This document shows positions 1 through 64,000 of a stretch of 64,000 nucleotides of DNA, one piece after another. The notes under the pieces were generated by a model that ran no database searches, was not told the origin of the DNA, and was given only the letters and a program-made list of their open reading frames with translations. The stretch lies in IMG/VR virus record IMGVR_UViG_3300008111_000001; one strand, written 5' to 3'. Both the position numbers and the translations under genes were made by a program. Source of the stretch: a virus. Numbering within the stretch: the stretch's first letter is position 1; the number at the start of each line of letters is the position of its first letter.

Positions 1-11
1 AATATAAGGAA

Positions 12-1418
12 TTGTTCTGGAAAGAAAGCTGGTCAATAGCTGGGGAAAATCCGGAAGCCGTCTCCTACCTATATCAAAGAATAGATTATATGGAAATGGC
101 TATGAAAAGGCCATTTTTAGATTTTTTGATTGAAGTTACTGAGCATATTGTAAAATACGCAAATGTATTCGTAGTCAAAGCTAGGGGTGACATATCGGAA
201 TATTTTCCTACGCCGATATCCGGTGTGAATGCAGCACAACCTGTTGTTGGCTATTATCTAATCCCCACGGAACAAGTCAGAATTTTAAGAGATAAATTCA
301 ATAGACCAAAATCATACCAGCAAGCTACCGACCCACTAACATACATGCCGTCAGAGAGAGATCCCGTGTGGTCCGCTGATCGTGTCATACATATGTATTT
401 AGATAAAAAATCTGGAAGAGCTTTTGGTACTCCATTTCTAAGTTCTGTGCTTGATGATGTCGTTGCCCTTCGTCAAATAGAGGAAGATATTCAAAACCTT
501 GTCCATAGAGAGCTTTTCCCGTTATACAAATACACTATAGGTACGGCGGATCAGCCAGCAGAACCTCAAGAGATATCTAATGCAGCATCAGAAATAGAAT
601 CTTTAAGGGCAGAAGGTGGTCTAATACTTCCTTATAGGCATAACATTGAGGTTATTGGAGCCAATAACAGCGCACTTGATGCTTCCGGCTATCTTGAACA
701 TTTTAAGGAAAGAGTTGCAGTTGGATTAGGAGTTGCTCCTCATCACCTAGGAATGATGATGAACGGTGGCAATAGATCTGTAACTGACCGTCTTGACACT
801 GCCCTATATGATAAAGTTAAGCAGTATCAGAAGATAGTTGCAGAAATGATTAGGGTTCATATTTTTAATGAACTTTTGCTTGAGGGCGGATTTGATCCAG
901 TAACTAATCCCTTGGAAGAGGGCATATCGGATAGATGTTATTTTAAATTTAATGAAATTGACGTCGATACCCAGGTTAAAAAAGAAACCCATGTCATACA
1001 AAAGTATGTCAATAATATGATTTCAATAAAGGAAGCCAGACTAGAGCTTGGCTTAAATCCTGAATACGAAGAAGATGAAATGTTTGCCGCAATACAAGGC
1101 AAGGTTCAAATGGATCTAGCTAAGAACCAGGCTGAGTTGACTATGGCAAAGTCAGAATCAAAAGATGTTTTAACAGATGGAGACAAGCAGGCTCCTGCTC
1201 AAAAAGGTGAAAGAAACCTAGTTAATAGAAGACGGGGTGCCGGTAATTCAACTCGTCCAGCGAATCAGCAAGGTAGAAATACTTCACCCAATATAAGAAG
1301 ATCTGATAATGCGTGGTTGACATTAGTTGAAAATGCCCTTGAATCAGAGTATACTATAGTTTATACAAAAGAGGAAAAGGAAGATAATAATGTCGATAAA
1401 CCCAACTCTCAAGAATGA
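12..1418 (+). CDS. Portal protein (5'-truncated; frame is open to the window edge)
   Basis: Frame stays open upstream of TTG 12 (tat aag gaa ttg). Portal-like pattern (YANVFVVKARG, H..LDKKSGRAFGTPFLSSVLDD, G..ILP..H.I, acidic/basic C-tail) and first position in the head module. Confidence 0.85.
   Translation: MFWKESWSIAGENPEAVSYLYQRIDYMEMAMKRPFLDFLIEVTEHIVKYANVFVVKARGDISEYFPTPISGVNAAQPVVGYYLIPTEQVRILRDKFNRPKSYQQATDPLTYMPSERDPVWSADRVIHMYLDKKSGRAFGTPFLSSVLDDVVALRQIEEDIQNLVHRELFPLYKYTIGTADQPAEPQEISNAASEIESLRAEGGLILPYRHNIEVIGANNSALDASGYLEHFKERVAVGLGVAPHHLGMMMNGGNRSVTDRLDTALYDKVKQYQKIVAEMIRVHIFNELLLEGGFDPVTNPLEEGISDRCYFKFNEIDVDTQVKKETHVIQKYVNNMISIKEARLELGLNPEYEEDEMFAAIQGKVQMDLAKNQAELTMAKSESKDVLTDGDKQAPAQKGERNLVNRRRGAGNSTRPANQQGRNTSPNIRRSDNAWLTLVENALESEYTIVYTKEEKEDNNVDKPNSQE
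1351..1358 (+). promoter_or_regulatory. Variant of putative late-promoter motif (ATACTATA)
   Basis: About 32 nt upstream of ATG 1390; AAGGAAG RBS at about 1378-1384. Confidence 0.3.
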
Positions 1419-1752
1419 GCAGTTAGCAGCCTATTTAGCTACAGATGATTCGGTACGAGCTTTAGAAAAAGCCGTAGATAATGGTCAAACTCGACTCGCT
1501 CTTCAGGTAGTCCTAGATCTTATTTCTGAATTAACAGAAAGAGTTATGGATTTAGAAGATATTGTTCATTCATCTGAGGAAGAGTTGGATGGGCAAGATG
1601 CGCCCAGTGAAGTTGTCGTAGCCAACGATACTCCGGTTGAACAGCAGGTCCCAGTAAATGCTGATAAAAGCGAAGCTAAAAAAGATGAAGCTGTAACCGA
1701 AAAGGTAGAGCAAAATAAAGTAAAGTCTGAGGAGACTAAAGTTTCAAAATGA
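1390..1752 (+). CDS. Acidic hypothetical protein (N-terminal coiled coil, E/K-rich tail); probable head assembly or internal protein
   Basis: ORF with RBS; overlaps portal 3' end; ATGA overlap with the glycosyltransferase. Confidence 0.6.
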   Translation: MSINPTLKNEQLAAYLATDDSVRALEKAVDNGQTRLALQVVLDLISELTERVMDLEDIVHSSEEELDGQDAPSEVVVANDTPVEQQVPVNADKSEAKKDEAVTEKVEQNKVKSEETKVSK

Positions 1753-2528
1753 AGCTTTTAATAGGTTGTCCAATGTATAAGAGATCTTGGATACTACCCC
1801 ATTGGATTCGATGCATAATTAATCAATCTGTTTCTATTGAAGATATTGGTTTTGTTTTTGAAGTTTCGCCTGATGATACTGAAACAATAAATTCTTTGCA
1901 GGCTTGGAAAAAGTTTGACAACAGAATACCTTATTTTAATATAAAAATAAGAGAAGATATACCTCATTTTCAACATGAAAACAATGGAAGACAATGGACA
2001 ATCTCTAAGTATGAAAATATGGTTTCGCTTAGAAATTCATTACTTAATACAGTAAGAGAAGTAAATCCTGATTATTATCTCAGCTTAGATTCAGATATAT
2101 TGTTGACAAATCCAAATACCATAGAATTATTGATGGCACACATTAAGTCTGGCGCCGATGCAGTGAATCCGTTAATGTTCATGACTCCATTTGGAACAAT
2201 GTATCCAAGTGTTATGACATGGAGATCTGATGCTCCAAGAAAAGCATTTAGGTTAGAGAAGTATCCTTTAGGAACCTATTTTAAATCTGATGTAATTATG
2301 GCAGCAAAAATGATGAGTAAAAAAGTTTATTCCAACATTGACTACAGTGTTCATGAGCAAGGCGAAGATGTTGGTTGGTCGTGGTCTTGCAAGCAGGCTG
2401 ATTATAATCTTTTTTGCGCTTCATATATTTATGCCCCACATATAATGTCTGAATTGATGTATAATGGATATTTAAGCAATGGAGACGAAAGATCTGAGAT
2501 AGTTTTTGAGAACTATGCTAAAGTGTGA
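1749..2528 (+). CDS. GT-A fold (GT2-like) glycosyltransferase
   Basis: N-terminal LLIGCPMYKR strand, RN..L helix, DxD motif (YLSLDSDILL), late GEDVGW motif and C-terminal His (APHIM). Confidence 0.85.
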   Translation: MKLLIGCPMYKRSWILPHWIRCIINQSVSIEDIGFVFEVSPDDTETINSLQAWKKFDNRIPYFNIKIREDIPHFQHENNGRQWTISKYENMVSLRNSLLNTVREVNPDYYLSLDSDILLTNPNTIELLMAHIKSGADAVNPLMFMTPFGTMYPSVMTWRSDAPRKAFRLEKYPLGTYFKSDVIMAAKMMSKKVYSNIDYSVHEQGEDVGWSWSCKQADYNLFCASYIYAPHIMSELMYNGYLSNGDERSEIVFENYAKV

Positions 2529-2567
2529 TATATTTGTATAAAATTGTTCAATGTTATAAAAATAAAC

Positions 2568-2582
2568 TTACTATTAAAATAG
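2568..2582 (+). promoter_or_regulatory. Putative phage late promoter TTACTATTAAAATAG
   Basis: Intergenic; identical 15-mer at 6191-6205; core about 30 nt upstream of ATG 2605. Confidence 0.55.
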
Positions 2583-2604
2583 ATATTAATCAATAGGGGA
2601 ATTC

Positions 2605-4224
2605 ATGTCTTTTGATTTTGTAGAAAACTTTACATTACAGCTTCCTGACTTTTCAAAGTCAGATATAGATTTTTCAGAATCATTTAATTCCAGGCACGGT
2701 TTAATTATTGAAGTCGCCGCTATACATGAGGGCTTGACTGCTAATTATAACCATTATTCAGCTCTGGAGTTAGAAAAGGCTTTACAGTCTTGGGTTGAGC
2801 CCTATCCAAAGCCCATTATTCTCAATCATGATTTAAACACTGAGCCCATTGGCAGGGTAATGGCAGCTAAAATGGACAAAGAATCAGATGGAAGCGCTTT
2901 TGTCAGACTGCAAATAGCAATTACAGATCCCGTTGCAGCACAGAAAGTAATTGACAAAAGATATTTAACTGGTTCAGTTGGCGGAAGAGCTGCAAAAGCT
3001 GTTTGCAGCATTTCGGGTGACGATCTTGCTACTGAAGATGATTCCGGTCGCCCCCGTATGCCCAAGTTTAAGAGGGGTAAAGTTTACAAGGGCAAATTAG
3101 CATACATTGATATGCAAGATATTTCGTTTAAAGAGTATTCATTTGTGAATCAGCCAGCAGATCAAAAGTCTGGAGTTAGATCCACAAAGGTGCAAGATGG
3201 TAAGGCCGAAATCTCCGACTCTGATGGTTGGATCGCAAAGAGCGCTGCTTTTATTCTCAGTATGGATAATGAAGATATTATTTCAATTGAGGAAAATAGA
3301 TCAATTCTTTCAGATATGAAAAAGAAAGAATCGAAACCAATTTACTTACATTTAAAGGGCGCATTTTTGACTGCACTAGCCCTTCAGGAAAGTGAAAGTT
3401 ATATAAGTAATGCTAATTCATTACTATCCAATGAAGATTCTGAAAAAAATAATTCTGAGGAGACTCATAGCATGAAAGATGTTAATAAAGAAGAGGATAT
3501 CCTAGCTGTAGCCGAAGGGTTAAGCGAGGATCTTTCTAATATAGCAGCTTCTTCTTCCGAAGAGCCTTCAGACGCAGCTGATGAAAAAGTTGCCGAAGAG
3601 GCTTCAGAAGAAAAAGCCGAAGAGGTTTCAGAAGAGTCTGCTTCAACAGATTCAGAAGAAAAGAACTCAGCTGACGATTCAGAAGAGGCGGATGTACAGA
3701 CTGTAGATTCCGAAAATGCTGAAAAGCCAGAAGAGTCATCGGTTGAAACAACTGATGAGAATCAAGAAGAGGCCGAAGAGGTTGATCAGCTCAGCGATAA
3801 CAAAGAGGGCGTTGAGCAAGATGTCGATCCACTTAAGGCCAGAATTCAACTTCTTGAAGAAGAAAATGCAAAGCTCAAAGGCGCTCTGCATAGAACTTTG
3901 GTTGAAAGAGTTGTTGATACCAAGATTGGTTTAGGTTATGAGTCTGTTGATGATCGTGAAAAATTGATCGAAGAGCACGCTGCTCGTACAGCTTCATCGC
4001 TAGCCGATAGTCTCAGAGATTTGGCTAAGGCCCCAGCAAAGACTGGTAAAAGAGTCTCTAATTTTGCTGGCATGCCAGAAGTCACTTCTGAGGCAGAGGT
4101 AACTGAGTCTGAAGACAATGTTTTGACTTTGGATAAAGAGGAAGAAACCAGCAAGCCTGGTTCCTCTGTAGATTCTTTCGAACAGGTTCTAGTAGACGCC
4201 CTCATGGGCAGACGTAAACTTTAA
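2605..4224 (+). CDS. Prohead (maturation) protease fused to acidic scaffold domain
   Basis: Herpes/HK97-type protease motifs IILNHD...PIGRV (His) and TGSVGG (Ser), FKEYSFVNQPAD; followed by an acidic low-complexity linker and a coiled coil; lies between portal and capsid genes. Confidence 0.85.
   Translation: MSFDFVENFTLQLPDFSKSDIDFSESFNSRHGLIIEVAAIHEGLTANYNHYSALELEKALQSWVEPYPKPIILNHDLNTEPIGRVMAAKMDKESDGSAFVRLQIAITDPVAAQKVIDKRYLTGSVGGRAAKAVCSISGDDLATEDDSGRPRMPKFKRGKVYKGKLAYIDMQDISFKEYSFVNQPADQKSGVRSTKVQDGKAEISDSDGWIAKSAAFILSMDNEDIISIEENRSILSDMKKKESKPIYLHLKGAFLTALALQESESYISNANSLLSNEDSEKNNSEETHSMKDVNKEEDILAVAEGLSEDLSNIAASSSEEPSDAADEKVAEEASEEKAEEVSEESASTDSEEKNSADDSEEADVQTVDSENAEKPEESSVETTDENQEEAEEVDQLSDNKEGVEQDVDPLKARIQLLEEENAKLKGALHRTLVERVVDTKIGLGYESVDDREKLIEEHAARTASSLADSLRDLAKAPAKTGKRVSNFAGMPEVTSEAEVTESEDNVLTLDKEEETSKPGSSVDSFEQVLVDALMGRRKL
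3421..3427 (+). promoter_or_regulatory. Putative internal late-promoter motif TTACTAT for nested scaffold gene
   Basis: Same core as 2568, 6191 and 14515; 45 nt upstream of in-frame ATG 3472. Confidence 0.4.
3472..4224 (+). CDS. Nested in-frame scaffolding protein (about 250 aa)
   Basis: GAGGAG at 3457-3462, 9 nt before in-frame ATG 3472 (MKDVNKEE...); the acidic region begins here. Confidence 0.6.
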   Translation: MKDVNKEEDILAVAEGLSEDLSNIAASSSEEPSDAADEKVAEEASEEKAEEVSEESASTDSEEKNSADDSEEADVQTVDSENAEKPEESSVETTDENQEEAEEVDQLSDNKEGVEQDVDPLKARIQLLEEENAKLKGALHRTLVERVVDTKIGLGYESVDDREKLIEEHAARTASSLADSLRDLAKAPAKTGKRVSNFAGMPEVTSEAEVTESEDNVLTLDKEEETSKPGSSVDSFEQVLVDALMGRRKL

Positions 4225-4242
4225 TAATTAAGGAGATAAAAA

Positions 4243-5001
4243 ATGAGTTTAGCAAAGTTCCGCAAGGTTCATAGCAAAACAGGCGCTGGCCGGTTTGTTG
4301 TTTCTGAGGGCGTAGCCCCCAGTGCATACTTGCTTCCCCATCCTGGTTTGCCAACATGGTATCTAGACAGCGAAGATGATCGTTTCGAGATCGTCATTCC
4401 TAAGGGTACTATCCTTTCAGTGGTAGCCGACAGCAATGGCGATGCCCGGGTTGTACCAGCTAATGGTACAAGCTCAAACAAGAGCTGGGGCGACGTAATG
4501 CCTAGCTGGGACCCACAAGATGGCGCTACACCAACATCAACAAGCGGCTCAACCGATACCGTAACAGTATCAGCTCGCTCAATTCCAGTTGGTTGCGCAC
4601 AATATGATCTCTACAGACCATTTGATAAGGGCACATCGCAAGGTGCTGGCTTTATTACTCACGGCTATGTAGAGTATCCCATGGTTGCTGGCATTAATGA
4701 CGATGTAACAGTTGGGTCACTAATTCGTTCCGATTTCATGGGACGTCCAGTGGCTGCAGCTGCTGCCGATCTTCAGGACTATGCCTACCTCCAGGTCGGT
4801 AAGGTTATTGAGGTTGAGAAGTTTGCTACAAACTTCGATGACGGCCTCCTTAGCTACATGCAGCTCCCATCAGATCCAGGTGCACTAAAGACAGTATACG
4901 AACTTACTCGTAGCGGAAGCTACAGCGGTAAGCTCGGTATTCGTGCAAACCTAGATGTATACAATGTCATTGGTGCTTTCCGCGTCAATTTGACACTCTA
5001 A
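4243..5001 (+). CDS. Capsid decoration/cement protein
   Basis: Between scaffold and MCP with strong AGGAG RBS; beta-rich; IVIPKGTILSV and V..G..I.SDFMG.PV patterns typical of decoration proteins. Confidence 0.65.
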   Translation: MSLAKFRKVHSKTGAGRFVVSEGVAPSAYLLPHPGLPTWYLDSEDDRFEIVIPKGTILSVVADSNGDARVVPANGTSSNKSWGDVMPSWDPQDGATPTSTSGSTDTVTVSARSIPVGCAQYDLYRPFDKGTSQGAGFITHGYVEYPMVAGINDDVTVGSLIRSDFMGRPVAAAAADLQDYAYLQVGKVIEVEKFATNFDDGLLSYMQLPSDPGALKTVYELTRSGSYSGKLGIRANLDVYNVIGAFRVNLTL

Positions 5002-5034
5002 TCAAAACAATAACACAGGAGGAATATTCCTAAG

Positions 5035-6093
5035 ATGAGTAAGACAATCCAAGAGCTCCTCTCTGGTCTCCCAGCTTGGGAGGCTGCACTGACTGAGGAC
5101 GGGTATATCGATGCAGACAATAGAGTAACCATTAAGGAGGCTTTTGCTTCACCAGACGCAGCAGCCCTTTTCCCCAAGGTTCTCTCTCGTACGCTAAGAG
5201 AAGCAGCTGAGCCACAGCTTCTTGTGACCCCCCTGCTTTCCACTGTTCGTCTCGGTAAGGGGCGTTCTTTGGAGTTCCCAGCAGTCAATGCTATCCAAGC
5301 GGCTGAGATTCCAGAAGGCCAAGAATATCCAGAGCAAGCACTCGCCTTTGCAAAGCAGGTAGAGGGCAAAGTTTCAAAGAAGGGTGTAAAGCTAGCTTTC
5401 ACTGAGGAAGTAATCGCTGACTCACTTTGGGACATTGTCGGTCTACATGTTCGTGCAGCCGGACGTGCCATGGCTCGTTTAAAAGAGCAGATTGCTCTTA
5501 GCCGCTTCAAGGATGCAGCAACTATCGTTTTTGACAACGATAGCGGTTCATATGATGACACAACAGGTCTTGACATTAATGGCGCTGCCAATCAGACAAT
5601 TACCTGGGATGACATCGTGGACATGGCTGCTGTTCTCATGGCTGAAAATCATGTACCAACAGACTTTATTCTTCACCCCCTAATGTGGTCGGTATTCCTC
5701 AAGGATTCCATCTTCCATGCCGGTGGTGCAGCTTCTGGTGTTGGCACAAGTTGGGGATATCGTCCTCAGTCAGCTGAGGGTGCCCTTAATTCAACAGCTC
5801 CAATGGGACTAAATGTCCTTGTTTCACCATTCGTAAGCTTTACCGCTAAGAGTGGTGCAACTGCAGCTAAGTCAGACTTGTTCTTGATCGACCGTAACGA
5901 GGTAGGTACACTTCTCGTTAAGGACGACATGAGCACCGATCAGTTCGATGATCCAAGTCGCGACCTTCGTTCACTAAAGATGAAGGAGCGGTATGACATC
6001 GTAATGCTAGGTGACGGCGAAGGTATTACCGTAGCTAAGAACGTCAGACTCAGCCGTAACTATGAAGTACAGGTTACTAACGATATAGCCTGA
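5035..6093 (+). CDS. Major capsid protein, HK97 fold
   Basis: AGGAGG RBS; AAEIPEGQEYP E-loop motif, KKGVKLAFTEEVIADS, spine helix AAGRAMARLKEQIAL, TDFILHP and MKERYD near the C-terminus; followed by a terminator. Confidence 0.93.
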   Translation: MSKTIQELLSGLPAWEAALTEDGYIDADNRVTIKEAFASPDAAALFPKVLSRTLREAAEPQLLVTPLLSTVRLGKGRSLEFPAVNAIQAAEIPEGQEYPEQALAFAKQVEGKVSKKGVKLAFTEEVIADSLWDIVGLHVRAAGRAMARLKEQIALSRFKDAATIVFDNDSGSYDDTTGLDINGAANQTITWDDIVDMAAVLMAENHVPTDFILHPLMWSVFLKDSIFHAGGAASGVGTSWGYRPQSAEGALNSTAPMGLNVLVSPFVSFTAKSGATAAKSDLFLIDRNEVGTLLVKDDMSTDQFDDPSRDLRSLKMKERYDIVMLGDGEGITVAKNVRLSRNYEVQVTNDIA

Positions 6094-6099
6094 TAGAAA

Positions 6100-6135
6100 A
6101 CCTTAGGGTCGTTATAGTTACAAATTACCCTAAAG
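6100..6135 (+). other. Hairpin in MCP 3' UTR containing a 22-nt antisense match to 23S rRNA helix 69-70
   Basis: 6100-6121 reverse complement GTAACTATAACGACCCTAAGGT versus 23S GTAACTATAACGGTCCTAAGGT (20/22); TTAGGGT 6103-6109 pairs with ACCCTAA 6127-6133. Confidence 0.5.
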
Positions 6136-6138
6136 CTT

Positions 6139-6176
6139 GGGGGTGGTGGAGAAATCCGCCACCCCCTCTGCTTTTA
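6139..6176 (+). terminator. Rho-independent terminator after major capsid gene
   Basis: 12-bp stem GGGGGTGGTGGA / TCCGCCACCCCC (one G-U), GAAA tetraloop, followed by TCTGCTTTT. Confidence 0.85.
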
Positions 6177-6190
6177 TTGGATTTCTTTTA

Positions 6191-6205
6191 TTACTATTAA
6201 AATAG
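6191..6205 (+). promoter_or_regulatory. Putative phage late promoter TTACTATTAAAATAG
   Basis: Directly after the terminator; identical to 2568-2582; upstream of the next gene. Confidence 0.55.
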
Positions 6206-6228
6206 GTTTTATTGATGGAGTGTGTTTA

Positions 6229-7002
6229 GTGAGCTTGTATTTAATAGACAACGCTACCGTAACTGTTAATACAGTTAATATTAAGTTTGGTAGAACAATA
6301 AAAATAGCTTCTTTAGTAAATGCTAACTTTACACTGTTTACCGACGCTGCTACACCGGTTCAAATTAGTTCTGCTTTTAGAACCATAAATACAATAACTG
6401 ATTATAATCAGATTAGTAGAACTTTAACGCTTTATTGGAACGTTGTTTTATCTTCTGGTTCAGATTATATTATTAAGGTAGCTAATTTAGTAGATTCCTC
6501 TGGCTTAACTGTTCCAGAGGAACAGATAAGCTTTACTAGCCAAACTAATTCTGCTACACCGTCTATTCTTCAAGAAACTCAAGGGACTGTTCTTAATGAG
6601 GTTCTAATTGAAGATAAATCAGTTAGGGTAGACATAGAAACCGGATATCAGATTCTGGCAAAAAATCCAGATTTTTATATTATTTCTACAGATCCTTCAA
6701 CGGGTAGCTTTTACTTAAATAATGATGAGAATAATGGACGAGTCACTATAAACTTTAGTTCACGTCCAGCATCAAACTTTTTGACCTCAAAATATTTTAA
6801 AGCTCAGAGAAAAAAAATACAGAAAACACCTTCTAGATGGGAGGCTGTAGACGCACAGGTGTCAATGCACTCATGGAGGGCTGATGTTTATGTGGACTTC
6901 CCATCTGACGACGCTACACCAGTTTATTCTACTGATGATAAAACATACTTTGAGTCTGGCTATAAGTATAGGGTTATTGTTTCTTCCGAAGTTGGTCCGT
7001 GA
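6229..7002 (+). CDS. Ig-like domain virion protein (head/neck accessory)
   Basis: GGAG 6217-6220 favours GTG 6229 over 6220. Two bacterial Ig-like (Big_5-type) sandwiches: IKFGRTI...L...Y.I.V.NL.D.SG and VTINFS; three ATP tripeptides. Confidence 0.6.
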   Translation: MSLYLIDNATVTVNTVNIKFGRTIKIASLVNANFTLFTDAATPVQISSAFRTINTITDYNQISRTLTLYWNVVLSSGSDYIIKVANLVDSSGLTVPEEQISFTSQTNSATPSILQETQGTVLNEVLIEDKSVRVDIETGYQILAKNPDFYIISTDPSTGSFYLNNDENNGRVTINFSSRPASNFLTSKYFKAQRKKIQKTPSRWEAVDAQVSMHSWRADVYVDFPSDDATPVYSTDDKTYFESGYKYRVIVSSEVGP

Positions 7003-7412
7003 TGGCTAATGCACTGTACGCAAAAGCTAAAGAGGCCTTACTTGAGGGTTTATTGGATTTAACTGATAATAATATTAAAGTGGCATTAATAAAAAATACT
7101 TATTCTGTAAATTTAAATACTCATGAGTTTTTGTCAGATATATCAGGATCTGCTATCGCCGGATACTCAAATATTTTAACTGGCAAATCAACCTCTCTTG
7201 GCATCTTTGATGCAGAGAATATAACAATAGAGGATTATGGTAATTCTGGATTTTCTTATTTGGTTATATATAGAGATACCGGTACTGCAGCTACTTCTAG
7301 ATTAATTGCATACATTGATACGGCTACTGGCTTACCAGTTAACGCTACCGCAGATGTTATTTCAATTACGATAAATTGGAGTAATGATACTTATAAAATA
7401 TTTGGACTATAA
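7002..7412 (+). CDS. Conserved minor virion structural protein
   Basis: MANALY.K.KEALL...DLT...IKVAL...FDA...LVIYRDTG.AATS.LIAYIDTATGLP pattern is widespread in phage structural modules; TGATG overlap with the previous gene. Confidence 0.65.
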   Translation: MANALYAKAKEALLEGLLDLTDNNIKVALIKNTYSVNLNTHEFLSDISGSAIAGYSNILTGKSTSLGIFDAENITIEDYGNSGFSYLVIYRDTGTAATSRLIAYIDTATGLPVNATADVISITINWSNDTYKIFGL

Positions 7413-7421
7413 AGGATATTT

Positions 7422-7760
7422 ATGACTACTTCATATCCCGGAACATTAGATAATTTTGTAAACCCAACCGCTACAGATAAGCTAAATTCTGCAACGGTAC
7501 CACATCATCAGCAGCACACGGATTTGAACGACGCTGTTGAGGCAATAGAGACGGTCCTTGGCTTAAGCCCAGCAGGCGCCCATTTGACAGTTAAAGACAG
7601 AATAATCGCAGCAGAATCTGCTATAGCTACTCAATCGGTTTTAAATGGTTTAACTGATGTTACTATATCAACAGCTAATCCTGGTGATGTTTTGCGTTAC
7701 AACGGCTCTGCCTGGGTAAATTATGGTGAAGAAAATCTTGTTGATGGAGGAAACTTTTAA
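7422..7760 (+). CDS. Small fibre-associated protein
   Basis: H...[11 protein letters not shown] coiled segment, LTDVTI...[13 protein letters not shown] fibre repeat, C-terminal DGGNF. Confidence 0.55.
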
Positions 7761-7762
7761 CA

Positions 7763-10243
7763 ATGGCTAATACAATTAGAATCAAAAGAAGGGCATCTGG
7801 AGGATCTGGAGCGCCGAGCAGCTTAGAGAACGCAGAACTGGCATTTAACGAGGTTAATGACGTACTCTATTATGGTGAGGGTACTGGTGGGGCAGGCGGT
7901 ACAGCTACCACCATACTTGCTATTGGTGGATCTGGTGCTTTTGTAACTCTATCAAGTGATCAGACAATTTCTGGAAATAAAACATTTTCTGGAACAGTAG
8001 CTTTAGGTTCTTCTGCTACTGCAACAACACAAAGTCCAGGAGACAATACTACCAAAGTCGCAACCACAGCTTATGTTGATTCAGCCATAACTGCATCTAC
8101 TTATACATTCACTTTAGCTGGAGACTCTGGAACCTCTCAAACTGTAGACGATAATGAAACTGCGACTATTGCCGGTGGAACCGGCCTATCTTCAGTTGCA
8201 TCATCGTCAAATACCATAACCTTAAATCTTGATGATACAGCAGTCACCCCGGGGTCATACGGGACAAGTACAGCCGTGGGTTCATTTACTGTTGATGCAC
8301 AGGGTAGATTGACTTCAGCTAGTAATACAAATATTAGAACAGCAACTAGCTCTGTAACCGGTTTAGCTTCTTTTGATTCTACAGACTTTACAGTTACAAG
8401 CGGAGCAGTTACGCTCAACGCTGAAAGAATTCAAGATATTGTTGGAGGAATGGTTTCCGACAATGTAGAGTCTGGAATAAGCGTATCTTATGACGATACA
8501 AATGGAAAATTAGATTTCAATGTAAATGATCCAACTATAACAATTGCAGGTGATGTAGACGGAAGCGCCACGATGACTAATCTTGGCAATACTACAATTA
8601 CAGTAACCCTTGATACAGTAAATGACGATGCAGGCACACATGGTTCTTCTACCGCAATTCCTGTTATTACAATTAATGAAAAAGGTTTAGTAACAAATGT
8701 TACAACAGCCTCAATTTCTACTACCCTTAATATTGCTGGTGACACTGGAACTCCTGATGGAGTAGCTCTTGCAAGTGATACTTTAACAATTTCTGGTGGA
8801 GAGGGAATAGATACAGCTGTAACTAATAACACTATTACAATTTCCGGAGAAGATGCAACAACTTCCAATAAAGGTATTGCATCTTTTAACTCAGATAGCT
8901 TTTCGGTTAGCTCTGGCGCAGTGTCAATTAAGTCAGGTGGTGTAAGCAATAGTCAGCTAGCTAATTCATCAATAACAATAGGAACCACAAGTACTTCATT
9001 GGGTTCAACAAGTTTAGCTTTAGCAGGGTTACAACAAATTGACATTGACAATATTCGTATTGATGGAAATACAATTTCTGCTACAGATACTAATGGAGGA
9101 ATTTCATTAGATCCAAATGGAACTGGTCATGTCTCGGTTAATAACGCAAGAATAGAAAACTTAGCAAATCCAGAAAATCCACAAGACGCAGCCACTAAAG
9201 CCTATGTCGATTCTGCAACTCAGGGATTGCACATTCATGCAACAGTAAAAGCGGCAACTGGAGCTACATTGGCCACAATTACAGGCGGATCTGTCACCTA
9301 TAGCAATGGTACAGATGGAGTTGGGGCTACTCTAACTTTGGGAACAGCACTTACTGCCCTGGATAATTATAACCTCCAAAATGGAGATAGAATTTTAGTT
9401 AAAAATCAGGCAACAGCAGCACATAACGGTATTTATACATGGGCAACTGGTGGCACAGTTTTAACAAGAGCTACTGACTTTGATTCAGCAGCAGAAATCG
9501 CCGGTGGTGACTTTGTATTCGTAGACAATGGTGATAATTATGGCAACACCGGTTGGGTTTGTGCTGATGAAGTCAATACAGTGGGCACCGATGCTGTAAA
9601 CTGGATCCAGTTCTCAGGTGCAGGAACCTATTTGGCTGGTACCGGTTTGGTATTAGATGGTTCTACTTTTAATATTAACTTGGCTACAAATAGTGGTTTG
9701 TTAATTACTTCAGATGAATTGCAAGTCAATAGCACAATAGCTGGCAATGGTTTAACTTTTTCCAATGGTGTTATAGCTGTTGGCGGTACTTCTGACAGAA
9801 TTTCAGTAACATCAGACGCAATTGATATTGCGTCAACTTATGTAGGTCAAAACAGCATAACCACACTTGGTACGATAACTTCTGGTACATGGAATGGCAC
9901 TACTATTGCAATAGCCAATGGCGGCACTGGCGCAACCAATACTACTGACGCAAGAGCAAATCTTGGGTTAGCTATTGGCACAAATGTCCAAGCATACGAT
10001 GCTGAGTTGGCTGCTATAGCAGGGTTAACATCTGCTGCAGATAAGTTGCCATACTTTACAGGAAGTGGCACCGCTGCCTTAGCTGACTTTACCTCATTTG
10101 GTCGCTCACTTGTTGATGATGCTGATGCATCAGCCGCTAGAACAACTCTGGGACTTGGAACTATAGCTACCCAGAATTCAAATAATGTTTCGATTACTGG
10201 TGGCTCAATAGACAATATAACTATAGACGGTGGGACCTTCTGA
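7763..10243 (+). CDS. Long fibre protein (head or tail fibre)
   Basis: Mtd_N-like start (IRIKRR...P..L...ELAFNE), repeated AGD.G and TPGSYG..T...TVD..GR.T units, DAATKAYVD + GDRILVKNQ module, P2 gpH-like [10 protein letters not shown] repeat, C-terminal IDGGTF. Confidence 0.8.
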
Positions 10244-10257
10244 TAGAAGGAATTTAA

Positions 10258-10710
10258 ATGAAATATGATGGTGATATAGCATATAATCAAGAGCATTATC
10301 AATATAATGGGTTATATGTAGTATCACCAGAGGCTTTTGGTTTAAGTCCTACATTTGGTAATTTAAATTTATTAAAAGTAATAGTCTTAAAGCCACCTTC
10401 TATAACAAGTACATTAGTTTTTGTTCCATCTCCCTCAGTAGTAATTCCAACCGGTGTTATAGAAAATTCGGAAACTTCTTCATCAATAGATTTTTCTGCA
10501 TTTGACGGATATGGTTCAATAGAGTTTGACAAAATCAATGCAGAAGCATATGCAATAGCAGGTTCTCAGGGAATCAATTCAGATAGCTCTGGTTATATAG
10601 CTATATCGGTAGATAAAAATGAATCCTATGCATTTGCTACTGCAGATACTATAGTTTTTGATAATAACTCTGCTGGCACAATAGATGTTACTATTATATC
10701 TAACGTATAA
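10258..10710 (+). CDS. Hypothetical virion-associated protein
   Basis: AAGGA RBS; beta-rich S/T/D composition; sits in the structural operon. Confidence 0.5.
   Translation: MKYDGDIAYNQEHYQYNGLYVVSPEAFGLSPTFGNLNLLKVIVLKPPSITSTLVFVPSPSVVIPTGVIENSETSSSIDFSAFDGYGSIEFDKINAEAYAIAGSQGINSDSSGYIAISVDKNESYAFATADTIVFDNNSAGTIDVTIISNV
10688..10695 (+). promoter_or_regulatory. Putative late-promoter motif TTACTATT
   Basis: About 32 nt upstream of ATG 10727 (AAGGGG RBS); could also simply reflect V-T-I codons. Confidence 0.3.
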
Positions 10711-10726
10711 ATAAATAAGGGGTTTT

Positions 10727-11629
10727 ATGTCTACAGACAGAATTGTAATAAACGATACGGTTAGAATAACGGTTAAATTTAAAGATATAGACACTTCAGG
10801 TAATGAAGTGGACTTGTCACCGGTTCCCCCTGTAGCTGTTGTTATAAAAAATTCAGCAGGTACTACGGTAGAGTCAGGCAACGCTACAGCTAGCTCTTCT
10901 TCAGTTTATACATATGATTTTACTCCAGCTTCAGCAGACACATATTCTGTTAAATTTACTGGGATGTTAAGTAGTGGCAATTCGGTTGTAGTTGAACAAA
11001 AGCTATACGTTAGTTCTACAATTACGGAATATCAGCCGACCATCACCCTAAAGTCTGATGAAACAATTATTTTTGCCCCAGACGTTAAGCCCCTATACCT
11101 TGATCCAGAAGAACTTCTCGCATACTTTCCAGACGCTTCCCTATTAGAGATAGGGGAAATAATACATAATTATTCCAATGAAGTTAAGGCTTTATATAAC
11201 CTTCTTGATGAAGAAGATGGATCTGGTCTATCTTTTACTGTTTTAGAATATATAAAAGCAGCAACGGCTTGTGAGTTAAGCAGAACTTATGGCTTTGGTG
11301 GAGATGATGAAGTGTCAGTTCGACTCGGGGATTTCTCCCTCACCAACAGGTCCATGCCAAGAACAAAAGTTACCAGAGACAATGCCACAACATGGTGTCA
11401 GATAGCAGCCTCTCTAAGAAAAGAAATGCTAGCCGGCAAAGTCGGTCCTAGAGGTTTCCAGATGAAGAACTTGCCCAGCGGAGGGCTTCCTGTGACATCA
11501 GGAAAGATACCAGAAGTAGAAACCGGTAAAATAGTATATCTGTCAGACAGAGAGCTATACGGCCCAGGAAGAAGTGTCCCTCCTCACGACGACCCTATGC
11601 CAAGAAGAGGCTTTAAGAAGTATGATTGA
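10727..11629 (+). CDS. Ig-like domain plus probable head-tail adaptor
   Basis: N-terminal BppU/Ig-like strands (VYTYDFTP...G.YSVKFTG); C-terminal helical region with SVRLGDFSLT hairpin typical of adaptor proteins. Confidence 0.6.
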   Translation: MSTDRIVINDTVRITVKFKDIDTSGNEVDLSPVPPVAVVIKNSAGTTVESGNATASSSSVYTYDFTPASADTYSVKFTGMLSSGNSVVVEQKLYVSSTITEYQPTITLKSDETIIFAPDVKPLYLDPEELLAYFPDASLLEIGEIIHNYSNEVKALYNLLDEEDGSGLSFTVLEYIKAATACELSRTYGFGGDDEVSVRLGDFSLTNRSMPRTKVTRDNATTWCQIAASLRKEMLAGKVGPRGFQMKNLPSGGLPVTSGKIPEVETGKIVYLSDRELYGPGRSVPPHDDPMPRRGFKKYD

Positions 11630-11993
11630 TATAAAAAGAAGTTTTAAAAAAGTCCTTCGAGAATGGGGCCATGATATCTACATGCAAAGGATATTGTCAA
11701 ATGGTAATCATTCAAATAAATTTGAAAGGGTTACAACTCGTCAAGTTGGTCAATCTGGCGTAACTAACTCTCTTTCAACCTCAGAAGCTCAGGATGGATT
11801 ATTCACAAAATATGACGCTGTATATTATTTTGAGGATCATATCAATCCAAAAGAGGGCGACAGGATATATGAAAATTTTTCTTTAAAAGTAAATAAAAAT
11901 TACACTATGTTCACTATAGATGCTGTTACTGCAGTAAGGGGGCGCATGGGTAAGATAGACTATTGGATCGTAGGCGCCACAAGAGAGAGATAA
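11622..11993 (+). CDS. Probable head-closure (head-tail joining) protein
   Basis: ATG 11622 overlaps the previous stop; small beta-barrel pattern (VYYF...PKEGDRIYE...FTIDAV..VRGRMGKIDYW); position after the adaptor. Confidence 0.6.
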   Translation: MIDIKRSFKKVLREWGHDIYMQRILSNGNHSNKFERVTTRQVGQSGVTNSLSTSEAQDGLFTKYDAVYYFEDHINPKEGDRIYENFSLKVNKNYTMFTIDAVTAVRGRMGKIDYWIVGATRER

Positions 11994-11994
11994 A

Positions 11995-13590
11995 ATGATA
12001 GTTTTATCAAAAGGACAAACAGCAGAATTTAAATTTGTTTTTACTGATTATGATGGATCAATTTACGATCCCGGCAATCTATCTACTCCGGTAGATGTAG
12101 TAGTTTATGTTCTCAGAGGAGACACTGGTTCTGGGCCGGTTATTGATGGTCCATTTTCTTTATTATTAGATAACGCTAATGAAAATAATAATTCAATAAT
12201 TAGATCAGGTGTTGGCGAATACACTTTCACCTATAAAGTCCCTCAAAATCTATATGAATATGTTTATACGATAATAGCTAGAACAAGTAGCAATGTTCAA
12301 AACATAAACGCAACAGCAACTTTTCAGGTAAAAAATTCTACAAATGAAGTTTCATCAGTAACGATAACTTCACCAAAGTCTTCTGTCATAAACTATAAGC
12401 CAACTTATCAACAATTGGATAGAAGAAATACCAGTACAATACTATTACTGGGGCACGCAGATGGCATGCAATTGAATTATCCAATCCGAATTAACTCTAT
12501 TCAACACGCTGTTGATTTAATGGGGGCCAACACTAGTAGTCCCCTTTTAAGAGGGGTGCTGGATGCCTACTCATGTGGCGCTAGGGATATTATGATTTGC
12601 GCTGTTGCTCCAATGTCAGAGTATGTAGAAAGCTATGCTCAAAGAAATTTGTCAACAACAGTATTTTCTATCAACGACGCCACACCGGGCACCCAAAGTA
12701 CTTTTTATCAAAGATACTATGATCGATTGGCGCAAACGTATGAGGATATAATCGATTTGGATTTTGTTGATATTGTGGTACCTTTGGAGACTAGTATCAT
12801 GAATACTGGTGGGGTTGATTTTACTACTCAATTAGCAAATTATTGTTCGTCGTTTCACAATTCTACAGGTTTTGTTCAAATGGGAATTATTGGTTCAAGA
12901 TCAGACGGAATGAAGTCTTCAGATATAGATATATTGGAAGCTAATTCTTTATTTACTAATAAATTTACAACCTACTTAGATGGCCAAATAGCCTCAGACA
13001 AGGGTAGGTATGTGATACCTGTTTATGGAGAACTGGTATTCCAGCATCCGCAACTTAAGATAAGTTATACCTCAACTGTCGCTGCAGCATACGCCGGAAT
13101 GGTCGCCGCCAATCAACAGGCAAAAGCTTTAATTAGAACGAGAATACCCGGTGCCTTATCTATATTTGGCTCAGATTTAACCTATTCAGAATATGAAAGA
13201 CTAGAAGTCTTAGGTATTAATACGGTCTATAGAGGAAGAAAGACTAGAAGAGCTGTTCCCTTTGAAACCTATGTTACCAATGAGTATACTATGGCTAATC
13301 AGGACTCGGTTTTTAGTAAGCTATTTCAAATGAGACTGGTTACGGCAGTTGTAAGTGAAATAAAGGGAATAGCAGCATCTGGGCATGATTTACTCGGATT
13401 TGACAATATTATTGATGAGTCCAAAAAATATCTACAGTACTTAAAAGTTAATAAAGCCATATTAGATTATTCTTTTAACGCAAGATTTTCTGATTCGACA
13501 AAAGGTAAGTTAATTTTTGATATAGAATTAATATCATATTTTGCTATTAAGAAAATTAATTTTTCTTTAGCAGCTGGTCCAGGAGCTTAA
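11995..13590 (+). CDS. Tail sheath-like protein (paralogue 1) with N-terminal Ig-like domain
   Basis: Ig-like N-terminus (GVGEYTFTYKVP); sheath domain signatures (ILLLGHAD...SPLLRGVLDAY..GA.DI.I, LEVLGINTV, MRLV..V..EI, C-terminal strands). Confidence 0.7.
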   Translation: MIVLSKGQTAEFKFVFTDYDGSIYDPGNLSTPVDVVVYVLRGDTGSGPVIDGPFSLLLDNANENNNSIIRSGVGEYTFTYKVPQNLYEYVYTIIARTSSNVQNINATATFQVKNSTNEVSSVTITSPKSSVINYKPTYQQLDRRNTSTILLLGHADGMQLNYPIRINSIQHAVDLMGANTSSPLLRGVLDAYSCGARDIMICAVAPMSEYVESYAQRNLSTTVFSINDATPGTQSTFYQRYYDRLAQTYEDIIDLDFVDIVVPLETSIMNTGGVDFTTQLANYCSSFHNSTGFVQMGIIGSRSDGMKSSDIDILEANSLFTNKFTTYLDGQIASDKGRYVIPVYGELVFQHPQLKISYTSTVAAAYAGMVAANQQAKALIRTRIPGALSIFGSDLTYSEYERLEVLGINTVYRGRKTRRAVPFETYVTNEYTMANQDSVFSKLFQMRLVTAVVSEIKGIAASGHDLLGFDNIIDESKKYLQYLKVNKAILDYSFNARFSDSTKGKLIFDIELISYFAIKKINFSLAAGPGA

Positions 13591-13591
13591 C

Positions 13592-14455
13592 ATGGCATAT
13601 ATTAATAGAGATTTTCCCAGTTTTTCCGAAAACTTAAGATACGCATATCCGCAATTACAAGCTCCTGGGTATAGGAGATTGGATCAAGATGGTGTTGAAG
13701 AAGTTTATTCTGGTAACTTAAGCTATCTAGAGTTTATTGGTTTAGTTAAAAAAATGTGGGAAGAAAGTTATCCAGCAATACCAATCCTTCCTTTAAGTAT
13801 AAATAGGGAAACTTCCGTAACCTATAAGGACAATGGTGGAACAGATGTTACTTCTGGGGATCTTTCTTCTGCGCCATCTTCGACATATGTTGGGCTTGAT
13901 GAATTTCCCGCAATTATAGGTTATCACTTGGAATTAAGAAAGGCTCATACTACTGAGCCAAAGCCAAGAATGAGACAAAATGTATTGTCTAACACTGTGA
14001 CTATTTATGGTCAGCGTTTTCAGAATATTGTTGGCTTTACTGTTATGTCTAAAGTTGGCACTTTTCAGGGGTCGAATGGCTCAACTACTAGAGACGACCT
14101 TGATGCAGCGGTTTTGTGCGATCAGGTTATTGAAGCTTTCGAAGATTTTATGTTGGAATACACCTCTATTTTTAAGGCTGCAGGAGCATCTGAGCTAGTT
14201 TATTCTAGGCGTTTGTCTGATTCAGAAATCAATCGTGAAGGCAAAGATGTACACAAGAGAACTGTAACCTACATGCTAACTACAGAAAAGACCTTCGCAA
14301 TGTCCAATAGAAGAATTGAGAAGATTGTAGTTGATGCAAGAACTTGGATGGCCTACGAAAAGCAGTTATTAAGAGATCAATTGGCGACCCCTAATTATGA
14401 GGGTACAACGGGTAATATTATTGATTTATTCCAAACAGCAACTCCAAACACGTGA
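13592..14455 (+). CDS. Tail terminator/completion (neck) protein
   Basis: KPRMRQ...GQRFQNIV.F...IE.FEDFMLEYT..FK..G..E..Y.RR..D pattern; lies immediately before the sheath gene. Confidence 0.55.
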   Translation: MAYINRDFPSFSENLRYAYPQLQAPGYRRLDQDGVEEVYSGNLSYLEFIGLVKKMWEESYPAIPILPLSINRETSVTYKDNGGTDVTSGDLSSAPSSTYVGLDEFPAIIGYHLELRKAHTTEPKPRMRQNVLSNTVTIYGQRFQNIVGFTVMSKVGTFQGSNGSTTRDDLDAAVLCDQVIEAFEDFMLEYTSIFKAAGASELVYSRRLSDSEINREGKDVHKRTVTYMLTTEKTFAMSNRRIEKIVVDARTWMAYEKQLLRDQLATPNYEGTTGNIIDLFQTATPNT

Positions 14456-14514
14456 AATGGTATATATAAAAATCCTCCCAATTTAACTTTGTAGTTGTTT
14501 TTATAAGTTATGTG

Positions 14515-14522
14515 TTACTATA
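14515..14522 (+). promoter_or_regulatory. Putative late promoter TTACTATA for sheath-tube cassette
   Basis: In the 112-nt intergenic gap; preceded by TTATAA at the same 8-nt spacing as at 2554/2568. Confidence 0.5.
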
Positions 14523-14567
14523 GTTGAAGATTCAAAAAAGTTTATTATTTGGAGGATTGAAACCAAT

Positions 14568-15830
14568 ATGGCTATACCTGGAGTAAAAACATTAATTAGA
14601 GATCGCTTCTACAGTGTATCACGTCAGGATACACCTGTTGGTCCTAGAATAGTTGCAATAGCACGTCGTAGCACAGCAAACAATACTGGCTCAGTAGCAG
14701 ATCTTGACGTCGTTAGAGCCACAAATGAAGCAGACGTTATCACCGCCTTTGGCGATGGTTCAGACGCTCACCGCGCTTATTTGGAGCTTGTTTTGGCTGG
14801 AGCTGGAAGAATTTACATTGTTCCACTTCCTTCCGACACAAAATGGGACACTGACCCCGTGAGCCCTACAAGCACTGGAACTGTAACAAGTTCTTCTTAT
14901 GGTGGATCTGTTTTCGACGCCGCATTCATTGCTGCCGAAGCTGCTATCCCTGACATTATTATTCCTTGGGGTAGAGGAGCTCATCCAAATGACTGGCAAG
15001 ACCCAGCCACACCTAGCGATGACGCTTCGTATGGTTTCGTTGCAGATAATACTACTACGGTTTCAAGCAACTGGGCTTATCAAGTAGCCGCAAAGGTTAA
15101 GGATATCTCAGAGAATATTAACCCCTGTATTGCAGTTATGGGCATCAAGCCATATTATAGCACCACAGAGGTTATGACACCCGGTCAGGTCTCTACACAC
15201 TTGGCCTTGTCAGGTCTTCCAGACAGAAATGCTAGCGCTCTCCTCAAAGAGGTGGGCCCGTACGTTGTCGTGGTTGCTGCAGAAGTCAAGCCCGTAAACT
15301 ATCAGTCTGGCACAACAGAGTTTGGTTATGCTAACGGTGCTGCTCACGTAGCTGGCGCCTTAAGCCTTCTTCCTTCATACAGCTCATTGGTAAATAAGGC
15401 TCTCTACAATGTAGAGGCTCTTCGCTATGCTCCTTCTAGAACTCAGCAAGCAGCTCTCGGCGCCAAGGGTGTTAATACCGTTGTTGTAAACTTTAATAAA
15501 ATTCCAGTATTCGGAGAAGGCCTAACATTTGGATGGGCAACATCAGACTATACTCGTCTCTCAACAAAGAGAATCATAGACGACGCAACATCAGTTGTGA
15601 GACAAGCCTGCCAGAGATTTGTTGGTGAACCATCAAACATTCAGACAAGAAATGCGATGGAAACAGCTATCACTTCTGGCTTGAGAGGTATGCAAATCGT
15701 AGGAGCCTTGCTTGGTAGCGACTTTACAGTCTCATACATACCAAACGAAAACAAGGCGATTGTAGACCTCATTTTAACACCTGCCTTCGAGCTCAAGGAG
15801 ATCGAAGTCAGAGTAGCCATTAATCTATAA
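14568..15830 (+). CDS. Major tail sheath protein
   Basis: GGAGG RBS; N-terminal V..AFG.GS.A.RAY..L...GA; C-terminal sheath domain (KGVNTVV...DYTRLSTKRIID...FVGEP...R..ME.AI...L...TPAFELKEI.V). Confidence 0.9.
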   Translation: MAIPGVKTLIRDRFYSVSRQDTPVGPRIVAIARRSTANNTGSVADLDVVRATNEADVITAFGDGSDAHRAYLELVLAGAGRIYIVPLPSDTKWDTDPVSPTSTGTVTSSSYGGSVFDAAFIAAEAAIPDIIIPWGRGAHPNDWQDPATPSDDASYGFVADNTTTVSSNWAYQVAAKVKDISENINPCIAVMGIKPYYSTTEVMTPGQVSTHLALSGLPDRNASALLKEVGPYVVVVAAEVKPVNYQSGTTEFGYANGAAHVAGALSLLPSYSSLVNKALYNVEALRYAPSRTQQAALGAKGVNTVVVNFNKIPVFGEGLTFGWATSDYTRLSTKRIIDDATSVVRQACQRFVGEPSNIQTRNAMETAITSGLRGMQIVGALLGSDFTVSYIPNENKAIVDLILTPAFELKEIEVRVAINL

Positions 15831-15858
15831 TAATTACCGATTAGGAGGGTAAAACAAA

Positions 15859-16521
15859 ATGGCAGCAGAGGAATATACATCAGTTAATAAGTATCTTAAT
15901 ACTTATACCACATTCTCAGGTGCAGACATTGTAGCTACATTTGGTGGAGTAGAAATTGGTGCTCTTTCGGGCATCACGTTCTCAGTAACCAGAGAAAAGG
16001 CCCCAATCTATACCATGGGATCACCCAATCCACGCTCTTTCTCAAGAGGCAAAAGAGGTATCGCTGGTTCATTGATCTTCACAGTCTTTGACCGCCCCGC
16101 TTTGTACAAGATGTTGGATCAGAACTACTCACAAAATAGACCTATGGACTTCTACACCAGAAGCCACAATACCCTTCCTGGCGACAATGGCCACAGAAGA
16201 GGTATTGCTGATGTCAATGAGCAGAAGACCGGAGTAGTTAGAAAGGTTCCTTTCTATGCTGACCAAATTCCACCTTTTGACATTACTATAACATTTGCCA
16301 ACGAGTATGGTCAGGCCGCTGTCAGATCAATATTCGGTGTAGAGCTCCTCAATGAGGGTTCTGGCGCTTCTATGGATGACATCGTCATTGAAGAAACAAT
16401 GACATATGTTGCCCGTGAACTTGGCCCCATGTACACAATTAGAAATGACACTCTTGTTGATCCAACCAACTTGGTAGGAATACCACCCGAAGGATTGAAT
16501 ACAACAATCATCAGACCCTGA
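15859..16521 (+). CDS. Major tail tube protein
   Basis: AGGAGG RBS; FSGADIVATF...GITFSVTREKAPIYTMG...RGIAGSLIFTVFDR...PPFDITITFANEYG tube fold; follows the sheath gene. Confidence 0.85.
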   Translation: MAAEEYTSVNKYLNTYTTFSGADIVATFGGVEIGALSGITFSVTREKAPIYTMGSPNPRSFSRGKRGIAGSLIFTVFDRPALYKMLDQNYSQNRPMDFYTRSHNTLPGDNGHRRGIADVNEQKTGVVRKVPFYADQIPPFDITITFANEYGQAAVRSIFGVELLNEGSGASMDDIVIEETMTYVARELGPMYTIRNDTLVDPTNLVGIPPEGLNTTIIRP

Positions 16522-16539
16522 TAATTTTTAGTGTCGACA

Positions 16540-16585
16540 AAATAAGTGCATGGGAGGTATCTTCCATGCACTTATTTATTTTTTG
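16540..16585 (+). terminator. Terminator after sheath-tube cassette
   Basis: 17-bp stem 16540-16556 / 16561-16577 (one G-U), 4-nt loop, followed by ATTTTTT. Confidence 0.8.
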
Positions 16586-16594
16586 GAGATTTTA

Positions 16595-17392
16595 ATGGCA
16601 GAAATTAAAACATTTACTTTTAGAAAAAGTAAACAAGAAGAACCAGTCCAGCAAAGTGGCAATGATCTTTATGATTGGGAAAAATATTTATCTACAATGT
16701 CATTTTCTGGCGCAGATGCTGTTGCCACAATTGTTTTACCGGTAATTGGTCCAGACGGAAATGTTGAGTCTCAAGGAGATTCTATAAATCTGGGAGAATT
16801 ACAGACAATTTCCTATTCTATTCACAGAGAAAACTCTCCAGTAAGAACCCTCGGCCACGTAAATGTTAGGGGTTTTATAAAGGGTGGCAGAACCATCGCC
16901 GGAAGTTTAATATTTACGGTGTTTAACGAATATGCTTTTTATCGCATAAAAGAATTTAAACAGTATTTAGCGAGAAAAACAGGATATTTTGCACCCTTAG
17001 CGGATATGTTACCACCATTTGATATTGTTATTACATTCTTTAATGAATATGGTATTGGTTCAAAAATGAAGATATTTGGAGTAACCATAGTTGACGAAGG
17101 TCAAACACTATCTATAGACGACCTAATTACTGAACAGACTTATACTTACATGGCAAGAGGTATACAGCCCTTAGTTAGAATGCCAGATGACAGTACGGTG
17201 CCTAGGGATACCTCTTACACCGATGAAATGAAAGCCAGAGATCAAATTAGTACAAATGTTTTTGGTGATCTGATTATTTCTGATCTGGCTGAACTTCAAA
17301 AGCAGGTTGAAGAAACCGAATACTATAATACAAATTACAATAGGCCAACAGTTCCAGCTCAGGTTATGCCTCCTGGAAGACTACATCTGTAG
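16595..17392 (+). CDS. Tube-like protein 2 (tube initiator type)
   Basis: Clear paralogue of the major tube (FSGADAVA, LQTISYSIHRE, RTIAGSLIFTVF, PPFDIVITFFNEYG). Start at 16595 (GGAG RBS); the 16550 ATG lies inside the terminator. Confidence 0.8.
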   Translation: MAEIKTFTFRKSKQEEPVQQSGNDLYDWEKYLSTMSFSGADAVATIVLPVIGPDGNVESQGDSINLGELQTISYSIHRENSPVRTLGHVNVRGFIKGGRTIAGSLIFTVFNEYAFYRIKEFKQYLARKTGYFAPLADMLPPFDIVITFFNEYGIGSKMKIFGVTIVDEGQTLSIDDLITEQTYTYMARGIQPLVRMPDDSTVPRDTSYTDEMKARDQISTNVFGDLIISDLAELQKQVEETEYYNTNYNRPTVPAQVMPPGRLHL

Positions 17393-17404
17393 AAAGGTAA
17401 TATT

Positions 17405-18406
17405 ATGCCAGCACCAATTGCCCAGGTTTTCCCTGGGGTATTTTCCAATAACGCCAGGAAAGAATTTAATCCAATAAATGAAAAATTAGATTTAACTTGG
17501 AGCGGTGGTGCTTCTGACGATAGAAGATTTAGTAATTACTATGATTATTATTTCAGTGGGGAAGACATCAAGATTTTTATTGATGGATTATTTGATCCCA
17601 ATGATGAATTAGACATAGCAACTTTTGCATTCAATGTCCGTCAAGAAAAACAGCCTTTGTATGGGTTTTGGTCATACAACTACGATGCCATAATGTATGG
17701 AACCAGAATCATAACTGGGGAAATTGCTTTGTATACTAGATATCCAAGAAGAATGACAGATTTACTAGAAAAAGCAGCATCAACTAGATCTGCAATAGCA
17801 AATGATAAAAGCGCTCCAGGTAGAGTTCTATCAAATCTAAGAAGCCAATTAGAGACAGAAGAAGATGAGGCTTTAATAAATAAATATTGGGAAAGAGGTC
17901 AGCTAGATAGAATTACCGATGATCCTTTCGCTAAAAATGTTGTAGATTCCGATAGAAATATCTTTAGTGCACATCCTCCATTTAATTTTGTTGTAGTTTA
18001 TGGAATGGAAGAAGTGGCTTTGTCGCCAAAAAATCTGTTTCAAACAGACACTAATGATGTAGAATTTAATGGTTCTTTAGATAATTTATCTCGAACAATG
18101 TTGTCTGATGTTAATCAGAGAGTGGTAAAATCTACTTCGTTAAGTTCTCCAATGAAAATTGTTATACAAGAAGTTAACTTAATAAATATGTCAACGGTAT
18201 ATGCTCCAGGTGGACAGCCGGTTGTTGAAACCTATCAGTTTATGGCAAGAGATCATTATTTTACTGAAGTAGATACAACATTCATAAAGAGAGCTTCTGC
18301 TGCGAACGTTTCTTCTGGTCCGTTAGCACCTTTGGCAATTGCGGAGAATTTAAATTATGTAACAAACTGGGGGCAAACATTGGGTGGTTTAGCACCTATA
18401 ATATGA
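17405..18406 (+). CDS. Tube-like protein 3 (baseplate-proximal tube type)
   Basis: More divergent paralogue (YFSGEDIKIF, F.VRQEKQPLYG, RIITGEI, HPPFNFVVVYG). Confidence 0.7.
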   Translation: MPAPIAQVFPGVFSNNARKEFNPINEKLDLTWSGGASDDRRFSNYYDYYFSGEDIKIFIDGLFDPNDELDIATFAFNVRQEKQPLYGFWSYNYDAIMYGTRIITGEIALYTRYPRRMTDLLEKAASTRSAIANDKSAPGRVLSNLRSQLETEEDEALINKYWERGQLDRITDDPFAKNVVDSDRNIFSAHPPFNFVVVYGMEEVALSPKNLFQTDTNDVEFNGSLDNLSRTMLSDVNQRVVKSTSLSSPMKIVIQEVNLINMSTVYAPGGQPVVETYQFMARDHYFTEVDTTFIKRASAANVSSGPLAPLAIAENLNYVTNWGQTLGGLAPII

Positions 18407-18409
18407 TTA

Positions 18410-18418
18410 TGATATAAT
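18410..18418 (+). promoter_or_regulatory. Host sigma70/SigA-type extended -10 promoter TGATATAAT
   Basis: Perfect TGnTATAAT 27 nt upstream of ATG 18446 (AAGGAG RBS). Confidence 0.5.
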
Positions 18419-18445
18419 GTATAGTGATTAGTTCAAGGAGATATT

Positions 18446-19000
18446 ATGGATAATAAAAGAAAAGTTGTTTTACAGAATCTAGAAATAGAAGACACAAATA
18501 CCTCTCAGGAAATTAACTTTACGCTTTCAGGCTCCGATGATCCGAGCGCTCTAGATGTTGAGCTGGAAGATAATGAGGAGTTTTTGGCAGATATCGCTGA
18601 AGAAGAGCAAAAGCAATATACTGATATTGAAGAGGTTCCAGATGAAGAAGAGATCTGGAAAGATGGCCCTAAGGCTGGGGTCGTTAAGGAATGGAAAAAG
18701 CAGTACGGTGACATTTACGTCACCTCAATTACATATGATAAGCATGTTGTATGGCGTGTTCTTAACAGAGCTGAATATAAGCAGATTGTTAAGAAAATGG
18801 AGCAGCTGGTTCAGTCTGGACAGTTGTCGACAGCCGAAGCTAATATGTGGAATGAGGAAACAATAGCAGAACTCTGCATGCTGTATCCTAGATTTGACAA
18901 AGCTAATGCAGTTGGTTTTATGGCCGGTTTGCCATCGCTAATCTCGCAAGAGGTATTAGAGGCTTCTGGATTCGTGGCACTAGAGGTAAGACAGTTATAA
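18446..19000 (+). CDS. Tail assembly chaperone 1
   Basis: Between tube genes and tape measure; acidic N-terminus; WKKQYGDIY...WRVLNRAEYK...MLYP...GLPSLISQEVLEASGF. Confidence 0.7.
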   Translation: MDNKRKVVLQNLEIEDTNTSQEINFTLSGSDDPSALDVELEDNEEFLADIAEEEQKQYTDIEEVPDEEEIWKDGPKAGVVKEWKKQYGDIYVTSITYDKHVVWRVLNRAEYKQIVKKMEQLVQSGQLSTAEANMWNEETIAELCMLYPRFDKANAVGFMAGLPSLISQEVLEASGFVALEVRQL

Positions 19001-19001
19001 A

Positions 19002-19631
19002 ATGTTAACAGCTGATATTATTTTTTCTTTAAAAAATAAATACGGCAACATTTATAGTGTTAATATAAAAAATCAAACTGTTGTTTTCAGAGAATTAACA
19101 TTCAAAGAATATGATAAAATTCTTTATCTAAAAACACTAGAAGATGTTGATTCTTCTGATATTGAAGATGTTATCCTTGAATTCGCCGTAATATACCCGG
19201 AGGGCTTCGACACTATGACGATACCTCCGGGTATTGTCGCTAATCTATCCTCCGAAATATTGGATATATCTGGTTTCTTCAGCGCTTCTGTTGCTAAGAG
19301 AATTCTTGAAGAAAAAAGATACGAAGCAACTGAAGTTAAAAATTTAATGAAAGCGTTTGTTTTGGCTACTATAACATCGTATGCTCCAGAAGATCTGGAG
19401 GATATGACTTTCTCTGAATTAGCAGAAAAAGTAGCTTTATCTGAAAAGATTATAGAGATAAAACAAAATGCTAATGGTATGGAATCTACTGATTTGAAGA
19501 TTCAATTAATAGATCCTGAAGAGGAAGAGCAAAAACAGAAAATTTCTGCAGCTAGACATAATCTTTCCAAGAAAGATGGCGAAGCTGCTTACGAAGATCC
19601 TATTGCTCAAAAGCTGTGGGGCATGAAATAA
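19002..19631 (+). CDS. Tail assembly chaperone 2 (paralogue of chaperone 1 with C-terminal extension)
   Basis: LKNKYGNIY...FRELTFKEY...VIYP...GIVANLSSEILDISGF aligns with chaperone 1. Confidence 0.7.
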   Translation: MLTADIIFSLKNKYGNIYSVNIKNQTVVFRELTFKEYDKILYLKTLEDVDSSDIEDVILEFAVIYPEGFDTMTIPPGIVANLSSEILDISGFFSASVAKRILEEKRYEATEVKNLMKAFVLATITSYAPEDLEDMTFSELAEKVALSEKIIEIKQNANGMESTDLKIQLIDPEEEEQKQKISAARHNLSKKDGEAAYEDPIAQKLWGMK

Positions 19632-19644
19632 GTAGGGAAACAAA

Positions 19645-22600
19645 TTGGTTAGAGATCCAGGACCTATTCACAATCTAGGTTATAGCGTAACGTCTAGAGA
19701 CGTTCCAACTATGATTGATGAAGAAAGGGGAGATGCTCCTAACTCATCATTTATTTCAAAAGCACTAAATGATCATCCTGTTTTAAGATTCGTTTCTACT
19801 GCAGCCACCACTATGGCTTCAGCTTTTGTTTTATCAAAGCTCACAAAACAAGGTGGATTAAAATTAGCCAAGACAGTTCAAGATAGAGCAGACAGTGGCG
19901 CCAGCAGGTTTGCCTCTAATATTGTTAACGTATTTCCTAAAATTAGAAAAGAGTTAGACGAACTTTCTGGCGTTAGCCGAATGATCGACGGCAATACTCC
20001 GGATCAAATCGATCCTTATTCAAGACTTGTTTTTGAGACAGCAGAAGGCAAGCTAACTACTGGCGTTATAAAGCACACAGATCGAGGCTATCACTGGACT
20101 GCCGGTGAGATCAGAAGAAGTGGCAAGGGGTTAGAATATGAGACAGCTGGAATATGGGGTTTCCGAGAGGAGTCTCAAGCTCGTTTAGTCTCTTTGGCCC
20201 GTAGAACGGCCTATGAGCTCCCTGCAGTGTATGTAGGTCAGAAAGCTATAGTCGATCCAATTTTTGGTGGCAGAGACGATTCTAAGGTTAAATGGTACAA
20301 CCCTGTAGATGTATTGACAGACTTTGTTAAAGATTCTACGATCAACTTAGTTACAATGATGATTCCAATGGAGGTTGGCGGAGCTGCAATAGGCAACGCA
20401 AGATCATCGCTGTCTAATTTTAGATATTCAATGTCTGACCTCGCCAGGTCCACTGGATCAAGTGACCTGAAGACAAACTCTTCAAGGATGTTTGTTAATT
20501 TGGCTGACGTTATGTCTGAGGTTGGTCACGACTTAGCTGACATAACTCAAAAGGCTGTAAAGATTTCCGCTCAAACCAGCGGAGCCATTAAGGCAGCTAC
20601 CACAGAGTATAGCCAGCAAAGAATTGATATCAATGCAATTCTTTCAAGAACAAGAAATTTAAGAGCAAAACAAATATATGAAGACTCTAAAGGTTCAAAG
20701 TTAAAGAGGGCTAGAAATGTTGCGACTCAATATGCATTTGGTAATGACGCCAACGGTAACTCTGGATATTTAGATTTATTTCCTGGACTCAGGGGTGTTG
20801 GCAGCGCTGTAAGGCAGGGTGTAAATCAGTTCCGTAAGGTTGGACAAGGTTACGATGTAGTAACTAGGGCGATTGACTTTGATGCAGCAGTACAGAAATA
20901 CGGTGCTGCAAACCCCGACGCTTACAGAGGGCAATTAAAGGGTATAATAAACAATCTTCAAGCTAACTCTACCAATAGAATGTCTATTATGGCCAGTAAA
21001 ATGGCCAGAACATTTGGTGGGCCAATCGGATCAGATAGCTTTTACTCGTCAGAGTTCTATAAAGGAATGGAACAAACAGAGTATAAAAAGGTTTTATACA
21101 AATCTTTAATGGAAAAAACTGCAACATCAGATAGGGATGATTTTGCGAAAACTATAGCAAAGTTTATTGACGATATTGACATCAACAAAACAGCTATGGA
21201 GCCATCAAGAAGAGTAACTATAGGTGAAACTAAAATACTACTTGATGGCGATGAACCATTTGATGAAATAATAAATAGGTTCAAGGGAACCTTATCTAAA
21301 AATAGGGCAGATGAATTTATTCAAAAGGTTGGAAGCTCTGATGTTTTACAGCAGTCCATTATTGATGCCAACAGGCTTTTTTCTGGAGCAGAGTTTCAGG
21401 CAGCATTAAAAGCAAAAGCTAACAAAGGTTATAAAGCATTCCAAGAGCAGGGAATGTTTAAAGTGGCTGGAACAGTTTTAAAAACTAAAAGAGCAGATTT
21501 TGAAGATTTCCTTGATTTAGATAATTTGTCTTACGCACAAAAAGATTTTCTAATTAAAAGATCCGCTCAAAGATTGGGGATGAAACTCAAAGCAGCTGAT
21601 GGCAGAGATCTAAGTAGAGGAGAATTAGGCGAGTCTTTAGGTAAAGTTGGTCTTGATGTAAAAAATCTTGGTCAACTAAGAAGTTTTCTTGTTAGGGAAA
21701 AACAAATAAGTTCTGGTGTTTTTGCTAGTGGGTTTAATCTGTTAGGATTAAGACGGGCAACTGTTGATGAGGCAACCCAACGCGGATTGTTTAGTAATTT
21801 AGATGAAGAGACTCAAAGTTTTATTAATCAAATGTCTTCCAGCATGGTTAGGGCTGATCCAACAAAAACAGCTTCTAGCGTTTCTGTTCTTCCAGATATT
21901 TTTATTACAAAGACTGGTGGTATTCTAGATGTTTCTGGAATAAGGCAAACTGCAAGAAATGTAGGAAACTTTCTAGCCAATGATTTAAGAATACCTGTTC
22001 TTGGTTTTAATCCGGCAGACTTATTCGGTAAGCAGTCTTTTAATGAAATGTCTGGAAGGGCTCCCTTTCAGTTTATTCAGGGTAAAGTTTCACAGCCTTT
22101 CCTTCAAGGCGCAGACAAATCTGCTGACTTCTACTTATTCTATAGCGGTGGAAAAACAAAAGGTAAAGTTATGGCGTTTAATTATAACGTCATGGCTCAA
22201 CAGTATACTTCTAGAACCTTGGATGGAACCTTTAGGCCGCTAGCTAAAAACAGCTCACAAATGTTGACTCGTGCAGCTAGAAATGCCGCTGCAGAAAGAG
22301 ACGCCGAATCCCTTAATTCCTTAAATTATCAAGAAGGCACATTCAGAAGTAGATTTTTTTCTGGTCTATCAAGATTCGGTGTAACACCAGAAAGAGAGTT
22401 AAAATTTAGAGAAGCTTTTGATATTAACTATGATCAACCAAACTCTATATTTGGTTTTATGTCTAGATTTTCCAGGAGAAATATTGATCCAGAAAATCCT
22501 AGATTTTTTGCACAAGTAATATCTGGGAGAGATATTAATACAAAAGCGGGAACGCTGAGAAAAAACATTGTTAAAGACGCAGACGGCAATGTCCAAAGAG

Positions 22601-25600
22601 TTAATGTAATTAACGCTGATACTGGCGAAGAAATGGTTTCAGAAAAAGCTTTGTTGGAAGCTTTTGAAGGGTTTAGAAGAAGGGCATTTGGAGCTGGTTT
22701 TTCTCGACGTGCAATGAGAGCGATAGAGGATGCTGATCCGTCATTAGCTACGTATTCTGGCGTAAAAGTAAGTCAGCTTCAGAATGTTCAGGAAAAAATA
22801 GATTTTGCAAATGTGTTGATCAGAGGTGTCGACAGAGATGCAAATATTTTAAGAAGACAGGGCATAGACGCTGCTACATTGTTCCAAAGTAGAGAGAGAA
22901 TTAGGAAGGTATTAGAGGAGTCAGACTTGTTATCTGGTTCTCAGATACGGTCAGTTAGCCCAACGATTCTTACAAGAGAAGACCAATTAACAGACGAACT
23001 ATTTAAGTTTTTAATTCAAAGAAACGAATTAGTTTCAAATAGCACTAGGCAAACATTCGGTCAAAATTTTATTAAGATAAACCAAGCTCTTGCAAATATA
23101 GCCAAGGAAATGCCTGCCGGTGAGTTGGCTGAAGCGCAAGCGGCAGCATTTGGAGCATTAACCAACCTAAACTCAGTAAGGGCAAACAGATCTTTTCTAA
23201 AAGAAATTGAAGTTCAAAGAAGAGCTCTTGCAAATGTTATAGAGTCTTTAGAAGGTTCTCCGGAATTAGTTCAGCCATTTTTATCTGGTTCAATTGAAAG
23301 AGTTGGAGAAATAGGTAAACTTGGTTTAGCTAAAAAATTATTATATCCATCATTAAGCACGGCTTCTTTTAAAATATCGCATTTAGCAACAGATCCACTT
23401 GGTTCAGCTACTGGTCCTGGCGCTGACGTTTTGTTGGTTCCCACTTTTGGTAGTGTATTTGCCAGGAATCCTGTTGGAGCATTAAAGAGTGTTGCAGGAA
23501 TAAATACATACAGTAGTCCAGAAAGCTATTCAAACCTATCTGCTGCAGTATCTCATGGTGTTGAAAGACTTAATAAATATTTTGGCACAGTTGGATTACA
23601 GTTAGATGTAAATCAATATGGTTCTCCGTTAGATCTTTTTGCAAGGGGCATGGTAGGCAAAAGAGTTCTGCCACTCTATGCTGGCGGATTAGCTTTCATG
23701 ACCGCTGATAGAACAATTGGTGGGATGGTCAATGAAAAAGATGCAAGAGGAGAAAGGGTTTATTCTCCATTTTTTGTTGGGGCAGCGACAAAAGCTGTAG
23801 GACAAGTTCATGCATTAGGTGCTGGGGTTATGCCTGGTGGAATGAGCTATGAAGAGAAAAAGGAACAGCTTTTTGAGGGAGAGGTGCCGATAAGGCAGGG
23901 TCGTTTCTGGCCATTGGGTAATACTCCATTTATGGGCGGAAAGATAATGTATTACAGGCCAAGTATTTATCGCAAGATTGAAGCTGGCTCAATGTTTACT
24001 TCTGATACATATGGTTCCCCTATAGAAAGAGCCTTATTCTATACGGACATATCTCCACTACGTCCATTGGATCCATATCGCTTTGAAAGAAAGCATTATG
24101 AAGATAGGCCATATCCTATAAGTGGAGAATATTTTTCTGGTCCGTTTGGTCCACTAACTCCCGCACTAAACGCCACAGTAGGCAGGATATTAAAGCCTCA
24201 AATAAAAATGCACGAGCAAGAAGTTTCGCAAGCTTTGTCTAATTATGCTCCAGCAGGACAATCTGGAGCTTATGATGCAAGCGCTTACTTGCGACAAGTT
24301 TCCATGCCCATGTTGCCCGGACAGGCAGCTCAACAGCAATTTGGGCAAGCTTCCATCGGTGGATTAATACAGGGCGGAACCCCAATTATGTCTATGGGGA
24401 TTTCTTCTGGTGGACCTGGCCCAGGAATACAAGCATCAGCAAACGCAGAGTTGGCAGGCAGGGCGGGAGCATTAAACACCGCCAAGTATTCCACCATGCA
24501 GAGCATAGGACAGATCAATGGTCAGTATACCCAAATGGCATATGGTCCCCCAAAAACTCCAGGTATGATGCCTCCAAGAATAGTTGGTGCGGGATCACCG
24601 ATTTCTGTTGGCGATCCACAGGTGCAACTTCAAGATTTTGGATATAGAACTCAAGAAGCCTTAGGTATCTATGGTTTCGCTGGTGCCGCATTCAGAGAAT
24701 CTTTTGGATATGGTCAAGGAGATTTTGAACCACAAAGAGCAGTTTTGCAATCTGCCTCCAAGGCATATGGTATGAGTAGGCAGTTCTGGGATTATAATCT
24801 TGGCGGACTTGGTGACGTTCCAATGTTAGGTGGAAGAAATTTTGGTTCAATAGAATTTTCTGAAATAACTAGAAGATTTATACCAAAAGAAAGAACTGGT
24901 GTTGATTATCTGAATCCAATACAAAACACTATGGGCAAACAATATCCATTTTTGCCAGGGCCAGAATATTATTTAGATTTCACTAGAGGAGATCCTTTTA
25001 CCAAGGTTCAAGAAGGTGAACTCCGTTTGCCTGGAGTCGCTTACGAAAGATTGAATCAACTGCATTCAGATGAAACTGGAAGATATGGTTTATTAGATCA
25101 ATTTAAAATACTTGGAGATGTTGCCCCTTACTCTAAGCAGTATAGGTATTTAGATAAAAAAATTAATAGTTATTTAGATGATCCATCAGAAAAGCTGCAG
25201 GCTGACAGTATTAGAGAAAGAGTAGCTTCTATACAGCAGAGGGAAACTTTCTCTGAATATAGTCATGTCGGCAAAACTGCTCAAGAAGCTGGCACTAACC
25301 CTCTTGTTCACAATCTATCTAGAGCGGCAGAATATATTGCCCACAGAGATACTTTTATAAATAGAAAGTTTATCAATAAACAAACGGCAGTGGAGGACTG
25401 GGAAAGAAACAATGTTTACGGAGCTACATTCCCAGAGTGGCAGAGACCATTCGAAAGCTTCATAGAACCAATGATTAACAAAGCTGCTGACAGAAATCCA
25501 TTAGCAGCATCTGCAAGCTTGGCTGCTGCAGGACTTTTTGCGGGTAGAACGCAACCAGGAAAACTGGTCATGTCTGGCCTAGGTGCCATTACCGGATTAG

Positions 25601-26340
25601 CAGCTTCTACAGGGGCTAATATTCAAGAGGCAATAACTGGAGAAAGATTTATTCCAACGGAAAGAAAAAAGGAATTAGCTCTTGAAGAGTATTCTGATAT
25701 TTTAAGCTACGTAAAAAATACAAGATTAGCTAACATGGCGGAATCATCGGGGGACGCAGCAGCAGCTTTTCAGTTTAGATCAGCAGCAAAAAGGACAATG
25801 TATGGTGCGCCAATAGAAGATATTGGCACAGGCAAATATGGAAGCGATGTAGAGTCTCTTTCTTTGGCTATCCCTAAAAGAAAAAGGGAGCATTTTAAAG
25901 CAATGATAAATGCTCCAGAAGAAGATAGGGGAAGAATACTTTCTACGGCTGGAAGATTGGAAAGAAGAATATACGAGGCAGCGTGGGGTATGCCAGTTGA
26001 AAAACGTCCAGAATTAACAGATTATTTTAGTAGGCATGAATTACCCGATGAGGGATGGGAAGGTTGGCATCCAAATACAAATATGGATTCTGTTAAAATT
26101 AAAATAGGACAGCACATGGGTCTTGAAATGTCTCAAATGGGTTACTATCCTCAACAGATAAGAGAAGCTAATCTAGCCAATCCCAGCTATCCTCGGTTTG
26201 ATTATTCTTCAGATTCTAATGCAGACGTATCATATAGATTACGTTCTTTAATGAATGGCATGGGTGTTACTGGTTCAGTTACTCCGGTCATGAATCCGTT
26301 TGGTGGTCAGCAAATTGACATAAGTGCAGGGGTTAGGTAG
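19645..26340 (+). CDS. Tape measure protein (2231 aa, TTG start)
   Basis: Directly follows the chaperones; largely helical with several hydrophobic Gly/Ala segments; AGGGAA RBS before TTG 19645. Confidence 0.7.
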   Translation: MVRDPGPIHNLGYSVTSRDVPTMIDEERGDAPNSSFISKALNDHPVLRFVSTAATTMASAFVLSKLTKQGGLKLAKTVQDRADSGASRFASNIVNVFPKIRKELDELSGVSRMIDGNTPDQIDPYSRLVFETAEGKLTTGVIKHTDRGYHWTAGEIRRSGKGLEYETAGIWGFREESQARLVSLARRTAYELPAVYVGQKAIVDPIFGGRDDSKVKWYNPVDVLTDFVKDSTINLVTMMIPMEVGGAAIGNARSSLSNFRYSMSDLARSTGSSDLKTNSSRMFVNLADVMSEVGHDLADITQKAVKISAQTSGAIKAATTEYSQQRIDINAILSRTRNLRAKQIYEDSKGSKLKRARNVATQYAFGNDANGNSGYLDLFPGLRGVGSAVRQGVNQFRKVGQGYDVVTRAIDFDAAVQKYGAANPDAYRGQLKGIINNLQANSTNRMSIMASKMARTFGGPIGSDSFYSSEFYKGMEQTEYKKVLYKSLMEKTATSDRDDFAKTIAKFIDDIDINKTAMEPSRRVTIGETKILLDGDEPFDEIINRFKGTLSKNRADEFIQKVGSSDVLQQSIIDANRLFSGAEFQAALKAKANKGYKAFQEQGMFKVAGTVLKTKRADFEDFLDLDNLSYAQKDFLIKRSAQRLGMKLKAADGRDLSRGELGESLGKVGLDVKNLGQLRSFLVREKQISSGVFASGFNLLGLRRATVDEATQRGLFSNLDEETQSFINQMSSSMVRADPTKTASSVSVLPDIFITKTGGILDVSGIRQTARNVGNFLANDLRIPVLGFNPADLFGKQSFNEMSGRAPFQFIQGKVSQPFLQGADKSADFYLFYSGGKTKGKVMAFNYNVMAQQYTSRTLDGTFRPLAKNSSQMLTRAARNAAAERDAESLNSLNYQEGTFRSRFFSGLSRFGVTPERELKFREAFDINYDQPNSIFGFMSRFSRRNIDPENPRFFAQVISGRDINTKAGTLRKNIVKDADGNVQRVNVINADTGEEMVSEKALLEAFEGFRRRAFGAGFSRRAMRAIEDADPSLATYSGVKVSQLQNVQEKIDFANVLIRGVDRDANILRRQGIDAATLFQSRERIRKVLEESDLLSGSQIRSVSPTILTREDQLTDELFKFLIQRNELVSNSTRQTFGQNFIKINQALANIAKEMPAGELAEAQAAAFGALTNLNSVRANRSFLKEIEVQRRALANVIESLEGSPELVQPFLSGSIERVGEIGKLGLAKKLLYPSLSTASFKISHLATDPLGSATGPGADVLLVPTFGSVFARNPVGALKSVAGINTYSSPESYSNLSAAVSHGVERLNKYFGTVGLQLDVNQYGSPLDLFARGMVGKRVLPLYAGGLAFMTADRTIGGMVNEKDARGERVYSPFFVGAATKAVGQVHALGAGVMPGGMSYEEKKEQLFEGEVPIRQGRFWPLGNTPFMGGKIMYYRPSIYRKIEAGSMFTSDTYGSPIERALFYTDISPLRPLDPYRFERKHYEDRPYPISGEYFSGPFGPLTPALNATVGRILKPQIKMHEQEVSQALSNYAPAGQSGAYDASAYLRQVSMPMLPGQAAQQQFGQASIGGLIQGGTPIMSMGISSGGPGPGIQASANAELAGRAGALNTAKYSTMQSIGQINGQYTQMAYGPPKTPGMMPPRIVGAGSPISVGDPQVQLQDFGYRTQEALGIYGFAGAAFRESFGYGQGDFEPQRAVLQSASKAYGMSRQFWDYNLGGLGDVPMLGGRNFGSIEFSEITRRFIPKERTGVDYLNPIQNTMGKQYPFLPGPEYYLDFTRGDPFTKVQEGELRLPGVAYERLNQLHSDETGRYGLLDQFKILGDVAPYSKQYRYLDKKINSYLDDPSEKLQADSIRERVASIQQRETFSEYSHVGKTAQEAGTNPLVHNLSRAAEYIAHRDTFINRKFINKQTAVEDWERNNVYGATFPEWQRPFESFIEPMINKAADRNPLAASASLAAAGLFAGRTQPGKLVMSGLGAITGLAASTGANIQEAITGERFIPTERKKELALEEYSDILSYVKNTRLANMAESSGDAAAAFQFRSAAKRTMYGAPIEDIGTGKYGSDVESLSLAIPKRKREHFKAMINAPEEDRGRILSTAGRLERRIYEAAWGMPVEKRPELTDYFSRHELPDEGWEGWHPNTNMDSVKIKIGQHMGLEMSQMGYYPQQIREANLANPSYPRFDYSSDSNADVSYRLRSLMNGMGVTGSVTPVMNPFGGQQIDISAGVR

Positions 26341-26342
26341 TA

Positions 26343-29300
26343 ATGTTAGGAAAAATAGCTAGCTTCCTAGAAAGACGAAAGCAAGAGATTCCTGAATATG
26401 AATCTTTTACTGACTATATGGCTGCGTACCTGTCTCCTTTGTCCCCAGAAAAGCAGGTTAGGGCAGCTAGAAGAATAATGACTAAAATACCTAGTGGTCG
26501 ACTAATGGAACCATTTGTTGATCCAGCTGATAATATTTTAAAATATAGAGCATCTTACTTTGATCCAGAAGAGCAAGGCAGAAAGGTTTTCAATAGCGTA
26601 GACGACGCCATAGAGTATTTCTCTGCCCTGCATCTTACTGAAGTTTACAGACTATCAAAAGATGAAGTTCCAGTGGTTTATAGGGGTTATGGTCAGGTTA
26701 TAAGGGAGATAGAAAAGGTCGCTAGGGAAAAGAAACTTTTTGGAATAGAAGATCTTGAAATGAACATTGCCATCCATAAGGGTGGGCTTGATACTCAACA
26801 GGGCGCTGAGGCACTAAAAGCATTTTTTGATGCACAAAAATCAAAAGGCTACGGTTTACTTTTACCTACGGACGATGGTGGTATTGCATTAAATTTAGTT
26901 GCTACAATCGCTGGAAAAAAACAGACACTAGGATTAGATCAAACCTTAGAACTAATGCAGGCAGCAAATGTTTCGATCATAGATCCAGACGTATTGGAAG
27001 AAGCTATGAAATCTGGAAATAAAAAACTGTCTTCTTTAATTCAAAAGTTAGATAAAAGATTACGTGGCGTTTTGTCGCCAAGAGAAGTGTCCGTTTCTGG
27101 TGATGCACTAAGATCAATATTAGATGACGTTGGTAAGCCTGGTCTATCATTTGCTGATTCGATTCTTAACACAGATCCAGTGTTTGAGGCATTGGGGTTA
27201 GCTTTAGATGTTGATACGTTGAAAAATGTTTCAAAAATGAAAAACTCGGAAAAAGCCGCAGACGCAGCACAAAGAATAAGAGAGTCTTGGATGATTGGTG
27301 GCCAAGATAGATCTAAAGATTTTTATAAAATAATTTTAGATGAAGTAATTCAAGGGCAAAGCGGACCAAATAAAAAACTATTAGGTAAAGAAAGTCAAAT
27401 ATATTCAGATGTCAGTAGCTATTTGAAAATTGCTATGCAAGACGCCATAGATAGTGGGGAGGTGGATATTACTGTCGGAAAATATGGTACGGACGTTTTA
27501 AAAAGTAAGTTGGGATTATTAAAAGAGAGTTTAGAAAAAAGCGCAGCTGGTAACGAAAGTGCACTAGGAGAAATAGGTCAAAAATTTAGCATCATTGACG
27601 TCCTGCTTGATGAAATAGAAAAGGGATCAGACGGTTCTATGTTGATAAACGATCCGTACACTAGGGCTATTCAAAAAGGTTATCAGTCTGAAATAGATGA
27701 ATTGAACAAAAAATACGCACAGTCCACTAGTAGGCTAGAGAAAGAAAATATTCTTTTAAAGAGAATGGAAGTTGAAAGGTCAATGCGTCAGTTAGATGAG
27801 TCTAAAGGTTTGTCTCAAATAACTGTTCGAGGAAACGTTGTTTTTGATGCAGGGGATCAAACACGTCCTGCCAGAATATTTTCTTTAAAAGGCGCAGCAA
27901 TGAACGTTGAGTTTACTGGAAGATATACAAAATATTCCATCATTGCGCCAAAGGCGACTACCAAAAGAGAAACTAGAATATCTGGATTAACAGACATTTT
28001 AAACCTTTCTGGAACAGGTGAATCTAAGGGCGCAGTCTATGCAGACCCCATGCTTGACGCATTCCATTCAGCAGTATTTGGCTCACCTCAATCGCAACAG
28101 TTAGGTAGAGAGTATTCTGCGGCGTTGCAAAAAGAGTTAAATGAAATGTTAAAAGCAAACAGGATTGATGAAGGCGGAAAATTTTATCAATCTTTGTTAA
28201 AAGCTACTCAATCACAGTCTGAAGACATATTGGAGACCCAGCAGTTCTCACAAATGATGCACAGGACTATGGCAGAGGAAATACTTGAAATACATAGAAG
28301 CGGCGTTCCGTTAGATCAACATCCTAGGGCTATGAATAGAATTTTGGATTTTGCTCAAAAAGAGTTCTTTAAGATCAAAAAGGGAATTCCTCTACCAGTA
28401 ATGCCTGATGTTTACAGATTTGCTTTAAATGCTGAGTCCACTCAGGTTGGTATATCCAGTGGGAGAATGTTCTTAGATATGGCCGATCAAAATATTGCAA
28501 TGGATGAAGGATTTAGTCTTAGCACCACTCGTGTCAGATTCTCTAATCACAACCTATTAATGAGCGAAAGGGACGTTATTAGATTCCACCATGCTCTTGG
28601 TGGATTCGACCTTGACGACAAAGGCTTGCCGGTTCTTGGAACATATATGTCTAATGGTAAAAGACGTTTGGCTATGGCAATGGCTCGCCAGCCTACGGGT
28701 GCAGGTGAAATGATTGGCTTTGTTCGCTTTAATGATATTGAAAGTTATCAAGAGCTATTTGGGCATAACGCGGACTTCATGAAAACGTTAGGTCAAATGA
28801 TTTCAGATGAAGAGGAGAAGTTAGCGTATCTACAAGGTTCGGGTAGCTCTCCCACTTTGCAAAGATTAAATATATTAAAGCAGAATTTAGAAGGCAAATT
28901 TACATCTGAAGAAATGACACGAATTGATCAGTCTGGCTTATTGGATCAACTTGAGGATACGATAATAGATGTTAGAGATAGATTATATGGCGGAAAGGCT
29001 AGAACTTTTAATAGAGCATATTTTGAATCATTAGGTGTATTAAAGCAGGGCGCAAGTGCGGTTGATTTTTTTGCTGGGTCTAGATTGGTGGATTTTGCTG
29101 GAGTTGATCCAGGTTTAGCTTCTCTCGGTTTTCAAAAATTAAAAACTGAGGTCATGACAATGAATCTTGAAGATGATGTCTTTAAAGCTTTGGAACATCT
29201 TATGACAGATCAGCAAAAAACTCAACTAGGTGCAATTAGAAATCAAATACAAACCTTAAAAGCTCCAGCTTTTTCGGGGTTGCCAATACCAGGTTCCATT

Positions 29301-31412
29301 TACGATGATTCGACACAGCTAGCAGTACTGGAGCAAGCTCAAAAAGATTTAGATAAAGCTTCAAAAGATTTTTATAAAACGTTAAATAGTTTTGGATTAG
29401 ATAAAGACAAAACGGCCATTGCTATGAACAAATACTATCTTGAAACAATGGAAAAAGCTTCAACGGAAAACGCTAACAATCTTGGTAAGCATGTTAACAG
29501 GGCTACTGTAATTGCAGATGGTTTAAATCAATTCGAGAAAGCCTTTGGGTCTGATCAAGCAATCAACGATGCCCTTAGGCAAAAGGGCCTATTAATAGGC
29601 TTGCCATCGTCAGAAACCGCAGTGGACATGACTCAAACATTTACTTCCGGAAGATTAAAGTTAAAAATGGACGCTGAAGCCGCTGCCGATCTTAGATACG
29701 GTATGGATATTTTTAGAAGAATGTATGGAAATAACTTTGATTTGGAAGAGCACGGCGCAGAAATTGTTAGCAAGTATGGAGAAATGTTTGGTTACCTGCA
29801 GCACAGGGGGGACCAGCAATTTGTTCTGGATAAAGCTTTAATTAATTTCGGAAAGCTAAACCAAGATGACCTCAGATCTTTTGCTGAATCCTACATAAAA
29901 GGCGCTGAAGCAAGAATGGCTGAAGGAATAAAAACTGATGAAGATTTGACTGCGCTAAAGAATCTGTTTTCTAAGGGGGATGCTCCTAAAAAATCTCAAG
30001 TGATAAACGCACTAACAGATATAGGAGTAATTGGTAGAGGTAATCTTTCTAATACAATCGAAGTTGCCCAGCAAGCCGAAGATAGCATTAATGCAGCAAG
30101 AAAAAGATTTGGCGATAACATGAAGGAGTTAAGAGATACATTAACTTCTGGTATGGGTAAAAATGTCACTGAAGCACAGTTATCCGCAAAAGCTATTTTG
30201 GACGCAAATCAGGATATTTTTGATGAATTGATGCAAGCTAATGCCGCCTATAGAGAAACGCAAAAAATTCTTAAAGAAGGAATACAGGATGGTCAATTTA
30301 TCGATTCTGCTAGAAGAGCAGAATTGACTGTGGGCTCTGATCGAGCTAGGATAAGAGCGGAAATATTAAGAACTCAATTAGGTGATAGTTTCTTGAGCGG
30401 AATTAATGAGGTTAGATCACAGAGAGCTTTAACTGGATTTAATCTAATAAATGCACTTCAGTTGGAGGCTTTAGATCGTGGAATGAGCTCATATGTTTTT
30501 GAACAGCTAACAGATTTAACAGAGAATTCAAATGAAGAGTTTGCTAACTTTTTTGCTAGAGTTAATGCAGCTAAAAGAAATAAAGCAGCTTATACAAAAG
30601 CTACTTCAAATATGCAAGTTAGAAATATTGTTGACAATTTCTTTAATGCTACCTCGTCTATGAGAGATGTGCTTCTTAGGGATATTTCTGGAGGAGGAAT
30701 TTTAGATCTTTCTCAGTATGGTGATGTTTCAGGGATGTTTGCAGACTTGGGTGTTGATATGCAACAGTTGGGCCAGGCTGTTGGAAAAGGGGTTGAAGAC
30801 ACTACGGATGAAAATATAAAAATTATATCCAATGCGATAAGAGCTAGAGCTTTATATGAAAGAGATATTTTGGATCCAGCAGTAGATGACTTTTTGAACG
30901 GTCAGATATCTGCAGATAAAGTGGTTGGCAAGAAAGACAGACCTAAGGGTATAGTTGGAGATGTTTTAAGGGAGCTTGATGAGCAGTCTCCATCAAATGT
31001 AAATCCATCTAAATTTAAACGTTTAGATATGGATTATTTGACAGAACAATTTTCTAAGCCTTCCGTTCAAAAAACGGCTATCGCAGCTGGCCTTTTGATA
31101 GCAGGAAGCTTTCTTTACCAAAATAAAAAAGATAAGACAACAGAAGACGCAGCAGGGCCACCACTGCTTCCTGGCGGATCAGCATATGAGCAAGGATACC
31201 CTAGTCCCAATGTTTCTGTTCCACAAATTGGTGGTGGCGGATATTCTTCCGGAATGAGCTATAAGGTTTCCTTATATGGTTCGAGGCAAGATGTTGAAAG
31301 GTTCCAACAAGCAGCTTCTGGACTTACTAATGGATCGATTAACAGTACTATGTATAATAGGATCCCCAGTGTGACGTCTGATCCATATCAGCAGCTCGCT
31401 AGCTCATTTTAA
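26343..31412 (+). CDS. Putative virion single-subunit two-barrel RNA polymerase-like protein with C-terminal membrane helix
   Basis: Ordered motifs resembling YonO/cellular RdRP: KLDKRL....S (aa 235-245), SDGSMLIN (D430), ITVRG..LKG..IIAPKATTK (R496, K516, K541), LGGFDLDDK (D756, D758, D759), MARQP (R782), NLGKHVN....IAD (1047-1059), TAVD (D1095). Confidence 0.6.
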   Translation: MLGKIASFLERRKQEIPEYESFTDYMAAYLSPLSPEKQVRAARRIMTKIPSGRLMEPFVDPADNILKYRASYFDPEEQGRKVFNSVDDAIEYFSALHLTEVYRLSKDEVPVVYRGYGQVIREIEKVAREKKLFGIEDLEMNIAIHKGGLDTQQGAEALKAFFDAQKSKGYGLLLPTDDGGIALNLVATIAGKKQTLGLDQTLELMQAANVSIIDPDVLEEAMKSGNKKLSSLIQKLDKRLRGVLSPREVSVSGDALRSILDDVGKPGLSFADSILNTDPVFEALGLALDVDTLKNVSKMKNSEKAADAAQRIRESWMIGGQDRSKDFYKIILDEVIQGQSGPNKKLLGKESQIYSDVSSYLKIAMQDAIDSGEVDITVGKYGTDVLKSKLGLLKESLEKSAAGNESALGEIGQKFSIIDVLLDEIEKGSDGSMLINDPYTRAIQKGYQSEIDELNKKYAQSTSRLEKENILLKRMEVERSMRQLDESKGLSQITVRGNVVFDAGDQTRPARIFSLKGAAMNVEFTGRYTKYSIIAPKATTKRETRISGLTDILNLSGTGESKGAVYADPMLDAFHSAVFGSPQSQQLGREYSAALQKELNEMLKANRIDEGGKFYQSLLKATQSQSEDILETQQFSQMMHRTMAEEILEIHRSGVPLDQHPRAMNRILDFAQKEFFKIKKGIPLPVMPDVYRFALNAESTQVGISSGRMFLDMADQNIAMDEGFSLSTTRVRFSNHNLLMSERDVIRFHHALGGFDLDDKGLPVLGTYMSNGKRRLAMAMARQPTGAGEMIGFVRFNDIESYQELFGHNADFMKTLGQMISDEEEKLAYLQGSGSSPTLQRLNILKQNLEGKFTSEEMTRIDQSGLLDQLEDTIIDVRDRLYGGKARTFNRAYFESLGVLKQGASAVDFFAGSRLVDFAGVDPGLASLGFQKLKTEVMTMNLEDDVFKALEHLMTDQQKTQLGAIRNQIQTLKAPAFSGLPIPGSIYDDSTQLAVLEQAQKDLDKASKDFYKTLNSFGLDKDKTAIAMNKYYLETMEKASTENANNLGKHVNRATVIADGLNQFEKAFGSDQAINDALRQKGLLIGLPSSETAVDMTQTFTSGRLKLKMDAEAAADLRYGMDIFRRMYGNNFDLEEHGAEIVSKYGEMFGYLQHRGDQQFVLDKALINFGKLNQDDLRSFAESYIKGAEARMAEGIKTDEDLTALKNLFSKGDAPKKSQVINALTDIGVIGRGNLSNTIEVAQQAEDSINAARKRFGDNMKELRDTLTSGMGKNVTEAQLSAKAILDANQDIFDELMQANAAYRETQKILKEGIQDGQFIDSARRAELTVGSDRARIRAEILRTQLGDSFLSGINEVRSQRALTGFNLINALQLEALDRGMSSYVFEQLTDLTENSNEEFANFFARVNAAKRNKAAYTKATSNMQVRNIVDNFFNATSSMRDVLLRDISGGGILDLSQYGDVSGMFADLGVDMQQLGQAVGKGVEDTTDENIKIISNAIRARALYERDILDPAVDDFLNGQISADKVVGKKDRPKGIVGDVLRELDEQSPSNVNPSKFKRLDMDYLTEQFSKPSVQKTAIAAGLLIAGSFLYQNKKDKTTEDAAGPPLLPGGSAYEQGYPSPNVSVPQIGGGGYSSGMSYKVSLYGSRQDVERFQQAASGLTNGSINSTMYNRIPSVTSDPYQQLASSF

Positions 31413-31422
31413 GGTTAATTAG

Positions 31423-31869
31423 ATGATATTAAGTGTTAAAGATCAAAACAAAACTTTAGCCTCCGCTGCCAAACAGCCAAAAGATACATCCCATAGAAGC
31501 ATAACCGCAAATAAGTATGCAGCGAAGATAGCTTCTAGTAAAAGTCCTTCTAAAAATGTTGTATCTGAGTCACGTCAAAAAATCCAAGCATCGGGACAAT
31601 CAGATAAGGTCCGAGGTTCTTTTGAGGGCTTAGAAAATTCTTCGCCTGCTCATATTCTCATGGATGGGAGTGGCTATAGTGGCAAAAGACATCAGAAGGC
31701 CAGATATTCTAAGAATATTAATACTAAATTAGGTGGTAATTTTAACTTTAATTCTTTTACAAAGGAAACAAAAAGTAGTATAATAGATAACTATAGTTCT
31801 TCCACTATGAAAGATTCTTCTAGTGAAAGATTGTCTAAGATTATTAAGAATAACATGGCATTTGCCTAA
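31423..31869 (+). CDS. Small basic Lys/Ser-rich hypothetical protein
   Basis: ORF with AAGG upstream; strongly basic, low-complexity composition. Confidence 0.45.
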   Translation: MILSVKDQNKTLASAAKQPKDTSHRSITANKYAAKIASSKSPSKNVVSESRQKIQASGQSDKVRGSFEGLENSSPAHILMDGSGYSGKRHQKARYSKNINTKLGGNFNFNSFTKETKSSIIDNYSSSTMKDSSSERLSKIIKNNMAFA

Positions 31870-31877
31870 GGTGAGAT

Positions 31878-34800
31878 ATGTCTAATATTGAGCAATCAGA
31901 AAATGAAGAAGAGCAGAATTTAAACTCATCTGATCCGTTGTCATACGATTACAGTAGCAAAGCTTTTGTAAATATGATAATGATTGGCCCACTTGGCTTG
32001 ACTAATAGCCTGGATAGCATTACGGATAATCCAGCAGAAGCTATTAAAAGATTCTTTTCTTTAACAAGACCAGATGTCATTCCTGATATAGATACTTTAA
32101 AGGATGGTCAGGCAGAAGACTTCAAGTCGGACCGGGACAATTATTCAAATAGAATAGAGGCTACCACTAGAGTGTTTACATCTGGTGGGACTCTGTCGTC
32201 GCTTGTTGACGACGGTGCATTGTTAATTAACTTATATAAAAGATTAGAATCTACAGGTTTACTGTATTTGGCTTCGTTTGCTTATGAAATAAGTGAGTTC
32301 GGCAAGAGGAGGCTGCAAAATGTTTATATGACTCAAAAGTCATTAGACTATCATGTAGATCCAGCAGTAGATACTGAGTGGCTCACTCTTTTAAGTCAGG
32401 TTGTTTATAATCTCCAGGCAGATCCTATATCTTTTTCTATTATAAATCATTACCTTCCCGGTTTAATGACATTTGTCTTTGATGCCCTAGCTGTAACTGG
32501 AGATTATTCAAACGCAGGAAAAGGCGGTGGAAGCGAAGACACTCTTAATAGAGAAGAAGACGCTGTTGAAGAATTAGAAAAAGCTTTTGGTGTTGCTCCA
32601 AATGGTGAACCAATATTCACTATGGCATTTAGGATTAATGGTGGAAATACTTCTGCAAGAATTCGCAAAGCGATAGAAGACTTCCCATATAGAGCAAATA
32701 TACCTCCTAAGAAACCTGATATTTTTCATTTACGTTTAGGCGCAGCAAACTTTTATGTACCGCCTATTTCCGTAACAGTCAACTCTGCATTCAAAACTGG
32801 ATCTCTTACAGGTGGGGCAATCAGACAAAGAAACACGCCAAAATATAATGCAGGATACAAAGAAACCTCAATTTCATTAAGATTATTTTTTCCAAACTAT
32901 GAAGAAATATGGGGCATGCACATAAGCGATGCTTCATCAATAGATCTTAAAGAAGGTTTTAAAATAGATTTTAAGAATTCTGGTGATTCAGAAGAAAAGA
33001 TAGATAAGTTCTTATCTTCTTTGCGTGGACTAATAGCAGCTTTTAAATACTCCCCGATACTGCCAATAAAAAATGATTACATAAACTCTGTTCATGGAAT
33101 CTCGGCGGTTGCACTATCTTCAATGTCTATTTCTACAGTTCCTAATTATCCATTTTCTCTGATGGTTGATCTGGAGCTATTTGCCTATAATCACAAGCCA
33201 TTCTTGCCAATGATTAAAGATTTTAACCAAGCAATTCACTGGGGCAAATACAGACAGTATATGGGCAAGGCTGCCGGCGCAATGCACAAATATGCCAATG
33301 AATCATTTTTGCTGAAAACTTCTGATAATAGAAACTCTGAAGAAACGCAAGATAATACTGGCATCATCCGCGATGGTTCTTATATATATCAAACGAGCCC
33401 TTATGGCGCATCCCTGACAAGTGAATCTGCTTTAGTGGATTCGTCTTTGACAGATGATACCTTGGAATTACTAAACACATATGAGGATGATGTTTTATAT
33501 ACTAATATAATTTCTCAATGGCGAGATGGTAGTAATTTAAGTTTTTACACTCCCGCTGAAACACAAACTAAAATGTTTTTACCTGACACTTCTTCATTTA
33601 GAAGTGAACAGGAAAAAATTCTAAATCAAGAAAGCTATGGGTTGTGGAATGGCTTATTGGCAAAATTTGGGATTGAAATTTCTCCTAATACGCCAGCAAT
33701 TCGTGACTTGGGTCAAATGAAGTCTCTTTCTTTAGAGCCAACATTCCCCCCATCCACAAGGACACTTGTTCGAGAATTCGTAGATATAGTTACCGCTGGC
33801 GTCAGCCAAACGGACTATAGAGATGGAATCTATAAATATAAAATGCAATCGTTTATTTCAAGCAATTTGACTAAACTGACTGCAGAAGAAAAAGAATGGC
33901 TTTTAAATTATTTAACACCAGATGAAATGCCATTTGATGCAGATTATTTTACTCAATATTCAACAGAGGGATCATATATATTAAATGATCCAGTTTTTAA
34001 TAATGAAAACGATAATGTAAGTTTAAACTTTGTTAAAAGAAGTATATGGAATTCAGTTCTTAATTCAGGAAATGTTATAGATACTTTGATTGTCGAAGAG
34101 ACCGAAAGAAGAAAAATTTTAGGTACTGAATCAACGCTTCCCGATGAAGAAAAGATTCGTCAACAAGTAACCGATGCTTTCTTAGTTTCGCTTTACAATC
34201 GCTTTTTTTCTGATGGTTACGTTCAAAATTTAATGAATGCTAAACGTTTGAAAGAAGGAGATTATCACTTCCAGGAGTGGGAAGTTCCGATGAATCGAGT
34301 AGATCTAGATCCTAAGAAAGCTATAGTTAACGGTGTTAGCGTAAGCCTTGGAAATAATCTTGCAAAACTACAAGTACAGATGCAAGAAGAGCCTACTTAT
34401 CAATATATAGGTGGAAAAGATTCGTATATCAATATATCCATGACTGTTTTTGGTGAAAGAGAACTCTATAAGATTAGAGCAATCTTTGACCATATCAATA
34501 GTTTGGCAAGACTAGAGCATTCTACTGGTGTTATTGGTTTCTTAGGAATCAAAAACATTATTAGCGCACTATGTGGAATTAAGTATGTTATCCCACTTAA
34601 CTTTAAAGTTGATACCATACCTAATTATCCACATGTCTATAATGTTCAGTTAAGTTTTGTGGACTTTGATATATTTCAGCAGCAACGAGAAAAGCTATCA
34701 TCAAAGCAGCAACGCGATTTTATTGATCATTTTGGATCAAAGAGAAATCCTTTCCTAAGAATTAAGCAATTGTGGGGAGCATTTAATGCATACCCCGATA

Positions 34801-37800
34801 TGCCGCTGGAAGTTCGCGATAAAGAAAATGAAGTAGTTGGCAATTTAGATCCAGATTTCTATTTCAGAAGTTTTGAAATGTTTGATAAAGATGTCATTAA
34901 TAATTTTATCTACCAACCAGATATAACAAAAGATTTTAAATTTGATTATAGTGATGACTGGGCAAAAGTTGGAGACGCTCGTGCTATAGAAATTAGAAAA
35001 AATCAAGTCAAAAATAGGATCACAGATTTTCTTAGAAGATACGCCTATAGGGATGTAGCAAATGAACCATTTGCTGCAGCACAAAGGGCAACTAATAATA
35101 AAACATTGATTAATGAAATAATAGACTACGTTAACACTAGTGGTATAAGTGTTCATAATTTTATTAGCCTTTTCAAAGAAGTAGTGCAAGCGGAAACTTC
35201 TGAGTTTGAAACTTCGCAAAAGCAAGCTCTATTAACCGATTATATTTTCATTGCTGCTCAATCAACTGAAGATAGTCCAGTATTTGATGAGGTTTCTGGA
35301 GCTGGATATTCTGTCGGGAACATTAATTATTCTGGTGCTGAAACGTTAAATCTAATTAAACAGGTTTTGACAGATTCTCATTTAGCTAATGAGACAGAGG
35401 TTAGTTTTAATCCAGATGAAGTAGATTTCCATAAAGTTATATATATGATTCCGGCAACAAATCCGCAAGAAACTGGATCTGAATCAGAGATACCAGCAAT
35501 GATGCAATCCGCATTAGGTACTCATTTTGGTTATATCAATAAAGATAATGGAAGATTCTACCTAACAGTTGATGGCTCGAATGTTCACATAGATGATAAT
35601 GGGGATAAAAGATTATCAGAAAATCAAATTGAAGATACACAAACTCCAGATAAAGGATGCACAAACACTCTTACTGGAGTTGAAGGTGTTCAATCATTGG
35701 ATAAATATCAAAAAGCATATGATGGCTCTTTTGGCGGTCACATACAAAAAATGATGAACGACGTCCAGTATAGAGACATATCCGGAAGAATGATTAGAGC
35801 ATTTCCTACGTACATGCTGTGGCTCATCGATGAAGGTGGTTTTTTTGCTGGCGTTAAATTGTTTGACAATTTCTACGGATTACAATCCATAGTTGACTTC
35901 TCTGTTGTTTCCTCAGAAGATCTTTTGGGTGATACCCTAATATTTAGGGTGTCCAATATGTATTCAAAGTTGACTACACGTCCTTCAACTGAAATTTTTA
36001 ACTCTAGAGACAATCAGCCAAATGATGCTCCCATAGATTTTACCCAAGGAATTGAGTCTATCTTAGATAGAACTCTAAATATAGCTAAAAATATTGTTTC
36101 TGGTATGAGAAATGACTATGTAGTAGACATAAATAATATTAGATTAAAGCCTGGTGTTCGCGTACATTTGAGAGTTGGTTATGGGGCTAATCCAAACTCT
36201 CTACAAACAGTTTTTAATGGCGTAATAACAAACGTTGAGCAAGGTGAAATTGTAACAGTAACTGCACAGTCTGATGCTATTGAGCTTGGAGCAATAGTTA
36301 ACTCTACAAATAAAAAGGGTGACACGGGTAAGATAGATGGTGGCGTAGATACTGGAATGTATTTGTCGGAGCCTAGAGATCTTATGGTCAGACTGCTTTC
36401 AATGGGGGCATCTAGATTTAGAGAAGCTTTTGCTAGAGCTACAAATGGAACGGTATTTTCTGAAAACAGATTTGGAATTCGTCACTTTGGCTCGACACTA
36501 TATGAGCCTTTAAGCGATTCAGAAAGAGCAAGGGCAGACGGAATTAGAAATGTTGTAGCAAGTGTTTATTCTAATCTTGGTCAAGGAGATGTTGGCGGAG
36601 CTGCCAACGCAGCGTCATTTAAATTGGCAACTAATGTATTCCAAAGAAATCCCGTCAACGCATTTTTTGGGGATGGAAAAATTATGACCAGTATGGGTCA
36701 ATTAATGTCCAACTTCTGCGCAGAAGTTGATTTGGAAATTTTTAAAAGAAATATTTATCCAGGAAACGGAACAGGTTTTGCTCAATTCCTTGGTGGCGAT
36801 ATAGATGACGGATGGTTAACCGCTTCTTCATTAGTGGAAGAAGACGACAAAAAATTAAAAGGACAGGCATACCTTGAAAGAGGCGTGGACAGATCGTGGA
36901 ATAGATTAATAGTAGAGGCTCAAAATGAGTCAGTTTCAGCAAGAACAGCTATTGCAACGATGACTTCCGGTAATCAATTAGTGTCCGCTGAAGGCAGAGC
37001 TAATGCAACAAAGAATGTATTGATGGGCGGATTGGCTGGTTCTATAGGTCTCATCCCTGGAGTGAGTTTTGCTGCTGGTGCAGGTCTTTCTGGTGGCGGA
37101 TTATTTGGCTTATTAAGAGGAAGAGGCGGCACTAACCTTTTCAGAACATTGGGAATTCTTGCACCGAACGCTGATGATGATTTGCCCGGTTTTGATGAAG
37201 TTTCATTTAGGGCTCAAACATACATGAGAACGGTATGGGATCTTTTCCAGGTATGCGCTAGGTTGCTACCTAATTATATTGTTGCTATTAGGCCCTTCGA
37301 GGACAGGTCCACTATATTCTACGGTAAACCTCATTGGCTTTATACTTCTGGTGTCGTACCGGTAACTACTGGATTCCCTAGTACCGAAAGAGGTTCGGAG
37401 TTAGAATTGCCAGGGTATCCAAGGTACCGTTCGCCGGACGAAGATATTGAAAATATTATGAACAATATTAATAGATCAAGTAATACATTAGCTGATTACG
37501 AAGCATTCAAGAGATCCAATGAATTGTCTGACACAATGGCAAGTTTAGCCAGCGATCAACTAAATGCCGAGGGGATATATAAGCCTACAGCATTTTTGAA
37601 AGAAAAGTTAATTAACTTTAATTCACCATTGGCTTCAAGTTTTTCTGAAACACAAGAAGATGGCTCAACCAGAATAGTGGCAAAACTGCCAGCTGTTGTT
37701 GGATTAACTAGAGTCGGATTCCATCTTCCAGTTGGAGACCCAGCTACAACTATAGCTCCAGCAACAGAGTCACACGCTCAGTTGGATAATCTTCCGCCAA

Positions 37801-40800
37801 GATTTAGGTACCCATTTTATACTATTAATGAAACTGTCATATTAGACACAACATCTTATACAGTTAGAGATGGCGGAGTTTTTAAAAACGCAGCAAGTCA
37901 TTTTAAGGATATTGGGAAATCTGGAAGAAAGTTTTTAGATAATGAGGGCGAAGTGCCCATGGACGCTGAAGAGTTTGAGGGTTTTGTAAATGAAGCAATG
38001 GCAGAAGACAGAAGGTCTTTTGGTGGGGCAACATTTATGGCAAATATGTTTACCCTACTTCAGTATGAAAGTAAGTTTATATTAAATAACGATTTAACAT
38101 TAGTACCATCTTCTGGGGTTCTAGAGCTGGACCGTCCATTGGGATTTTCAAGTTTTATAGACAATATAGTGGACGTAGATGGTTTATCTTTTATCGGCGG
38201 CGCAACTTCAAAGTATGTAAGAATGCCCTTGCCCTCAGTCTATGCCAATAGGCCTAGCATATCTCTTGATCAAACAGCTTTGTCGCAGTATTCAGTCACA
38301 TCTTCTGAGGCTAATCGGAATGCAGATGATTATTCGTTTGAGTATGAATTAACAAATCAAATATCATATGAAGAATGGGGTTCGCCTGGAGAATTACCCG
38401 CTTCCCAGCAAACAGCAGCTGAAGCAGAACAATTCTATATTGCTATGAGATGGCCATATAATCCAGGTAATGATGACATTAACGTTTCCGATGAAGCTAT
38501 AGAAAAATTCAAAGAAAAATATGGATTTAGCGATTTATATGGAACAGTTGAAGATTATAAAAAGAGAAAAGTTTTAGTTTATAGTCCTAGAACTGGTAGG
38601 GCCGTTGTTTGTGCTCCAGCATATTTCTTGTGGGGAGAGGAAGATGACGGCACTGCTGCAGTTGTTTCGCCTGACGCCGCATGGTATTTGGGCAATTTTG
38701 TATCTAGGAATTTAAATTTTAAATATATTGCTGATGGAGAAGAAACAAGCATATTGGATCAGCTGCCGTCATGGATTAATACTACAATAAGTGCAGCTAG
38801 TGCAGTTGGTAAGTTTAGCCTTGATGTAATTGCTTATGGTGCAAAGGTTTTGCAATTTACTAGTGCTCCACTTGCTATAGCTAATAAAATAGTCGATAGA
38901 TTAAATATATCTCTGTTTGGTGGTGAAGACGAATTAAACTATGAAGACGAAAGTGGTCTAAGCATAAACCCACTACCAGTAGAATGTCTTTTTGCTTTTG
39001 TTCCAGATGATGTTCCCGTAGGTGTCATATCTTCCGCTGCAGCTCCTGTTAAAAGATTTTATGAAAGAGGAGCTGCATCACTCGACGCTAGTATGATCCT
39101 TGGGTTTGGAAACTATACGATGACAGAAGATGGTCAACTTTCCAAGCTAACAGCAAGACGAGCTACTTCTCAAGACTTAAGAAATGAACTAGGGGGAGGT
39201 ATTAGTTCAAGATTTGTTATTTATGATGATGATATGGTTAATCCTCAAAACGTCTTCTCAGAATGGGTTCCTGTAAATGCGGAGATAGCTTCTAGTAGAT
39301 TTGATTTTGGCGGTAACGCTTTGGCAGTTCCAGATGGACGAGACAAACCATTTATAGGGTACTTCAACGCTCTATTGGATGCTACTAATTTCAATGATAC
39401 TTCAGAAATAGACGGTGCTCTGGGAGGTGCTGCTGCCGATCTAGTTGGGAATGAGCAATTATCTAGAGCATATCTATACAATGTTCTAGATGAAGAGTTG
39501 GCTTCAACTGGTGACGTAGATAGCGCTAAGGGCAGAGCTGCATTTTTAAGTGTGTACGATCCACTGGATTCAGTTGGAGTTGAGGCTAGGTCTTATTATG
39601 ATGAAAATTTTGACCCTAACGTATCAGTTATAGCTGGTGATGGTAGAAATTTGAATGAAGCTAATGACATATGGGATCAATTTAGATTTGGATATCACAC
39701 ATATGATAGCGTTAAAGCTGTATTTGCAAGAATTTACGGAATGGATCCAGATTCAATAGATCCATTCCCCGAAGAGTTTTCTAGAATGTTAGGATCGTCA
39801 ACAGAAAACTCATTTAGTAATTTTGAAGATTCAAATATCCCGATTGCTGGCCTGTCTAACACTGAAAACACGGCTGTAGATGAACTGGCCATTTTGTTGG
39901 GCGCGGACTACTTTAATATACCAAATAATCCACAATTAGGTGGTCAAGGAGTTCCAATAACAAACGCTGCTGAAAGAAGAAACGCAGTAGAGTTTATAAG
40001 AAAAAATTATATAGATTTAATAGCATCAGAAAATGAATCAGACGCAGGAATTATTCAGTACTTTAACTCTACTATTGCAGATTCTCTTAATGGTATTAGG
40101 GAAAACTTTTTTGAGTCCGGAGTTATTAATACAATATTAGAATACGCCTTAGAGAACACTGAAAACCCTGAAGAAGCAATCTCTTTAAACGAAAAAATTA
40201 AAACTCCAAAACAGCTATTCTTATTGATGGTCGGACTTTTTAGGCAGAAACTTTGGAGTACAGCATACGGTAGGGCGTGGCTTGTGTTGAAACCCAATCG
40301 TAAGAGAGGTCTGATAACCAGTGGCGGAGGTGGCTCTGAGGGGCAGTGGTCATTTAAGCCAATTGACAGAGTGTTTGAAGCATTTATTAATCCATATGGC
40401 GAGTATGCTAAGAATGACAACAAGTTTCTTGGACTACTAGTATCAACAAAAGCTGAGGGTACTGGTGCGACAACATTTATTTCTGGAACGCTAGAAGATA
40501 TTGGCAATTTCTATGATAGAAATATCGGACCAATAATGACGGCAATAGGCGATGGTCTTTCTGGTTTATTGGGAATGTTTAAGATGTCGATGATGCAGAT
40601 GGGTTATGCTATTTCTGAAGTTGGCAACTTTAGTAAGCAGGCTCATATATTGAACAAGGTTCTAAATGACTCTATCTACTATTCACTAGGAAGAGAAGGT
40701 ACGCTTCTTAGGGCCGTAGACAATCCGTTTACTCGTGAATATGGTGAGCCGGTTTTGGAAATTAGGCAGCCTTTCCAGAGAATACATTATCTAAGTTCAT

Positions 40801-42992
40801 TTTCTCATATTATCTCTAATCAAATTCAAGAGAACTTAAATGGTGTATCTACTGTTGTCACAGCTGTTTCCGATGGAAAGTATCCAATTACAGTAGCCTT
40901 AGATAAGGGTGCTCCAGCAGAGCGTCAAACAGAAAAAACTGTTGAAACAGGTTTGTACTACGATAATTTTGTTGGCTCAGGATTTCTTGGTATTCTGCAT
41001 CCATTAATGCACCCTATGGAAACTGTAAGAGGTATCGCAAAAAACATCCAAGGAACTCCTGATGAATTGTCGGCAAAAAGAATAGCTTTATCACACCTAA
41101 AGGAATCAATTAAAGATATATATGGTGGAGAGTTAATTATCATAGGTAACGCCGATATTCGTCCCCACGACTTGGTTTACTTGTCAGACATCTATGAAAA
41201 AATGTACGGTATTTTTGAAGTAGAACAAGTCGTCCATCACTTTACCCCAGAGATGGGTTATATTACTTCGATTACACCAAATGCGTTAGTAACAGTTAAT
41301 GATCCAGCAAGATGGTTCCTGACCTCATGGGTTAACTCTTGGTTCACTGTGCAAAATCTTAGAAATGATACACGTTTCTATATGGACAATATAATGGCAT
41401 CGAATACTGGGATTAATTTAGGCGGCAATATATCTGTAGATAGCTTGTCCGACGCCCTAGGACCCCAAATGATTGGTGGCCTACAGTACACTCATGGTTC
41501 TACCGCTTTAGTTAAAGATGTGATGGCAAATCAGACAGCTACAACTCTTCCCAAAAAAGCTGAAGCAGTCATTCAACAGTATGGTTCTTCTGCAAGCAGA
41601 ACAGTTTTCCAAGGAATGACAACAGCTTTAACTGGTGGCGTTGGTGTCGCGGCTGCAGCGGCTGGGGCTGGAGCTACCGGAGCAGCAGGGTTTGGTGTAG
41701 CTTTAGCTGTGCCAATAGTGGGTCAGTTGGCCTGGAAGGGTTGGAAATGGATTAGAGATAATGTTCTAGATCAGCACGGCTGTTATGTCCAATATCTAAA
41801 TAAAAATGGTCAACCAATGGATGCTGGACTGTCTTACAATCAAGGCATGGTAGTCGGCAAGCATCATTCTAAGGTATTGCTGCCAGGATTACTTGGAGCA
41901 AGAACTAAGGTTAGAACTCCAGAGGGAAATATTTTTGTTAGAAGCGATGATCTATTGAAGAGCTTGGGCTGGCAAGAGAAACAGATAACAGATTTAGTTA
42001 GATATATAGATTATGAAAATGCCCTAGTTCATGCAAGAGTTTTGCAGTTGAGTGGTCTAGGCCCAGATAGAACAGATCTTCAGCCATCACTATTTAGTGT
42101 TATTGCTAAAGTCACAAAGTTTAAAGACGGTGACACATTCGATGTAGAAGATGTTATTTCTGGAGCAACATTTACTGTAAGATTTGATGGCATAAACACT
42201 GGTGAAACAAACACGTTTACCGTTACATCAAACGATGGCGATCTAGGTGTCAGCTATAGTGATTCATCAACACCATCAACTAAAATGACTGCAATAAATA
42301 CTCCTGGAGGTAAAGCTAAAATATTTGTTCAGTCTAAATTAGAAAACAGATTAGTTGTTTTGAGAATAAGAATTAACAACGCTGCATCTAGCTCTGTTAT
42401 TTCTGAGTCCGATTTTGAAGCCGGCGCTGAACAGAATACTTTAGCAAACTACACTAAAGACGTTACCGATTCAAAGAGAACTCTTGGAACAGTATGGTAC
42501 TATCAGCCAGAATCAGTAGTTCAGGCAGCAAAAGATTTTGTAGAAACATGCTTTATAGGAAATCAAGCTGGTGCTGGCGCTGAGCAAAAAATTAAAGAAG
42601 CATTCTTCAATTCTATATACCAAGATTCTCCATTGTTTATAAAGAAAGATTCTATACTTAATGCAATATCCGTATTAGGGTTGGTGTATACTTCTCCATT
42701 ATCCATTTTGGTTGATACAGCAACTAGGTATGGATTGTCTGAGAGTCAAACAATTAAGCTATATAATGATTTAGTCCAATATAAAGTGTTGGAAGCTACC
42801 TATAATAAAACTAGAGAATGGCCTACTATATTCTGGGACGAGTACTATGAAAATGGATATCCCGTTACTTTGAATTGGGAGCTCGTTACAAATAATCTGG
42901 CTACGGTGTACGCTAAGCAGCTTCAGATTGAAGGCGATGCTGTAATTAGCGCCGAGGAATCAGCTTTAATACCAACAAGAGTTGGACAATAA
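31878..42992 (+). CDS. Giant baseplate hub protein (gp27/VgrG-like) with inserted RlpA-like barrel and C-terminal SNase-like nuclease domain
   Basis: Hub halves: LKPGVRVHLRVGYG...VFNGVITNV (about 36141-36280) and GNADIRPHDLVYL.D....G.FEVEQVVHHF....YITSITP (about 41130-41290). SNase motifs DGDTF, VRFDGINTGE, RTLG (about 42098-42502). Confidence 0.75.
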   Translation: MSNIEQSENEEEQNLNSSDPLSYDYSSKAFVNMIMIGPLGLTNSLDSITDNPAEAIKRFFSLTRPDVIPDIDTLKDGQAEDFKSDRDNYSNRIEATTRVFTSGGTLSSLVDDGALLINLYKRLESTGLLYLASFAYEISEFGKRRLQNVYMTQKSLDYHVDPAVDTEWLTLLSQVVYNLQADPISFSIINHYLPGLMTFVFDALAVTGDYSNAGKGGGSEDTLNREEDAVEELEKAFGVAPNGEPIFTMAFRINGGNTSARIRKAIEDFPYRANIPPKKPDIFHLRLGAANFYVPPISVTVNSAFKTGSLTGGAIRQRNTPKYNAGYKETSISLRLFFPNYEEIWGMHISDASSIDLKEGFKIDFKNSGDSEEKIDKFLSSLRGLIAAFKYSPILPIKNDYINSVHGISAVALSSMSISTVPNYPFSLMVDLELFAYNHKPFLPMIKDFNQAIHWGKYRQYMGKAAGAMHKYANESFLLKTSDNRNSEETQDNTGIIRDGSYIYQTSPYGASLTSESALVDSSLTDDTLELLNTYEDDVLYTNIISQWRDGSNLSFYTPAETQTKMFLPDTSSFRSEQEKILNQESYGLWNGLLAKFGIEISPNTPAIRDLGQMKSLSLEPTFPPSTRTLVREFVDIVTAGVSQTDYRDGIYKYKMQSFISSNLTKLTAEEKEWLLNYLTPDEMPFDADYFTQYSTEGSYILNDPVFNNENDNVSLNFVKRSIWNSVLNSGNVIDTLIVEETERRKILGTESTLPDEEKIRQQVTDAFLVSLYNRFFSDGYVQNLMNAKRLKEGDYHFQEWEVPMNRVDLDPKKAIVNGVSVSLGNNLAKLQVQMQEEPTYQYIGGKDSYINISMTVFGERELYKIRAIFDHINSLARLEHSTGVIGFLGIKNIISALCGIKYVIPLNFKVDTIPNYPHVYNVQLSFVDFDIFQQQREKLSSKQQRDFIDHFGSKRNPFLRIKQLWGAFNAYPDMPLEVRDKENEVVGNLDPDFYFRSFEMFDKDVINNFIYQPDITKDFKFDYSDDWAKVGDARAIEIRKNQVKNRITDFLRRYAYRDVANEPFAAAQRATNNKTLINEIIDYVNTSGISVHNFISLFKEVVQAETSEFETSQKQALLTDYIFIAAQSTEDSPVFDEVSGAGYSVGNINYSGAETLNLIKQVLTDSHLANETEVSFNPDEVDFHKVIYMIPATNPQETGSESEIPAMMQSALGTHFGYINKDNGRFYLTVDGSNVHIDDNGDKRLSENQIEDTQTPDKGCTNTLTGVEGVQSLDKYQKAYDGSFGGHIQKMMNDVQYRDISGRMIRAFPTYMLWLIDEGGFFAGVKLFDNFYGLQSIVDFSVVSSEDLLGDTLIFRVSNMYSKLTTRPSTEIFNSRDNQPNDAPIDFTQGIESILDRTLNIAKNIVSGMRNDYVVDINNIRLKPGVRVHLRVGYGANPNSLQTVFNGVITNVEQGEIVTVTAQSDAIELGAIVNSTNKKGDTGKIDGGVDTGMYLSEPRDLMVRLLSMGASRFREAFARATNGTVFSENRFGIRHFGSTLYEPLSDSERARADGIRNVVASVYSNLGQGDVGGAANAASFKLATNVFQRNPVNAFFGDGKIMTSMGQLMSNFCAEVDLEIFKRNIYPGNGTGFAQFLGGDIDDGWLTASSLVEEDDKKLKGQAYLERGVDRSWNRLIVEAQNESVSARTAIATMTSGNQLVSAEGRANATKNVLMGGLAGSIGLIPGVSFAAGAGLSGGGLFGLLRGRGGTNLFRTLGILAPNADDDLPGFDEVSFRAQTYMRTVWDLFQVCARLLPNYIVAIRPFEDRSTIFYGKPHWLYTSGVVPVTTGFPSTERGSELELPGYPRYRSPDEDIENIMNNINRSSNTLADYEAFKRSNELSDTMASLASDQLNAEGIYKPTAFLKEKLINFNSPLASSFSETQEDGSTRIVAKLPAVVGLTRVGFHLPVGDPATTIAPATESHAQLDNLPPRFRYPFYTINETVILDTTSYTVRDGGVFKNAASHFKDIGKSGRKFLDNEGEVPMDAEEFEGFVNEAMAEDRRSFGGATFMANMFTLLQYESKFILNNDLTLVPSSGVLELDRPLGFSSFIDNIVDVDGLSFIGGATSKYVRMPLPSVYANRPSISLDQTALSQYSVTSSEANRNADDYSFEYELTNQISYEEWGSPGELPASQQTAAEAEQFYIAMRWPYNPGNDDINVSDEAIEKFKEKYGFSDLYGTVEDYKKRKVLVYSPRTGRAVVCAPAYFLWGEEDDGTAAVVSPDAAWYLGNFVSRNLNFKYIADGEETSILDQLPSWINTTISAASAVGKFSLDVIAYGAKVLQFTSAPLAIANKIVDRLNISLFGGEDELNYEDESGLSINPLPVECLFAFVPDDVPVGVISSAAAPVKRFYERGAASLDASMILGFGNYTMTEDGQLSKLTARRATSQDLRNELGGGISSRFVIYDDDMVNPQNVFSEWVPVNAEIASSRFDFGGNALAVPDGRDKPFIGYFNALLDATNFNDTSEIDGALGGAAADLVGNEQLSRAYLYNVLDEELASTGDVDSAKGRAAFLSVYDPLDSVGVEARSYYDENFDPNVSVIAGDGRNLNEANDIWDQFRFGYHTYDSVKAVFARIYGMDPDSIDPFPEEFSRMLGSSTENSFSNFEDSNIPIAGLSNTENTAVDELAILLGADYFNIPNNPQLGGQGVPITNAAERRNAVEFIRKNYIDLIASENESDAGIIQYFNSTIADSLNGIRENFFESGVINTILEYALENTENPEEAISLNEKIKTPKQLFLLMVGLFRQKLWSTAYGRAWLVLKPNRKRGLITSGGGGSEGQWSFKPIDRVFEAFINPYGEYAKNDNKFLGLLVSTKAEGTGATTFISGTLEDIGNFYDRNIGPIMTAIGDGLSGLLGMFKMSMMQMGYAISEVGNFSKQAHILNKVLNDSIYYSLGREGTLLRAVDNPFTREYGEPVLEIRQPFQRIHYLSSFSHIISNQIQENLNGVSTVVTAVSDGKYPITVALDKGAPAERQTEKTVETGLYYDNFVGSGFLGILHPLMHPMETVRGIAKNIQGTPDELSAKRIALSHLKESIKDIYGGELIIIGNADIRPHDLVYLSDIYEKMYGIFEVEQVVHHFTPEMGYITSITPNALVTVNDPARWFLTSWVNSWFTVQNLRNDTRFYMDNIMASNTGINLGGNISVDSLSDALGPQMIGGLQYTHGSTALVKDVMANQTATTLPKKAEAVIQQYGSSASRTVFQGMTTALTGGVGVAAAAAGAGATGAAGFGVALAVPIVGQLAWKGWKWIRDNVLDQHGCYVQYLNKNGQPMDAGLSYNQGMVVGKHHSKVLLPGLLGARTKVRTPEGNIFVRSDDLLKSLGWQEKQITDLVRYIDYENALVHARVLQLSGLGPDRTDLQPSLFSVIAKVTKFKDGDTFDVEDVISGATFTVRFDGINTGETNTFTVTSNDGDLGVSYSDSSTPSTKMTAINTPGGKAKIFVQSKLENRLVVLRIRINNAASSSVISESDFEAGAEQNTLANYTKDVTDSKRTLGTVWYYQPESVVQAAKDFVETCFIGNQAGAGAEQKIKEAFFNSIYQDSPLFIKKDSILNAISVLGLVYTSPLSILVDTATRYGLSESQTIKLYNDLVQYKVLEATYNKTREWPTIFWDEYYENGYPVTLNWELVTNNLATVYAKQLQIEGDAVISAEESALIPTRVGQ

Positions 42993-43002
42993 GGGGTTTA
43001 TT

Positions 43003-45318
43003 GTGTCATTCAATATAAATACTCAATCACTTTCCGATAGCGCATCTTTTGCCAAAACCATACATGGAGATTTTTATCCAGGAGGAAAATCTCCTGTTCT
43101 AAATACTAGTGCCTCCTTATCTCCACCGGCTACAGGGAGAACATTAAGCTCTTTTGATGTTACGGGTGTTATGGCCGGAGATCTTTTGAACAGGAGTAAA
43201 AAATATCCCATAGCAGCGATGAATGCAAGTATATCTGGATCTTTAAATGGTTTAATTACTGGTGGAGCTGCAGCAGCATCAGCTACGACTCCAGAAAATG
43301 CGACAATTACAATTGCTAATCCTGAGGCAACAGATTTTAGTGTAGACGGCGAGGGAAACCCAACTGGGGCAAATAATGCCACATTAACCGGAGCTGCTGC
43401 TTGGAATAAGATTTTATCAAAAAGTATGGCCGGCAAAAATATTGGCAACACCTTTGTTGAAAACTCTTTGCAGATTATAAGAAATACAATGATTTCTTCT
43501 TCTGAAAATAAAGATCCTTCAGATAATAATAGAGGCTCTGGTGGCTCAAGTTCACCAGGCATAGGAGAGATGCAAAGCGCAGGACGCAGAGACGTTGCTT
43601 TGATAGCGGAAATGACAGAAGAGGAAAAAGGTTGGTATCAAGAAAGATTAACGCTATTAAGAACAAAATACCAATCGCAAATAAGTGACCATAGTTCAAT
43701 TGGTGGATTTAGATTTGATATTCCCAATGAATGGGCAGCTGATCCAAGAGAGGTATATAATGGATCTTCAACCTTCTTTCCTGATTCTAAGGTGGATAAT
43801 AGTCAAAGAGTTTTGAGCGACGAACTGATACTTCAAAACCCTACGCTAGGTATAGCGAACGCTTTTTTATCCGCAGCTCTGATAGAACTATTAATACTCT
43901 TGCATGAGAAAAACTACTATATAGCCGGTGGTTTTGGTGCAGGAAGAGATCCAAATCAAGAAAAGTACATTAAGCCAGATAAATTTACTCCTGGAGACCA
44001 TACTTTTGGTAGAGCCATAGACATACGGGAAGTTGGAAGGGTAAATGAAGAATCTTTTAATGTTGAAACAACCAATGGTACCCCAAATCACGTTCCCGTT
44101 TACGGTTCTGCTTTAGACATTTTAATAGAGGCATTGTCTGAAGTGCCCCAGTATTTGATACCAGACTCAGTTGTGGTCAGCGATAAACTTGATCTTGGTA
44201 TTGTAGACGGCTTAGAGCCGGTTACCGCTGCAATCAAATTGAATCGACCGTATTTACAGTATCTAAATTTTCATGCGGACTCCGGCCACAGGGATCATAT
44301 ACACTTAAGTTTTAGCGGAATGAGAGCGGGCAAATATGTTGGTCCAGGAGGAGCTATGACTGTTTCTGGAACAAATGTTTCTGGTGGCAGTGTTACTACG
44401 CGTCCGTCTAATTTGTCTGGCAGCGCAGACAGTCTTGAAAGGCAAATTGAAAGAAGATTATATAATCGGTCAACAGAAGGCTTATTAGATCAAAACTATT
44501 ATGGTCAATGGGACTTTAGCTTGGGTTTAGATGGCGTTTATGATGTTTTAACTCAGACTTGGTGTTCCCCTGAAGTAGCAGCTTGTCTGGCTGCAGTTGC
44601 AGTTAGGGAAAGTAATTGTAGGCCCACCGGTTTTTATATTGGAAATACAGATTTTATTTCTTTAGGATTTTTACAAATTAATATGGGCGCCGGCGGATTT
44701 GGATACTCTGGTGGCAACCCAGTATATAGACGAGGCGCAGGATTGGCTCACGGAACAAAAACGTATGAGTTAACTGATGCAAGTGGAAAAACACAAATAC
44801 AAGGATGGTTAATTGCTTCAGCTAATTGGGATTCGGTTTATCCAGGGGAAACAAGACCAACTCAAGATACTTATAATAAGATTATAAATGATAAATATCA
44901 TCTTTCTTTATTCTATAATGGTGGGGTTAAGGATAAGGTAATGGAAGAGATGAGACCATTGGTTGATAGAAGATTATGGATACCCAGAAATCAGGCATGG
45001 CTTGCCTATACCGCACGGACCAGTAGGCTACCAACGTTTGGAGAACCAAAGCTTGATGGATATCAGTTTCAGGTTTGGGGGGATGGATACAAGGCTTATG
45101 GTTGGATGAATGGTGGAGTTAAATTTCAGGATGCAGCAGACGTCTATACTGACAGAACAGGTAAAACAGTAGAGGATTTAAAGAAATGGATAAGAAATGT
45201 ATACTCCAATGATCCATCTGTATTCCTAGATGAGGTAGCAAACTATTCTGCTAAATATATAGAAAGATGGATGAGCGGAGAAGTATTCCCAAGAGAGTAT
45301 GCAAATGGAGATAGCTAG
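43003..45318 (+). CDS. Tail-associated peptidoglycan hydrolase: M15-type Zn peptidase plus lysozyme-like (SLT) domain
   Basis: GDHTFGRAIDI and GHRDHIHLSF (M15 zinc ligands); AVAVRESNC (catalytic Glu-Ser) and GFLQIN (SLT). GTG 43003 has an AAGGGG RBS; TTG 42982 is an alternative start. Confidence 0.75.
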   Translation: MSFNINTQSLSDSASFAKTIHGDFYPGGKSPVLNTSASLSPPATGRTLSSFDVTGVMAGDLLNRSKKYPIAAMNASISGSLNGLITGGAAAASATTPENATITIANPEATDFSVDGEGNPTGANNATLTGAAAWNKILSKSMAGKNIGNTFVENSLQIIRNTMISSSENKDPSDNNRGSGGSSSPGIGEMQSAGRRDVALIAEMTEEEKGWYQERLTLLRTKYQSQISDHSSIGGFRFDIPNEWAADPREVYNGSSTFFPDSKVDNSQRVLSDELILQNPTLGIANAFLSAALIELLILLHEKNYYIAGGFGAGRDPNQEKYIKPDKFTPGDHTFGRAIDIREVGRVNEESFNVETTNGTPNHVPVYGSALDILIEALSEVPQYLIPDSVVVSDKLDLGIVDGLEPVTAAIKLNRPYLQYLNFHADSGHRDHIHLSFSGMRAGKYVGPGGAMTVSGTNVSGGSVTTRPSNLSGSADSLERQIERRLYNRSTEGLLDQNYYGQWDFSLGLDGVYDVLTQTWCSPEVAACLAAVAVRESNCRPTGFYIGNTDFISLGFLQINMGAGGFGYSGGNPVYRRGAGLAHGTKTYELTDASGKTQIQGWLIASANWDSVYPGETRPTQDTYNKIINDKYHLSLFYNGGVKDKVMEEMRPLVDRRLWIPRNQAWLAYTARTSRLPTFGEPKLDGYQFQVWGDGYKAYGWMNGGVKFQDAADVYTDRTGKTVEDLKKWIRNVYSNDPSVFLDEVANYSAKYIERWMSGEVFPREYANGDS

Positions 45319-45326
45319 GAGAAAAA

Positions 45327-45698
45327 ATGCCAGTTAATTACCCTAAGTTTGATAAAAAGATACAAGATCAAATAGATGTTACAGAAATGCAAAAGGCAAG
45401 GACTAGGCCTGGCGTTATAGCGTCTTATGACAAACGTCAAAACACCGCAGTTGTAATACTTGAGGATCAATATTCTCAAAATATAGGTAATATTATAAAG
45501 AATGTAGTTTGTCCAGTCACAAATGGTGTGCAGGCTGTAGCTCCGACCCCAGGGAGTAGATGTTTAGTAGGATTTCGCGACAATAATGAGGCAAAGCCAT
45601 ATATTATAAACTTTTACAATGACGCTGGAAATACAGGAAATTACAGGTATTACAATACAGTTAATACCGGAGTGCCGAATTTTATGGTTTGCTCATGA
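45327..45698 (+). CDS. Baseplate spike OB-fold protein (gp5/gpV N-terminal-like)
   Basis: PGVIASYD....TAVV.L...NVVCP..NGVQ..AP.PGSRCLVGF pattern. Confidence 0.65.
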   Translation: MPVNYPKFDKKIQDQIDVTEMQKARTRPGVIASYDKRQNTAVVILEDQYSQNIGNIIKNVVCPVTNGVQAVAPTPGSRCLVGFRDNNEAKPYIINFYNDAGNTGNYRYYNTVNTGVPNFMVCS

Positions 45699-46339
45699 GT
45701 AAAGAGTCGATACAAAGAGATAATTATCAGCAACCAACCATACCCATAGGTGCTGAAATTAGGAAAAGAAAAGAGTTCTCAGAAAGAGAAGTAGGACTAA
45801 CGCATCCTGATTTGTCTAGTTTTATTAGGTTAAATGATCGTGGAGACATAGAGATATTTGCTGCTCCAGGAGTTGGCATTGTGATAAGCGCAAAGTCTAA
45901 GTCAATTTCTTTATTTGGCGATTCCGTAAGGCTGTTTACTAAAGAAGATGGATTAAGGTGGAATAGCTATAATTTTAATTACTGCGCCTCTTCCTATATA
46001 GAGCCAACTTTAGTTAAAATTAACCATAAAAACATTCACTCGGCAACCAACGGAGTCGCTTATTATTTAAATAATGCTGAACAGTATGCAGATCAAGAAA
46101 CGCAAACTCCTATTACTATAGTAGGTGAGTTTGGTTTTGCTAAAAAACAAGAGCAAATTCAACAATCGTATGAATCAGAATATGATTTAGCTGGATTGAC
46201 CGATGAACAAATAGGGTTACTTGAGATATATCAGACCGATCACTCTAAAGAGCATATATTATTGATGATTCAGTTAATGAAAGATGGAAATAGTTTTGAG
46301 CAAGCACATAATCTTGCGCTAAAGGAAACAAATGAGTGA
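45695..46339 (+). CDS. Baseplate spike beta-helix-like protein
   Basis: GLTHPDLSSFIRLNDRGDIEIF...GIVIS...SISLFGDSVRL short-strand repeats; ATGA overlap with the OB-fold gene. Confidence 0.55.
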   Translation: MSKESIQRDNYQQPTIPIGAEIRKRKEFSEREVGLTHPDLSSFIRLNDRGDIEIFAAPGVGIVISAKSKSISLFGDSVRLFTKEDGLRWNSYNFNYCASSYIEPTLVKINHKNIHSATNGVAYYLNNAEQYADQETQTPITIVGEFGFAKKQEQIQQSYESEYDLAGLTDEQIGLLEIYQTDHSKEHILLMIQLMKDGNSFEQAHNLALKETNE

Positions 46340-46712
46340 TTTGTATTTAACATTAAATGGGGACATTATGCTTGACGGCAATAAGGATATTGCACTAGCC
46401 CCATCCTCTATGCACGAAGATGTCCAGCAAATCTATTTGAGAATAATGACTGAGCCTGGAGATTTTTATATTTATCCTCAATTAGGGGTAGATTTATCCA
46501 GGCTTTACGGTCTACCTCAAACTAAAGAAACAGCTGAATTTGGTAAAGCTTTAATAATGGCCGGCATTCAAAAAGAAGGTCTTTTTAAGGGTAGGGGCAT
46601 TCAAATTAAAGCAGTACCAACAAGCAGAGATGTAATTAGATTTGATATTCATATTATTTCGGATATTAATGAGCCAATAATTCTTTCTGTTAGTCAAACC
46701 CTAGGAGCATAA
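46332..46712 (+). CDS. gp25-like / DUF2634-type baseplate (sheath initiator) protein
   Basis: DL.L...GD...D...D.AL...QQIYLRIMTEPGDF..YPQLG.DL pattern; precedes the J-like gene. Confidence 0.8.
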   Translation: MSDLYLTLNGDIMLDGNKDIALAPSSMHEDVQQIYLRIMTEPGDFYIYPQLGVDLSRLYGLPQTKETAEFGKALIMAGIQKEGLFKGRGIQIKAVPTSRDVIRFDIHIISDINEPIILSVSQTLGA

Positions 46713-46713
46713 A

Positions 46714-47883
46714 ATGCCAATTTATGGAATAAAAAATAAAGCTGATATACTAGTCAATGTCTTGAATGGCTTGCAGAAAAATGCAGGCGTATCAGCCGTC
46801 TATCCTGGGTCTATAGCTAGAGCATTTGCAGAAGCTTTTACCAGTGAAGTATCAGATCTTTATGAGGCTTTAAGATTTAACCTAACCCAAGGTGACCTCA
46901 TGACAGCATCAGGCAGGAATCTTGATTTGATAGGCGACCTATATGGAATAACCAGAAGAAACATTAGCGATTATTCTAGTCAAGATCGCGAATCCTTCAA
47001 TATTCAATTCCTTATAGACAAGCCACATAGCTCGGACGTAACAATACCATCCGGAACATTGGTTTACAATGATGTGTCAAATTTTATTACAAAGCAATAT
47101 ACATATAAACTAGCTGGAGATGTAATTATTGGCAAAGGATCAACTAGAGCTTATGGAAGAGTTGATCCAAACTTTACAGATAATGCGTATGTTGCTCCTG
47201 TCGGCACACTAACTAAGCATAACGCTTTTGCTCCAGCTGGGGTAATAGTGTTTTGCTCAAATCCCAAAGAGGTTTACTCTAACACCAGTGCAGAGTCAGA
47301 TACTAATTTCCGAAGAAGAATCATAGCTTCGATAAAAGCAAAAGCTCCGGGCACAGCTGAATCTATCAGATTTGCTGCGTTAGCAGTTAGAGGTGTTAGG
47401 GACGTTAGAATTAGAGAAGGCACATACGGGGTAGGGTCATGCGATGTTATCGTCGTGCCAGAAACTGCTACCGACATGTCAAATCTGCCTCAAAGAGTTA
47501 TGATCGCAGTTAGTGCAGCTAAGCCAATTGGCGTAAGATTTAATGTTAGAATAGCAGAACGAGTTAGTATGAACGTAGAAGCTACTATTACGCTACCGAT
47601 GGGCTTGAGTGAAAATCTTGCTAGTGGCATAAGAAATCAGGCCTCACTGTTTGTGAAAAGATACCTAAATTCATTAACAGTTGGAGATACTGTTTCTATT
47701 TCGGAAATTGAAAGACAAATTAAATTATCATCAGATTATATTCGATCATGTTACATAAGTTCCATGTTAGCAGATGGTTCCAGTCTTCCACTTGTAGATT
47801 TTTCACTAGATACAGTTAAAAGATACCCCGTAGCAGGCGCAATAAACATTAGTTCTGTTATAATGGGTGGAACAAATTATTAA
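46714..47883 (+). CDS. Baseplate J-like wedge protein (T4 gp6 type)
   Basis: GSIARAFAEA, ASGRNLDLIG..YGITR, VTIPSGTLV, ESDTNFRRRI, GT.ESIRFAAL.V.GVRDV, GSCDVIVVP, AKPIGV motifs. Confidence 0.88.
   Translation: MPIYGIKNKADILVNVLNGLQKNAGVSAVYPGSIARAFAEAFTSEVSDLYEALRFNLTQGDLMTASGRNLDLIGDLYGITRRNISDYSSQDRESFNIQFLIDKPHSSDVTIPSGTLVYNDVSNFITKQYTYKLAGDVIIGKGSTRAYGRVDPNFTDNAYVAPVGTLTKHNAFAPAGVIVFCSNPKEVYSNTSAESDTNFRRRIIASIKAKAPGTAESIRFAALAVRGVRDVRIREGTYGVGSCDVIVVPETATDMSNLPQRVMIAVSAAKPIGVRFNVRIAERVSMNVEATITLPMGLSENLASGIRNQASLFVKRYLNSLTVGDTVSISEIERQIKLSSDYIRSCYISSMLADGSSLPLVDFSLDTVKRYPVAGAINISSVIMGGTNY
47856..47864 (+). promoter_or_regulatory. Possible extended -10 promoter TGTTATAAT
   Basis: TGnTATAAT in the 3' end of the J-like gene, about 45 nt before the next start. 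Confidence 0.3.
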
Positions 47884-47912
47884 TTTGTAAATTAATATTT
47901 TAAGGATAATTG

Positions 47913-50900
47913 ATGAAACAGTATTTGTTACTTTTAAAAAGCGGGGACTTTAATAAGTCTGGCAACATATGGACTAGCAATGCTGTAAATCTATATAAGA
48001 ACAATTCTTTCACCAACTATTCTTATGTTAGATCAAGGTATGGCCTTAACGCCATAGGGGACAATACCTATGTTGGCTTAGAATATACTTCTCCGTCATA
48101 TACTGCGGAATTATCAACTCCACTATCCAATAATGCGCTGTATGTTACAGATGTTGGCGAGATTGTTTATGAACAGGCTACGCCTTCTATTCTGAGATTT
48201 GTTGATACTACGTCAAAAATAGACGTATTAGCCTATAAGCACGCCTTTACAAATCTTCCTGGAACCGAGGTTCCAACCTTCAACTTGCAGATGTATGAGT
48301 CTGATTCAGAAAATGGTCCATGGTTAAAATCCATTCTTTCCTTTGATTCAAATGTGATCTTCATAAGAGATTGTAAACCATGGATAAAGATAGAATTAGA
48401 GATATTCACTGAAACTTTGAATACTAGTGATTTAGGTCTATTGTTTTATTTGGAAATTGGCATACATGATCCAGTCCCACCAGTAGCATCTGAGCATGCA
48501 AGAAATATATTAAAGAGATTCCCAACATGGACGGACATGTTTGCAGATTCAGAAAATCCTGCAACCCCATCTTTGTTTGTTCCTAGTTCTACCGCTGGAA
48601 AATTCTTAACAGCGCTTGTCCAGGAGACTCTGGATAATTTTGATAATGAATTAAATCTTTACGACATTAATCATTACATATCGAGCGCAGATGAAAACAT
48701 GCTTGCATGGGCATACGTATCTTATGATGTACCTGTAAACATTCTAAAGGTCTTGGGTGACGATATTCCGCTTATACAAGTAGATAGTTTAGCTTCATTC
48801 CATAGATCTCAGCCAACCGATTATGTATATTATTATAGTCAGGCAAATAAGCAGATAATTTGTATGCGAGAATTTTCTGTATTGAAAATTAATGATATTC
48901 AATATGATCAGCATCCGCTACATGTTCCAAATAACTTTGATGAATTTGGCGCAAGAGTCGGACTCCCTAGACTGCTACTAGAATCAAACGCAAGATACAA
49001 GAAAAGAATCTTAGACGTATCTTTAAACTATCCTGCAGCTCACATAGATGGTTTCAAGAGAACAGTAAGAAGAGAGCTAGATATTTGGAAAGCTTATGGT
49101 CTTGAACCAGATTCTAATTATCTTGGCGCAACTCCAGATGTTATCGAAATCTCTGATATGGAAAAGAGTACCCCATGGTTTACTCCTTCCGGTAAGCCAC
49201 TAAAGCCATTTATTGACCTTATCGAAAGTATTAACGAAAAGTATCCATCAAACATTGGATATGTTCGATGGGAAGAGGGCTACTGGGATTACGGCGGAAT
49301 GGACGGAGAAGGTATTTCTTCAATTCCCGCAATATACGACGTAGAAACAAGCGCGTCTCCGCAGTATTATCAATCAGGTGTTGGCGACTACGCAGACGCT
49401 AAGCTGATATTGGAGGCAGAAGAAAAAGCCACAACGTCTTTTTCTGGTTATGCAAGTATTTCCGGCGTCTATGCAGATGGTATCGAAGAAGTCTATGCTC
49501 CAATTAAAGTCGACTATTCATGGTATGTTTCTTATCTCAAGAGAGTCCCAGACTATGCAGCAGGGCGCAGAAAGTCCGGCGTAACACAGGATGTTGGCGT
49601 TGGTCTAACATATGAATTATCAATGGCTACACACAACTTCTACGCCACGCCATCTACATTTTACGTTAATTTAAATTATTTAGATAGAGATGACTTTTAT
49701 GTAGGAAACAGATTACCAGAAAATCATCCAGCAAGCCCAGAGTATAATCTAATTAGAATATTTAATGACGATGGATATACTCTTTCTGATCTTCAATTCA
49801 AAGATAAGATATACAATAACATTTACTACAATGCCTCTAGTTCGCCTAGCGTAAATACAATTAATTTTGATGACGTAAGTTCTGTAAAAATAGTTTTCTC
49901 TAATGGTGGATGGAACCATGTTACTCAAACATATGACAAGTCTTTGGCTACAGCAAACTACAGAGTAGCTTTTAGTAAGTCTACTCCAAATACAATTTAC
50001 TATACCGATCCTTCCTACATGCAATCAGCCCAGTTGGCATCTCCAAGCCAATTCTCCTATAACGATGCAAACATAAGGATAGGTTCAACTGTATATCAGA
50101 CAAAAGTGCAAAAATTTGATACACAAACAATTACTTCATCATTCTTTTTGAACGAAAATAATAATCTTACTCAATCTGGTACACAGAATTATTCTATGTA
50201 CATAGATGATCTTGTGGATAGAATAATACTTCCCCCTCAGTCAACGCCTCAGTATATTTACATAAATAATATAAAGCCTCTTGGTTTAACATATTTTAAC
50301 GGTGATACTTTAATAAGTGACATTCATGGTGGAGCGGTTATTAATCCAGACGATAATGAAAGATATCTCGTTCCTTCATCCCCAAACATAACATATAAGA
50401 CATATAACTCTTCAGGGGTTGAAATTGCTAGCCCAGATTATTTTGATTCAGCCACTATAAATTACTACGCAACGCCATCATATTTAAGTTTTGAATCAGC
50501 AAGTAATAATTTTTATCCTATTTACTTTACAAAGTACGCCTCGTTTACTTCTCAGACAACACCCCAAATATTTAGTGGCTACATAGATTCTTTGGATAAT
50601 GTTTATGAAAACTCGGAGGCAGCAAACAATCAGTTCTTTAACTCAGATGATTTTCTTAAGAGAATATACTTATCAAAAGATTCTTTTGGTTTGGACCCAC
50701 AAATAGATTACATTATCAAAGATGCCCAATTAATATCTGATACTCAATATATTGAGCCATATGTAAATGATAAAAACTCCTTGATAATAGAACTAAACAA
50801 TGCATTTCTTAATAACGAAAATGCTAATGTTGACGTAAGAATAGCTAGAGATATTCAGGAAGTAGTGCAAAATAATCCAGCAATTCATACTGGCTGGCTA

Positions 50901-52508
50901 TACTTAAACAAAGATGAATATTATGTATATTCTAATCCTGTTACAGATTCTGCTACAGGAAGATTTTTCTCGCTTCCAATTAGTGGCTATCCAAGATCTG
51001 GTTCGCCTATAATAGTTACAGTTGGGGAAGAGCAGTATAGAAATATACTATTTGAAGATGTCGCAACACCTGGCAACGTTGTTTTTAGTAATACAGAAGA
51101 CATTTACGGTAATGTCAGTAATTTTATTTACTTAGCCTATCAAAACGCTGAAAATATATCTGTTACAGATTCTTACACTGGTGTTGTATTATTTGAAAAT
51201 TTGTCAACCTCAACAAATGAGCTGCACTGCTTTAGCGATGCAACTCCGTCCGTGTATGGCAGAAAATATACTGTTAATTACGATGTAAAAAATGCCTGGT
51301 ACGTTGACAAAAATGTATACAACCAGAATACGGAGAGTTATAGTTCGTCAATCTATTTTAGTTCAACTCCAAATACAGATAAAGTATATTCTATTACTTA
51401 CGAATCATCTTTAAATGACAATACTCATCCAATAGATCTTTCGTTAGTTCCATCATCTAACCCAATAGATGAAGGATTTGTTTATGTTTCAAAAACCGAC
51501 TATCCATTTGCTAGCGCAAAAGCAATTTTGTCTCCAACAAGTATTTCTAATTCACAAGATGATTTGATGTATTTGACAATTATTTCTTACGATCAAAACA
51601 ATAACTTTAAGCCAGGCCAAACATTCCACGTTTATGGGGATATAATTTCTGCCACGCCGGCTTATGTTACCACAAATGATAATGGTATAGCTAAAACAAT
51701 AATTCGATACTCTTATAATGGATCCGAGAATTATGAATCAAGTAATTTGTTTGTGTCAGGAATTGGTTCAGCTACTCCAAATGGTGGAATAAATAGTGAG
51801 ACCCAGGGGTATGTGGCATCAGTTCCGTTTAATGTTAATATTTCAGATCCAGAAATCTTAAGATTAAAAGCAGCCCCATCTTCGCTAATTATTAATGCTG
51901 GATCGGATCAGTCTATATCTCTTGTTGGACAAGTTCTTTGGAAAAATCAGCCTTGGGGCAAGATTTTGCGAGTTTCTTGGAACAAAGCAAGAACGTTAAA
52001 AGACCTATTTGCAGCAACTCCTGATTATACAGCTTATACGTCTTCAGATGGCAAACTGGAAATAGCTAATATTGCAACTGCGCAGGATTCTGCAACACCT
52101 GGATACTGGTTTGCTAGAGTTAATATAGCAGATGAAGCAGGCGCTAAGAATATTTTGCTAACAGATCAGGAAATTAATGCTGGTCAAGACGTTACTATAT
52201 CTGGAGACGTGGTTTACTGGTATGAGTCTTATGACACGATTCAATATGATCAAGAATTGAATCCACCACTACCAAATATATATACTTTAAATAAGCAAGA
52301 AAATTCAGAAATTATAGCAACTCCAAACTTTGTTTATAAGCATAGCGATTCTAATACTATTGTTTATAACAGTGCAACACCAAATTGGACACCCCCCAGA
52401 TGGGTGCCATTGAGAAAGTATGATCAGTATCAAATGGGAATTTTTGGCTCAACACCAAACCATATATCTGATTATGAGTTAATTCACCCAGATCATGAGG
52501 AACAGTGA
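47913..52508 (+). CDS. Large baseplate wedge protein (gpI/gp7-like core plus Ig-like domains) with 13 Ala-Thr-Pro motifs
   Basis: NNFDEFGARVGLPRL..ESNARYKKRILD wedge motif; C-terminal invasin/Ig-like segments (VTTNDNGIAK, YTSSDGK); start TTG 47910 or ATG 47913. Confidence 0.6.
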   Translation: MKQYLLLLKSGDFNKSGNIWTSNAVNLYKNNSFTNYSYVRSRYGLNAIGDNTYVGLEYTSPSYTAELSTPLSNNALYVTDVGEIVYEQATPSILRFVDTTSKIDVLAYKHAFTNLPGTEVPTFNLQMYESDSENGPWLKSILSFDSNVIFIRDCKPWIKIELEIFTETLNTSDLGLLFYLEIGIHDPVPPVASEHARNILKRFPTWTDMFADSENPATPSLFVPSSTAGKFLTALVQETLDNFDNELNLYDINHYISSADENMLAWAYVSYDVPVNILKVLGDDIPLIQVDSLASFHRSQPTDYVYYYSQANKQIICMREFSVLKINDIQYDQHPLHVPNNFDEFGARVGLPRLLLESNARYKKRILDVSLNYPAAHIDGFKRTVRRELDIWKAYGLEPDSNYLGATPDVIEISDMEKSTPWFTPSGKPLKPFIDLIESINEKYPSNIGYVRWEEGYWDYGGMDGEGISSIPAIYDVETSASPQYYQSGVGDYADAKLILEAEEKATTSFSGYASISGVYADGIEEVYAPIKVDYSWYVSYLKRVPDYAAGRRKSGVTQDVGVGLTYELSMATHNFYATPSTFYVNLNYLDRDDFYVGNRLPENHPASPEYNLIRIFNDDGYTLSDLQFKDKIYNNIYYNASSSPSVNTINFDDVSSVKIVFSNGGWNHVTQTYDKSLATANYRVAFSKSTPNTIYYTDPSYMQSAQLASPSQFSYNDANIRIGSTVYQTKVQKFDTQTITSSFFLNENNNLTQSGTQNYSMYIDDLVDRIILPPQSTPQYIYINNIKPLGLTYFNGDTLISDIHGGAVINPDDNERYLVPSSPNITYKTYNSSGVEIASPDYFDSATINYYATPSYLSFESASNNFYPIYFTKYASFTSQTTPQIFSGYIDSLDNVYENSEAANNQFFNSDDFLKRIYLSKDSFGLDPQIDYIIKDAQLISDTQYIEPYVNDKNSLIIELNNAFLNNENANVDVRIARDIQEVVQNNPAIHTGWLYLNKDEYYVYSNPVTDSATGRFFSLPISGYPRSGSPIIVTVGEEQYRNILFEDVATPGNVVFSNTEDIYGNVSNFIYLAYQNAENISVTDSYTGVVLFENLSTSTNELHCFSDATPSVYGRKYTVNYDVKNAWYVDKNVYNQNTESYSSSIYFSSTPNTDKVYSITYESSLNDNTHPIDLSLVPSSNPIDEGFVYVSKTDYPFASAKAILSPTSISNSQDDLMYLTIISYDQNNNFKPGQTFHVYGDIISATPAYVTTNDNGIAKTIIRYSYNGSENYESSNLFVSGIGSATPNGGINSETQGYVASVPFNVNISDPEILRLKAAPSSLIINAGSDQSISLVGQVLWKNQPWGKILRVSWNKARTLKDLFAATPDYTAYTSSDGKLEIANIATAQDSATPGYWFARVNIADEAGAKNILLTDQEINAGQDVTISGDVVYWYESYDTIQYDQELNPPLPNIYTLNKQENSEIIATPNFVYKHSDSNTIVYNSATPNWTPPRWVPLRKYDQYQMGIFGSTPNHISDYELIHPDHEEQ

Positions 52509-55500
52509 TGGAAAAGTTTATTAATTTAACAGATTCCAATAATGAAAAGTCAATTAAAATTGGTCAAAATGCACCAAAAGATTCCGCTGTTTTAGCATGG
52601 TTTAATGTAGATCCTATTTCTCCAGAAAAAAATGTTACAATATTTGATTTATCTGGAACAATATTGGAAAATAGAATTCCAATTTCTGGAGAATCAGAGT
52701 TAATGTATGCAGATGAATTTGGCATACTAAGCAGGTCGGACGGCTCTTCTATTCTTTCTGGTAACAATATAAGTGTTAGCAATATATTTACGGATAGAAT
52801 TACATCTTCACAAAAATTAAACGCATCAGAAATAGATAGTGATAATTTTGCACACCATTATTATGTTAGCAGGTATTTTACTGTAGCTCCCGCAGTTTTT
52901 TCGGTAATAACTTTAAACGACTATTTGAATAGCACACGAATTTCTGACATCGGCATCAAAATAATCGACCAGTATGGTAAGGATTATGTCGATCAAGACA
53001 CTAATAAGCCAAAATATAAGATTCTCCTAGAGCCATTTAAAACAGATTATAACGTAAATGATTCTGAGCTACCTTATAAGATTCTTGTATTCTTAGACGC
53101 AACCACGCCTGTTGGACTAAAGTTAATATACAATAAATTTGAAGTTGATGAAAAAGGTAAAAGACATAATCATCAACTTAGATACACTGAAAATATTAAT
53201 TCTGTCCCAATGTTCAAAGAATTGCCAGAAGAATCTTTTGTTATAGATCCCAACTATATTGGTTCAAATACTTTCTCCATAAAAAAGGTAGACAACAGAT
53301 TTGTAAATACATCTGGTCAATCAAATATAGTCAAAAATGGCTACCAAGCTATAGTCCCCAGTAAGGCCATAAAAGATTATAGAACATATGAGGTTTTTAA
53401 TTGGAGGATTGTAGGAAGAGTTAAAAGAGCTCTTAATTTGAGAGAAGTTAACTTTGGAGCCAATAGAACAGTCAATGCTTGTGTGCTATATTCAGGTAGC
53501 GCTTCAGGATCTAATATCAGTCCGTATATAATATACAGATTGCAGAATTCTCCATTTAATTTGTCTAATTTCAATTTTGAAAATCCACTAATCAATACAC
53601 AAAGCAAAAATGCAAAATCACATTGGTTGGTAGATATAGACTCAGTAAGCATACAGGATTTATCTAGGTATGACATTGTCTTTTGGTCGCCAGATTTTTC
53701 AATAACCCCATTGCAAGCTCAAAAAATTAACGACTATATTACAAATAAGTTTGGCACTATCTTTTTAGATCTAAGCAACTGTCCTGACGCTCAAAGACTT
53801 TTTTGTGGCTCGCAATTACAGATGAGCGAGTCAGTATCAGCCAATACTGCGTCAATGAATTCCGATAGCTATCTTATAGATTCAAACAAGAACGGTGGCT
53901 GGGACATTAATGATAATATCTTTGAAAAAGATTATTATGGAGTATTTGGATCCAGATACACAAGGGACCTAAATGCTAAAACATATAAGTATTTTTCAAA
54001 TATTGTCTCTGATAATAGTTTCATTAAAGTGGGACCCACAACAGGATCTCAGCAATCTATAGGTGCCACTATATCATATTCGCCAGCTGTAGATAATCTG
54101 TCAAGAGGAAATGTTATAGCTACCACTTTTCCAGTTATGGAATACTGCAATAAGGTTTATTCATTGTCTGGATCTGAGATTCCAGTAAATGATAATAATG
54201 AGCAGACGCACGTCGGAAATATCGAAACAGAAAATGTTTTACCAGCAATAATAGAGGGGCCATTTAAGTTACTATATAATGCAGTTTCATATGCCTTATA
54301 TTCAAAGGCTAGAGGTCAGCAGTCGAGTTCCACAATATCTTCTCTAACTAATTTCGTAACCGACTGGGGTTCTTCATGGGTCATGTACAGCGACGCTCTA
54401 GATGACTCTGAAAAAAATGATTTTGAAATAACCCCCATTTCACCCTCCACTTCTGTTTATGCTCGTGTTCTTACGAAGAATTCAGCTTCTAACAATACTA
54501 GTATATTCAATTATTTTAAAGAAAAAATGTCATCAAAGTTACCAGCAACACAAGTTGCAATGCTGTCCGAAGTTTCAATTAATGATATAGATTTTTTCAT
54601 TGAAATTACTAATCCTGACGTTTCAATAAAAGACGCAACAAAAATAGATAATAATAATTCTGTAGAAATAAATATACCGTCTTCTTATTCTCTCCATCAG
54701 ATAAATCAACCAACTGGAGATACTGCGCATCCAGCAAACGCATCTTTGTATGCATATACTGTCAAGTATTCTAGGTCTCTTTCTCCAATTTCCGGTATGG
54801 GTCCATATGTATTACTCGAAAGGCCGATTAATAGTTCATCAAATAGGCAGCTTTTAAGTGGATTTAATTCTTCTTCCGGTTTTCATTCCTATTCTTTTAG
54901 ACTAAAATCTTCTTTTGTTTCCTATGAAGGAATAGATCAGCCAACAGTTTTCCAAACTAAACTAAATGGTGAATTAGCTTATGATTTAATGGGAACAATT
55001 AAAAGAACTAGAACTACGGTTATAACACCAGAGCCGGCGCTGAGAACGTTAAAAACTTCCTCCGCTAAATCCGCCATTGATGATTACGGTTTATTGAGAG
55101 CCAAATCTACATCGGAAACATCCAATGTTTTCCCTTATACTGGCGATATTGAAATTCATGGTCAAACCAGAATATGGAAACAAGGGTGGGATTCTTCAGG
55201 AGAGGGCAGTAATAGATTCTTGTCAATTGAAGAAGCTCAAGCAGTTGCTAGCTATTTAGAGTCATTGTATGTTTCTAACTATTATCAGTTAAATCCACCT
55301 ACCATTGTTCAAGTCCCTGACAGGCTTGAGGAAAGGGCAAATGTTGTGCCAACGTCTTCACAGGTGGCAGCTCAAACAATTCCTACAATGACAAGCTCTA
55401 GTGATTTTAGGAATATTTATATAAATTATTATCCAAACAATTATCGAACTTTTATCGGCCCAATTATTACACCTCTGCCAATAGCAGAATGGAAATATTG

Positions 55501-55726
55501 GAAGAAAAACGCAAGTCTTCCTAGTGGAACAAAATACAGTATTGGCGTAGTGATAAAAATGAATAACGATCAATATACTGTTACCGTTTCACAGCAGGAC
55601 AGTGATGGCGACCTTAAGGCCATTCTTGTAAGTTCACGTATGTCTTTAGCTGCGTTGAGAACATACCTTGGACCAAGCATTTCTATACCAGCTGATTTCT
55701 TTTTGGCAAAAGTAAGTAACTTATAG
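52508..55726 (+). CDS. Large baseplate-associated structural protein
   Basis: ORF coupled to the previous gene (GTGATG); beta-rich; YDIVFWSPD Rossmann-like segment; position in the baseplate module. Confidence 0.5.
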   Translation: MEKFINLTDSNNEKSIKIGQNAPKDSAVLAWFNVDPISPEKNVTIFDLSGTILENRIPISGESELMYADEFGILSRSDGSSILSGNNISVSNIFTDRITSSQKLNASEIDSDNFAHHYYVSRYFTVAPAVFSVITLNDYLNSTRISDIGIKIIDQYGKDYVDQDTNKPKYKILLEPFKTDYNVNDSELPYKILVFLDATTPVGLKLIYNKFEVDEKGKRHNHQLRYTENINSVPMFKELPEESFVIDPNYIGSNTFSIKKVDNRFVNTSGQSNIVKNGYQAIVPSKAIKDYRTYEVFNWRIVGRVKRALNLREVNFGANRTVNACVLYSGSASGSNISPYIIYRLQNSPFNLSNFNFENPLINTQSKNAKSHWLVDIDSVSIQDLSRYDIVFWSPDFSITPLQAQKINDYITNKFGTIFLDLSNCPDAQRLFCGSQLQMSESVSANTASMNSDSYLIDSNKNGGWDINDNIFEKDYYGVFGSRYTRDLNAKTYKYFSNIVSDNSFIKVGPTTGSQQSIGATISYSPAVDNLSRGNVIATTFPVMEYCNKVYSLSGSEIPVNDNNEQTHVGNIETENVLPAIIEGPFKLLYNAVSYALYSKARGQQSSSTISSLTNFVTDWGSSWVMYSDALDDSEKNDFEITPISPSTSVYARVLTKNSASNNTSIFNYFKEKMSSKLPATQVAMLSEVSINDIDFFIEITNPDVSIKDATKIDNNNSVEINIPSSYSLHQINQPTGDTAHPANASLYAYTVKYSRSLSPISGMGPYVLLERPINSSSNRQLLSGFNSSSGFHSYSFRLKSSFVSYEGIDQPTVFQTKLNGELAYDLMGTIKRTRTTVITPEPALRTLKTSSAKSAIDDYGLLRAKSTSETSNVFPYTGDIEIHGQTRIWKQGWDSSGEGSNRFLSIEEAQAVASYLESLYVSNYYQLNPPTIVQVPDRLEERANVVPTSSQVAAQTIPTMTSSSDFRNIYINYYPNNYRTFIGPIITPLPIAEWKYWKKNASLPSGTKYSIGVVIKMNNDQYTVTVSQQDSDGDLKAILVSSRMSLAALRTYLGPSISIPADFFLAKVSNL

Positions 55727-55738
55727 TAAGGAAATATT

Positions 55739-58483
55739 ATGGCTGTACATGAATACGTGAAATATATACAATACACACTGGCTGCTGCTGGTTTTTATAA
55801 TAAAGCCATAGATGGAGAATATGGTTCATCTACCGCATCTGCTGTTAGATCTTTTCAAGTTGAAAACAATGAAAGATATATAGACGGAAAAGTTGATAGT
55901 GAAACAAAATGGTATTTAGCTAAATATTGGTTAACTTTAAAATCAACAAATAACCAATTGTTTGAAAGCTGGAAATCATTTGCGTCTGAAGATATTAGAA
56001 AGTATATACAAAAAGTTGAAGAAATGGGATTGGCGCCAGATATTGGAAGTGGTAAAGTTTATAGAAAAACAACATTCACCGGTGTCGCTGGGCCAAGTTC
56101 TGCTTCCGATGTAATATTTTTTGAAATACCACAATCAGTTATTGGTATTGAAAAAATTATCATAGTTCCAGATCAAGACATAAGATGGAGAAATTACAAA
56201 GCCATTTCTTTTGGTTGGCATTCCGCTTTTTCTTCAAATATATTTGATTATCCAAACATTGAAGCATTAGATTTGTCCGCTGCTTCAGGAAATATAGAAA
56301 TACCCATGAACAACAGGTCTGCTGCTAGCGCCAGATATGTATGGGTTAACATTGTGGGTGGCCCAATATATGGATTGGGTCAAGGCGAGGGTTTTGGTAT
56401 ATCTGAAATTAATATTTCAGCCTTAGTTCAAGATCCAGATATAACTCAGGTAGTAGATTATGATGATCCAATTAGAATCAGCGTGAAAGCTAATTTCATT
56501 ACTTCGTTGAAAGATGTCACTCCGTCTTCACCAGCTCTAATTGATCTTTCAAATGTAGAAAGAGTTTCTTCTCAGCAAACGCAATATATATCTTCATTAA
56601 CATACTATCCTGATGGAATTAATCAAAGACAATTGACATTTACTTCTGGGTCAGGAATTAATCTTAACAGTGTTGACTATACGTTAACCGGAGAATATGA
56701 AATAAAAATTGCCAACTTTAGAAGCAACGTCGTATCTGGAACATTTACTTTGGCTAATCTAACATTGTCAGACACAACAAGTCTGGGTGAGACAATATCA
56801 GGTTCGCCTATATCAATAAGGCAAACACAAGAGAATAATGTGATGCTAGAAACTTCTAGCACGTTTTATGGAGATGCGCTTACCAGGACAACGGAAATAG
56901 ATCTGTCTTCTGGCTATAGGCTAAAGAATCGTCTTGGCCAAATGTTTCCGGAAGGAAAGAATTCTATTAACTACGGTGATGGGATTTTATTGTTGTGCGA
57001 CTCAAATGGAAAGCCTGTTGGTTTGCCGACGCTAGCCCAAATATCCGCTTCAATATCAAATCCAACAACTTTAGCGCAGGAAGAAAGAGACATTGCCTAC
57101 GGATACTTTTCGCTCGTTAATGAGTTGCCGGCGGATGGTTTAAGATATGGCTTCTATGATTTAAACACTAAAGAAATGTTAGGCAGTTCTTTGAGTTATA
57201 TTGATTTTTATACAAGGTCATCTTTTACTAATTTTGAAAATATATATATAGCAGTTTGCGCCCTGGATGCAGATGGGGCCAATGGGGACAATGAATTCGT
57301 TGGGCAGAATAATTCAACCACATTTATACCAGTAAGAATTCCACTAAAATATCTAACGCCTGTATACTCTGTCAAATCCAATAACTCATCAGGAATACAG
57401 GTAAACAATATTAATGCAAACTTGTCAAAGTTTGATGCATGGGAGCTTCCAGTTACAAATGGATCGTTTAATAAAAAAATTAAGATTGATTCTTTAATTC
57501 AGTATACTGATTGGAAATCTATATATTCCGGCCAAGAAATGCTAGCAGAGTATTCGACAATGGATTTGCCCGGGGTTTCTTGGTCAAAAATATACGGATA
57601 TGGTTATTATGATGTAGCTGATGAAAATCCAATCATTGTGGATAATAGGTCGATTAGATTAAGAAAAACTCCAATTTTAAGCTGGAATCATAAAACTGAT
57701 TACAAGCAATCTATCGGGGGTATAGTTCGTCAGCAAGTAGAAATATATACTAGAACTACATTAAATTCTGCTTGGGTAAAAGTTGATGATTCACTTATAT
57801 CAGATATAGATTGTGAAAATGGATTAATAAAATTTAAAAAACGAATCATCCCAAGTGAAACATCGTTGATAAAGGTTAACTATTCAACGGTTAATAAAAA
57901 CTCTTTAGTTAGACATATAGATGGAAATCCAATACCGTTAAATCCATTTTTGAATTCCGATAATGTACAATTTGATAAGCCAATGTATATTTATCTGACG
58001 CCAAGAAATATATACAAAAAGAATACTCCTAATCAATCTGAGGTAAATATATTTAGTTACGAAAAAGTAACTGAGTACCAGTACCCCCACTTGCTTAATT
58101 TTACGTATAGTTCGACCATTTTTGATGAAACATCAATACATTACGACCCATTTGCTTTATGTATAGCAGTAATATATGTTGCCAATAATCCAAATAAAGT
58201 TAAGCCTAATTTATTTGATTTAAGATTAAGAGGTGGCGGAATAAAGGCTGATATTGAAAATTCAGACATAATAACTGAAGTTCCTGAAATTTTATCACAT
58301 TGGGACACATATCCCGCAAATGGCACCTCGTATACAAATGGTGGATATGTTATAATTAGAATACCTGAAGATGTCAAGAAAAACTTTACTTCACCACAAG
58401 AAATATATAATATTATTAGAAATAATTTAACAGCCGGAATTGTTTTCGATCTGCAAAACATGGAAGGGGAAGATTGGTCCTAA
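55739..58483 (+). CDS. Structural protein with N-terminal peptidoglycan-binding (PG_binding_1-like) domain
   Basis: VKYIQYTLAAAGFY...IDGEYGSSTASAVRSFQ......IDGKVDSET matches the three-helix PG-binding consensus; C-terminal DLRLRGGG...HWD...G..Y..GGYVIIRIP module. Confidence 0.7.
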   Translation: MAVHEYVKYIQYTLAAAGFYNKAIDGEYGSSTASAVRSFQVENNERYIDGKVDSETKWYLAKYWLTLKSTNNQLFESWKSFASEDIRKYIQKVEEMGLAPDIGSGKVYRKTTFTGVAGPSSASDVIFFEIPQSVIGIEKIIIVPDQDIRWRNYKAISFGWHSAFSSNIFDYPNIEALDLSAASGNIEIPMNNRSAASARYVWVNIVGGPIYGLGQGEGFGISEINISALVQDPDITQVVDYDDPIRISVKANFITSLKDVTPSSPALIDLSNVERVSSQQTQYISSLTYYPDGINQRQLTFTSGSGINLNSVDYTLTGEYEIKIANFRSNVVSGTFTLANLTLSDTTSLGETISGSPISIRQTQENNVMLETSSTFYGDALTRTTEIDLSSGYRLKNRLGQMFPEGKNSINYGDGILLLCDSNGKPVGLPTLAQISASISNPTTLAQEERDIAYGYFSLVNELPADGLRYGFYDLNTKEMLGSSLSYIDFYTRSSFTNFENIYIAVCALDADGANGDNEFVGQNNSTTFIPVRIPLKYLTPVYSVKSNNSSGIQVNNINANLSKFDAWELPVTNGSFNKKIKIDSLIQYTDWKSIYSGQEMLAEYSTMDLPGVSWSKIYGYGYYDVADENPIIVDNRSIRLRKTPILSWNHKTDYKQSIGGIVRQQVEIYTRTTLNSAWVKVDDSLISDIDCENGLIKFKKRIIPSETSLIKVNYSTVNKNSLVRHIDGNPIPLNPFLNSDNVQFDKPMYIYLTPRNIYKKNTPNQSEVNIFSYEKVTEYQYPHLLNFTYSSTIFDETSIHYDPFALCIAVIYVANNPNKVKPNLFDLRLRGGGIKADIENSDIITEVPEILSHWDTYPANGTSYTNGGYVIIRIPEDVKKNFTSPQEIYNIIRNNLTAGIVFDLQNMEGEDWS

Positions 58484-61078
58484 ATGATACACGCATTACC
58501 AGAAACAATTAGCTTATACTCTTCTGCTTCCAGGGCCACGGTTTCATCTCTCATAAGAGATATGAGGCTTGAAAAAACAGATTTAAATTTCCTAGTCACT
58601 AAAATGTCGAATATGACATTTGATCTAAATTATACAGGAGCAAAAGTTGCTTCTTTTTCTCTTCTAACAAAAGAAGCAATGGTCGACGCATTTAGAAACG
58701 CTTATCTAAGAATGCAAAATCTCTTCAACGCAGCAAATGCTACTGGTATAGCTTTAAATTCTATCGTTAGTGTTTTTGATTCTGAAATACAAAAAGTGGA
58801 AGAAGACCTCGATAAGCTTCAGGTATTTATAGATAATTACGAATTCATTTCTGGTAAAGATGATTTGTTTAATGCAAACTATATAGAAAAATTTGATAGC
58901 TTTCTTAATGACTACAGGGCAGACGGAATTCAATTTTCCATCCCAGATAGAGATGGGCAGGACTTTTCGGAAACTAACAACGCTTTTATAGATCCTGTTA
59001 GTGGAACTTTAAAAATTGGCAAAGGTCAAGATATCAAAAATATTATTAGAAATGTAAAGTCTATAAAAATTGCCACTAATTACAATAACTATACAACAAC
59101 TAATTCTAGTTTTGAAAACTTATTTAATGACAACTTTTTTGATTCATGGTCTGTTACGGTCAAGTCTCCGGCCATCCTATCTGCGCAACTAAAAGATTAT
59201 ATAAAGTATTTTAACTATGATTATTCGGCTATAAGTGGAGCAATTGCAGCCGTTGAGATAACTTTACAAAGGCCAATCAATATAGACACTATTAGATTCC
59301 AGCCAAATCAGTCAACTAACTTTAAGCTTCTGCAGGCTGTTGTTTATCACAATTCGCCATTAGAAGCAAACAACATCACGCCATCTGAAAATTATACAGT
59401 CCTACTAAATAATCCAGTTCTATTAAATAGAGTTTTTGATTTAAGATTTAATAAAAAATCTATTAATAAAATTATTTTTATATTTAATCAACAGGATTAC
59501 GTAAAAAATAATAGACCACCAATAAATTCTGAATTAAATTCTAAAGTTTTAGATTCTTTTGTCAAAGCTGTTATAGATGACCGCAAAAATCGTTTCAGTA
59601 AATTTCAAGATATTATTTACTGGTTCTTTAAAAGAAAAAGTACTGTAAAAGGAATTTCTAAAAATAAGAAAACAGATATAGATTACTATGCCTACAGATT
59701 CCCGCAAGAATTTGATAGTTATATCAATAATTTAGATCAACAAATAAAAGAGTTTAATAATTTAATAATAGAAGATAGAAATGTTTTTACAAATACTCCT
59801 GTTTTTGTTAATGCAATTAACTCTATGTTAAACACATTTTCAGGAAAGTATAAAATATTTGATTCCGATAAATATATCGAAGGAATAACCGCAGGCTCTT
59901 CACTTTTTGCATCCGGATTTATAATGGGGTCTAGTAGTAACGGTAGATCCACTTCTGCTCAGCAATACGATTCTGGGGCTTTAGCAGCTCCGTTAACTTC
60001 TATAAGTTCTCAAACGTCTGTGCTGGAATCCAACCTCGGTTATGAATACAGTTTTTCTCTTAAGTCTATAGAATTCATTGAAACATTAAATGATAATGTT
60101 AATAAAGCTGTTTTTGTTAGCAAAAAAATTCCTGTTAATGGACAAGTTGTCGCTGCTAAAATTAAACCGTATTTCTTTAATAACAATGCGGGAGTTGCGA
60201 GTGTAAATAGAAGCATATTGGCCCCAGCTTCATATGAATTGTCGCTGTCCAATAAGCCATTCCCTTCCAGTGAATCTGACTGGATTCCGATTTCAAGTTA
60301 TGGAAATACTTTTGTGCAATCTGAAATTCTATTCACAAATAATATAACAAGAAAAGGTACGCTAAGATTTAGGGCAAAAAATGATTCGATCACACTTTAT
60401 AAAGATGGAGTTTTAGTTCCTAGAGTTTCAGCAAACTATACCTACTCTGTAAACGAAAATAGTATTTCTATTTCAGAAAGCATATTCAATATTAATAGTA
60501 GATTTATAGTTTCTTATGATTTAGATTTTTCACTGTCCCCGCCTGATGAAGTAGATTTTATAAAAAAGAATATAATTCTTCAATCTTTGAAAAACTATTC
60601 TACAGAAGATGGTTCCGGAGAAATTTTTTCCTCCACCAATCTAAACGCATCAGTTAGATTAAGTTATGCGCCATATGTAGATAGGGATAGTTATTCTAGG
60701 ATAATATATAACAAGTCAACGGGAACGAATTTTATTAGTAATAACGCAGGGTATAATCCAGTTAGAATTGTTCTTTCAGATGGAACTGTTGCAGTTAATC
60801 TAACCAACTATTCACTGTCAGCAGAAAAGGTTTCTTTCTACTCTACAACTGAAACACTTTTCATTCAAAGTGGCAGGAATGTTGTTTTCAATAGGGTAAT
60901 TAATCAGCCATTTACGGTTTACTATCAATATATACCAAATGATTTGCGATTTAGACTGATTGTCAGAAAAAATATTATTGATTTATCTGATCCAATATCT
61001 GTAGATAGTGTTATTCTTAAAATGAAAACCATTAATAATGATCCATATTATGAGAAGTTAAATTCCTTAACATTGTAA
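58484..61078 (+). CDS. Baseplate/structural protein, paralogue A (coiled coil plus beta-sandwich)
   Basis: N-terminal helical/coiled region, E.F....D...AFIDP..G.L.I, NLFNDN..DSW discoidin-like start. Confidence 0.5.
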   Translation: MIHALPETISLYSSASRATVSSLIRDMRLEKTDLNFLVTKMSNMTFDLNYTGAKVASFSLLTKEAMVDAFRNAYLRMQNLFNAANATGIALNSIVSVFDSEIQKVEEDLDKLQVFIDNYEFISGKDDLFNANYIEKFDSFLNDYRADGIQFSIPDRDGQDFSETNNAFIDPVSGTLKIGKGQDIKNIIRNVKSIKIATNYNNYTTTNSSFENLFNDNFFDSWSVTVKSPAILSAQLKDYIKYFNYDYSAISGAIAAVEITLQRPINIDTIRFQPNQSTNFKLLQAVVYHNSPLEANNITPSENYTVLLNNPVLLNRVFDLRFNKKSINKIIFIFNQQDYVKNNRPPINSELNSKVLDSFVKAVIDDRKNRFSKFQDIIYWFFKRKSTVKGISKNKKTDIDYYAYRFPQEFDSYINNLDQQIKEFNNLIIEDRNVFTNTPVFVNAINSMLNTFSGKYKIFDSDKYIEGITAGSSLFASGFIMGSSSNGRSTSAQQYDSGALAAPLTSISSQTSVLESNLGYEYSFSLKSIEFIETLNDNVNKAVFVSKKIPVNGQVVAAKIKPYFFNNNAGVASVNRSILAPASYELSLSNKPFPSSESDWIPISSYGNTFVQSEILFTNNITRKGTLRFRAKNDSITLYKDGVLVPRVSANYTYSVNENSISISESIFNINSRFIVSYDLDFSLSPPDEVDFIKKNIILQSLKNYSTEDGSGEIFSSTNLNASVRLSYAPYVDRDSYSRIIYNKSTGTNFISNNAGYNPVRIVLSDGTVAVNLTNYSLSAEKVSFYSTTETLFIQSGRNVVFNRVINQPFTVYYQYIPNDLRFRLIVRKNIIDLSDPISVDSVILKMKTINNDPYYEKLNSLTL

Positions 61079-61088
61079 AGAGAATATT

Positions 61089-63245
61089 ATGACGCAATTA
61101 TCAGCAAGCACAATGCCTTATCAGCAGATGGTCCATAAAGTGGGTCAATTAATCACCGCAATAAACTCTGCGTCTTTGATTACCAAAGATGAAATAGCGG
61201 AACAATATGTGAAAATATTGAATGAAATCAAAGAGCAAATAGGTGGACCATTAGCGTCATACTCGCCTTTTATAAAAGGAGAACCACCAAGGTCTGAAAA
61301 GTTTAATAAGTTTTTTTCAGAGTATGCACAAGATGTTTCTATCTTATCAAAGCAAATCGACTACCTAAACGCTAAGACAATAAATATATTTAATTTATTC
61401 TCTAAAGAAATTGAAGGAGAAAAAAGATATTCAGAAAGAATAGCTTCTAAATGCAAAATCCTGCAGATGTATTCACGCAGCCCTTCTGATGACCTAGTTT
61501 ATATTGGTGACTCTTTTGAGAATGATGATTTAATTGATTATACAAAAATCACGAAGGGCTCTAATCCATTAATTAGAAACGGTGCTGCATCGCTTGCGAT
61601 AGAATCATCTAAGAGATGGACGATTAACTCCATAGAAGTTGTGTCTGGAAATGGTTTCATAGGAAACAGTCATCAGGTACTTAAGGCTAATAATGATGAA
61701 AATACTTCTGAATATAAATATGTTTTTGAAAATAATAAAACATTAAATAATTTGAGAAGCATTAACGATAATAATCCTCTTACATATTTTGAATATGAAA
61801 GTCTTAATGTTGACAAGTCAACGGCAAAACCGCCACTAACTACTATAACTCAAGAGAATGAGTTTAAGTTTCTAAAAACAGAAATGAATAGCTCTAATTC
61901 CAATGAATCTAATACAGTAGACTGGTCTTCGCATCCAGAAGAAGATCCTTTAACTTTGAAACTAAGATTAACTTCCAATTCTGGGAGAGTAGCAAACAGT
62001 ATTGATATAACTCCATTTTTTGGTTCATCTAAATATCTAGAAGTTACCGAAGTTATAGTCTTTGCTAAAGATGGGTCATCTGAAAATGTTCTAAAGCAAA
62101 ATATATTTATAGGTTCTTCGTTGATTCCTTTGAATCTTGAATTGGCGCAAAATTATTTCTACAACAAAGCGACAGTTAGATTCCCTGAAAGACAGGTTTC
62201 TAAAATAGAAATATCTTTCAGACAGCCGGCCTATTCAAATGTTGACATAAAACACGTATACTGGAAGCCAAGCTCAACTAATGTTAATAATCCGTTTGTC
62301 AACCTGTCTAGATTTAACCCCGACGCCTTGAGTAGAGACATATATGAGTCAATTAAGTATAATAAATATCAGCTAATACCTACTTTATCTAATCCAACTA
62401 AATACAAAACGAACACGCAAAATGTAGCTGATGTAAATGTTACTCTAAAAAAGAAGCCAACATCATTAACTGCATACTTTATAGCTGCTTCATTTTTAAA
62501 TGAATCAGCTACTCCAACTAGTTCTACGGTTTATTTTCATAGATGGACAATAACCGGAGAAGAGGCTCAATTTGTTTCTGAGATACTTAAAGATGAAGAT
62601 AGTTACATAACAAAAAACTATGACACAGCGTCCGCTGCTCAGGAAGATCTAAATGATCTTTTAGATTTATATTTAGGTGCCACCCCATTTTCGGATCCAG
62701 AGTTAGGGATACTGCAAGATATTTCGATTGTGCAACAGTCATTCGTGCCCGTTCAAAAAGAAATTTCCTACAGAGTTATTCTTGAGCAGGCAGAAGAACT
62801 ATATAACGCTAAAAGATGGGCAATAGGTATTAGAGATGTAGATGTATATCGGGAAACTTATAAAGATGAGATGGAAGTTGTATCTTTCCCATTCAAGTTT
62901 GATTATCCTGTTGAGTCAGTCATGCTTGATGTGCAGGCCTCTATAGATGAAGTTCACTCCGGAAGAACTAATATTCAAACCTATATATCCGCTGATCAGG
63001 GATCTAATTGGATAGAGGTTTCTCCCGTGCAATTAGATTTTACAGGTATCCCTGAGATAGTATTCTTTAACCAATCTGTACTTAATGAATATAGATTGTC
63101 TGGGGCATCATATTTATCTTTCCCAACTATTCCTAAAGAAGTTAAAGATATTATTGTTAAAATAGTTGCGCAGAAAAAAGGCGCATATAATTTTACGCCT
63201 AATATATATTCATATCAATTAATAGCTAAGGTAAAGAGATCATGA
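61089..63245 (+). CDS. Baseplate/structural protein, paralogue B
   Basis: Same layout (DSFENDDLID, PLIRNGAASL, INDNNPLTYFEYE); two ATP tripeptides. Confidence 0.5.
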   Translation: MTQLSASTMPYQQMVHKVGQLITAINSASLITKDEIAEQYVKILNEIKEQIGGPLASYSPFIKGEPPRSEKFNKFFSEYAQDVSILSKQIDYLNAKTINIFNLFSKEIEGEKRYSERIASKCKILQMYSRSPSDDLVYIGDSFENDDLIDYTKITKGSNPLIRNGAASLAIESSKRWTINSIEVVSGNGFIGNSHQVLKANNDENTSEYKYVFENNKTLNNLRSINDNNPLTYFEYESLNVDKSTAKPPLTTITQENEFKFLKTEMNSSNSNESNTVDWSSHPEEDPLTLKLRLTSNSGRVANSIDITPFFGSSKYLEVTEVIVFAKDGSSENVLKQNIFIGSSLIPLNLELAQNYFYNKATVRFPERQVSKIEISFRQPAYSNVDIKHVYWKPSSTNVNNPFVNLSRFNPDALSRDIYESIKYNKYQLIPTLSNPTKYKTNTQNVADVNVTLKKKPTSLTAYFIAASFLNESATPTSSTVYFHRWTITGEEAQFVSEILKDEDSYITKNYDTASAAQEDLNDLLDLYLGATPFSDPELGILQDISIVQQSFVPVQKEISYRVILEQAEELYNAKRWAIGIRDVDVYRETYKDEMEVVSFPFKFDYPVESVMLDVQASIDEVHSGRTNIQTYISADQGSNWIEVSPVQLDFTGIPEIVFFNQSVLNEYRLSGASYLSFPTIPKEVKDIIVKIVAQKKGAYNFTPNIYSYQLIAKVKRS

Positions 63246-64000
63246 ACATAGCGAGTGTACAGAAGTTAAAGTTTTTGAATAATGTAAATAAATTACTTTA
63301 TTCATCAGGAACCAGACCAAGTGAAATAGAAATTAGAAAATTGTTTAATGACTATTTTTCTATTTATAAATTAGGGTATCCAATACCTATGGACTATGAT
63401 ATTTTTACAAGAAAAAATGTTTTTGATCACGAAGATTTAAACGAATTAATGATAAAAGCTTTATTCAATCTAGAAGTGGCTTATGATTGTACTACTGAAA
63501 ATAACTATCAGATGATGGAAACTATCACAGCGCTGAATAAAAGATTAGATAACCTTAAGTCAAAGCGTCGAGAATTAGAAGGAAAAGTTGATGAATTAAT
63601 TTTTTCTATAAATAATTCTGATGGATTTTTTTACTCATATCTAGAAAATTTTACATCAACTAAAAATATTGATTTAAATTTAACAGACGCTTTTGTGGAT
63701 ATTAAAGCTGGAAACGCAACTATACCAATTATTAATTCTGGCGTATTTGATATGATAACATCATCTTTAATTAATCCTTCTAGTGTGACATTGTCTGTGG
63801 ATCTTAATGGCATACAGGTTGTTACTCCTTCTGTAATATCTGGACTGGAAAACATCACCGATGGATTAACTGACACATATTGGTCGTATAGATATGAGTC
63901 CGCTGAATTAGGCGTAGCCAGTGCAGTGATAACTATACCAGTTAATTCTAATTATGTAATTTCTAAAATTGAAGGCACTGTGTTGGCTTCTTCCGGAGTT
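63242..64000 (+). CDS. Baseplate/structural protein, paralogue C (3'-truncated, absent from ORF track)
   Basis: ATG 63242 (ATGA overlap); my translation stays open to the window end: MNIASVQKLKFL...ENFTSTKNID...AFVDIKAGNATIP...NITDGLTDTYWSY. Confidence 0.7.
   Translation, partial: MNIASVQKLKFLNNVNKLLYSSGTRPSEIEIRKLFNDYFSIYKLGYPIPMDYDIFTRKNVFDHEDLNELMIKALFNLEVAYDCTTENNYQMMETITALNKRLDNLKSKRRELEGKVDELIFSINNSDGFFYSYLENFTSTKNIDLNLTDAFVDIKAGNATIPIINSGVFDMITSSLINPSSVTLSVDLNGIQVVTPSVISGLENITDGLTDTYWSYRYESAELGVASAVITIPVNSNYVISKIEGTVLASSGV

What the first reader, a model, noticed from the sequence alone, without database searches (positions are those of the whole stretch)
4243..63245. Ala-Thr-Pro tripeptide strongly enriched in surface virion proteins: candidate glycosylation sequon or docking code
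Seen: 23 ATP tripeptides by manual count: decoration 1, Ig protein 3, sheath-like 1, neck 2 (both at the C-terminus), major sheath 1, wedge 47913 13, paralogue B 2. About 0.3 would be expected in the 1532-aa wedge from rough residue frequencies. I found none in the tape measure, RNAP-like and hub giants (about 7600 aa) or in the MCP, portal and tubes. Codons vary (GCT ACG CCT, GCA ACC CCA, GCC ACG CCG and others), so selection is at protein level, not a DNA repeat. Flanks are often D/S/Y-ATP-S/N/G/D in loop-like contexts. Inferred: Thr acceptor sites for the phage GT, giving a glycan coat on baseplate, sheath, neck and head; alternatively short docking sites for a fibre or decoration protein.
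Basis: partly seen in the sequence, partly recalled or inferred. Interest (0 to 1): 0.85.

Follow-up and report, generated by a model that had tools for sequence, protein, structure and literature searches.

The report
Ala-Thr-Pro tag on phage tail proteins
A large group of uncultured aquatic jumbo phages carries the three-residue motif Ala-Thr-Pro about 25-40 times too often on a few outer tail and head proteins. The motif vanishes as a block in some lineages. In the one such lineage that could be checked, two phage sugar-transferase genes are missing too, so it is probably an attachment signal for a phage-made sugar coat, though no chemistry shows this.

Summary
The count is exact: 23 in-frame ATP tripeptides against about 4 expected, and 13 against 0.34 in the 1532-aa protein that follows baseplate J. 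ATP is by far the strongest tripeptide outlier in the window. The excess is specific rather than general. Tape measure, hub, tube and the large fibre-like paralogues have none.

Across 77 cluster representatives the baseplate protein carries 12.4 +/- 3.4 ATP (0.53 expected). In relatives the sheath, sheath-like, neck and 260-aa head-module proteins keep ATP or gain it, including inside lineage-specific insertions. The motifs sit in loops just before beta-strands.

Seven full-length homologues have 0-1 ATP. The six placed on a tree nest inside the ATP-rich clade in at least two or three separate places. They often keep the Pro but replace Ala-Thr with varied residues, so the fold does not need the motif.

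All 30 ATP-rich records that reach ThyX carry GT2 genes just downstream, a pair in 29. The one ATP-poor lineage visible there lacks both, while its ATP-rich sister has them. One of these GT2s is nearest to the flagellin O-GlcNAc transferase GmaR.

Best reading (about 0.5): an O-glycosylation sequon. Chemistry is untested. Unchecked first-reader notes of this scan report the same ATP excess in two other genomes.

The parts
47910..52508 (+). It has 13 ATP (codons start at 48177, 48561, 49128, 49644, 50469, 51063, 51240, 51651, 51771, 52014, 52092, 52317, 52374) plus 6 STP. The true start is probably the ATG at 47913.
   Evidence: Searches give the counts. The gene directly follows the Baseplate_J gene. 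120 homologues at 31-100% identity all carry 6-17 ATP. Residues 1000-1440 are tandem Ig-like domains resembling invasin and intimin. The motifs lie in loops 1-4 residues before beta-strands.
46714..47883 (+). Baseplate J-like protein. It has no ATP and is listed for context: it fixes the position of the 1532-aa gene in the baseplate module.
   Evidence: Pfam PF04865, E = 7.8e-11. Its homologues in 78 loci carry 2 ATP against 5.2 expected.
14568..15830 (+). Tail sheath, with 1 ATP (codons from 15006, residues 147-149).
   Evidence: PHROG tail sheath families match residues 229-418. The ATP column is kept in 20 of 21 relatives. Separate lineage-specific insertions and the N-termini of four relatives carry further ATPs. 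In total the 20 relatives have 26 against 4.1 expected.
13592..14455 (+). It has two ATPN motifs in its C-terminal tail (codons from 14384 and 14438).
   Evidence: It matches phrog_20284, virion structural protein. Both motifs are present in 21 of 21 relatives. Of 120 homologues, 88 have two ATP, and most of the rest have STP at one of the two sites.
11995..13590 (+).
   Evidence: The 20 relatives carry 33 ATP against 1.9 expected, spread over at least five alignment columns and over insertions.
6220..7002 (+).
   Evidence: 3 against 0.06 expected. All three sites are kept in the four relatives that have the gene in the fetched stretch. Proteins of 256-258 aa at the corresponding place in the whole genomes G009, G020 and G002 each carry 3 ATP; their homology to this protein was not tested.
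4243..5001 (+).
   Evidence: The site is kept in 4 of 4 relatives. Taken alone this is weak evidence.
61089..63245 (+).
   Evidence: It matches phrog_21108. 2 against 0.11 expected, which is not significant after correcting for the number of proteins. The same count is seen in the close relative G002.

Best explanation
Ala-Thr-Pro is a short recognition motif displayed on outward loops and flexible tails of a defined subset of virion proteins. These are the large peripheral baseplate protein, the sheath and sheath-like proteins, the C-terminal tail of the neck-region protein, a 260-aa head-module protein, and certain fibres in some relatives.

The motif is not required by the folds. It is kept by selection that depends on a factor some lineages have lost. 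The most likely factor is a pair of phage GT2 glycosyltransferases, encoded just downstream of ThyX in all ATP-rich relatives. The proposal is that these O-glycosylate the Thr in the cytoplasm before or during assembly and give the tail exterior a glycan coat.

Shown here:
- the enrichment and its restriction to particular proteins;
- its conservation and repeated gain;
- its loss as a block in nested lineages;
- the co-presence and co-absence of the GT2 pair.

Inferred:
- that the GT2 pair acts on protein rather than DNA;
- that Thr is the acceptor;
- that the product is a protective or adhesive coat.
For: 1. Size and spread of the excess. 77 cluster representatives of the baseplate protein carry 12.4 +/- 3.4 ATP against 0.53 expected. 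Ala precedes 61% of all TP, and flanking preferences are weak, so the core of the motif is the tripeptide itself.

2. Specificity. In 80 related loci the homologues of this protein hold 904 ATP against 23 expected. All neighbouring baseplate and fibre proteins together hold 25 against about 57. In three whole genomes the excess (29, 45 and 32 against about 12) lies almost entirely in virion proteins.

3. Recurrent gain. In sheath and sheath-like proteins, ATP appears in several separate lineage-specific insertions. In G020 it is embedded in classical fibre repeats.

4. The fold does not need it.
- Seven full-length homologues have 0-1 ATP.
- The six placed on the tree nest inside the rich clade. 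Strongly supported branches force at least 3 changes, and the AU test rejects a single origin (p = 0.015).
- At 45-52% identity, rich-rich pairs keep 50-67% of ATP sites. Rich-poor pairs at 35-50% identity keep 0-1 of 10-13. The Pro is kept at a quarter to two thirds of sites, while Ala and Thr are replaced by residues such as E, V, Y, L, H and K.
- Composition does not explain this, and no substitute motif appears in the poor proteins.

5. Link to glycosyltransferases.
- All 30 ATP-rich records that contain ThyX have GT2 genes within about 1-8.5 kb downstream. 29 have two or three; G001, whose contig ends there, shows one.
- The two GT2s are orthologous across both deep subclades (52-53% identity).
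- In the ATP-poor P0189 lineage the flanking genes are conserved (61-64% identity) but both GT2s are absent. Pfam and tblastn find neither.
- Its ATP-rich sister P0149, 49% identical in the baseplate protein, has both.

6. The nearest solved relative of the 230-aa GT2 is the GT domain of Listeria GmaR (E = 6.6e-8). GmaR adds GlcNAc to flagellin (PMC9638930).

7. The motifs lie in loops or low-confidence tails.
Against: - No glycan has been observed, and no member of the clade is cultured.
- The co-absence of the GT2 pair rests on one ATP-poor lineage out of at least three. Only 55 kb of that genome was seen, so GTs could lie elsewhere in it.
- The GT2 pair sits among DNA-metabolism genes (ThyX, a C5 methylase, DnaB). 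In the ATP-poor lineage its place is taken by a dCMP deaminase and a D12 methylase. The pair may therefore belong to a DNA-modification module that was swapped, with the link to ATP a coincidence.
- Whether the sheath, neck and head-module proteins also lost ATP in the poor lineages could not be checked.
- In some columns Thr alternates with Ser, Asn or Asp before Pro, as in an ordinary ST/Asx-Pro turn.
- The GmaR match covers only about 100 residues of a very broad family, and the phage protein has no TPR substrate-binding domain.
Confidence: 0.5

Rival explanations
1. ATP is a structural idiom. It would be a Thr-Pro (ST-turn / type I beta-turn) cap that starts beta-strands in these beta-rich proteins, inherited and multiplied with the domains, with no recognition function.
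For: The motifs sit in loops 1-4 residues before strands, or as the N-cap of a short helix. The residue after Pro is often S, N, D or G. In some columns Thr alternates with S, N or D. The Pro is often retained even where Ala-Thr is lost.
Against: - Seven full-length homologues with 0-1 ATP evidently manage without it. The six placed on a tree nest inside the rich clade, and Thr is replaced by E, V, Y, L, H or K, none of which can make the turn hydrogen bond.
- DP, NP and SP, which form turns as well or better, are not enriched in the same protein.
- The beta-rich fibre-like paralogues next door have none.
- The preference for Ala at -1 has no obvious structural reason.
- Several motifs lie in low-confidence C-terminal tails.
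Confidence: 0.12
2. ATP, often as ATPN followed by an aromatic residue, is a docking site for another phage protein, such as a fibre, whisker, decoration or assembly chaperone. Lineages that lost the partner lost the motif.
For: The motif is shared by proteins that line the outside of the baseplate, sheath, neck and head. It is strictly conserved as a double ATPN in the flexible C-terminal tail of the neck protein and near the C-terminus of the baseplate protein. Its loss as a block fits any trans-acting partner.
Against: - Twelve to twenty copies per chain with weak flanking preferences fit poorly with a stoichiometric protein-protein interface.
- Three residues carry little binding specificity.
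- No candidate partner gene was identified.
- The only gene difference seen between the rich and poor sister lineages in the compared stretch includes the two GT2s.
Confidence: 0.15
3. ATP is a sequon for a modification other than GT2-dependent Thr glycosylation. Candidates are Pro hydroxylation by phage 2OG-Fe(II) oxygenases (with or without later glycosylation), Thr phosphorylation, or modification by a host enzyme.
For: In the close relative G002, two PF13640 (prolyl-hydroxylase-type) oxygenases, a Trp halogenase and a GT2 form an operon next to the fibre genes. Such oxygenases are numerous in G012 and G020. Block loss would also follow a switch to a host that lacks the enzyme.
Against: The complete genome G009 (terminal repeats, 100% complete) has no PF13640 gene yet keeps the ATP excess. 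The G002 operon has no counterpart in G009 and only scattered ones in G020. No kinase was looked for. A host enzyme cannot be tested because the host is unknown.
Confidence: 0.13

Closest known systems
Mycobacteriophage virion glycosylation by phage-encoded glycosyltransferases (Freeman et al. 2023, Cell Host Microbe; known here only through its citation in PMC12619734, because the paper itself is not held)
   Same: Phage-encoded GTs are proposed to modify the phage's own structural proteins in the cytoplasm and so produce a glycan-coated virion.
   Different: In the mycobacteriophages the glycans sit at the C-termini of the capsid and tail-tube subunits (as summarised in PMC12619734). Here the capsid and tube proteins have no motif. 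Instead a discrete tripeptide is scattered over loops of the baseplate, sheath, neck and head-module proteins. The hosts and phage lineage are unrelated, and here the chemistry is not shown.
Listeria monocytogenes GmaR, the flagellin O-GlcNAc transferase (PMC9638930)
   Same: It is the nearest solved relative of the conserved 230-aa phage GT2 (E = 6.6e-8). It is a cytoplasmic GT-A enzyme that adds sugar to an exported structural protein built into a large extracellular assembly.
   Different: The phage protein is only about 230 aa. It lacks GmaR's TPR, linker and antirepressor domains. The similarity covers about 100 residues. No ATP-type sequon is known to me for GmaR.
ST-turn / Asx-Pro turn (type I beta-turn with Pro at i+1), a general structural motif; known to me from the structural literature and not checked here against a paper
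   Same: A hydroxyl or carboxamide residue followed by Pro and then S, N, D or G, at loop-to-strand junctions.
   Different: A generic turn would not prefer Thr over Asp, Asn or Ser, would not require Ala before it, and would not disappear as a block while the fold persists.
Ser/Thr-Gly-Ser excess on outer virion proteins of other aquatic phage clades, reported in this scan's own earlier reports (AI notes, unpublished)
   Same: It is the same kind of signal. A tripeptide is enriched only on outer tail proteins and co-varies with phage GT genes.
   Different: It involves a different motif, different phage clades and different GT genes. I did not check those reports.

Membership tests
Phage virion O-glycosylation system (mycobacteriophage type) | The phage encodes glycosyltransferases | tested here: met
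   A GT2 pair lies downstream of ThyX in 29 ATP-rich relatives; one further relative, whose contig ends there, shows a single GT2. The window's own held record ends inside ThyX and shows no GT. Its close relatives G001 and G002 have them immediately beyond that point.
Phage virion O-glycosylation system (mycobacteriophage type) | Glycan mass is detected on virion proteins | not testable with these tools
   There is no isolate and there are no proteomic data.
Phage virion O-glycosylation system (mycobacteriophage type) | Sites lie at the C-termini of the capsid and tail-tube subunits | tested here: not met
   The capsid (5035-6093) and tube-region proteins have 0 ATP here and in 20 relatives. 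Sites are in baseplate, sheath, neck and head-module proteins.
Phage virion O-glycosylation system (mycobacteriophage type) | The motif co-varies with the GT genes across lineages | tested here: inconclusive
   30 of 30 rich records have GT2 genes next to ThyX, against 0 of 1 poor lineages, with a rich sister as contrast. Only one of at least three loss lineages could be examined.
ST/Asx-Pro turn as a pure fold requirement | The motif lies at turns or strand starts | tested here: met
   DSSP on the two AF2 models.
ST/Asx-Pro turn as a pure fold requirement | The motif is kept wherever the fold is kept, and S, T, D and N are interchangeable | tested here: not met
   Full-length homologues with 0-1 ATP replace Thr with E, V, Y, L, H or K. 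DP, NP and SP are not enriched.
GmaR-type protein O-GlcNAc transferase (for the 230-aa GT2) | Sequence similarity of the GT domain | tested here: met
   phmmer E = 6.6e-8, query residues 3-100 against chain residues 12-100 of the GmaR entry. The match is weak and partial.
GmaR-type protein O-GlcNAc transferase (for the 230-aa GT2) | A TPR domain for substrate recognition | tested here: not met
   Pfam finds only PF00535 and PF13704 in the 230-aa protein.
Prolyl-hydroxylase-dependent (Skp1/plant-type) Hyp modification | A P4H-type 2OG oxygenase is present wherever the motif is present | tested here: not met
   The complete genome G009 has no PF13640 hit but keeps the ATP excess.
DNA-level repeat or restriction/modification site | The motif is independent of frame and strand, with fixed bases | tested here: not met
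   23 of 26 plus-strand GCNACNCC matches are in the coding frame, and third positions vary.

The most novel reading that the evidence does not exclude
A clade of aquatic jumbo phages has its own two-enzyme O-glycosylation system with a defined three-residue sequon, Ala-Thr-Pro. With it the phage coats chosen outer parts of the virion. Lineages that drop the enzymes then purge the sequon from all target proteins. This would be the first short, predictable sequon for phage virion glycosylation, and it could be read directly from metagenomes.
Probability: 0.4. Interest if true: 0.8.

Novelty: new variant of a known kind. Interest (0 to 1): 0.7.

Why it matters
As far as I know, virion glycosylation by phage-encoded enzymes has been shown only for a few mycobacteriophages, and no simple sequon has been defined. 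If ATP is such a sequon, several things follow.
- Glycosylated virion surfaces could be predicted from sequence alone in hundreds of uncultured phages.
- The natural loss lineages would give ready-made controls.
- A small, testable system would be available for cytoplasmic protein O-glycosylation: two GT2s of about 230-270 aa plus an Ig-like substrate domain.

If the glycosylation reading is wrong, one result still stands. A tripeptide that is 25-40 times over-represented, protein-specific and lost as a block marks a recognition code on phage tails whose reader is unknown.

Tried and rejected
- **DNA repeat:** rejected. The motif is frame-specific and its codons vary.
- **Composition bias:** rejected. 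Expectations from each protein's own composition are 0.2-0.9 in rich and poor homologues alike.
- **Internal sequence repeats as the source:** contexts differ and the spacing is irregular.
- **General enrichment on all surface proteins:** rejected.
- **2OG-Fe(II) oxygenases as the required factor:** rejected, because G009 has none.
- **The GT2, oxygenase and halogenase operon next to the fibres in G002:** it has no counterpart in G009 and only scattered ones in G020.
- **GT-D-like gene next to the GT2 in G002:** conserved in G009 and G020 but not detectable in the P0149 lineage. It had no useful PDB match.
- **A replacement motif in ATP-poor proteins:** none found.
- **Foldseek on the N-terminal 1000-residue model:** no meaningful match. 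The 263-aa GT2 had no PDB match.
- **Distant homologues in Bacillus and Moorella jumbo phages:** not enriched, so there is no cultured model.
- **Searches for more ATP-poor lineages:** scans of IMG/VR and of metagenome contigs returned only ATP-rich relatives.
- **Contigs of the other poor lineages:** too short, without DNA, or ending before ThyX.
- **Logan records:** these cannot be searched as whole records. The sheath and neck genes of poor lineages were therefore never reached.
- **Literature:** a search for a Thr-Pro phage sequon found nothing relevant, one search was mis-typed, and the Freeman 2023 paper is not held.

Full report
**What the window is.** The window is the structural-gene arm of a large myovirus-type phage. 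Identified genes include:
- a major capsid protein (5035-6093) and a tail sheath (14568-15830) by PHROG matches;
- Baseplate_J (46714-47883) by Pfam;
- three giant proteins of 2231, 1689 and 3704 aa, and a run of fibre-like proteins.

The held record of this genome is a 98.6-kb fragment estimated at 47% complete. Relatives in IMG/VR are about 200-kb phages from metagenomes, some with terminal repeats. No cultured phage is close. Only Bacillus and Moorella jumbo phages share about 23-29% identity over one domain of the big baseplate protein.

The 1532-aa protein has 13 against 0.34, and 20,000 shuffles of it never exceeded 5. ATP is the single extreme tripeptide of the window, with p = 6e-11 against 2e-5 for the next. 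The DNA pattern GCNACNCC is in the coding frame in 23 of 26 plus-strand cases, and its third codon positions vary.

In the big protein the motif reads [AS]-T-P: 19 against 0.9 expected, covering 19 of its 22 TP. DP, NP and SP are at expectation.

**How specific it is.** Within the held record almost all the signal is in that one protein. In 80 related loci its homologues hold 904 ATP against 23 expected. The neighbouring baseplate and fibre proteins together hold 25 against about 57. "Surface proteins in general" is therefore wrong.

Counts in relatives are:

| Protein | Relatives | ATP observed | ATP expected |
|---|---|---|---|
| sheath-like | 20 | 33 | 1.9 |
| neck-region | 20 | 34 | 1.5 |
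| sheath | 20 | 26 | 4.1 |
| 260-aa head-module | 4 | 12 | 0.2 |
| five tube-region families (each) | 20 | 0 | 0.4-1.7 |

Part of this is plain conservation. The two C-terminal ATPN motifs of the neck protein are present in 21 of 21 relatives, and the sheath column in 20 of 21. Part is new gain. Separate lineage-specific insertions in the sheath and sheath-like proteins each bring their own ATP.

In three whole genomes the totals are 29, 45 and 32 against about 12 expected, and the excess lies almost entirely in virion proteins. In G020 a 925-aa fibre carries 8 ATP, embedded in classical fibre repeats.

**Spread in the family.**
- All 120 nearest homologues of the baseplate protein (31-100% identity) carry 6-17 ATP.
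- About 20 alignment columns are conserved as [AST]-T-P. Another 25 or so carry the motif in only some lineages.
- Among representatives of 50%-identity clusters, 77 long homologues average 12.4 +/- 3.4 ATP against 0.53 expected. Flanking preferences are weak, and Ala precedes 61% of all TP.

**Structural setting.** AF2 models were built with 44-row alignments (pLDDT 78.6 and 76.9). Residues 1000-1440 form tandem Ig-like sandwiches resembling invasin and intimin. Nearly every motif sits in a loop 1-4 residues before a beta-strand. One is the N-cap of a helical turn, and three lie in the low-confidence C-terminal tail. This fits exposure, but it equally fits a turn motif. Solvent accessibility could not be computed.

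**The key result: loss as a block.** Six full-length cluster representatives have 0-1 ATP: P0175, P0181, P0189, P0193, P0194 and P0195. P0380 is a seventh. Their composition predicts as many ATP as in rich proteins.

On a tree of the conserved 350-residue domain, rooted with short ATP-free homologues, they nest inside the rich clade. Strongly supported branches force at least three changes. An AU test rejects holding them together (p = 0.015).

Pairwise comparison makes the same point. At 45-52% identity, rich-rich pairs keep 50-67% of ATP sites. Rich-poor pairs at 35-50% identity keep 0-1 of 10-13. The Pro is kept at between a quarter and two thirds of sites. Ala-Thr becomes AY, AK, VE, LQ, AH and the like. 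No other tripeptide takes over.

The fold therefore does not need Ala-Thr. Something that differs between lineages maintains the motif.

**Which factor.** Prolyl-hydroxylase-type 2OG oxygenases are not required, because the complete genome G009 has none. The GT2, oxygenase and halogenase operon beside the fibres in G002 has no counterpart in G009 and only scattered ones in G020.

Two other GT2 genes are universal.
- In every one of 30 ATP-rich records that contain ThyX, GT2 genes lie about 1-8.5 kb downstream of it. 29 records have two or three. G001, whose contig ends there, shows one.
- They are orthologous across both deep subclades, at 52-53% identity.
- The two fragments without any GT2 also lack ThyX.

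For one ATP-poor lineage (P0189) the same interval could be read from a Logan contig.
- The flanking genes are conserved with its ATP-rich sister P0149: a 231-aa protein, a 207-aa protein and DnaB, at 61-64% identity.
- Both GT2s are absent by Pfam and by tblastn. A dCMP deaminase and a D12 methylase lie there instead.
- The sister P0149, 49% identical in the baseplate protein, has both GT2s.

The nearest solved relative of the 230-aa GT2 is the GT domain of Listeria GmaR (E = 6.6e-8). GmaR transfers GlcNAc to flagellin (PMC9638930).

**Weighing.** I hold with about 0.8 confidence that ATP is a recognition motif dependent on a trans-acting factor, not a fold requirement. That the factor is the GT2 pair acting on Thr I put near 0.5. 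The reasons for caution are:
- the co-absence rests on one lineage;
- the pair sits in a DNA-metabolism block that was swapped as a whole;
- I could not see the sheath or neck genes of any poor lineage.

A docking motif, another modification and a plain structural turn remain as rivals.

**Relation to what is known.** The closest published case is virion glycosylation in mycobacteriophages, where glycans sit at the C-termini of capsid and tube subunits (as cited in PMC12619734). Here the targets and the motif differ. Unchecked first-reader notes of this scan report the same ATP excess in two other genomes. Follow-up reports describe an analogous Ser/Thr-Gly-Ser excess that co-varies with GT genes in other aquatic phages. 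I used these only as leads.

Noticed in passing
window 47910-47915: The ORF caller starts the 1532-aa gene at a TTG. The database copy of the protein (P0001) is 1531 aa, so the real start is probably the ATG at 47913.
   Followed up: partly
L129:1457-4234 and L129:4943-5320 (G020:101457-104234 and G020:104943-105320): In relative G020 a 925-aa tail fibre has 8 ATP, and a nearby 125-aa protein has 3. The ATPs are embedded in classical fibre repeats (NNSGEGATP..., DV..SATP...L.W.G..W, SATPTFTG), where other phages usually have other residues before the Pro.
   Followed up: partly
L137:8565-16994 (G002:48565-56994): An operon next to the fibre genes of the close relative G002 encodes a GT2, two PF13640 2OG-Fe(II) oxygenases and a Trp halogenase. 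It has no counterpart in the complete genome G009 and only scattered ones in G020. Its substrate is unknown.
   Followed up: partly
L158:12859-19239 compared with L169:10863-15710: Between ThyX and DnaB the ATP-poor lineage carries a dCMP deaminase, a D12 adenine methylase and HNH and Endo VII nucleases. Its sister carries two GT2s, a dUTPase and a Methyltransf_24 gene. G002 has a C5 methylase there. This looks like a hot spot where DNA- or protein-modification cassettes are exchanged.
   Followed up: partly
homologues of window 47910-52508: About a third of the homologues keep the first 980 residues or so but replace the C-terminal third with other modules (PF07603, PF14312, PF02018, PF17164, PF02369). 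This is the pattern expected of an exchangeable receptor-binding end.
   Followed up: no
L014-L092, neighbours of the baseplate gene: Neighbouring virion proteins have fewer ATP than composition predicts (25 against about 57), although TP itself is at expectation. This could be avoidance of the motif in non-target proteins, but the sequences are related to one another and no corrected test was made.
   Followed up: no
G022:C1:9325-10386: The sheath gene of relative G022 shows one in-frame TAG and matches only from residue 75 on. This may be an assembly error, a frameshift or recoding.
   Followed up: no

Follow-up and report, generated by a model that had tools for sequence, protein, structure and literature searches.

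Introduction

In the CopA/CopT (R1) and RNA I/RNA II (ColE1) pairs, an antisense RNA is encoded opposite its target gene and acts on an mRNA or a primer. A stem-loop of the antisense RNA shows complementary bases towards the loop of the target, and pairing can spread into the stems. A different arrangement is found in 3′ UTR-derived sRNAs of the CpxQ and SroC type, whose seed lies between the stop codon and the terminator of an mRNA; the known sRNAs of this type target mRNAs or other sRNAs, not rRNA. Phage takeover of translation, for its part, is known via proteins and tRNAs.

Helix 69 of 23S rRNA forms the central intersubunit bridge B2a and is in contact with tRNAs, release factors and the recycling factor. 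Its loop comprises nucleotides 1911–1919; in mature E. coli ribosomes, helix 69 contains pseudouridines at 1911 and 1917 and an m3-pseudouridine at 1915 that blocks Watson–Crick pairing, and nucleotides 1920–1931 are paired or buried in the mature 50S subunit. The same 23S segment is the classical homing site of I-CeuI. A synthetic PNA directed against helix 69 inhibits the growth of E. coli (Kulik et al. 2017, as cited in PMC7038079), which implies that helix 69 is accessible to an antisense molecule.

This report examines a hairpin behind the major capsid gene of a large, uncultured freshwater phage, by means of which the phage probably pairs an RNA with the large ribosomal subunit of its host. 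The mechanism would be of a known kind, namely a base-pairing antisense RNA, but the class of target would be unprecedented. In full-text literature searches, a natural phage RNA directed against helix 69 did not turn up, nor did any description of a natural viral RNA that pairs directly with rRNA.

The capsid gene and its 3′ hairpin

The stretch of DNA analysed, referred to as the window, comprises 64,000 nt and is part of a 98.6-kb IMG/VR record that is about 47% complete. The phage belongs to a very large family of ~200-kb freshwater phages; the contigs of relatives reach 193–252 kb, and two of them are closed with terminal repeats. The features of the capsid locus are as follows.

5035..6093, plus strand: major capsid protein gene, 352 aa (phrog_3922 major head protein, E 1.6e-26)
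6100-6121, plus strand: 22-mer ACCTTAGGGTCGTTATAGTTAC, 4 nt past the double stop and ahead of a strong terminator
6101..6107, plus strand: block A, CCUUAGG, antisense to 23S C1924-G1930; its last five bases are the outer part of the hairpin 5′ arm
6108..6110, plus strand: variable spacer, GUC in the window, opposite 23S G1921-U1923; contains both wobble differences
6111..6121, plus strand: block B, GUUAUAGUUAC, antisense to 23S G1910-C1920 (helix 69 loop and closing pair); presented in the hairpin loop
6103..6133, plus strand: stem-loop (MFE fold) with 5′ arm 6103-6109, 17-nt loop 6110-6126 and 3′ arm 6127-6133
6139..6178, plus strand: predicted intrinsic terminator of the capsid transcript, with a 12-bp G+C-rich stem, a GAAA loop and a U tract
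6191..6197, plus strand: TTACTAT motif, candidate phage late promoter of the next gene (start 6220); context, outside the element

The capsid gene ends in TGA and is directly followed by an in-frame TAG (6094-6096); the capsid proteins of relatives carry PF25209/PF05065. The sequence-only reading had placed the 22-mer after this TGA TAG pair and before the terminator, and both its sequence and its position are as described there. The 22-mer and the hairpin are non-coding. The hairpin at 6103-6133 is not itself an intrinsic terminator, as AGCUUG and not a U tract comes after it; termination is assigned to the next hairpin, whose stem shows compensatory substitutions among relatives. A capsid frameshift or readthrough through the hairpin was considered, given that the +1 frame is open in the window, and was rejected because indels in relatives break the frame.

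The element occurs once in the window and once in the near-complete genomes of relatives. The phage record contains no rRNA gene, and the hairpin is thus encoded in trans to its presumed target. No Rfam family matched at gathering score anywhere in the window, and the DNA of the locus had no match among cultured phages.

All large genes of the window lie on the plus strand. Repeats of TTACTAT(T/A)A stand 30–50 nt upstream of late genes, at 2568, 6191, 10688 and 14515, and the TTACTAT after the capsid terminator is kept in all relatives, including those that lack the hairpin; this motif is likely to be a phage-specific late promoter. The loop complement, TAACTAT, resembles TTACTAT, and a minus-strand promoter within the hairpin was therefore considered; this idea was dropped, as no promoter copy departs from TTACTA.

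Complementarity to 23S rRNA and its chance level

The reverse complement of the 22-mer agrees with 23S positions 1910–1931 at 20/22 (annotated rrlH of E. coli). The two mismatches, A>G and C>T on the mRNA strand, oppose U1923 and G1922, and both give G·U pairs. The match stops at 1931; the bases that follow differ. RNAfold returns a stem of 7 bp, formed by 6103-6109 and 6127-6133, and the 17-nt loop enclosed by it contains UUAUAGUUA, the complement of the helix 69 loop. Match, wobble-compatible differences and fold had all been read from the letters beforehand, and the comparison with rrlH and the computed fold bear them out. The loop sequence, CGUUAUAGUUACAAAUU, holds no YUNR tetramer, so that a U-turn motif is absent. 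By computation, the duplex with 23S rRNA reaches −32.7 kcal/mol, against −18.1 kcal/mol when the two RNAs fold separately.

Taken alone, the match is weak and unremarkable for a scan of such size. Of 60 dinucleotide shuffles of the window, 1 matched the E. coli rRNA operon at 20/22 on one strand or the other; the best duplex energy of the hairpin against all rRNA has a z of about −3.4 and was equalled by 1 of 60 hairpin shuffles. This corresponds to p ~0.02–0.07 per window, close to the figure of about 0.1 that the sequence-only reading had estimated for chance. What lifts the element above chance is its conservation and recurrence, not the match itself. A sense partner within the phages was sought in five phage genomes, with none found for the 22-mer at up to three mismatches or for an 11-mer at up to one; the 11-mer counts equal those of the controls.

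Conservation and covariation among relatives

Conservation and covariation in relatives had been set beforehand as a test of the hairpin, and both are seen. In 146 of 164 related loci, the capsid gene is directly followed by the element; the 164 loci stem from two capsid queries, some contigs having been fetched twice, and contain 51 distinct variants with a complete capsid gene. In the relatives, the 5′ arm of the hairpin begins 0–10 nt past the capsid stop codon. Blocks CCUUAGG and GUUAUAGUUAC are 91–96% identical between relatives, against 42–49% for four-fold sites of the capsid gene. Block A accounts for the lower part of this range (91–94%, over pairs of relatives with four-fold sites near saturation), block B for the upper (95–96%), with 6 of its 11 columns invariant in the 51 distinct variants. 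A sister clade (L121/L130) matches the 23S complement at 22/23. What varies is the 3′ side of the loop, the 3′ arm, the stretch between hairpin and terminator, and the terminator's own stem.

The stem covaries. Across 40 distinct sequences, 97.7% of cells are paired, four of six pairs have changed on both sides, and the observed covariation score was matched by none of 500 shuffles. Interior wobble pairs of the stem are G·U on the plus strand, which identifies the mRNA strand as the folded molecule. Compensatory stem changes together with the many interior G·U pairs thus indicate that the element works as RNA and on the mRNA strand.

The constraint on the two arms is lopsided: UUAGG in the 5′ arm has an entropy of 0.83 bit, while its 3′ partner has 3.28 bit and occurs as 15 different 5-mers. 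Moreover, CCUUA/block A is retained in three lineages (L114/L160, L139 and L127) in which the hairpin offers no pairing partner for it. The lopsided constraint and the retention of a partnerless CCUUA together imply that the sequence-constrained span is the one complementary to 23S ~1909–1931. The hairpin is therefore a conserved RNA structure of the mRNA strand, and the bases it conserves are those complementary to helix 69 and to the 3′ flank of that helix.

The spacer between the blocks is 2, 3, 4 or 9 nt long across relatives, so an uninterrupted 22-bp duplex is not the conserved property. Its sequences include GUC, GUU, ACU, AUU, GCC, GCU, GUA, AAA and GC; most variants differ by transitions only (purine-pyrimidine-pyrimidine) and automatically still pair with GGU, which is consistent with pairing and is not independent evidence for it. 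In block B, about five wobble-keeping events stand against about four pair-breaking ones, with no clear or significant bias towards 23S pairing; one of the pair-breaking changes, G>U opposite C1914, lies at the loop centre. G>A changes in block A are compensated inside the hairpin, not towards 23S rRNA. In deeper relatives (capsid 45–72% identical), block B is absent and another small hairpin is often found at the same place; a generic structural role for a hairpin at the capsid 3′ site is thus likely to exist as well.

The same antisense in unrelated phages

A 56-nt 23S segment (1895–1950) was compared with 50,697 cultured phage records. Besides rDNA contaminants, two groups of matches were obtained.

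L190:1406-1536 and L192-L194:306-436, minus strand: Vibrio phage module, antisense to 23S
L191:1501-1523 and L195 and L196:401-423, reading antisense on the transcribed strand: 23-nt segment of Arcanobacterium and Staphylococcus phages

The Vibrio phages PWH3a-P1, qdvp001, R16F and 10AMN share an unannotated, conserved intergenic module of ~110 nt adjoining tRNA genes, with flanks that differ from phage to phage. On the transcribed strand it is antisense to 23S 1907–1930 at 22/24, and a second segment, antisense to 1930–1936, follows ~60 nt further on; the first part folds as the mirror image of helix 69. Genes for homing endonucleases are found close to this module. In the second group, made up of Arcanobacterium phage TPWB06 and Staphylococcus Sextaecvirus phages, the antisense covers 23S 1927–1949 at 21/23 with two G·U pairs; in TPWB06, it lies 10 nt past the stop codon of an exonuclease gene, upstream of a tRNA array. 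All four mismatches of the two groups are wobble-compatible. Three control queries (the reversed segment and two other conserved 23S regions) gave five non-rDNA match groups, all of them inside annotated genes.

In IMG/VR, an exact 16-mer antisense to 23S 1909–1924 was searched for, with the reversed 16-mer as control. The raw number of exact matches, 17 against 96, does not exceed that of the control and was rejected as evidence; the two sets differ only in coding status, extension and strand. The antisense 16-mer occurs in nine distinct non-rDNA contexts, seven of which are non-coding (about seven metagenomic families), and in several of them complementarity extends further, up to 27/28. For the reversed 16-mer, 47 of 49 distinct contexts are coding, most without extension. 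In all six non-coding families that could be oriented, the antisense lies on the same strand as the flanking genes. Counting the capsid-hairpin family and the two cultured groups, the antisense is on the transcribed strand in 9/9 lineages. A longer query, an exact 21-mer antisense to 23S, returned a single rDNA contaminant from IMG/VR.

In some of the modules found with the 16-mer, the next terminator has a loop with an additional anti-23S segment, complementary to GUAGCGA or GUUCCGA. In L198/L203 (element at L203:3434) the terminator loop shows UCGCUAC, against 23S 1931–1937, and in the module at L211:3692 it shows UCGGAAC, against 1954–1960. In L202/L212 (element at L212:7898) CGGGC/GCCCG pairing closes a large loop that contains the helix 69 antisense; the loop of the next hairpin there, AUUCCUUGU, is sense, not antisense, to 23S 1938–1946. 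Unrelated phages, then, carry differently built non-coding modules with the same antisense to the helix 69 region.

A 23S look-alike RNA in bacterial tRNA arrays

The exact complement of the 22-mer was also sought in one genome per species of 185,579 species. None of these genomes has a 23S gene with this complement (GACCC/AACCC). The 12 matches found are four chance matches in coding DNA and eight copies of an RNA in tRNA arrays.

L083-L085, L087-L090 and L093, for example L084:4380-4660 (minus strand in L084): copies of the array RNA, on bacterial contigs from four phyla

Each copy holds CGTAACTATAACGACCCTAAGGTAG on the tRNA strand within the array; five come from Cyanobacteria and one each from a Saprospiraceae, a Verrucomicrobia and a Polyangiales genome. 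The array RNA is ~230 nt long, starts with CGUAACUAUAACGACCCUAAGGUAG and continues like 23S helices 70–71, with 18 covarying pairs; it looks like a free-standing mimic of 23S domain IV. Against Rfam, the eight loci gave no match at gathering score, and the L084 copy none at E<=10. A search of 401 cyanobacterial genomes with a second pattern found only the Mastigocoleus genome (G009) on which the search had been centred, and the array RNA was not found in the viral contigs of IMG/VR.

The two departures of the array RNA from 23S rRNA make it a 22/22 Watson–Crick partner of the commonest variant of the phage family. The phage RNAs antisense to helices 69–71 and the array RNA could conceivably be two sides of one conflict, in which phages would seize or disable large subunits by RNA pairing while a bacterial decoy, placed in the same arrays that back up tRNAs, would soak up the phage RNA. 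We regard such a decoy role as quite unlikely.

Proposed mode of action and alternatives

With moderate confidence, we propose that pairing with the helix 69–70 strand of 23S rRNA (~nt 1909–1931) is the property under selection, and that the hairpin acts as an antisense RNA carried in cis that presents its bases in a loop. It is the pairing with 23S rRNA and its effect that we infer; the sequence, fold, conservation, strand and recurrence are as described above. Transcription would place the hairpin in the final 80 nt of the late mRNA that is most abundant. The hairpin loop would display the complement of the helix 69 loop, while the 5′ arm would hold the complement of the adjoining strand; pairing would begin loop to loop and spread while the hairpin opens. 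Opening may be aided by position, with the 5′ arm inside the footprint of the terminating ribosome; going by established footprint sizes, this arm would be melted whenever a ribosome terminates.

The likely target is a free or immature 50S subunit, not the translating 70S ribosome, since mature helix 69 carries the m3-pseudouridine at 1915 and nucleotides 1920–1931 are then paired or buried. A large subunit or late precursor bound by the hairpin would be unable to join the 30S subunit, because helix 69 forms bridge B2a. The effect may be that large subunits are sequestered, tethered or delayed in their maturation late in infection. A real pairing would amount to a new route of host takeover, and it would account for a recurrent class of phage non-coding RNAs that lacks annotation. 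Versions of the element occur in cultured Vibrio and Staphylococcus phages, which makes the system tractable and directly testable.

Among the alternatives, an ordinary cis-acting 3′ UTR hairpin whose likeness to anti-23S sequence is coincidental is a credible but rather unlikely explanation. Such a hairpin might be the site of a phage or host RNA-binding protein, or a stabiliser or insulator that shields the terminator from terminating ribosomes and blocks 3′ exonucleases. The stem covaries as a structural element would, a sequence-specific loop combined with a one-sided stem constraint is typical of protein-bound hairpins, and distant relatives without the motif often keep a small hairpin between stop and terminator; the lack of a clear substitution bias towards 23S pairing and the chance of a few percent per window also agree with this explanation. 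It leaves unexplained, however, why unrelated phages have the same antisense in different modules on the transcribed strand when controls match coding DNA, why some modules carry extra segments antisense to neighbouring rRNA, and why conservation and 23S complementarity stop at the same point. It is also very improbable that the partner is another RNA bearing helices 69–70, such as the domain IV look-alike of the tRNA arrays, which the capsid 3′ UTR would neutralise or by which it would be soaked up. The perfect 22/22 complementarity of the array RNA includes both bases that differ from 23S, its surrounding ~230 nt fold with the covarying pairs given above, and the true 23S copies of Mastigocoleus keep GGTCC; but this RNA is rare (8 species of 185,579) and absent from IMG/VR, and an exact match to one variant is not very surprising where the middle triplet is the variable part of the phage family.

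A site recognised in DNA, by an I-CeuI-like homing endonuclease or a recombinase, is more doubtful still. The 23S segment is the classical I-CeuI site, and homing endonuclease genes occur near the Vibrio phage module, yet the full site of ~26 bp, with its AGCGA part, is not present, and no LAGLIDADG_1 (PF00961) gene was found in three genomes of the family, G000 (47% complete), G001 and G007. The antisense lies on the transcribed strand in every lineage, its mismatches are of the wobble type on that strand, and the stem shows G·U pairs and compensatory changes of the kind expected of RNA. Of the interpretation offered by the sequence-only reading, the conserved antisense RNA hairpin is supported, whereas the suggestion of an I-CeuI site, nuclease decoy or nuclease target is disfavoured: the match ends before AGCGA, no LAGLIDADG gene was found in those three genomes, the strand is always the transcribed one, and interior G·U pairs point to RNA, not DNA. 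Least probable of all is that the minus strand is transcribed into a mimic of helix 69, which would be a decoy for the factors or toxins by which this helix is recognised. The minus-strand reading of the element gives a hairpin whose loop has the sequence of the helix 69 loop, and in some variants this fold is as stable as the plus-strand one or more so; against this, the large genes and the candidate late promoter are all on the plus strand, G·U pairs of the plus strand would become A·C mismatches, and there is no conserved minus-strand terminator. Strand bias, RNA-type covariation, the truncated I-CeuI match and the lack of a LAGLIDADG gene in the three genomes weaken the last three explanations together.

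Comparison with known systems

Like the CopA and RNA I type, the capsid hairpin has a stem-loop that shows complementary bases towards a target loop, and the proposed spread of pairing into the stem is the same. The phage element differs in that it is encoded in trans, in the 3′ UTR of an mRNA, and in that its presumed target is rRNA; the YUNR U-turn motif of the CopA and RNA I type is not visible in its loop. With 3′ UTR-derived sRNAs, it shares a location between the stop codon and the mRNA's own terminator and, by analogy, a short RNA sharing the capsid terminator could be released. The synthetic anti-helix 69 PNA is aimed at the same target stretch, but it is a man-made oligomer and not a natural, phage-borne RNA. 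The element also overlaps the conserved 23S rDNA segment of the I-CeuI homing site, with only part of the 26-bp site present.

A further likeness is to the other phage RNAs antisense to helices 69–71. The capsid element belongs with them in an informal anti-helix-69 class, which has no published or Rfam family and is defined by complementarity of at least 16–22 nt to 23S ~1907–1931, location on the transcribed strand, non-coding context, single copy and conserved bases. The other members are likewise non-coding and on the transcribed strand, keep the complementary bases conserved and often lie before or inside a terminator. Their architectures are non-homologous: free-standing modules of ~60–110 nt, bipartite or permuted segments, and segments in terminator loops. 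The capsid element, unlike these, is a single hairpin fixed behind the capsid gene.

What the first reader, a model, noticed from the sequence alone, without database searches (positions are those of the whole stretch)
26343..31412. Hidden single-chain two-barrel RNA polymerase in the tail module, next to the tape measure
Seen: six motif blocks in the order of cellular RdRP/YonO-type polymerases. KLDKRL...S (about 27045) matches K..ARL...FS; SDGSMLIN (27627) matches SDG.G.IS; SQITVRG...LKG...IIAPKATTK (27813-27965) matches S.FQIR..G.KG...RKSM.K; LGGFDLDDK (28596-28622) matches SG.DLDGD; NLGKHVNRATVIAD (about 29480-29520) matches the bridge-helix LG.I.N.H..FAD; ETAVDMTQT (29613-29640) matches the trigger-loop STAVDF.KT. 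Known: crAss-like phages package a two-barrel virion RNAP, and Thermus phage P23-45 has a virion RNAP fused to its tape measure. Inferred: this myovirus ejects its own RNAP through the tail for host-independent early transcription. Automated annotation would probably call it hypothetical or tape measure.
Basis: partly seen in the sequence, partly recalled or inferred. Interest (0 to 1): 0.95.

Follow-up and report, generated by a model that had tools for sequence, protein, structure and literature searches.

The report
Hidden RNA polymerase in tail module
A 1689-residue gene of unknown family, in the tape-measure position of the tail genes of an uncultured large contractile-tailed phage, is predicted to fold like a one-chain version of the cellular RNA polymerase core with an altered metal-binding loop, so the phage probably carries its own transcription enzyme, though no experiment shows this yet.

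Summary
The motif residues are the invariant residues of a closed, unannotated family: 259 clusters at 50% identity, 164 IMG/VR loci, no Pfam, PHROG or PDB sequence match.

The gene is not beside the tape measure. By synteny with Bacillus phage 0305phi8-36 it fills the tape-measure slot, between a gp145-like protein and the gp27-type hub.

Near-complete relatives show no other recognisable RNAP or sigma factor. Virion carriage and ejection are inferred from position only.

The scan has found this family before on other DNA. I found no paper describing it.

The parts
26343..31412 (+). Whole gene, 1689 aa: candidate polymerase (aa about 110-1170) plus a variable helical stretch (about 1200-1500) and a conserved C-terminal module
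26343..26972 (+). N-terminal alpha/beta domain (aa 1-210). From aa 111 the order helix-strand-helix-strand-strand-strand resembles the shared N-terminal motif of single-chain RNAPs. All RNAP alignments start at aa 102-111.
   Evidence: secondary structure; alignment ranges; motif description in PMC10770324; inference
27045..27059 (+). Invariant K235-x-x-K238-R239 on helix 226-244
27627..27650 (+). SDGSMLIN (invariant D430, G431); resembles YonO HTDGCGMI
27813..28010 (+). First beta-rich block (aa 491-556), read as barrel B: QxTxR496, K516-G, K541, preceded by long helices 405-486 (candidate duplex-binding helix)
   Evidence: hhalign pairs K516 with YonO K271 (not significant)
28047..28364 (+). 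Helical connector between the barrels (aa 569-674), in the position of the clamp connector
   Evidence: comparison with PMC10770324; inference
28368..28727 (+). Second beta-rich block (aa 676-795), read as barrel A. It includes PDVYRFAL..E698 (R692 and E698 invariant), FRVSNH (R732..H736), the acidic loop and a following beta-hairpin.
28596..28622 (+). Acidic loop LGGFDLDDK (D756, D758, D759, K760 invariant): DxDD, one residue shorter than YonO FDNDGDK and gp66 DFDIDK
28686..28709 (+). Family-specific invariant R782-Q-P784...E789 after the hairpin
29478..29546 (+). Helix 1046-1068 with invariant G1048, N1052, R1053: candidate bridge helix
   Evidence: resembles YonO NIGEISNN; inference
29613..29639 (+). 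ETAVDMTQT (D1095 invariant): candidate start of the trigger loop; hhalign pairs it with YonO IDFAKT
   Evidence: not significant
31065..31409 (+). C-terminal module (aa 1575-1689): short hydrophobic helix, invariant GPPLLPGGSAYE, SYKVxLYG, TTMYNRIP..DPY. It is the best conserved part of the protein and a candidate docking or membrane element.
   Evidence: (C-terminal-only matches at 43-52% identity)
18446..19631 (+). Two tail-chaperone-position genes (184 and 209 aa), in the place of 0305phi8-36 gp143/gp144
19645..26340 (+). 2231-aa homologue of 0305phi8-36 gp145, a virion protein by mass spectrometry in that phage
   Evidence: blastp 2e-49, 1e-36
31423..31869 (+). 148-aa basic Ser/Lys/Asn-rich protein, always directly after the polymerase-like gene
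31878..42992 (+). 3704-aa baseplate hub protein: homologue of 0305phi8-36 gp147 (T4 gp27-type hub with cell-wall hydrolase domains)
   Evidence: phrog_20474, 6e-122; 2e-24; PMC2147016

Best explanation
The gene encodes a very diverged single-chain two-barrel nucleotide polymerase, most likely a DNA-dependent RNA polymerase. Residues about 110-1170 form the core in the usual order: N-terminal motif, long helices, barrel B, helical connector, barrel A, candidate bridge helix and candidate trigger loop. Barrel B carries the basic residues R496, K516 and K541. Barrel A carries the acidic loop D756-L-D758-D759. The loop is a one-residue-shorter form of the usual FDxDGDK, so the three carboxylates that hold the catalytic Mg are kept but arranged differently (inferred). 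The gene sits in the tail operon in the slot between the tail chaperones plus a gp145-like protein and the gp27-type hub. In the related cultured phage that slot holds the gene assigned as tape measure. The protein ends in a strongly conserved C-terminal module with a short hydrophobic helix. I therefore infer that it is built into the tail or virion like a tape-measure or ejection protein, leaves with the DNA at infection and transcribes the first phage genes, as shown for Thermus phage P23-45 gp96. Shown here: the ORF, the family, the invariant motifs, the predicted fold match and the synteny. Inferred: catalysis, template, packaging, ejection and timing.
Confidence: 0.6

Rival explanations
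1. It is only the tape measure or another tail-lumen structural or ejection protein. The resemblance to RNA polymerases is a chance or exapted fold, and the conserved acidic and basic residues serve assembly, metal binding or another non-polymerase role.
Against: A tape measure is expected to be extended and mostly helical, whereas aa 1-1200 is predicted as a compact alpha/beta multi-domain fold with pTM 0.76. All five solved single-chain two-barrel RNAP families appear, and nothing else with a long alignment. The invariant residues are of the kind found at a polymerase active site: three Asp, Lys and Arg.
Confidence: 0.2
2. It is a true two-barrel polymerase but is not delivered by the virion. 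It would be made with the late genes and act inside the cell, for example in late transcription, priming or another RNA synthesis. Alternatively it is packaged in the head rather than the tail.
For: Nothing here shows packaging. YonO and P23-45 gp64 are non-virion enzymes of the same fold class (PMC10770324).
Against: The gene is translationally coupled inside the tail operon between virion-protein homologues in all 29 loci examined. An enzyme made only late cannot start the next cycle unless it is carried. No other RNAP or sigma factor was detected.
Confidence: 0.12
3. It is a different enzyme that uses the acidic loop and basic residues for another reaction, such as a nuclease, a nucleotide cyclase or a cell-wall or membrane-active ejection enzyme.
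For: The non-canonical DxDD loop. There is no family assignment by any sequence library.
Against: No structural match of any length to such enzymes. The motif order fits polymerases.
Confidence: 0.08

Closest known systems
Thermus phage P23-45 gp96, virion RNA polymerase fused to the N-terminus of the tape measure protein (PDB 8H2N; Chaban et al. 2024, PMC10770324)
   Different: No sequence similarity. The host phage here is a myovirus, not a siphovirus. The protein is 1689 aa, not 5002 aa. The loop is FDLDDK, not DFDGD. No metallopeptidase was detected, and the C-terminal hydrophobic helix falls short of a transmembrane segment in a hydropathy scan. No second, non-virion paralogue is present.
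QDE-1 and plant RDR2 (eukaryotic RNA-interference polymerases) and their phage relative YonO of SPbeta (Pfam PF05183)
   Different: No Pfam PF05183 hit in any of 29 members. hhalign probability is 0.1%. The Gly of DxDGD is deleted. The protein is twice the length of YonO, with large insertions and a tail-module C-terminus.
crAss-like phage phi14:2 gp66, virion-packaged two-barrel RNA polymerase (PDB 6VR4)
   Different: hhalign probability is 0.2%. gp66 belongs to a podovirus and is stored as capsid or muzzle cargo. Its loop is the canonical DxDxD.
Bacillus phage 0305phi8-36 gp146, hypothetical tape measure protein (virion protein by mass spectrometry)
   Same: Same position: tail chaperones, gp145 homologue, this gene, then the gp27-type hub. 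It diverges fast, with only the C-terminal end conserved among relatives (PMC2147016).
   Different: No detectable similarity. gp146 has no DxDD or DxDxD motif. That phage keeps its YonO-like polymerase (orf99) elsewhere in the genome.

Membership tests
Two-barrel (double-psi beta-barrel) RNA polymerase superfamily | Overall fold: two beta-barrel domains with a connector, bridge helix and trigger loop, superposable on solved members | tested here: met
Two-barrel (double-psi beta-barrel) RNA polymerase superfamily | DxDxD metal-binding signature in barrel A | tested here: not met
   The loop is an invariant D756-L-D758-D759-K (DxDD) in 142 of 149 representatives. Three carboxylates are kept, but the canonical spacing is not.
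Two-barrel (double-psi beta-barrel) RNA polymerase superfamily | Conserved basic residues of barrel B facing the acidic loop | tested here: inconclusive
   R496, K516 and K541 are invariant and lie on the first beta block. Their spatial position could not be read because no coordinates are given.
Two-barrel (double-psi beta-barrel) RNA polymerase superfamily | Significant sequence or profile similarity to a known member | tested here: not met
   Pfam, PDB phmmer and PDB hmmsearch give nothing. hhalign probability is 0.1-0.2%. The score is not above shuffled controls. Known families also lack such similarity to each other (PMC10770324).
Two-barrel (double-psi beta-barrel) RNA polymerase superfamily | Template-dependent RNA synthesis | not testable with these tools
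   Needs a biochemical assay.
YonO / RdRP family (Pfam PF05183) | Match to PF05183 above the gathering score | tested here: not met
   No member of A2 matches at E <= 10. YonO relatives do carry PF05183.
Virion (ejected) RNA polymerases of phages | Protein present in the virion and delivered to the cell | not testable with these tools
   There is positional evidence only: tail operon and tape-measure slot.
Tape measure proteins | Gene between the tail chaperones and the baseplate hub | tested here: met
   The order chaperones, gp145-like, this gene, 148-aa gene, hub holds in 29 loci and is syntenic with 0305phi8-36 gp143-gp147.
Tape measure proteins | Extended, mostly helical chain whose length matches tail length | tested here: inconclusive
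   aa 1-1200 is predicted compact alpha/beta. aa 1200-1689 was not modelled. The tail length of this uncultured phage is unknown.

The most novel reading that the evidence does not exclude
This DxDD-loop enzyme is the only RNA polymerase of a whole lineage of about 180-216-kb contractile-tailed phages and doubles as their tape-measure or tail-lumen protein. A contractile tail would then inject a polymerase that runs the early programme without the host enzyme and perhaps helps draw the long genome in by transcribing it. It would use a catalytic loop geometry not seen in any characterised two-barrel polymerase.
Probability: 0.2. Interest if true: 0.9.

Novelty: new variant of a known kind. Interest (0 to 1): 0.72.

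Why it matters
Virion-delivered two-barrel RNA polymerases are shown experimentally in three settings: crAss-like podoviruses, one Thermus siphovirus (fused to its tape measure) and the multisubunit enzymes of phiKZ/AR9-type jumbo phages. A sequence-unrecognisable single-chain version in the tape-measure slot of a widespread lineage of large uncultured myoviruses would have three consequences:
- It would show that fusing or co-locating a polymerase with the tail-lumen protein arose more than once.
- It would give a natural test of how much the universal DxDxD metal site can be rearranged.
- It would explain how these phages start transcription although no other polymerase or sigma factor is visible in their genomes.

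It would also give annotation pipelines a new family to name.

Tried and rejected
- **Sequence libraries.** Pfam and PHROGs on the protein and its two giant neighbours gave nothing for the target. Pfam on all 29 family members at E <= 10 gave no polymerase family. PDB by phmmer and by family HMM gave only noise.
- **Cultured phages.** tblastn against 50,697 phage records gave no match. Family profiles of the core (A2) and of the C-terminal module (A6) were run against the genomes of the five nearest cultured relatives (Moorella MTATph1, 0305phi8-36, KLEB27-3, WH1, ME3) and gave nothing.
- **Profile-profile comparison.** hhalign against the crAss gp66 family and the YonO family gave probability 0.1-0.2%. 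Sub-region hhalign recovers the expected motif pairs, but with a score no better than block-shuffled controls, so I do not count it as evidence.
- **Two barrels folded alone (aa 486-830).** The model was poor (pLDDT 61). Its Foldseek search was uninformative, and its VIA search was weak, with RDR2 and QDE-1 as the only long rows.
- **ESM Atlas.** The shape search gave TM < 0.2 and the feature search gave no usable hit.
- **Similarity to neighbours.** The C-terminal module is not shared with the neighbouring giant proteins.
- **Similarity to gp146.** A resemblance by eye between the C-terminus and that of 0305phi8-36 gp146 is not supported by BLAST or the profile search, so I dropped it.
This is not needed. 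An R732-x-S-N-H736 element lies before the acidic loop, where RxPxH is expected. The RQP motif after the loop looks family-specific. This is a reading, not a test.
- **Canonical loop within the family.** I looked for DxDxD relatives among the 150 listed representatives and found none clearly at the loop.

Full report
**What is there.** The window is the structural half of a large uncultured tailed phage. The record G000 is 98.6 kb, about 47% complete, and nearly all genes are on one strand. Portal, major capsid protein, tail sheath, tail tube and baseplate wedge are recognisable. Between the tail-tube genes and the baseplate lie four tightly coupled ORFs:
- 19645-26340 (2231 aa)
- 26343-31412 (1689 aa, the finding)
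- 31423-31869 (148 aa)
- 31878-42992 (3704 aa)

The target starts with an ATG 3 nt after the upstream stop.

**Check of the observation.** The protein has no Pfam, PHROG or PDB sequence match and no match in 50,697 deposited phage genomes. It does have many metagenomic homologues:
- 18 in the word-indexed search, at 22-88% identity
- 164 loci in IMG/VR, on contigs up to 216 kb
- 259 clusters at 50% identity in an exhaustive HMM search of 1.84 billion representatives

In an alignment of 29 homologues of aa 1-1200, identity to the window protein falls to 19%.

**Fold.** AlphaFold2 on aa 1-1200 with this alignment gave mean pLDDT 77.6 and pTM 0.76. The order of elements is:
- an N-terminal alpha/beta domain
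- long helices (405-486)
- a beta block 493-556 carrying R496, K516 and K541
- a helical connector 569-674
- a second beta block 676-795 in which two short helices lead into the GGFDLDDK loop, followed by a hairpin and a last strand
- more helices
- a long helix 1046-1068 with G1048, N1052 and R1053
- a strand-helix element with E1091 and D1095

Foldseek against the PDB found nothing significant. The best E-value was 0.12. QDE-1 had the highest probability, and its chains and P74 gp62 recurred among the top 30 rows.

The exhaustive VIA-align search of 48,161 representative chains put four RNA polymerases high:

Most other listed rows align about 125 residues or fewer, mostly to small helical bundles, and the longest of them aligns 193.

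**Sequence level.** Here the evidence is weak, and I say so plainly. Profile-profile comparison with a 34-member gp66 family alignment and an 18-member YonO family alignment gave probabilities of 0.2% and 0.1%.

When only the cores are compared, hhalign produces a collinear alignment. It pairs K516 with YonO K271, R732 with R492 and H736 with H495. It pairs D756/D758/D759 with D535/D537/D539 across a one-residue gap, and K760 with K540. However, its score (18.4) equals that of block-shuffled controls (mean 17.6, max 23.7). The count of identical conserved pairs (7) is reached in 8 of 60 shuffles.

The motif chain is therefore a consistent reading, not a statistical result. It runs, ours against YonO: SDGSMLI / TDGCGMI; SQITVR..KG / SFMVR..KG; PDVYRFAL..E / PDLYAFCE; FRVSNH / LRSPHL; GFDLD-DK / QFDNDGDK; LGKHVN / IGEISN; AVDMTQT / IDYAKT. 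Chaban et al. note that known two-barrel families also lack significant similarity to each other outside the acidic loop (PMC10770324).

**The acidic loop.** The loop is DxDD in 142 of 149 family representatives. Compared with YonO (FDNDGDK) and gp66 (DFDIDK), it reads as the same element with the residue between the second and third Asp deleted, and the following Lys kept.

I think this is unnecessary. An R732-x-S-N-H736 element lies about 20 residues before the loop, where RxPxH is expected, and the RQP..E element after the extra hairpin looks family-specific. This is inference.

**Where the gene sits.** The large terminase is nearest to Moorella phage MTATph1 (38% identity) and to the Bacillus phage 0305phi8-36 group. 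In 0305phi8-36 the tail module runs as follows:
- sheath and tube
- two-gene chaperonin gp143/gp144
- gp145 (virion protein)
- gp146 (assigned tape measure; virion protein by mass spectrometry)
- gp147 (T4 gp27-type hub with cell-wall hydrolase domains)

Our 2231-aa protein is a gp145 homologue (blastp 2e-49). Our 3704-aa protein is a gp147 homologue (2e-24; phrog_20474 at 6e-122). The target therefore fills the gp146 slot, without detectable similarity to gp146.

Hardies et al. assigned gp146 as tape measure mainly from tail length. They noted that it diverges so fast that only the last 60 residues align with its nearest relative (PMC2147016). The same pattern holds here. In all 29 related loci the order tube, 333-aa gene, two chaperones, 2231-aa gene, target, 148-aa gene, hub is kept. 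The target is always the most diverged gene. In locus L007, for example, the neighbours are 60-72% identical and the target 35%. In L020 the figures are 45-68% against 25%. The best conserved part is the C-terminal 110 residues: a short hydrophobic helix, an invariant GPPLLPGGSAYE, SYKVxLYG and TTMYNRIP..DPY.

So 'next to the tape measure' should read 'in the tape-measure slot'. Whether this protein or the gp145-like one actually measures the tail cannot be told.

**Genome context.** Four relatives of 85-100% estimated completeness (180-216 kb) each carry one copy of the family. One of these copies is split in two. They show no match to the YonO family, to T7-type RNAP (PF00940), to the beta-prime catalytic domain (PF00623) or to sigma-70 region 2 (PF04542). 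The PF00940 search has no valid positive control, so it shows nothing. The PF00623 and PF04542 controls worked. This fits a phage that depends on this one enzyme, but absence of matches is weak evidence.

**Most likely mechanism.** The likely enzyme is a single-chain two-barrel RNA polymerase whose three carboxylates (D756, D758, D759) bind the catalytic metal opposite the basic residues of the other barrel. It would be assembled into the virion through its conserved C-terminal module, released through the contracted tail with the DNA, and would transcribe the first genes, as demonstrated for P23-45 gp96 (PMC10770324). The fold, family and synteny are shown or predicted here. Catalysis, template, packaging and timing are inferred. 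I give the whole chain 0.6.

**Rivals.**
- A purely structural tape-measure or ejection protein with a chance or exapted fold resemblance (0.2).
- A real polymerase that is not delivered by the virion (0.12).
- Another enzyme (0.08).

**Novelty.** I found no paper describing this family. The alignments supplied with Chaban et al. do not contain the FDLDDK loop. The scan itself has met the same family, and similar tail-module polymerase candidates, several times on other DNA. Follow-up agents there reached similar readings. Those are AI notes, not independent evidence. I class the finding as a new variant of a known kind: virion-associated two-barrel RNA polymerases.

Noticed in passing
window 26343-31412 compared with 16550-42992; loci L001-L060: The polymerase-like gene is always the most diverged gene of an otherwise well conserved, strictly syntenic tail module. 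Neighbours are 60-72% identical where it is 35%, and 45-68% where it is 25%. Its last 110 residues stay 40-59% identical.
   Followed up: partly
L030:8954-13607, L037:8924-13718, L040:8990-13760; L059:9536-14369; L057:9374-14630: In one subclade the gene is split into two ORFs after aa ~820. Both barrels are in the first piece; the bridge-helix region and the C-terminal module are in the second. Another contig splits it at aa ~699-731, inside the second barrel, and one near aa 1350. Several independent contigs share the first split, so it is probably real.
   Followed up: partly
window 31423-31869: A 148-aa basic protein rich in Ser, Lys and Asn, probably disordered, follows the polymerase-like gene in every locus (33-96% identity). 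Its function is unknown. It could be an accessory factor or a tail assembly protein.
   Followed up: no
window 31878-42992: The 3704-aa protein is about twice the length of its homologue, the 0305phi8-36 gp147 hub (1903 aa), and carries several hydrophobic segments (aa 883-907, 1713-1737, 3260-3286, 3592-3615).
   Followed up: partly
L068:4589-6855 (G000 about 95.9-98.2 kb, outside the window): There are five or six copies, every 417-754 nt, of a GC-rich hairpin with a UUCG or GAAA loop, a T-run, and then GAGGATAGACC followed in the copy read by ATG. That is a terminator-like element joined to a ribosome-binding site, between short genes on the strand opposite the structural genes. It looks like an early region with unusual punctuation. 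A link to the candidate polymerase is speculation.
   Followed up: partly
window 16550-17392: The tail-tube homologue matches phrog_9206, which is labelled 'major head protein'. The label seems to come from the RefSeq product line of 0305phi8-36 gp140/gp141, whose note says tail tube. This is an annotation error that propagates.
   Followed up: partly
G001-G004 (near-complete relatives, 180-216 kb): No match to the beta-prime catalytic domain, to sigma-70 region 2 or to YonO-like polymerases, although the cultured relative 0305phi8-36 has a YonO-like orf99.
   Followed up: partly
window 7763-10243: An 826-aa protein combines a head-decoration-like region (phrog_2647) with a C-terminal region that matches tail-fibre families.
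   Followed up: no

What the first reader, a model, noticed from the sequence alone, without database searches (positions are those of the whole stretch)
28380..28740. Catalytic barrel appears permuted and has DLDD instead of DxDGD
Seen: the R-x-P loop (AMAMARQPTGAGEMIGF) comes after the aspartate motif, joined by a predicted hairpin (GLPVLGTY-MSNG-KRRLAMAMAR). In beta-prime, YonO and RdRP (NRxP..H, KNP..HPGD) it comes before. The motif is D-L-D-D-K, one residue short of DxDxD. Known: strands 3 and 6 are neighbours in a double-psi barrel, so such a hairpin is feasible. Inferred: a new RNAP subfamily with a rewired active-site barrel, or an inactive relic kept for a structural role.
Basis: inference. 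Interest (0 to 1): 0.8.

Follow-up and report, generated by a model that had tools for sequence, protein, structure and literature searches.

The report
Phage RNA polymerase with rearranged active site
A 1689-residue protein in the tail gene block of a roughly 200-kb phage has the fold of the "two-barrel" RNA polymerases, but it binds metal through D-x-D-D instead of D-x-D-x-D and carries the R-x-P substrate-gating loop after the aspartates rather than before them, an arrangement not described in any known member.

Summary
ORF 26343-31412 (1689 aa) reads LGGFDLDDK at aa 752-760 and RQP at aa 782-784. They are joined by a confidently predicted 11+11-residue beta-hairpin.

- **Conservation:** in about 250 distinct homologues D756, D758, D759, R782, P784 and E789 never vary. 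The position of the canonical first Asp is always Gly or Thr.
- **R-x-P position:** 252 of 281 members have no R-x-P within 70 aa upstream; most members have one 26-35 aa downstream. In phage RNAPs gp64, gp96 and gp66 it lies 38-39 aa upstream.
- **Databases:** nothing in Pfam, PHROGs, NCBIfam, PDB sequences or the literature matches.
- **Context:** the gene sits where the tape-measure gene lies in Bacillus phage 0305phi8-36, in fixed synteny. It is the only recognisable RNAP in five complete genomes of about 205 kb.

Strand order could not be read, because model coordinates are not exposed. True strand transposition (about 0.5) and a canonical barrel with an added hairpin (about 0.3) both remain open. 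An inactive relic is unlikely. First readers flagged the same motif on two other genomes in this scan.

The parts
26343..31412 (+). ORF of 1689 aa (P0001): RNAP-like protein. The two-barrel core lies within about aa 200-1170, followed by a C-terminal helical part with one membrane helix.
27627..27650 (+). SDGSMLIN; D430 is invariant (215/215).
27810..28052 (+). First (beta-like) barrel region, aa 490-570. Q492-x3-R496 (R 216/226), K516 (K 203, R 12 of 224), K541 (232/233), V-Y-x-D568-P. Spacing K516-K541 is 25 residues, against 24 for QDE-1 K743-K767.
   Evidence: PMC9508822
28371..28394 (+). Small beta-hairpin aa 677-684, before the Pro-rich loop IPLPVMPD. It covaries with the RQP loop and with strand 790-795.
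28410..28433 (+). Strand aa 690-697 (VYRFALNA), R692 241/248. DPBB alignments start here. It covaries with strand 737-740 and with the strand after the Asp loop.
28461..28505 (+). Variable, indel-rich segment aa 707-721 at the canonical R-x-P distance from the Asp loop. It has no conserved R-x-P.
28515..28595 (+). Strand 725-734, turn N-H736, strand 737-740, helix 742-751. Reading gp96 748-794 against P0001 724-770 without gaps, by eye, gives the same order of strand, strand, helix, Asp loop, strand.
28596..28622 (+). Metal loop L-G-G-F-D-L-D-D-K (aa 752-760). Family pattern is [LG]-G-[GT]-[FY]-D-x-D-D. The ends of the structural alignments to gp96 and gp62 put D758 on the third canonical Asp and G754 on the first.
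28620..28691 (+). Long beta-hairpin: strand 760-770, turn N771-G772, strand 773-783. The register is supported by covariation (770-775, 765-778, K760-Q783).
28686..28709 (+). R782-Q-P784-T-G-A-G-E789. R, P and E are invariant. This is the candidate 'Pro-gate' loop, with the same 8-residue length as the loop in gp96 (RNPVMGHG).
   Evidence: PMC9508822
28710..28727 (+). Strand aa 790-795 (MIGFVR), hairpin partner of 773-783 (covariation 778-795 and 780-793).
29481..29639 (+). Downstream invariant block: L-G1048-x-x-V-N1052-R1053 and D1095 (212/212), within long helices. This is a candidate bridge-helix and trigger-loop region (inference).
31074..31178 (+). Hydrophobic helix TAIAAGLLIAGSFLY (aa 1578-1592) followed by the conserved GPPLLPGG motif.
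19645..26340 (+). Upstream neighbour of 2231 aa, conserved in 78/80 related loci. Its C-terminal half resembles virion protein ORF145 of Bacillus phage 0305phi8-36.
31423..42992 (+). Downstream neighbours of 148 aa and 3704 aa (PHROG 'endolysin' match), conserved in 69 and 66 of 80 loci.

Best explanation
P0001 is the founding example of an undescribed family of single-chain two-barrel (double-psi beta-barrel) polymerases of roughly 200-kb contractile-tailed phages. It is encoded in the tail module at the tape-measure position. It is most likely delivered with the DNA and transcribes the first genes, as P23-45 gp96 does.

Its active site keeps the parts of the superfamily but wires them differently:
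- The metal loop is G-F-D-x-D-D. The canonical first Asp is lost and an extra Asp sits directly after the third.
- The R-x-P 'Pro-gate' loop, which in QDE-1 reads the 2'-OH of the RNA 3' end and of the incoming NTP, is not upstream. It is carried by a beta-hairpin directly after the strand that follows the Asp loop.
- Because that hairpin is paired along its whole length, R782-Q-P784 ends beside D759/K760. This is where canonical strand 3 delivers R-x-P.

My preferred reading is that strands 773-783 and 790-795 take the places of canonical strands 3 and 4. That would be a non-circular transposition of the strand 3-4 hairpin to the C-terminal side of strand 6.

Shown: the sequence facts, their invariance, the overall fold class and the synteny. 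Inferred: the spatial equivalence of R782, catalytic activity, presence in the virion, and the strand replacement.
For: - **Asp register:** the ends of the gp96 and gp62 alignments place D758 on the third Asp of 779-DFDGD-783 and of DYDGD-326.
- **Invariance:** D756/D758/D759 248/248, R782/P784 249/249, E789 256/256, K541 232/233, D430 215/215, D1095 212/212.
- **R-x-P position:** no upstream R.P in 252/281 members; 280 of the 281 fall in the commonest downstream classes, +26 to +35. It is upstream by 38-39 aa in gp64, gp96 and gp66.
- **Hairpin:** both models show it, and covariation supports it, including K760-Q783, 778-795 and 780-793. Strand 690-697 flanks the post-Asp strand on the other side. 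No coupling links segment 715-721 to that strand.
- **Strand order:** the DPBB order 3-4-2-5-1-6 makes strands 1 and 3 the only neighbours of strand 6 (PMC11258233).
- **Role of R-x-P:** PMC9508822.
- **Context:** fixed synteny in 66-78 of 80 loci. The gene occupies the slot of the 0305phi8-36 tape-measure gene. Five complete genomes hold one copy each and no beta'-type RNAP. The T7-type search found nothing, but its control rang nowhere, so it is uninformative.
Against: - No sequence-level link exists to any RNAP family.
- Coordinates could not be read, so strand neighbours are deduced from DSSP strings, alignment ranges and covariation at Neff of about 150.
- Covariation favours an antiparallel 693-697/737-740 pair, whereas a DPBB has strands 1 and 5 parallel. 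The ring I propose is therefore not cleanly confirmed.
- Sequential alignments of aa 690-770 to whole DPBB domains (49-72 aligned residues) fit an intact canonical barrel that ends before the RQP hairpin.
- No biochemical or virion evidence exists, and no cultured phage carries the gene.
Confidence: 0.5

Rival explanations
1. Same enzyme family, but the catalytic barrel is canonical. Six strands in the usual order lie within aa 690-770. The canonical strand 3-4 loop has simply lost R-x-P. The RQP hairpin is a family-specific addition after strand 6, either packed beside the barrel or inserted into its wall, that brings a replacement Arg-Pro to the active site. On this reading the motif has migrated and no strand has been transposed.
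For: - DPBB proteins and gp96 align sequentially to model residues 43 to about 122 (aa 690-769). Between 49 and 72 of those 80 residues align, and the alignments end at the strand after DLDD.
- Read by eye without gaps, aa 724-770 follow the same order of elements as gp96 748-794 (strand 4, strand 5, helix, Asp loop, strand 6; sequence).
- Semi-conserved hydrophobic positions (L711, I718) and a local hairpin 707-714/715-721 could be degenerate strands 2 and 3.
- gp64 and gp66 also seem, by inspection of sequence, to have a short strand after strand 6.
Against: - Strand 6 has only two sides. AF2 pairs the RQP strand with it along all 11 residues, and covariation puts strand 690-697 on the other side. 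That leaves no room for a canonical strand 3.
- Neither model predicts a strand at aa 707-714.
- The 698-724 segment is the most indel-rich part of the domain.
- No covariation links 715-721 to 760-770.
Confidence: 0.3
2. A pseudo-polymerase. The two-barrel fold is retained as a structural or ejection component of the tail (tape-measure-like or channel-forming), and polymerase activity has been lost with the change of DxDxD to DxDD.
For: - The defining DxDxD triad is not met.
- The protein sits in the tape-measure slot and has a C-terminal membrane helix.
- It evolves faster (18-37% identity) than both giant neighbours (40-66%).
Against: - Three Asp, R782, P784, E789, K541, D430, N1052 and D1095 are invariant or nearly so across about 250 members at roughly 20% overall identity. 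A purely structural role does not explain this.
- The conserved residues correspond in kind to the metal ligands, the Pro-gate loop and the basic residues of QDE-1 (PMC9508822).
- Natural split forms keep both halves.
Confidence: 0.12
3. Not a polymerase homologue at all. The fold match is a coincidence of a large helical protein with small barrels, and the invariant D-x-D-D/R-Q-P/E cluster serves another Mg-dependent activity, for example a nuclease, a nucleotidyltransferase or a DPBB-type cell-wall lyase used during entry.
For: - Foldseek finds nothing at E<0.1.
- No profile-level similarity to any RNAP was found.
Against: - Five of the top 14 of 48,161 chains are the single-chain two-barrel RNAPs, and they are the only rows with 256-410 aligned residues.
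- Independent domain-level alignments put the D-x-D-D loop on the catalytic loops of gp96 and gp62.
- The order of conserved motifs along the chain parallels QDE-1 (PMC9508822).
Confidence: 0.08

Closest known systems
Neurospora crassa QDE-1 and plant RDR2 (eukaryotic RNAi RNA-dependent RNA polymerases, PDB 7Y7P/2J7N, 7W84)
   Same: - Best structural matches over 380-410 residues spanning both barrels and the following helices.
- Single chain.
- Same order of Q-x-R / K / K in the first barrel and an Asp loop in the second.
- An invariant R-x-P loop is present.
   Different: - No Pfam RdRP match.
- The metal loop is D-x-D-D, not D-Y-D-G-D.
- R-x-P lies 26 aa after the Asp loop, not 45 aa before it.
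- It is a phage tail-module protein with a membrane helix.
Thermus phage P23-45 gp96 (tape-measure-fused virion RNAP, PDB 8H2M/8H2N) and gp64 / P74-26 gp62 (non-virion RNAP, 8F5M)
   Same: - Phage single-chain two-barrel RNAPs with almost no sequence similarity to others.
- gp96 is physically part of the tape measure, and P0001 occupies the tape-measure slot (PMC10770324).
   Different: - gp96 and gp64 have canonical DFDGD/DYDGD with R-N-P/R-R-P 38 aa upstream.
- hhalign finds no relation.
- P0001 is a separate 1689-aa gene in a contractile-tailed phage of about 200 kb, and no fused form was found up to 3845 aa.
crAss-like phage phi14:2 gp66 (virion RNAP, PDB 6VR4)
   Same: A giant virion-delivered single-chain two-barrel RNAP encoded among structural genes.
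   Different: - DFDID with R-I-P 39 aa upstream.
- No profile similarity.
- It did not appear among the listed structural matches.
Multisubunit RNAP beta' double-psi barrel (NRxPT...NADFDGD)
   Same: - The local pattern strand, R-x-P-T, 8-residue loop, strand resembles aa 776-795.
- The pattern strand, helix, [FY]-D-x-D, strand resembles aa 737-766.
   Different: - The order of the two elements is inverted.
- The first Asp is absent.
- No PF00623 match in the protein or in five complete relatives.

Membership tests
Two-barrel (double-psi beta-barrel) polymerase superfamily | Overall architecture: two facing barrels plus following helices, superposable on solved members | tested here: met
Two-barrel (double-psi beta-barrel) polymerase superfamily | D-x-D-x-D aspartate triad in the catalytic barrel | tested here: not met
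   The family-wide motif is [FY]-D-x-D-D. The canonical first-Asp position is G (222) or T (26) of 248, never D.
Two-barrel (double-psi beta-barrel) polymerase superfamily | R-x-P (Pro-gate) loop between strands 3 and 4, about 38-45 aa upstream of the triad | tested here: not met
   Absent upstream in 252/281 members. An invariant R-[QDT]-P lies 26-35 aa downstream instead. It is upstream in gp64, gp96 and gp66 and in QDE-1 (PMC9508822).
Two-barrel (double-psi beta-barrel) polymerase superfamily | Two conserved basic residues supplied by the second barrel | tested here: inconclusive
   K516 (K 203, R 12 of 224), K541 (232/233) and R496 (216/226) lie in the upstream beta-rich region, with QDE-1-like spacing (PMC9508822). 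Their placement in the active site was not checked on coordinates.
Two-barrel (double-psi beta-barrel) polymerase superfamily | Template-dependent nucleotide polymerisation | not testable with these tools
   Needs biochemistry.
Canonical double-psi beta-barrel topology (strand order 3-4-2-5-1-6, sequence order 1 to 6) | Six strands in canonical sequence order | tested here: inconclusive
Pfam RdRP (PF05183) / RNA_pol_Rpb1_2 (PF00623) | Profile match above the curated cut-off | tested here: not met
   No Pfam family at E<=0.1 apart from a spurious Enkurin hit. PF00623 is absent from five complete related genomes.
Virion-delivered, tape-measure-associated RNAP (P23-45 gp96 type) | Encoded in or at the tape-measure gene | tested here: met
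   The gene lies after the chaperone-like genes and the ORF145-like gene, where 0305phi8-36 has its annotated tape measure. This synteny holds in 66-78 of 80 loci. Position only; it is not homologous to ORF146.
Virion-delivered, tape-measure-associated RNAP (P23-45 gp96 type) | Present in virions and transcribing pre-early genes | not testable with these tools
   No cultured phage carries the gene.

The most novel reading that the evidence does not exclude
An active polymerase whose catalytic double-psi barrel has undergone a non-circular strand transposition. The strand 3, R-x-P, strand 4 hairpin has moved from between strands 2 and 5 to after strand 6, together with a one-residue register shift of the metal triad (DxDxD to xxDxDD). 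This would be the first two-barrel polymerase with a rewired catalytic barrel. It would show that the oldest polymerase active site tolerates both a change of connectivity and a change of metal-ligand spacing.
Probability: 0.4. Interest if true: 0.85.

Novelty: new variant of a known kind. Interest (0 to 1): 0.72.

Why it matters
In every two-barrel polymerase I could check in the literature held here (cellular RNAPs, QDE-1-type RdRPs, archaeal PolD and the phage enzymes), the signature is DxDxD with R-x-P upstream. Those two motifs are also how new members are found. This family, with at least 232 clusters at 50% identity and roughly 200-kb phage genomes that have terminal repeats, escapes all such searches and all profile libraries.

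If it is active, several things follow:
- The superfamily's metal site can work with a D-x-D-D spacing.
- The NTP-gating loop can be supplied from a different place in the chain. This bears on how the barrel evolved from its duplicated half.
- A second, independent case joins P23-45 gp96 of a polymerase placed in the tape-measure slot, this time in a contractile-tailed phage.
- A large group of uncultured phages, which otherwise encode no recognisable polymerase, would gain an explanation for how they start transcription.

Tried and rejected
- **Sequence libraries:** Pfam, PHROGs and NCBIfam gave nothing for P0001. A profile against all PDB sequences gave nothing below E 0.29. tblastn against 50,697 phage records found no match.
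- **hhalign of the family profile** against phi14:2 gp66, gp96 (aa 1-1200) and gp64 gave probabilities of 0.1-0.3%. The 20-residue 45%-identical match to gp64 lies after its DYDGD, so it is chance.
- **Covariation:** mean-field DCA was dominated by gap artefacts. Pseudo-likelihood DCA (Neff about 148) confirmed the hairpins but could not fix strand orientations or close the barrel ring.
- **More sequences:** the search for longer or fused forms added only about 15 new sequences and no fusion up to 3845 aa.
- **Neighbours and relatives:** 0305phi8-36 ORF146, the positional equivalent, is not homologous and has no D-x-D-D. A canonical DxDxD motif in neighbouring giant ORFs is absent. There is no second paralogue in five complete genomes. 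The search for T7-type RNAP in those genomes returned nothing, but its control also rang nowhere, so it is uninformative.
- **Literature:** searches for the motif and for DxDD two-barrel enzymes found nothing relevant.
Full report
**What is there**

The finding (nt 28380-28740) lies inside a 1689-aa ORF, 26343-31412 on the + strand (P0001). The window is part of a 98.6-kb IMG/VR virus record judged 47% complete. It carries a major capsid gene and a tail-sheath gene. P0001 lies between a 2231-aa ORF and a 148-aa plus 3704-aa pair.

- L752-G-G-F-D756-L-D758-D759-K760 at nt 28596-28622.
- R782-Q-P784 at nt 28686-28694, 26 residues downstream.

**Is it more than chance?**

P0001 has no match in Pfam, PHROGs, NCBIfam, PDB sequences or 50,697 phage records. 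It does have many uncharacterised relatives:
- 67 from a word-seeded search.
- 105 IMG/VR loci, 80 of them kept.
- 232 clusters at 50% identity in an exhaustive HMM search of 1.84 billion representatives.

The IMG/VR loci were seeded with the GGFDLDD peptide, and the word-seeded search may also favour it. The exhaustive HMM search is the part of the set that is free of this bias.

In 248-256 distinct sequences, many only 18-25% identical to P0001, conservation is as follows:

| Residue | Conservation |
|---|---|
| D756, D758, D759 | 248/248 |
| R782, P784 | 249/249 |
| E789 | 256/256 |
| D430 | 215/215 |
| K541 | 232/233 |
| D1095 | 212/212 |
| R692 | 241/248 |

The family motif is [LG]-G-[GT]-[FY]-D-x-D-D. 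The residue before the aromatic, where canonical enzymes have their first Asp, is Gly (222) or Thr (26) and never Asp.

Of 281 members, 252 have no R-x-P within 70 residues upstream of the motif; 280 of them fall in the commonest downstream classes, 26-35 residues downstream. For comparison I read three solved phage two-barrel RNAPs from their records. R-x-P lies 38 residues upstream of DYDGD in P23-45 gp64, 38 upstream of DFDGD in P23-45 gp96, and 39 upstream of DFDID in phi14:2 gp66. In QDE-1 it is R962-x-P964 before D1007/D1009/D1011 (PMC9508822).

So the observation, including the inversion of motif order and the shortened triad, is real and family-wide.

**What fold is it?**

AlphaFold2 on aa 200-1210 with a 43-sequence alignment gave pLDDT 81.5 and pTM 0.79. 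Foldseek found nothing significant, but QDE-1 ranked first.

VIA-align was run against every one of 48,161 PDB representatives:

|---|---|---|---|
| P74-26 gp62 | 7.4 | 325 | |
| maize RDR2 | 6.7 | 383 | |
| P23-45 gp96 | 6.4 / 6.2 | 256 / 319 | two crystal forms |

A separate model of aa 648-836 was less confident (pLDDT 69) and gave only weak matches. The list is nevertheless telling:
- gp62.
- Five other DPBB-fold proteins: UFD1, Pex1/6 N-domain, the designed msDPBB_sym2, Sec18p N-domain and a barwin-like protein.

gp96's catalytic loop is 779-DFDGD-783 (PMC10770324). gp64's loop, and by inference gp62's, is DYDGD at 326. Counting back from the ends of both alignments puts D758 on the third canonical Asp, D756 on the second, F755 on the aromatic and G754 on the first. 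This assumes no gaps in the last strand.

I therefore accept that this is a two-barrel polymerase homologue with its D-x-D-D loop at the catalytic position (about 0.85-0.9).

**The rest of the active site**

In QDE-1 the other barrel supplies Q736, R738, K743 and K767 to the RNA and the NTP phosphates. The R-x-P 'Pro-gate' loop reads the 2'-OH of the 3' end and of the incoming NTP (PMC9508822).

P0001 has Q492-x3-R496, K516 and K541, in that order. The K-K spacing is 25, against 24 in QDE-1, and all are highly conserved. Together with the invariant R782-x-P784, this is the constellation expected of a working enzyme, not a relic.

**Is the barrel permuted?**

This is the crux, and I could not settle it, because the tools do not expose model coordinates. 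The following can be said.

1. Both models show two 11-residue strands, 760-770 and 773-783, joined by a two-residue turn. An 8-residue loop beginning at R782 follows, then strand 790-795.
2. Pseudo-likelihood covariation (Neff about 148) recovers these hairpins (770-775, 765-778, K760-Q783, 778-795, 780-793). The other top couplings that can be checked against DSSP are also correct. By hairpin geometry R782-Q-P784 therefore lies beside D759/K760.
3. In a DPBB the strand order is 3-4-2-5-1-6, closing 6 to 3 (PMC11258233). Strand 6 has only strands 1 and 3 as neighbours.
4. Covariation places strand 690-697, where all DPBB alignments begin, next to the post-Asp strand and next to strand 737-740. 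No coupling links the 715-721 segment to the post-Asp strand.

If 690-697 is strand 1, the RQP strand must sit at the strand-3 position and 790-795 at the strand-4 position. That is exactly where canonical enzymes carry R-x-P. The loop length (8) and the hydrophobic pattern also match gp96, gp64 and gp66.

Four points count against it:
- Aa 690-770 align sequentially to whole DPBB domains with 49-72 residues and end before the RQP strand.
- Read by eye without gaps, aa 724-770 show the same order of elements as gp96 residues 748-794, from strand 4 to strand 6 (sequence).
- Two semi-conserved hydrophobic positions (L711, I718) and a local hairpin in the variable segment could be degenerate strands.
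- Covariation favours an antiparallel 693-697/737-740 pair, whereas strands 1 and 5 of a DPBB are parallel.

My estimates:

| Reading | Probability |
|---|---|
| Transposition of the strand 3-4 hairpin | about 0.45-0.5 |
| Canonical barrel with an added or inserted RQP hairpin | about 0.3-0.4 |
| Model error or another arrangement | the remainder |

Either way the Pro-gate loop is supplied from the C-terminal side of the Asp loop, which is new.

**Context and likely role**

The order 209-aa / 2231-aa / RNAP-like / 148-aa / 3704-aa is kept in 66-78 of 80 related loci. The two giants are 40-66% identical, while the RNAP-like protein is only 18-37% identical.

The C-terminal half of the 2231-aa protein resembles virion protein ORF145 of Bacillus phage 0305phi8-36. 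In that phage the next gene, ORF146, is the annotated tape measure, and the one after it is a giant 'endolysin'. P0001 therefore occupies the tape-measure slot but is not homologous to ORF146.

P0001 ends with a hydrophobic helix (aa 1578-1592) and a conserved GPPLLPGG tail.

Five complete genomes of 202-210 kb (four of them with terminal repeats) hold one copy each, no second paralogue and no beta'-type RNAP. The T7-type search was uninformative because its control failed. In some relatives the gene is naturally split about 80 residues after the motif, for example 754 + 762 aa in L032.

By analogy with P23-45 gp96, a tape-measure-fused virion RNAP that transcribes pre-early genes (PMC10770324), I infer that the protein travels through the tail with the DNA. 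It would anchor by its C-terminus and transcribe the first genes. This step is inference only.

**Novelty**

No paper in the library contains the motif or describes a D-x-D-D two-barrel enzyme. The 23 RNAP-family alignments in the supplement of PMC10770324 do not contain it.

First readers of this scan flagged the same protein on this genome and on two other genomes. None of those notes had been checked.

I class this as a new variant of a known kind: a two-barrel, tail-associated phage RNAP. Two defining sequence features of the superfamily were tested and not met.

Noticed in passing
L032:6954-9218 and 9322-11610; also L036, L038, L039; L051 7440-11761 (= G002): In several relatives the RNAP-like gene is split into two ORFs about 70-90 residues after the D-x-D-D motif (754 + 762 aa in L032). 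In L051 it is in three or more pieces, and the downstream match contains three in-frame TAA codons.
   Followed up: partly
P0050, P0051, P0053, P0060 and two more (relatives; variable loop equivalent to window about 28500-28515): One clade carries G-R-[MI]-P-G exactly 38 residues upstream of the first Asp, which is the canonical R-x-P distance, in addition to the downstream RQP. This could be a relic of the original loop or chance.
   Followed up: no
window 19645-26340 and 31878-42992: Both giant neighbours are much better conserved across the phage group (40-66% identity) than the RNAP-like protein between them (18-37%). The 2231-aa protein shares its C-terminal half with virion protein ORF145 of Bacillus phage 0305phi8-36 and with proteins of Moorella and Acinetobacter jumbo phages.
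   Followed up: partly
window 31878-42992: The 3704-aa protein matches PHROG 20474 ('endolysin') at aa 1289-1540. This parallels the giant ORF147 'endolysin' of 0305phi8-36 at the same position.
   Followed up: no
window 31074-31178: The C-terminus of P0001 (hydrophobic helix, then GPPLLPGG..YE and a Gly/Ser/Tyr-rich tail) is among the best conserved parts of the protein outside the active site.
   Followed up: partly
G001-G005 (complete genomes of 202-210 kb holding L049, L051, L061, L064, L073): These genomes encode no beta'-type RNAP and only one copy of this family. Later transcription presumably uses the host polymerase. The search for T7-type RNAP had a failed control.
   Followed up: partly
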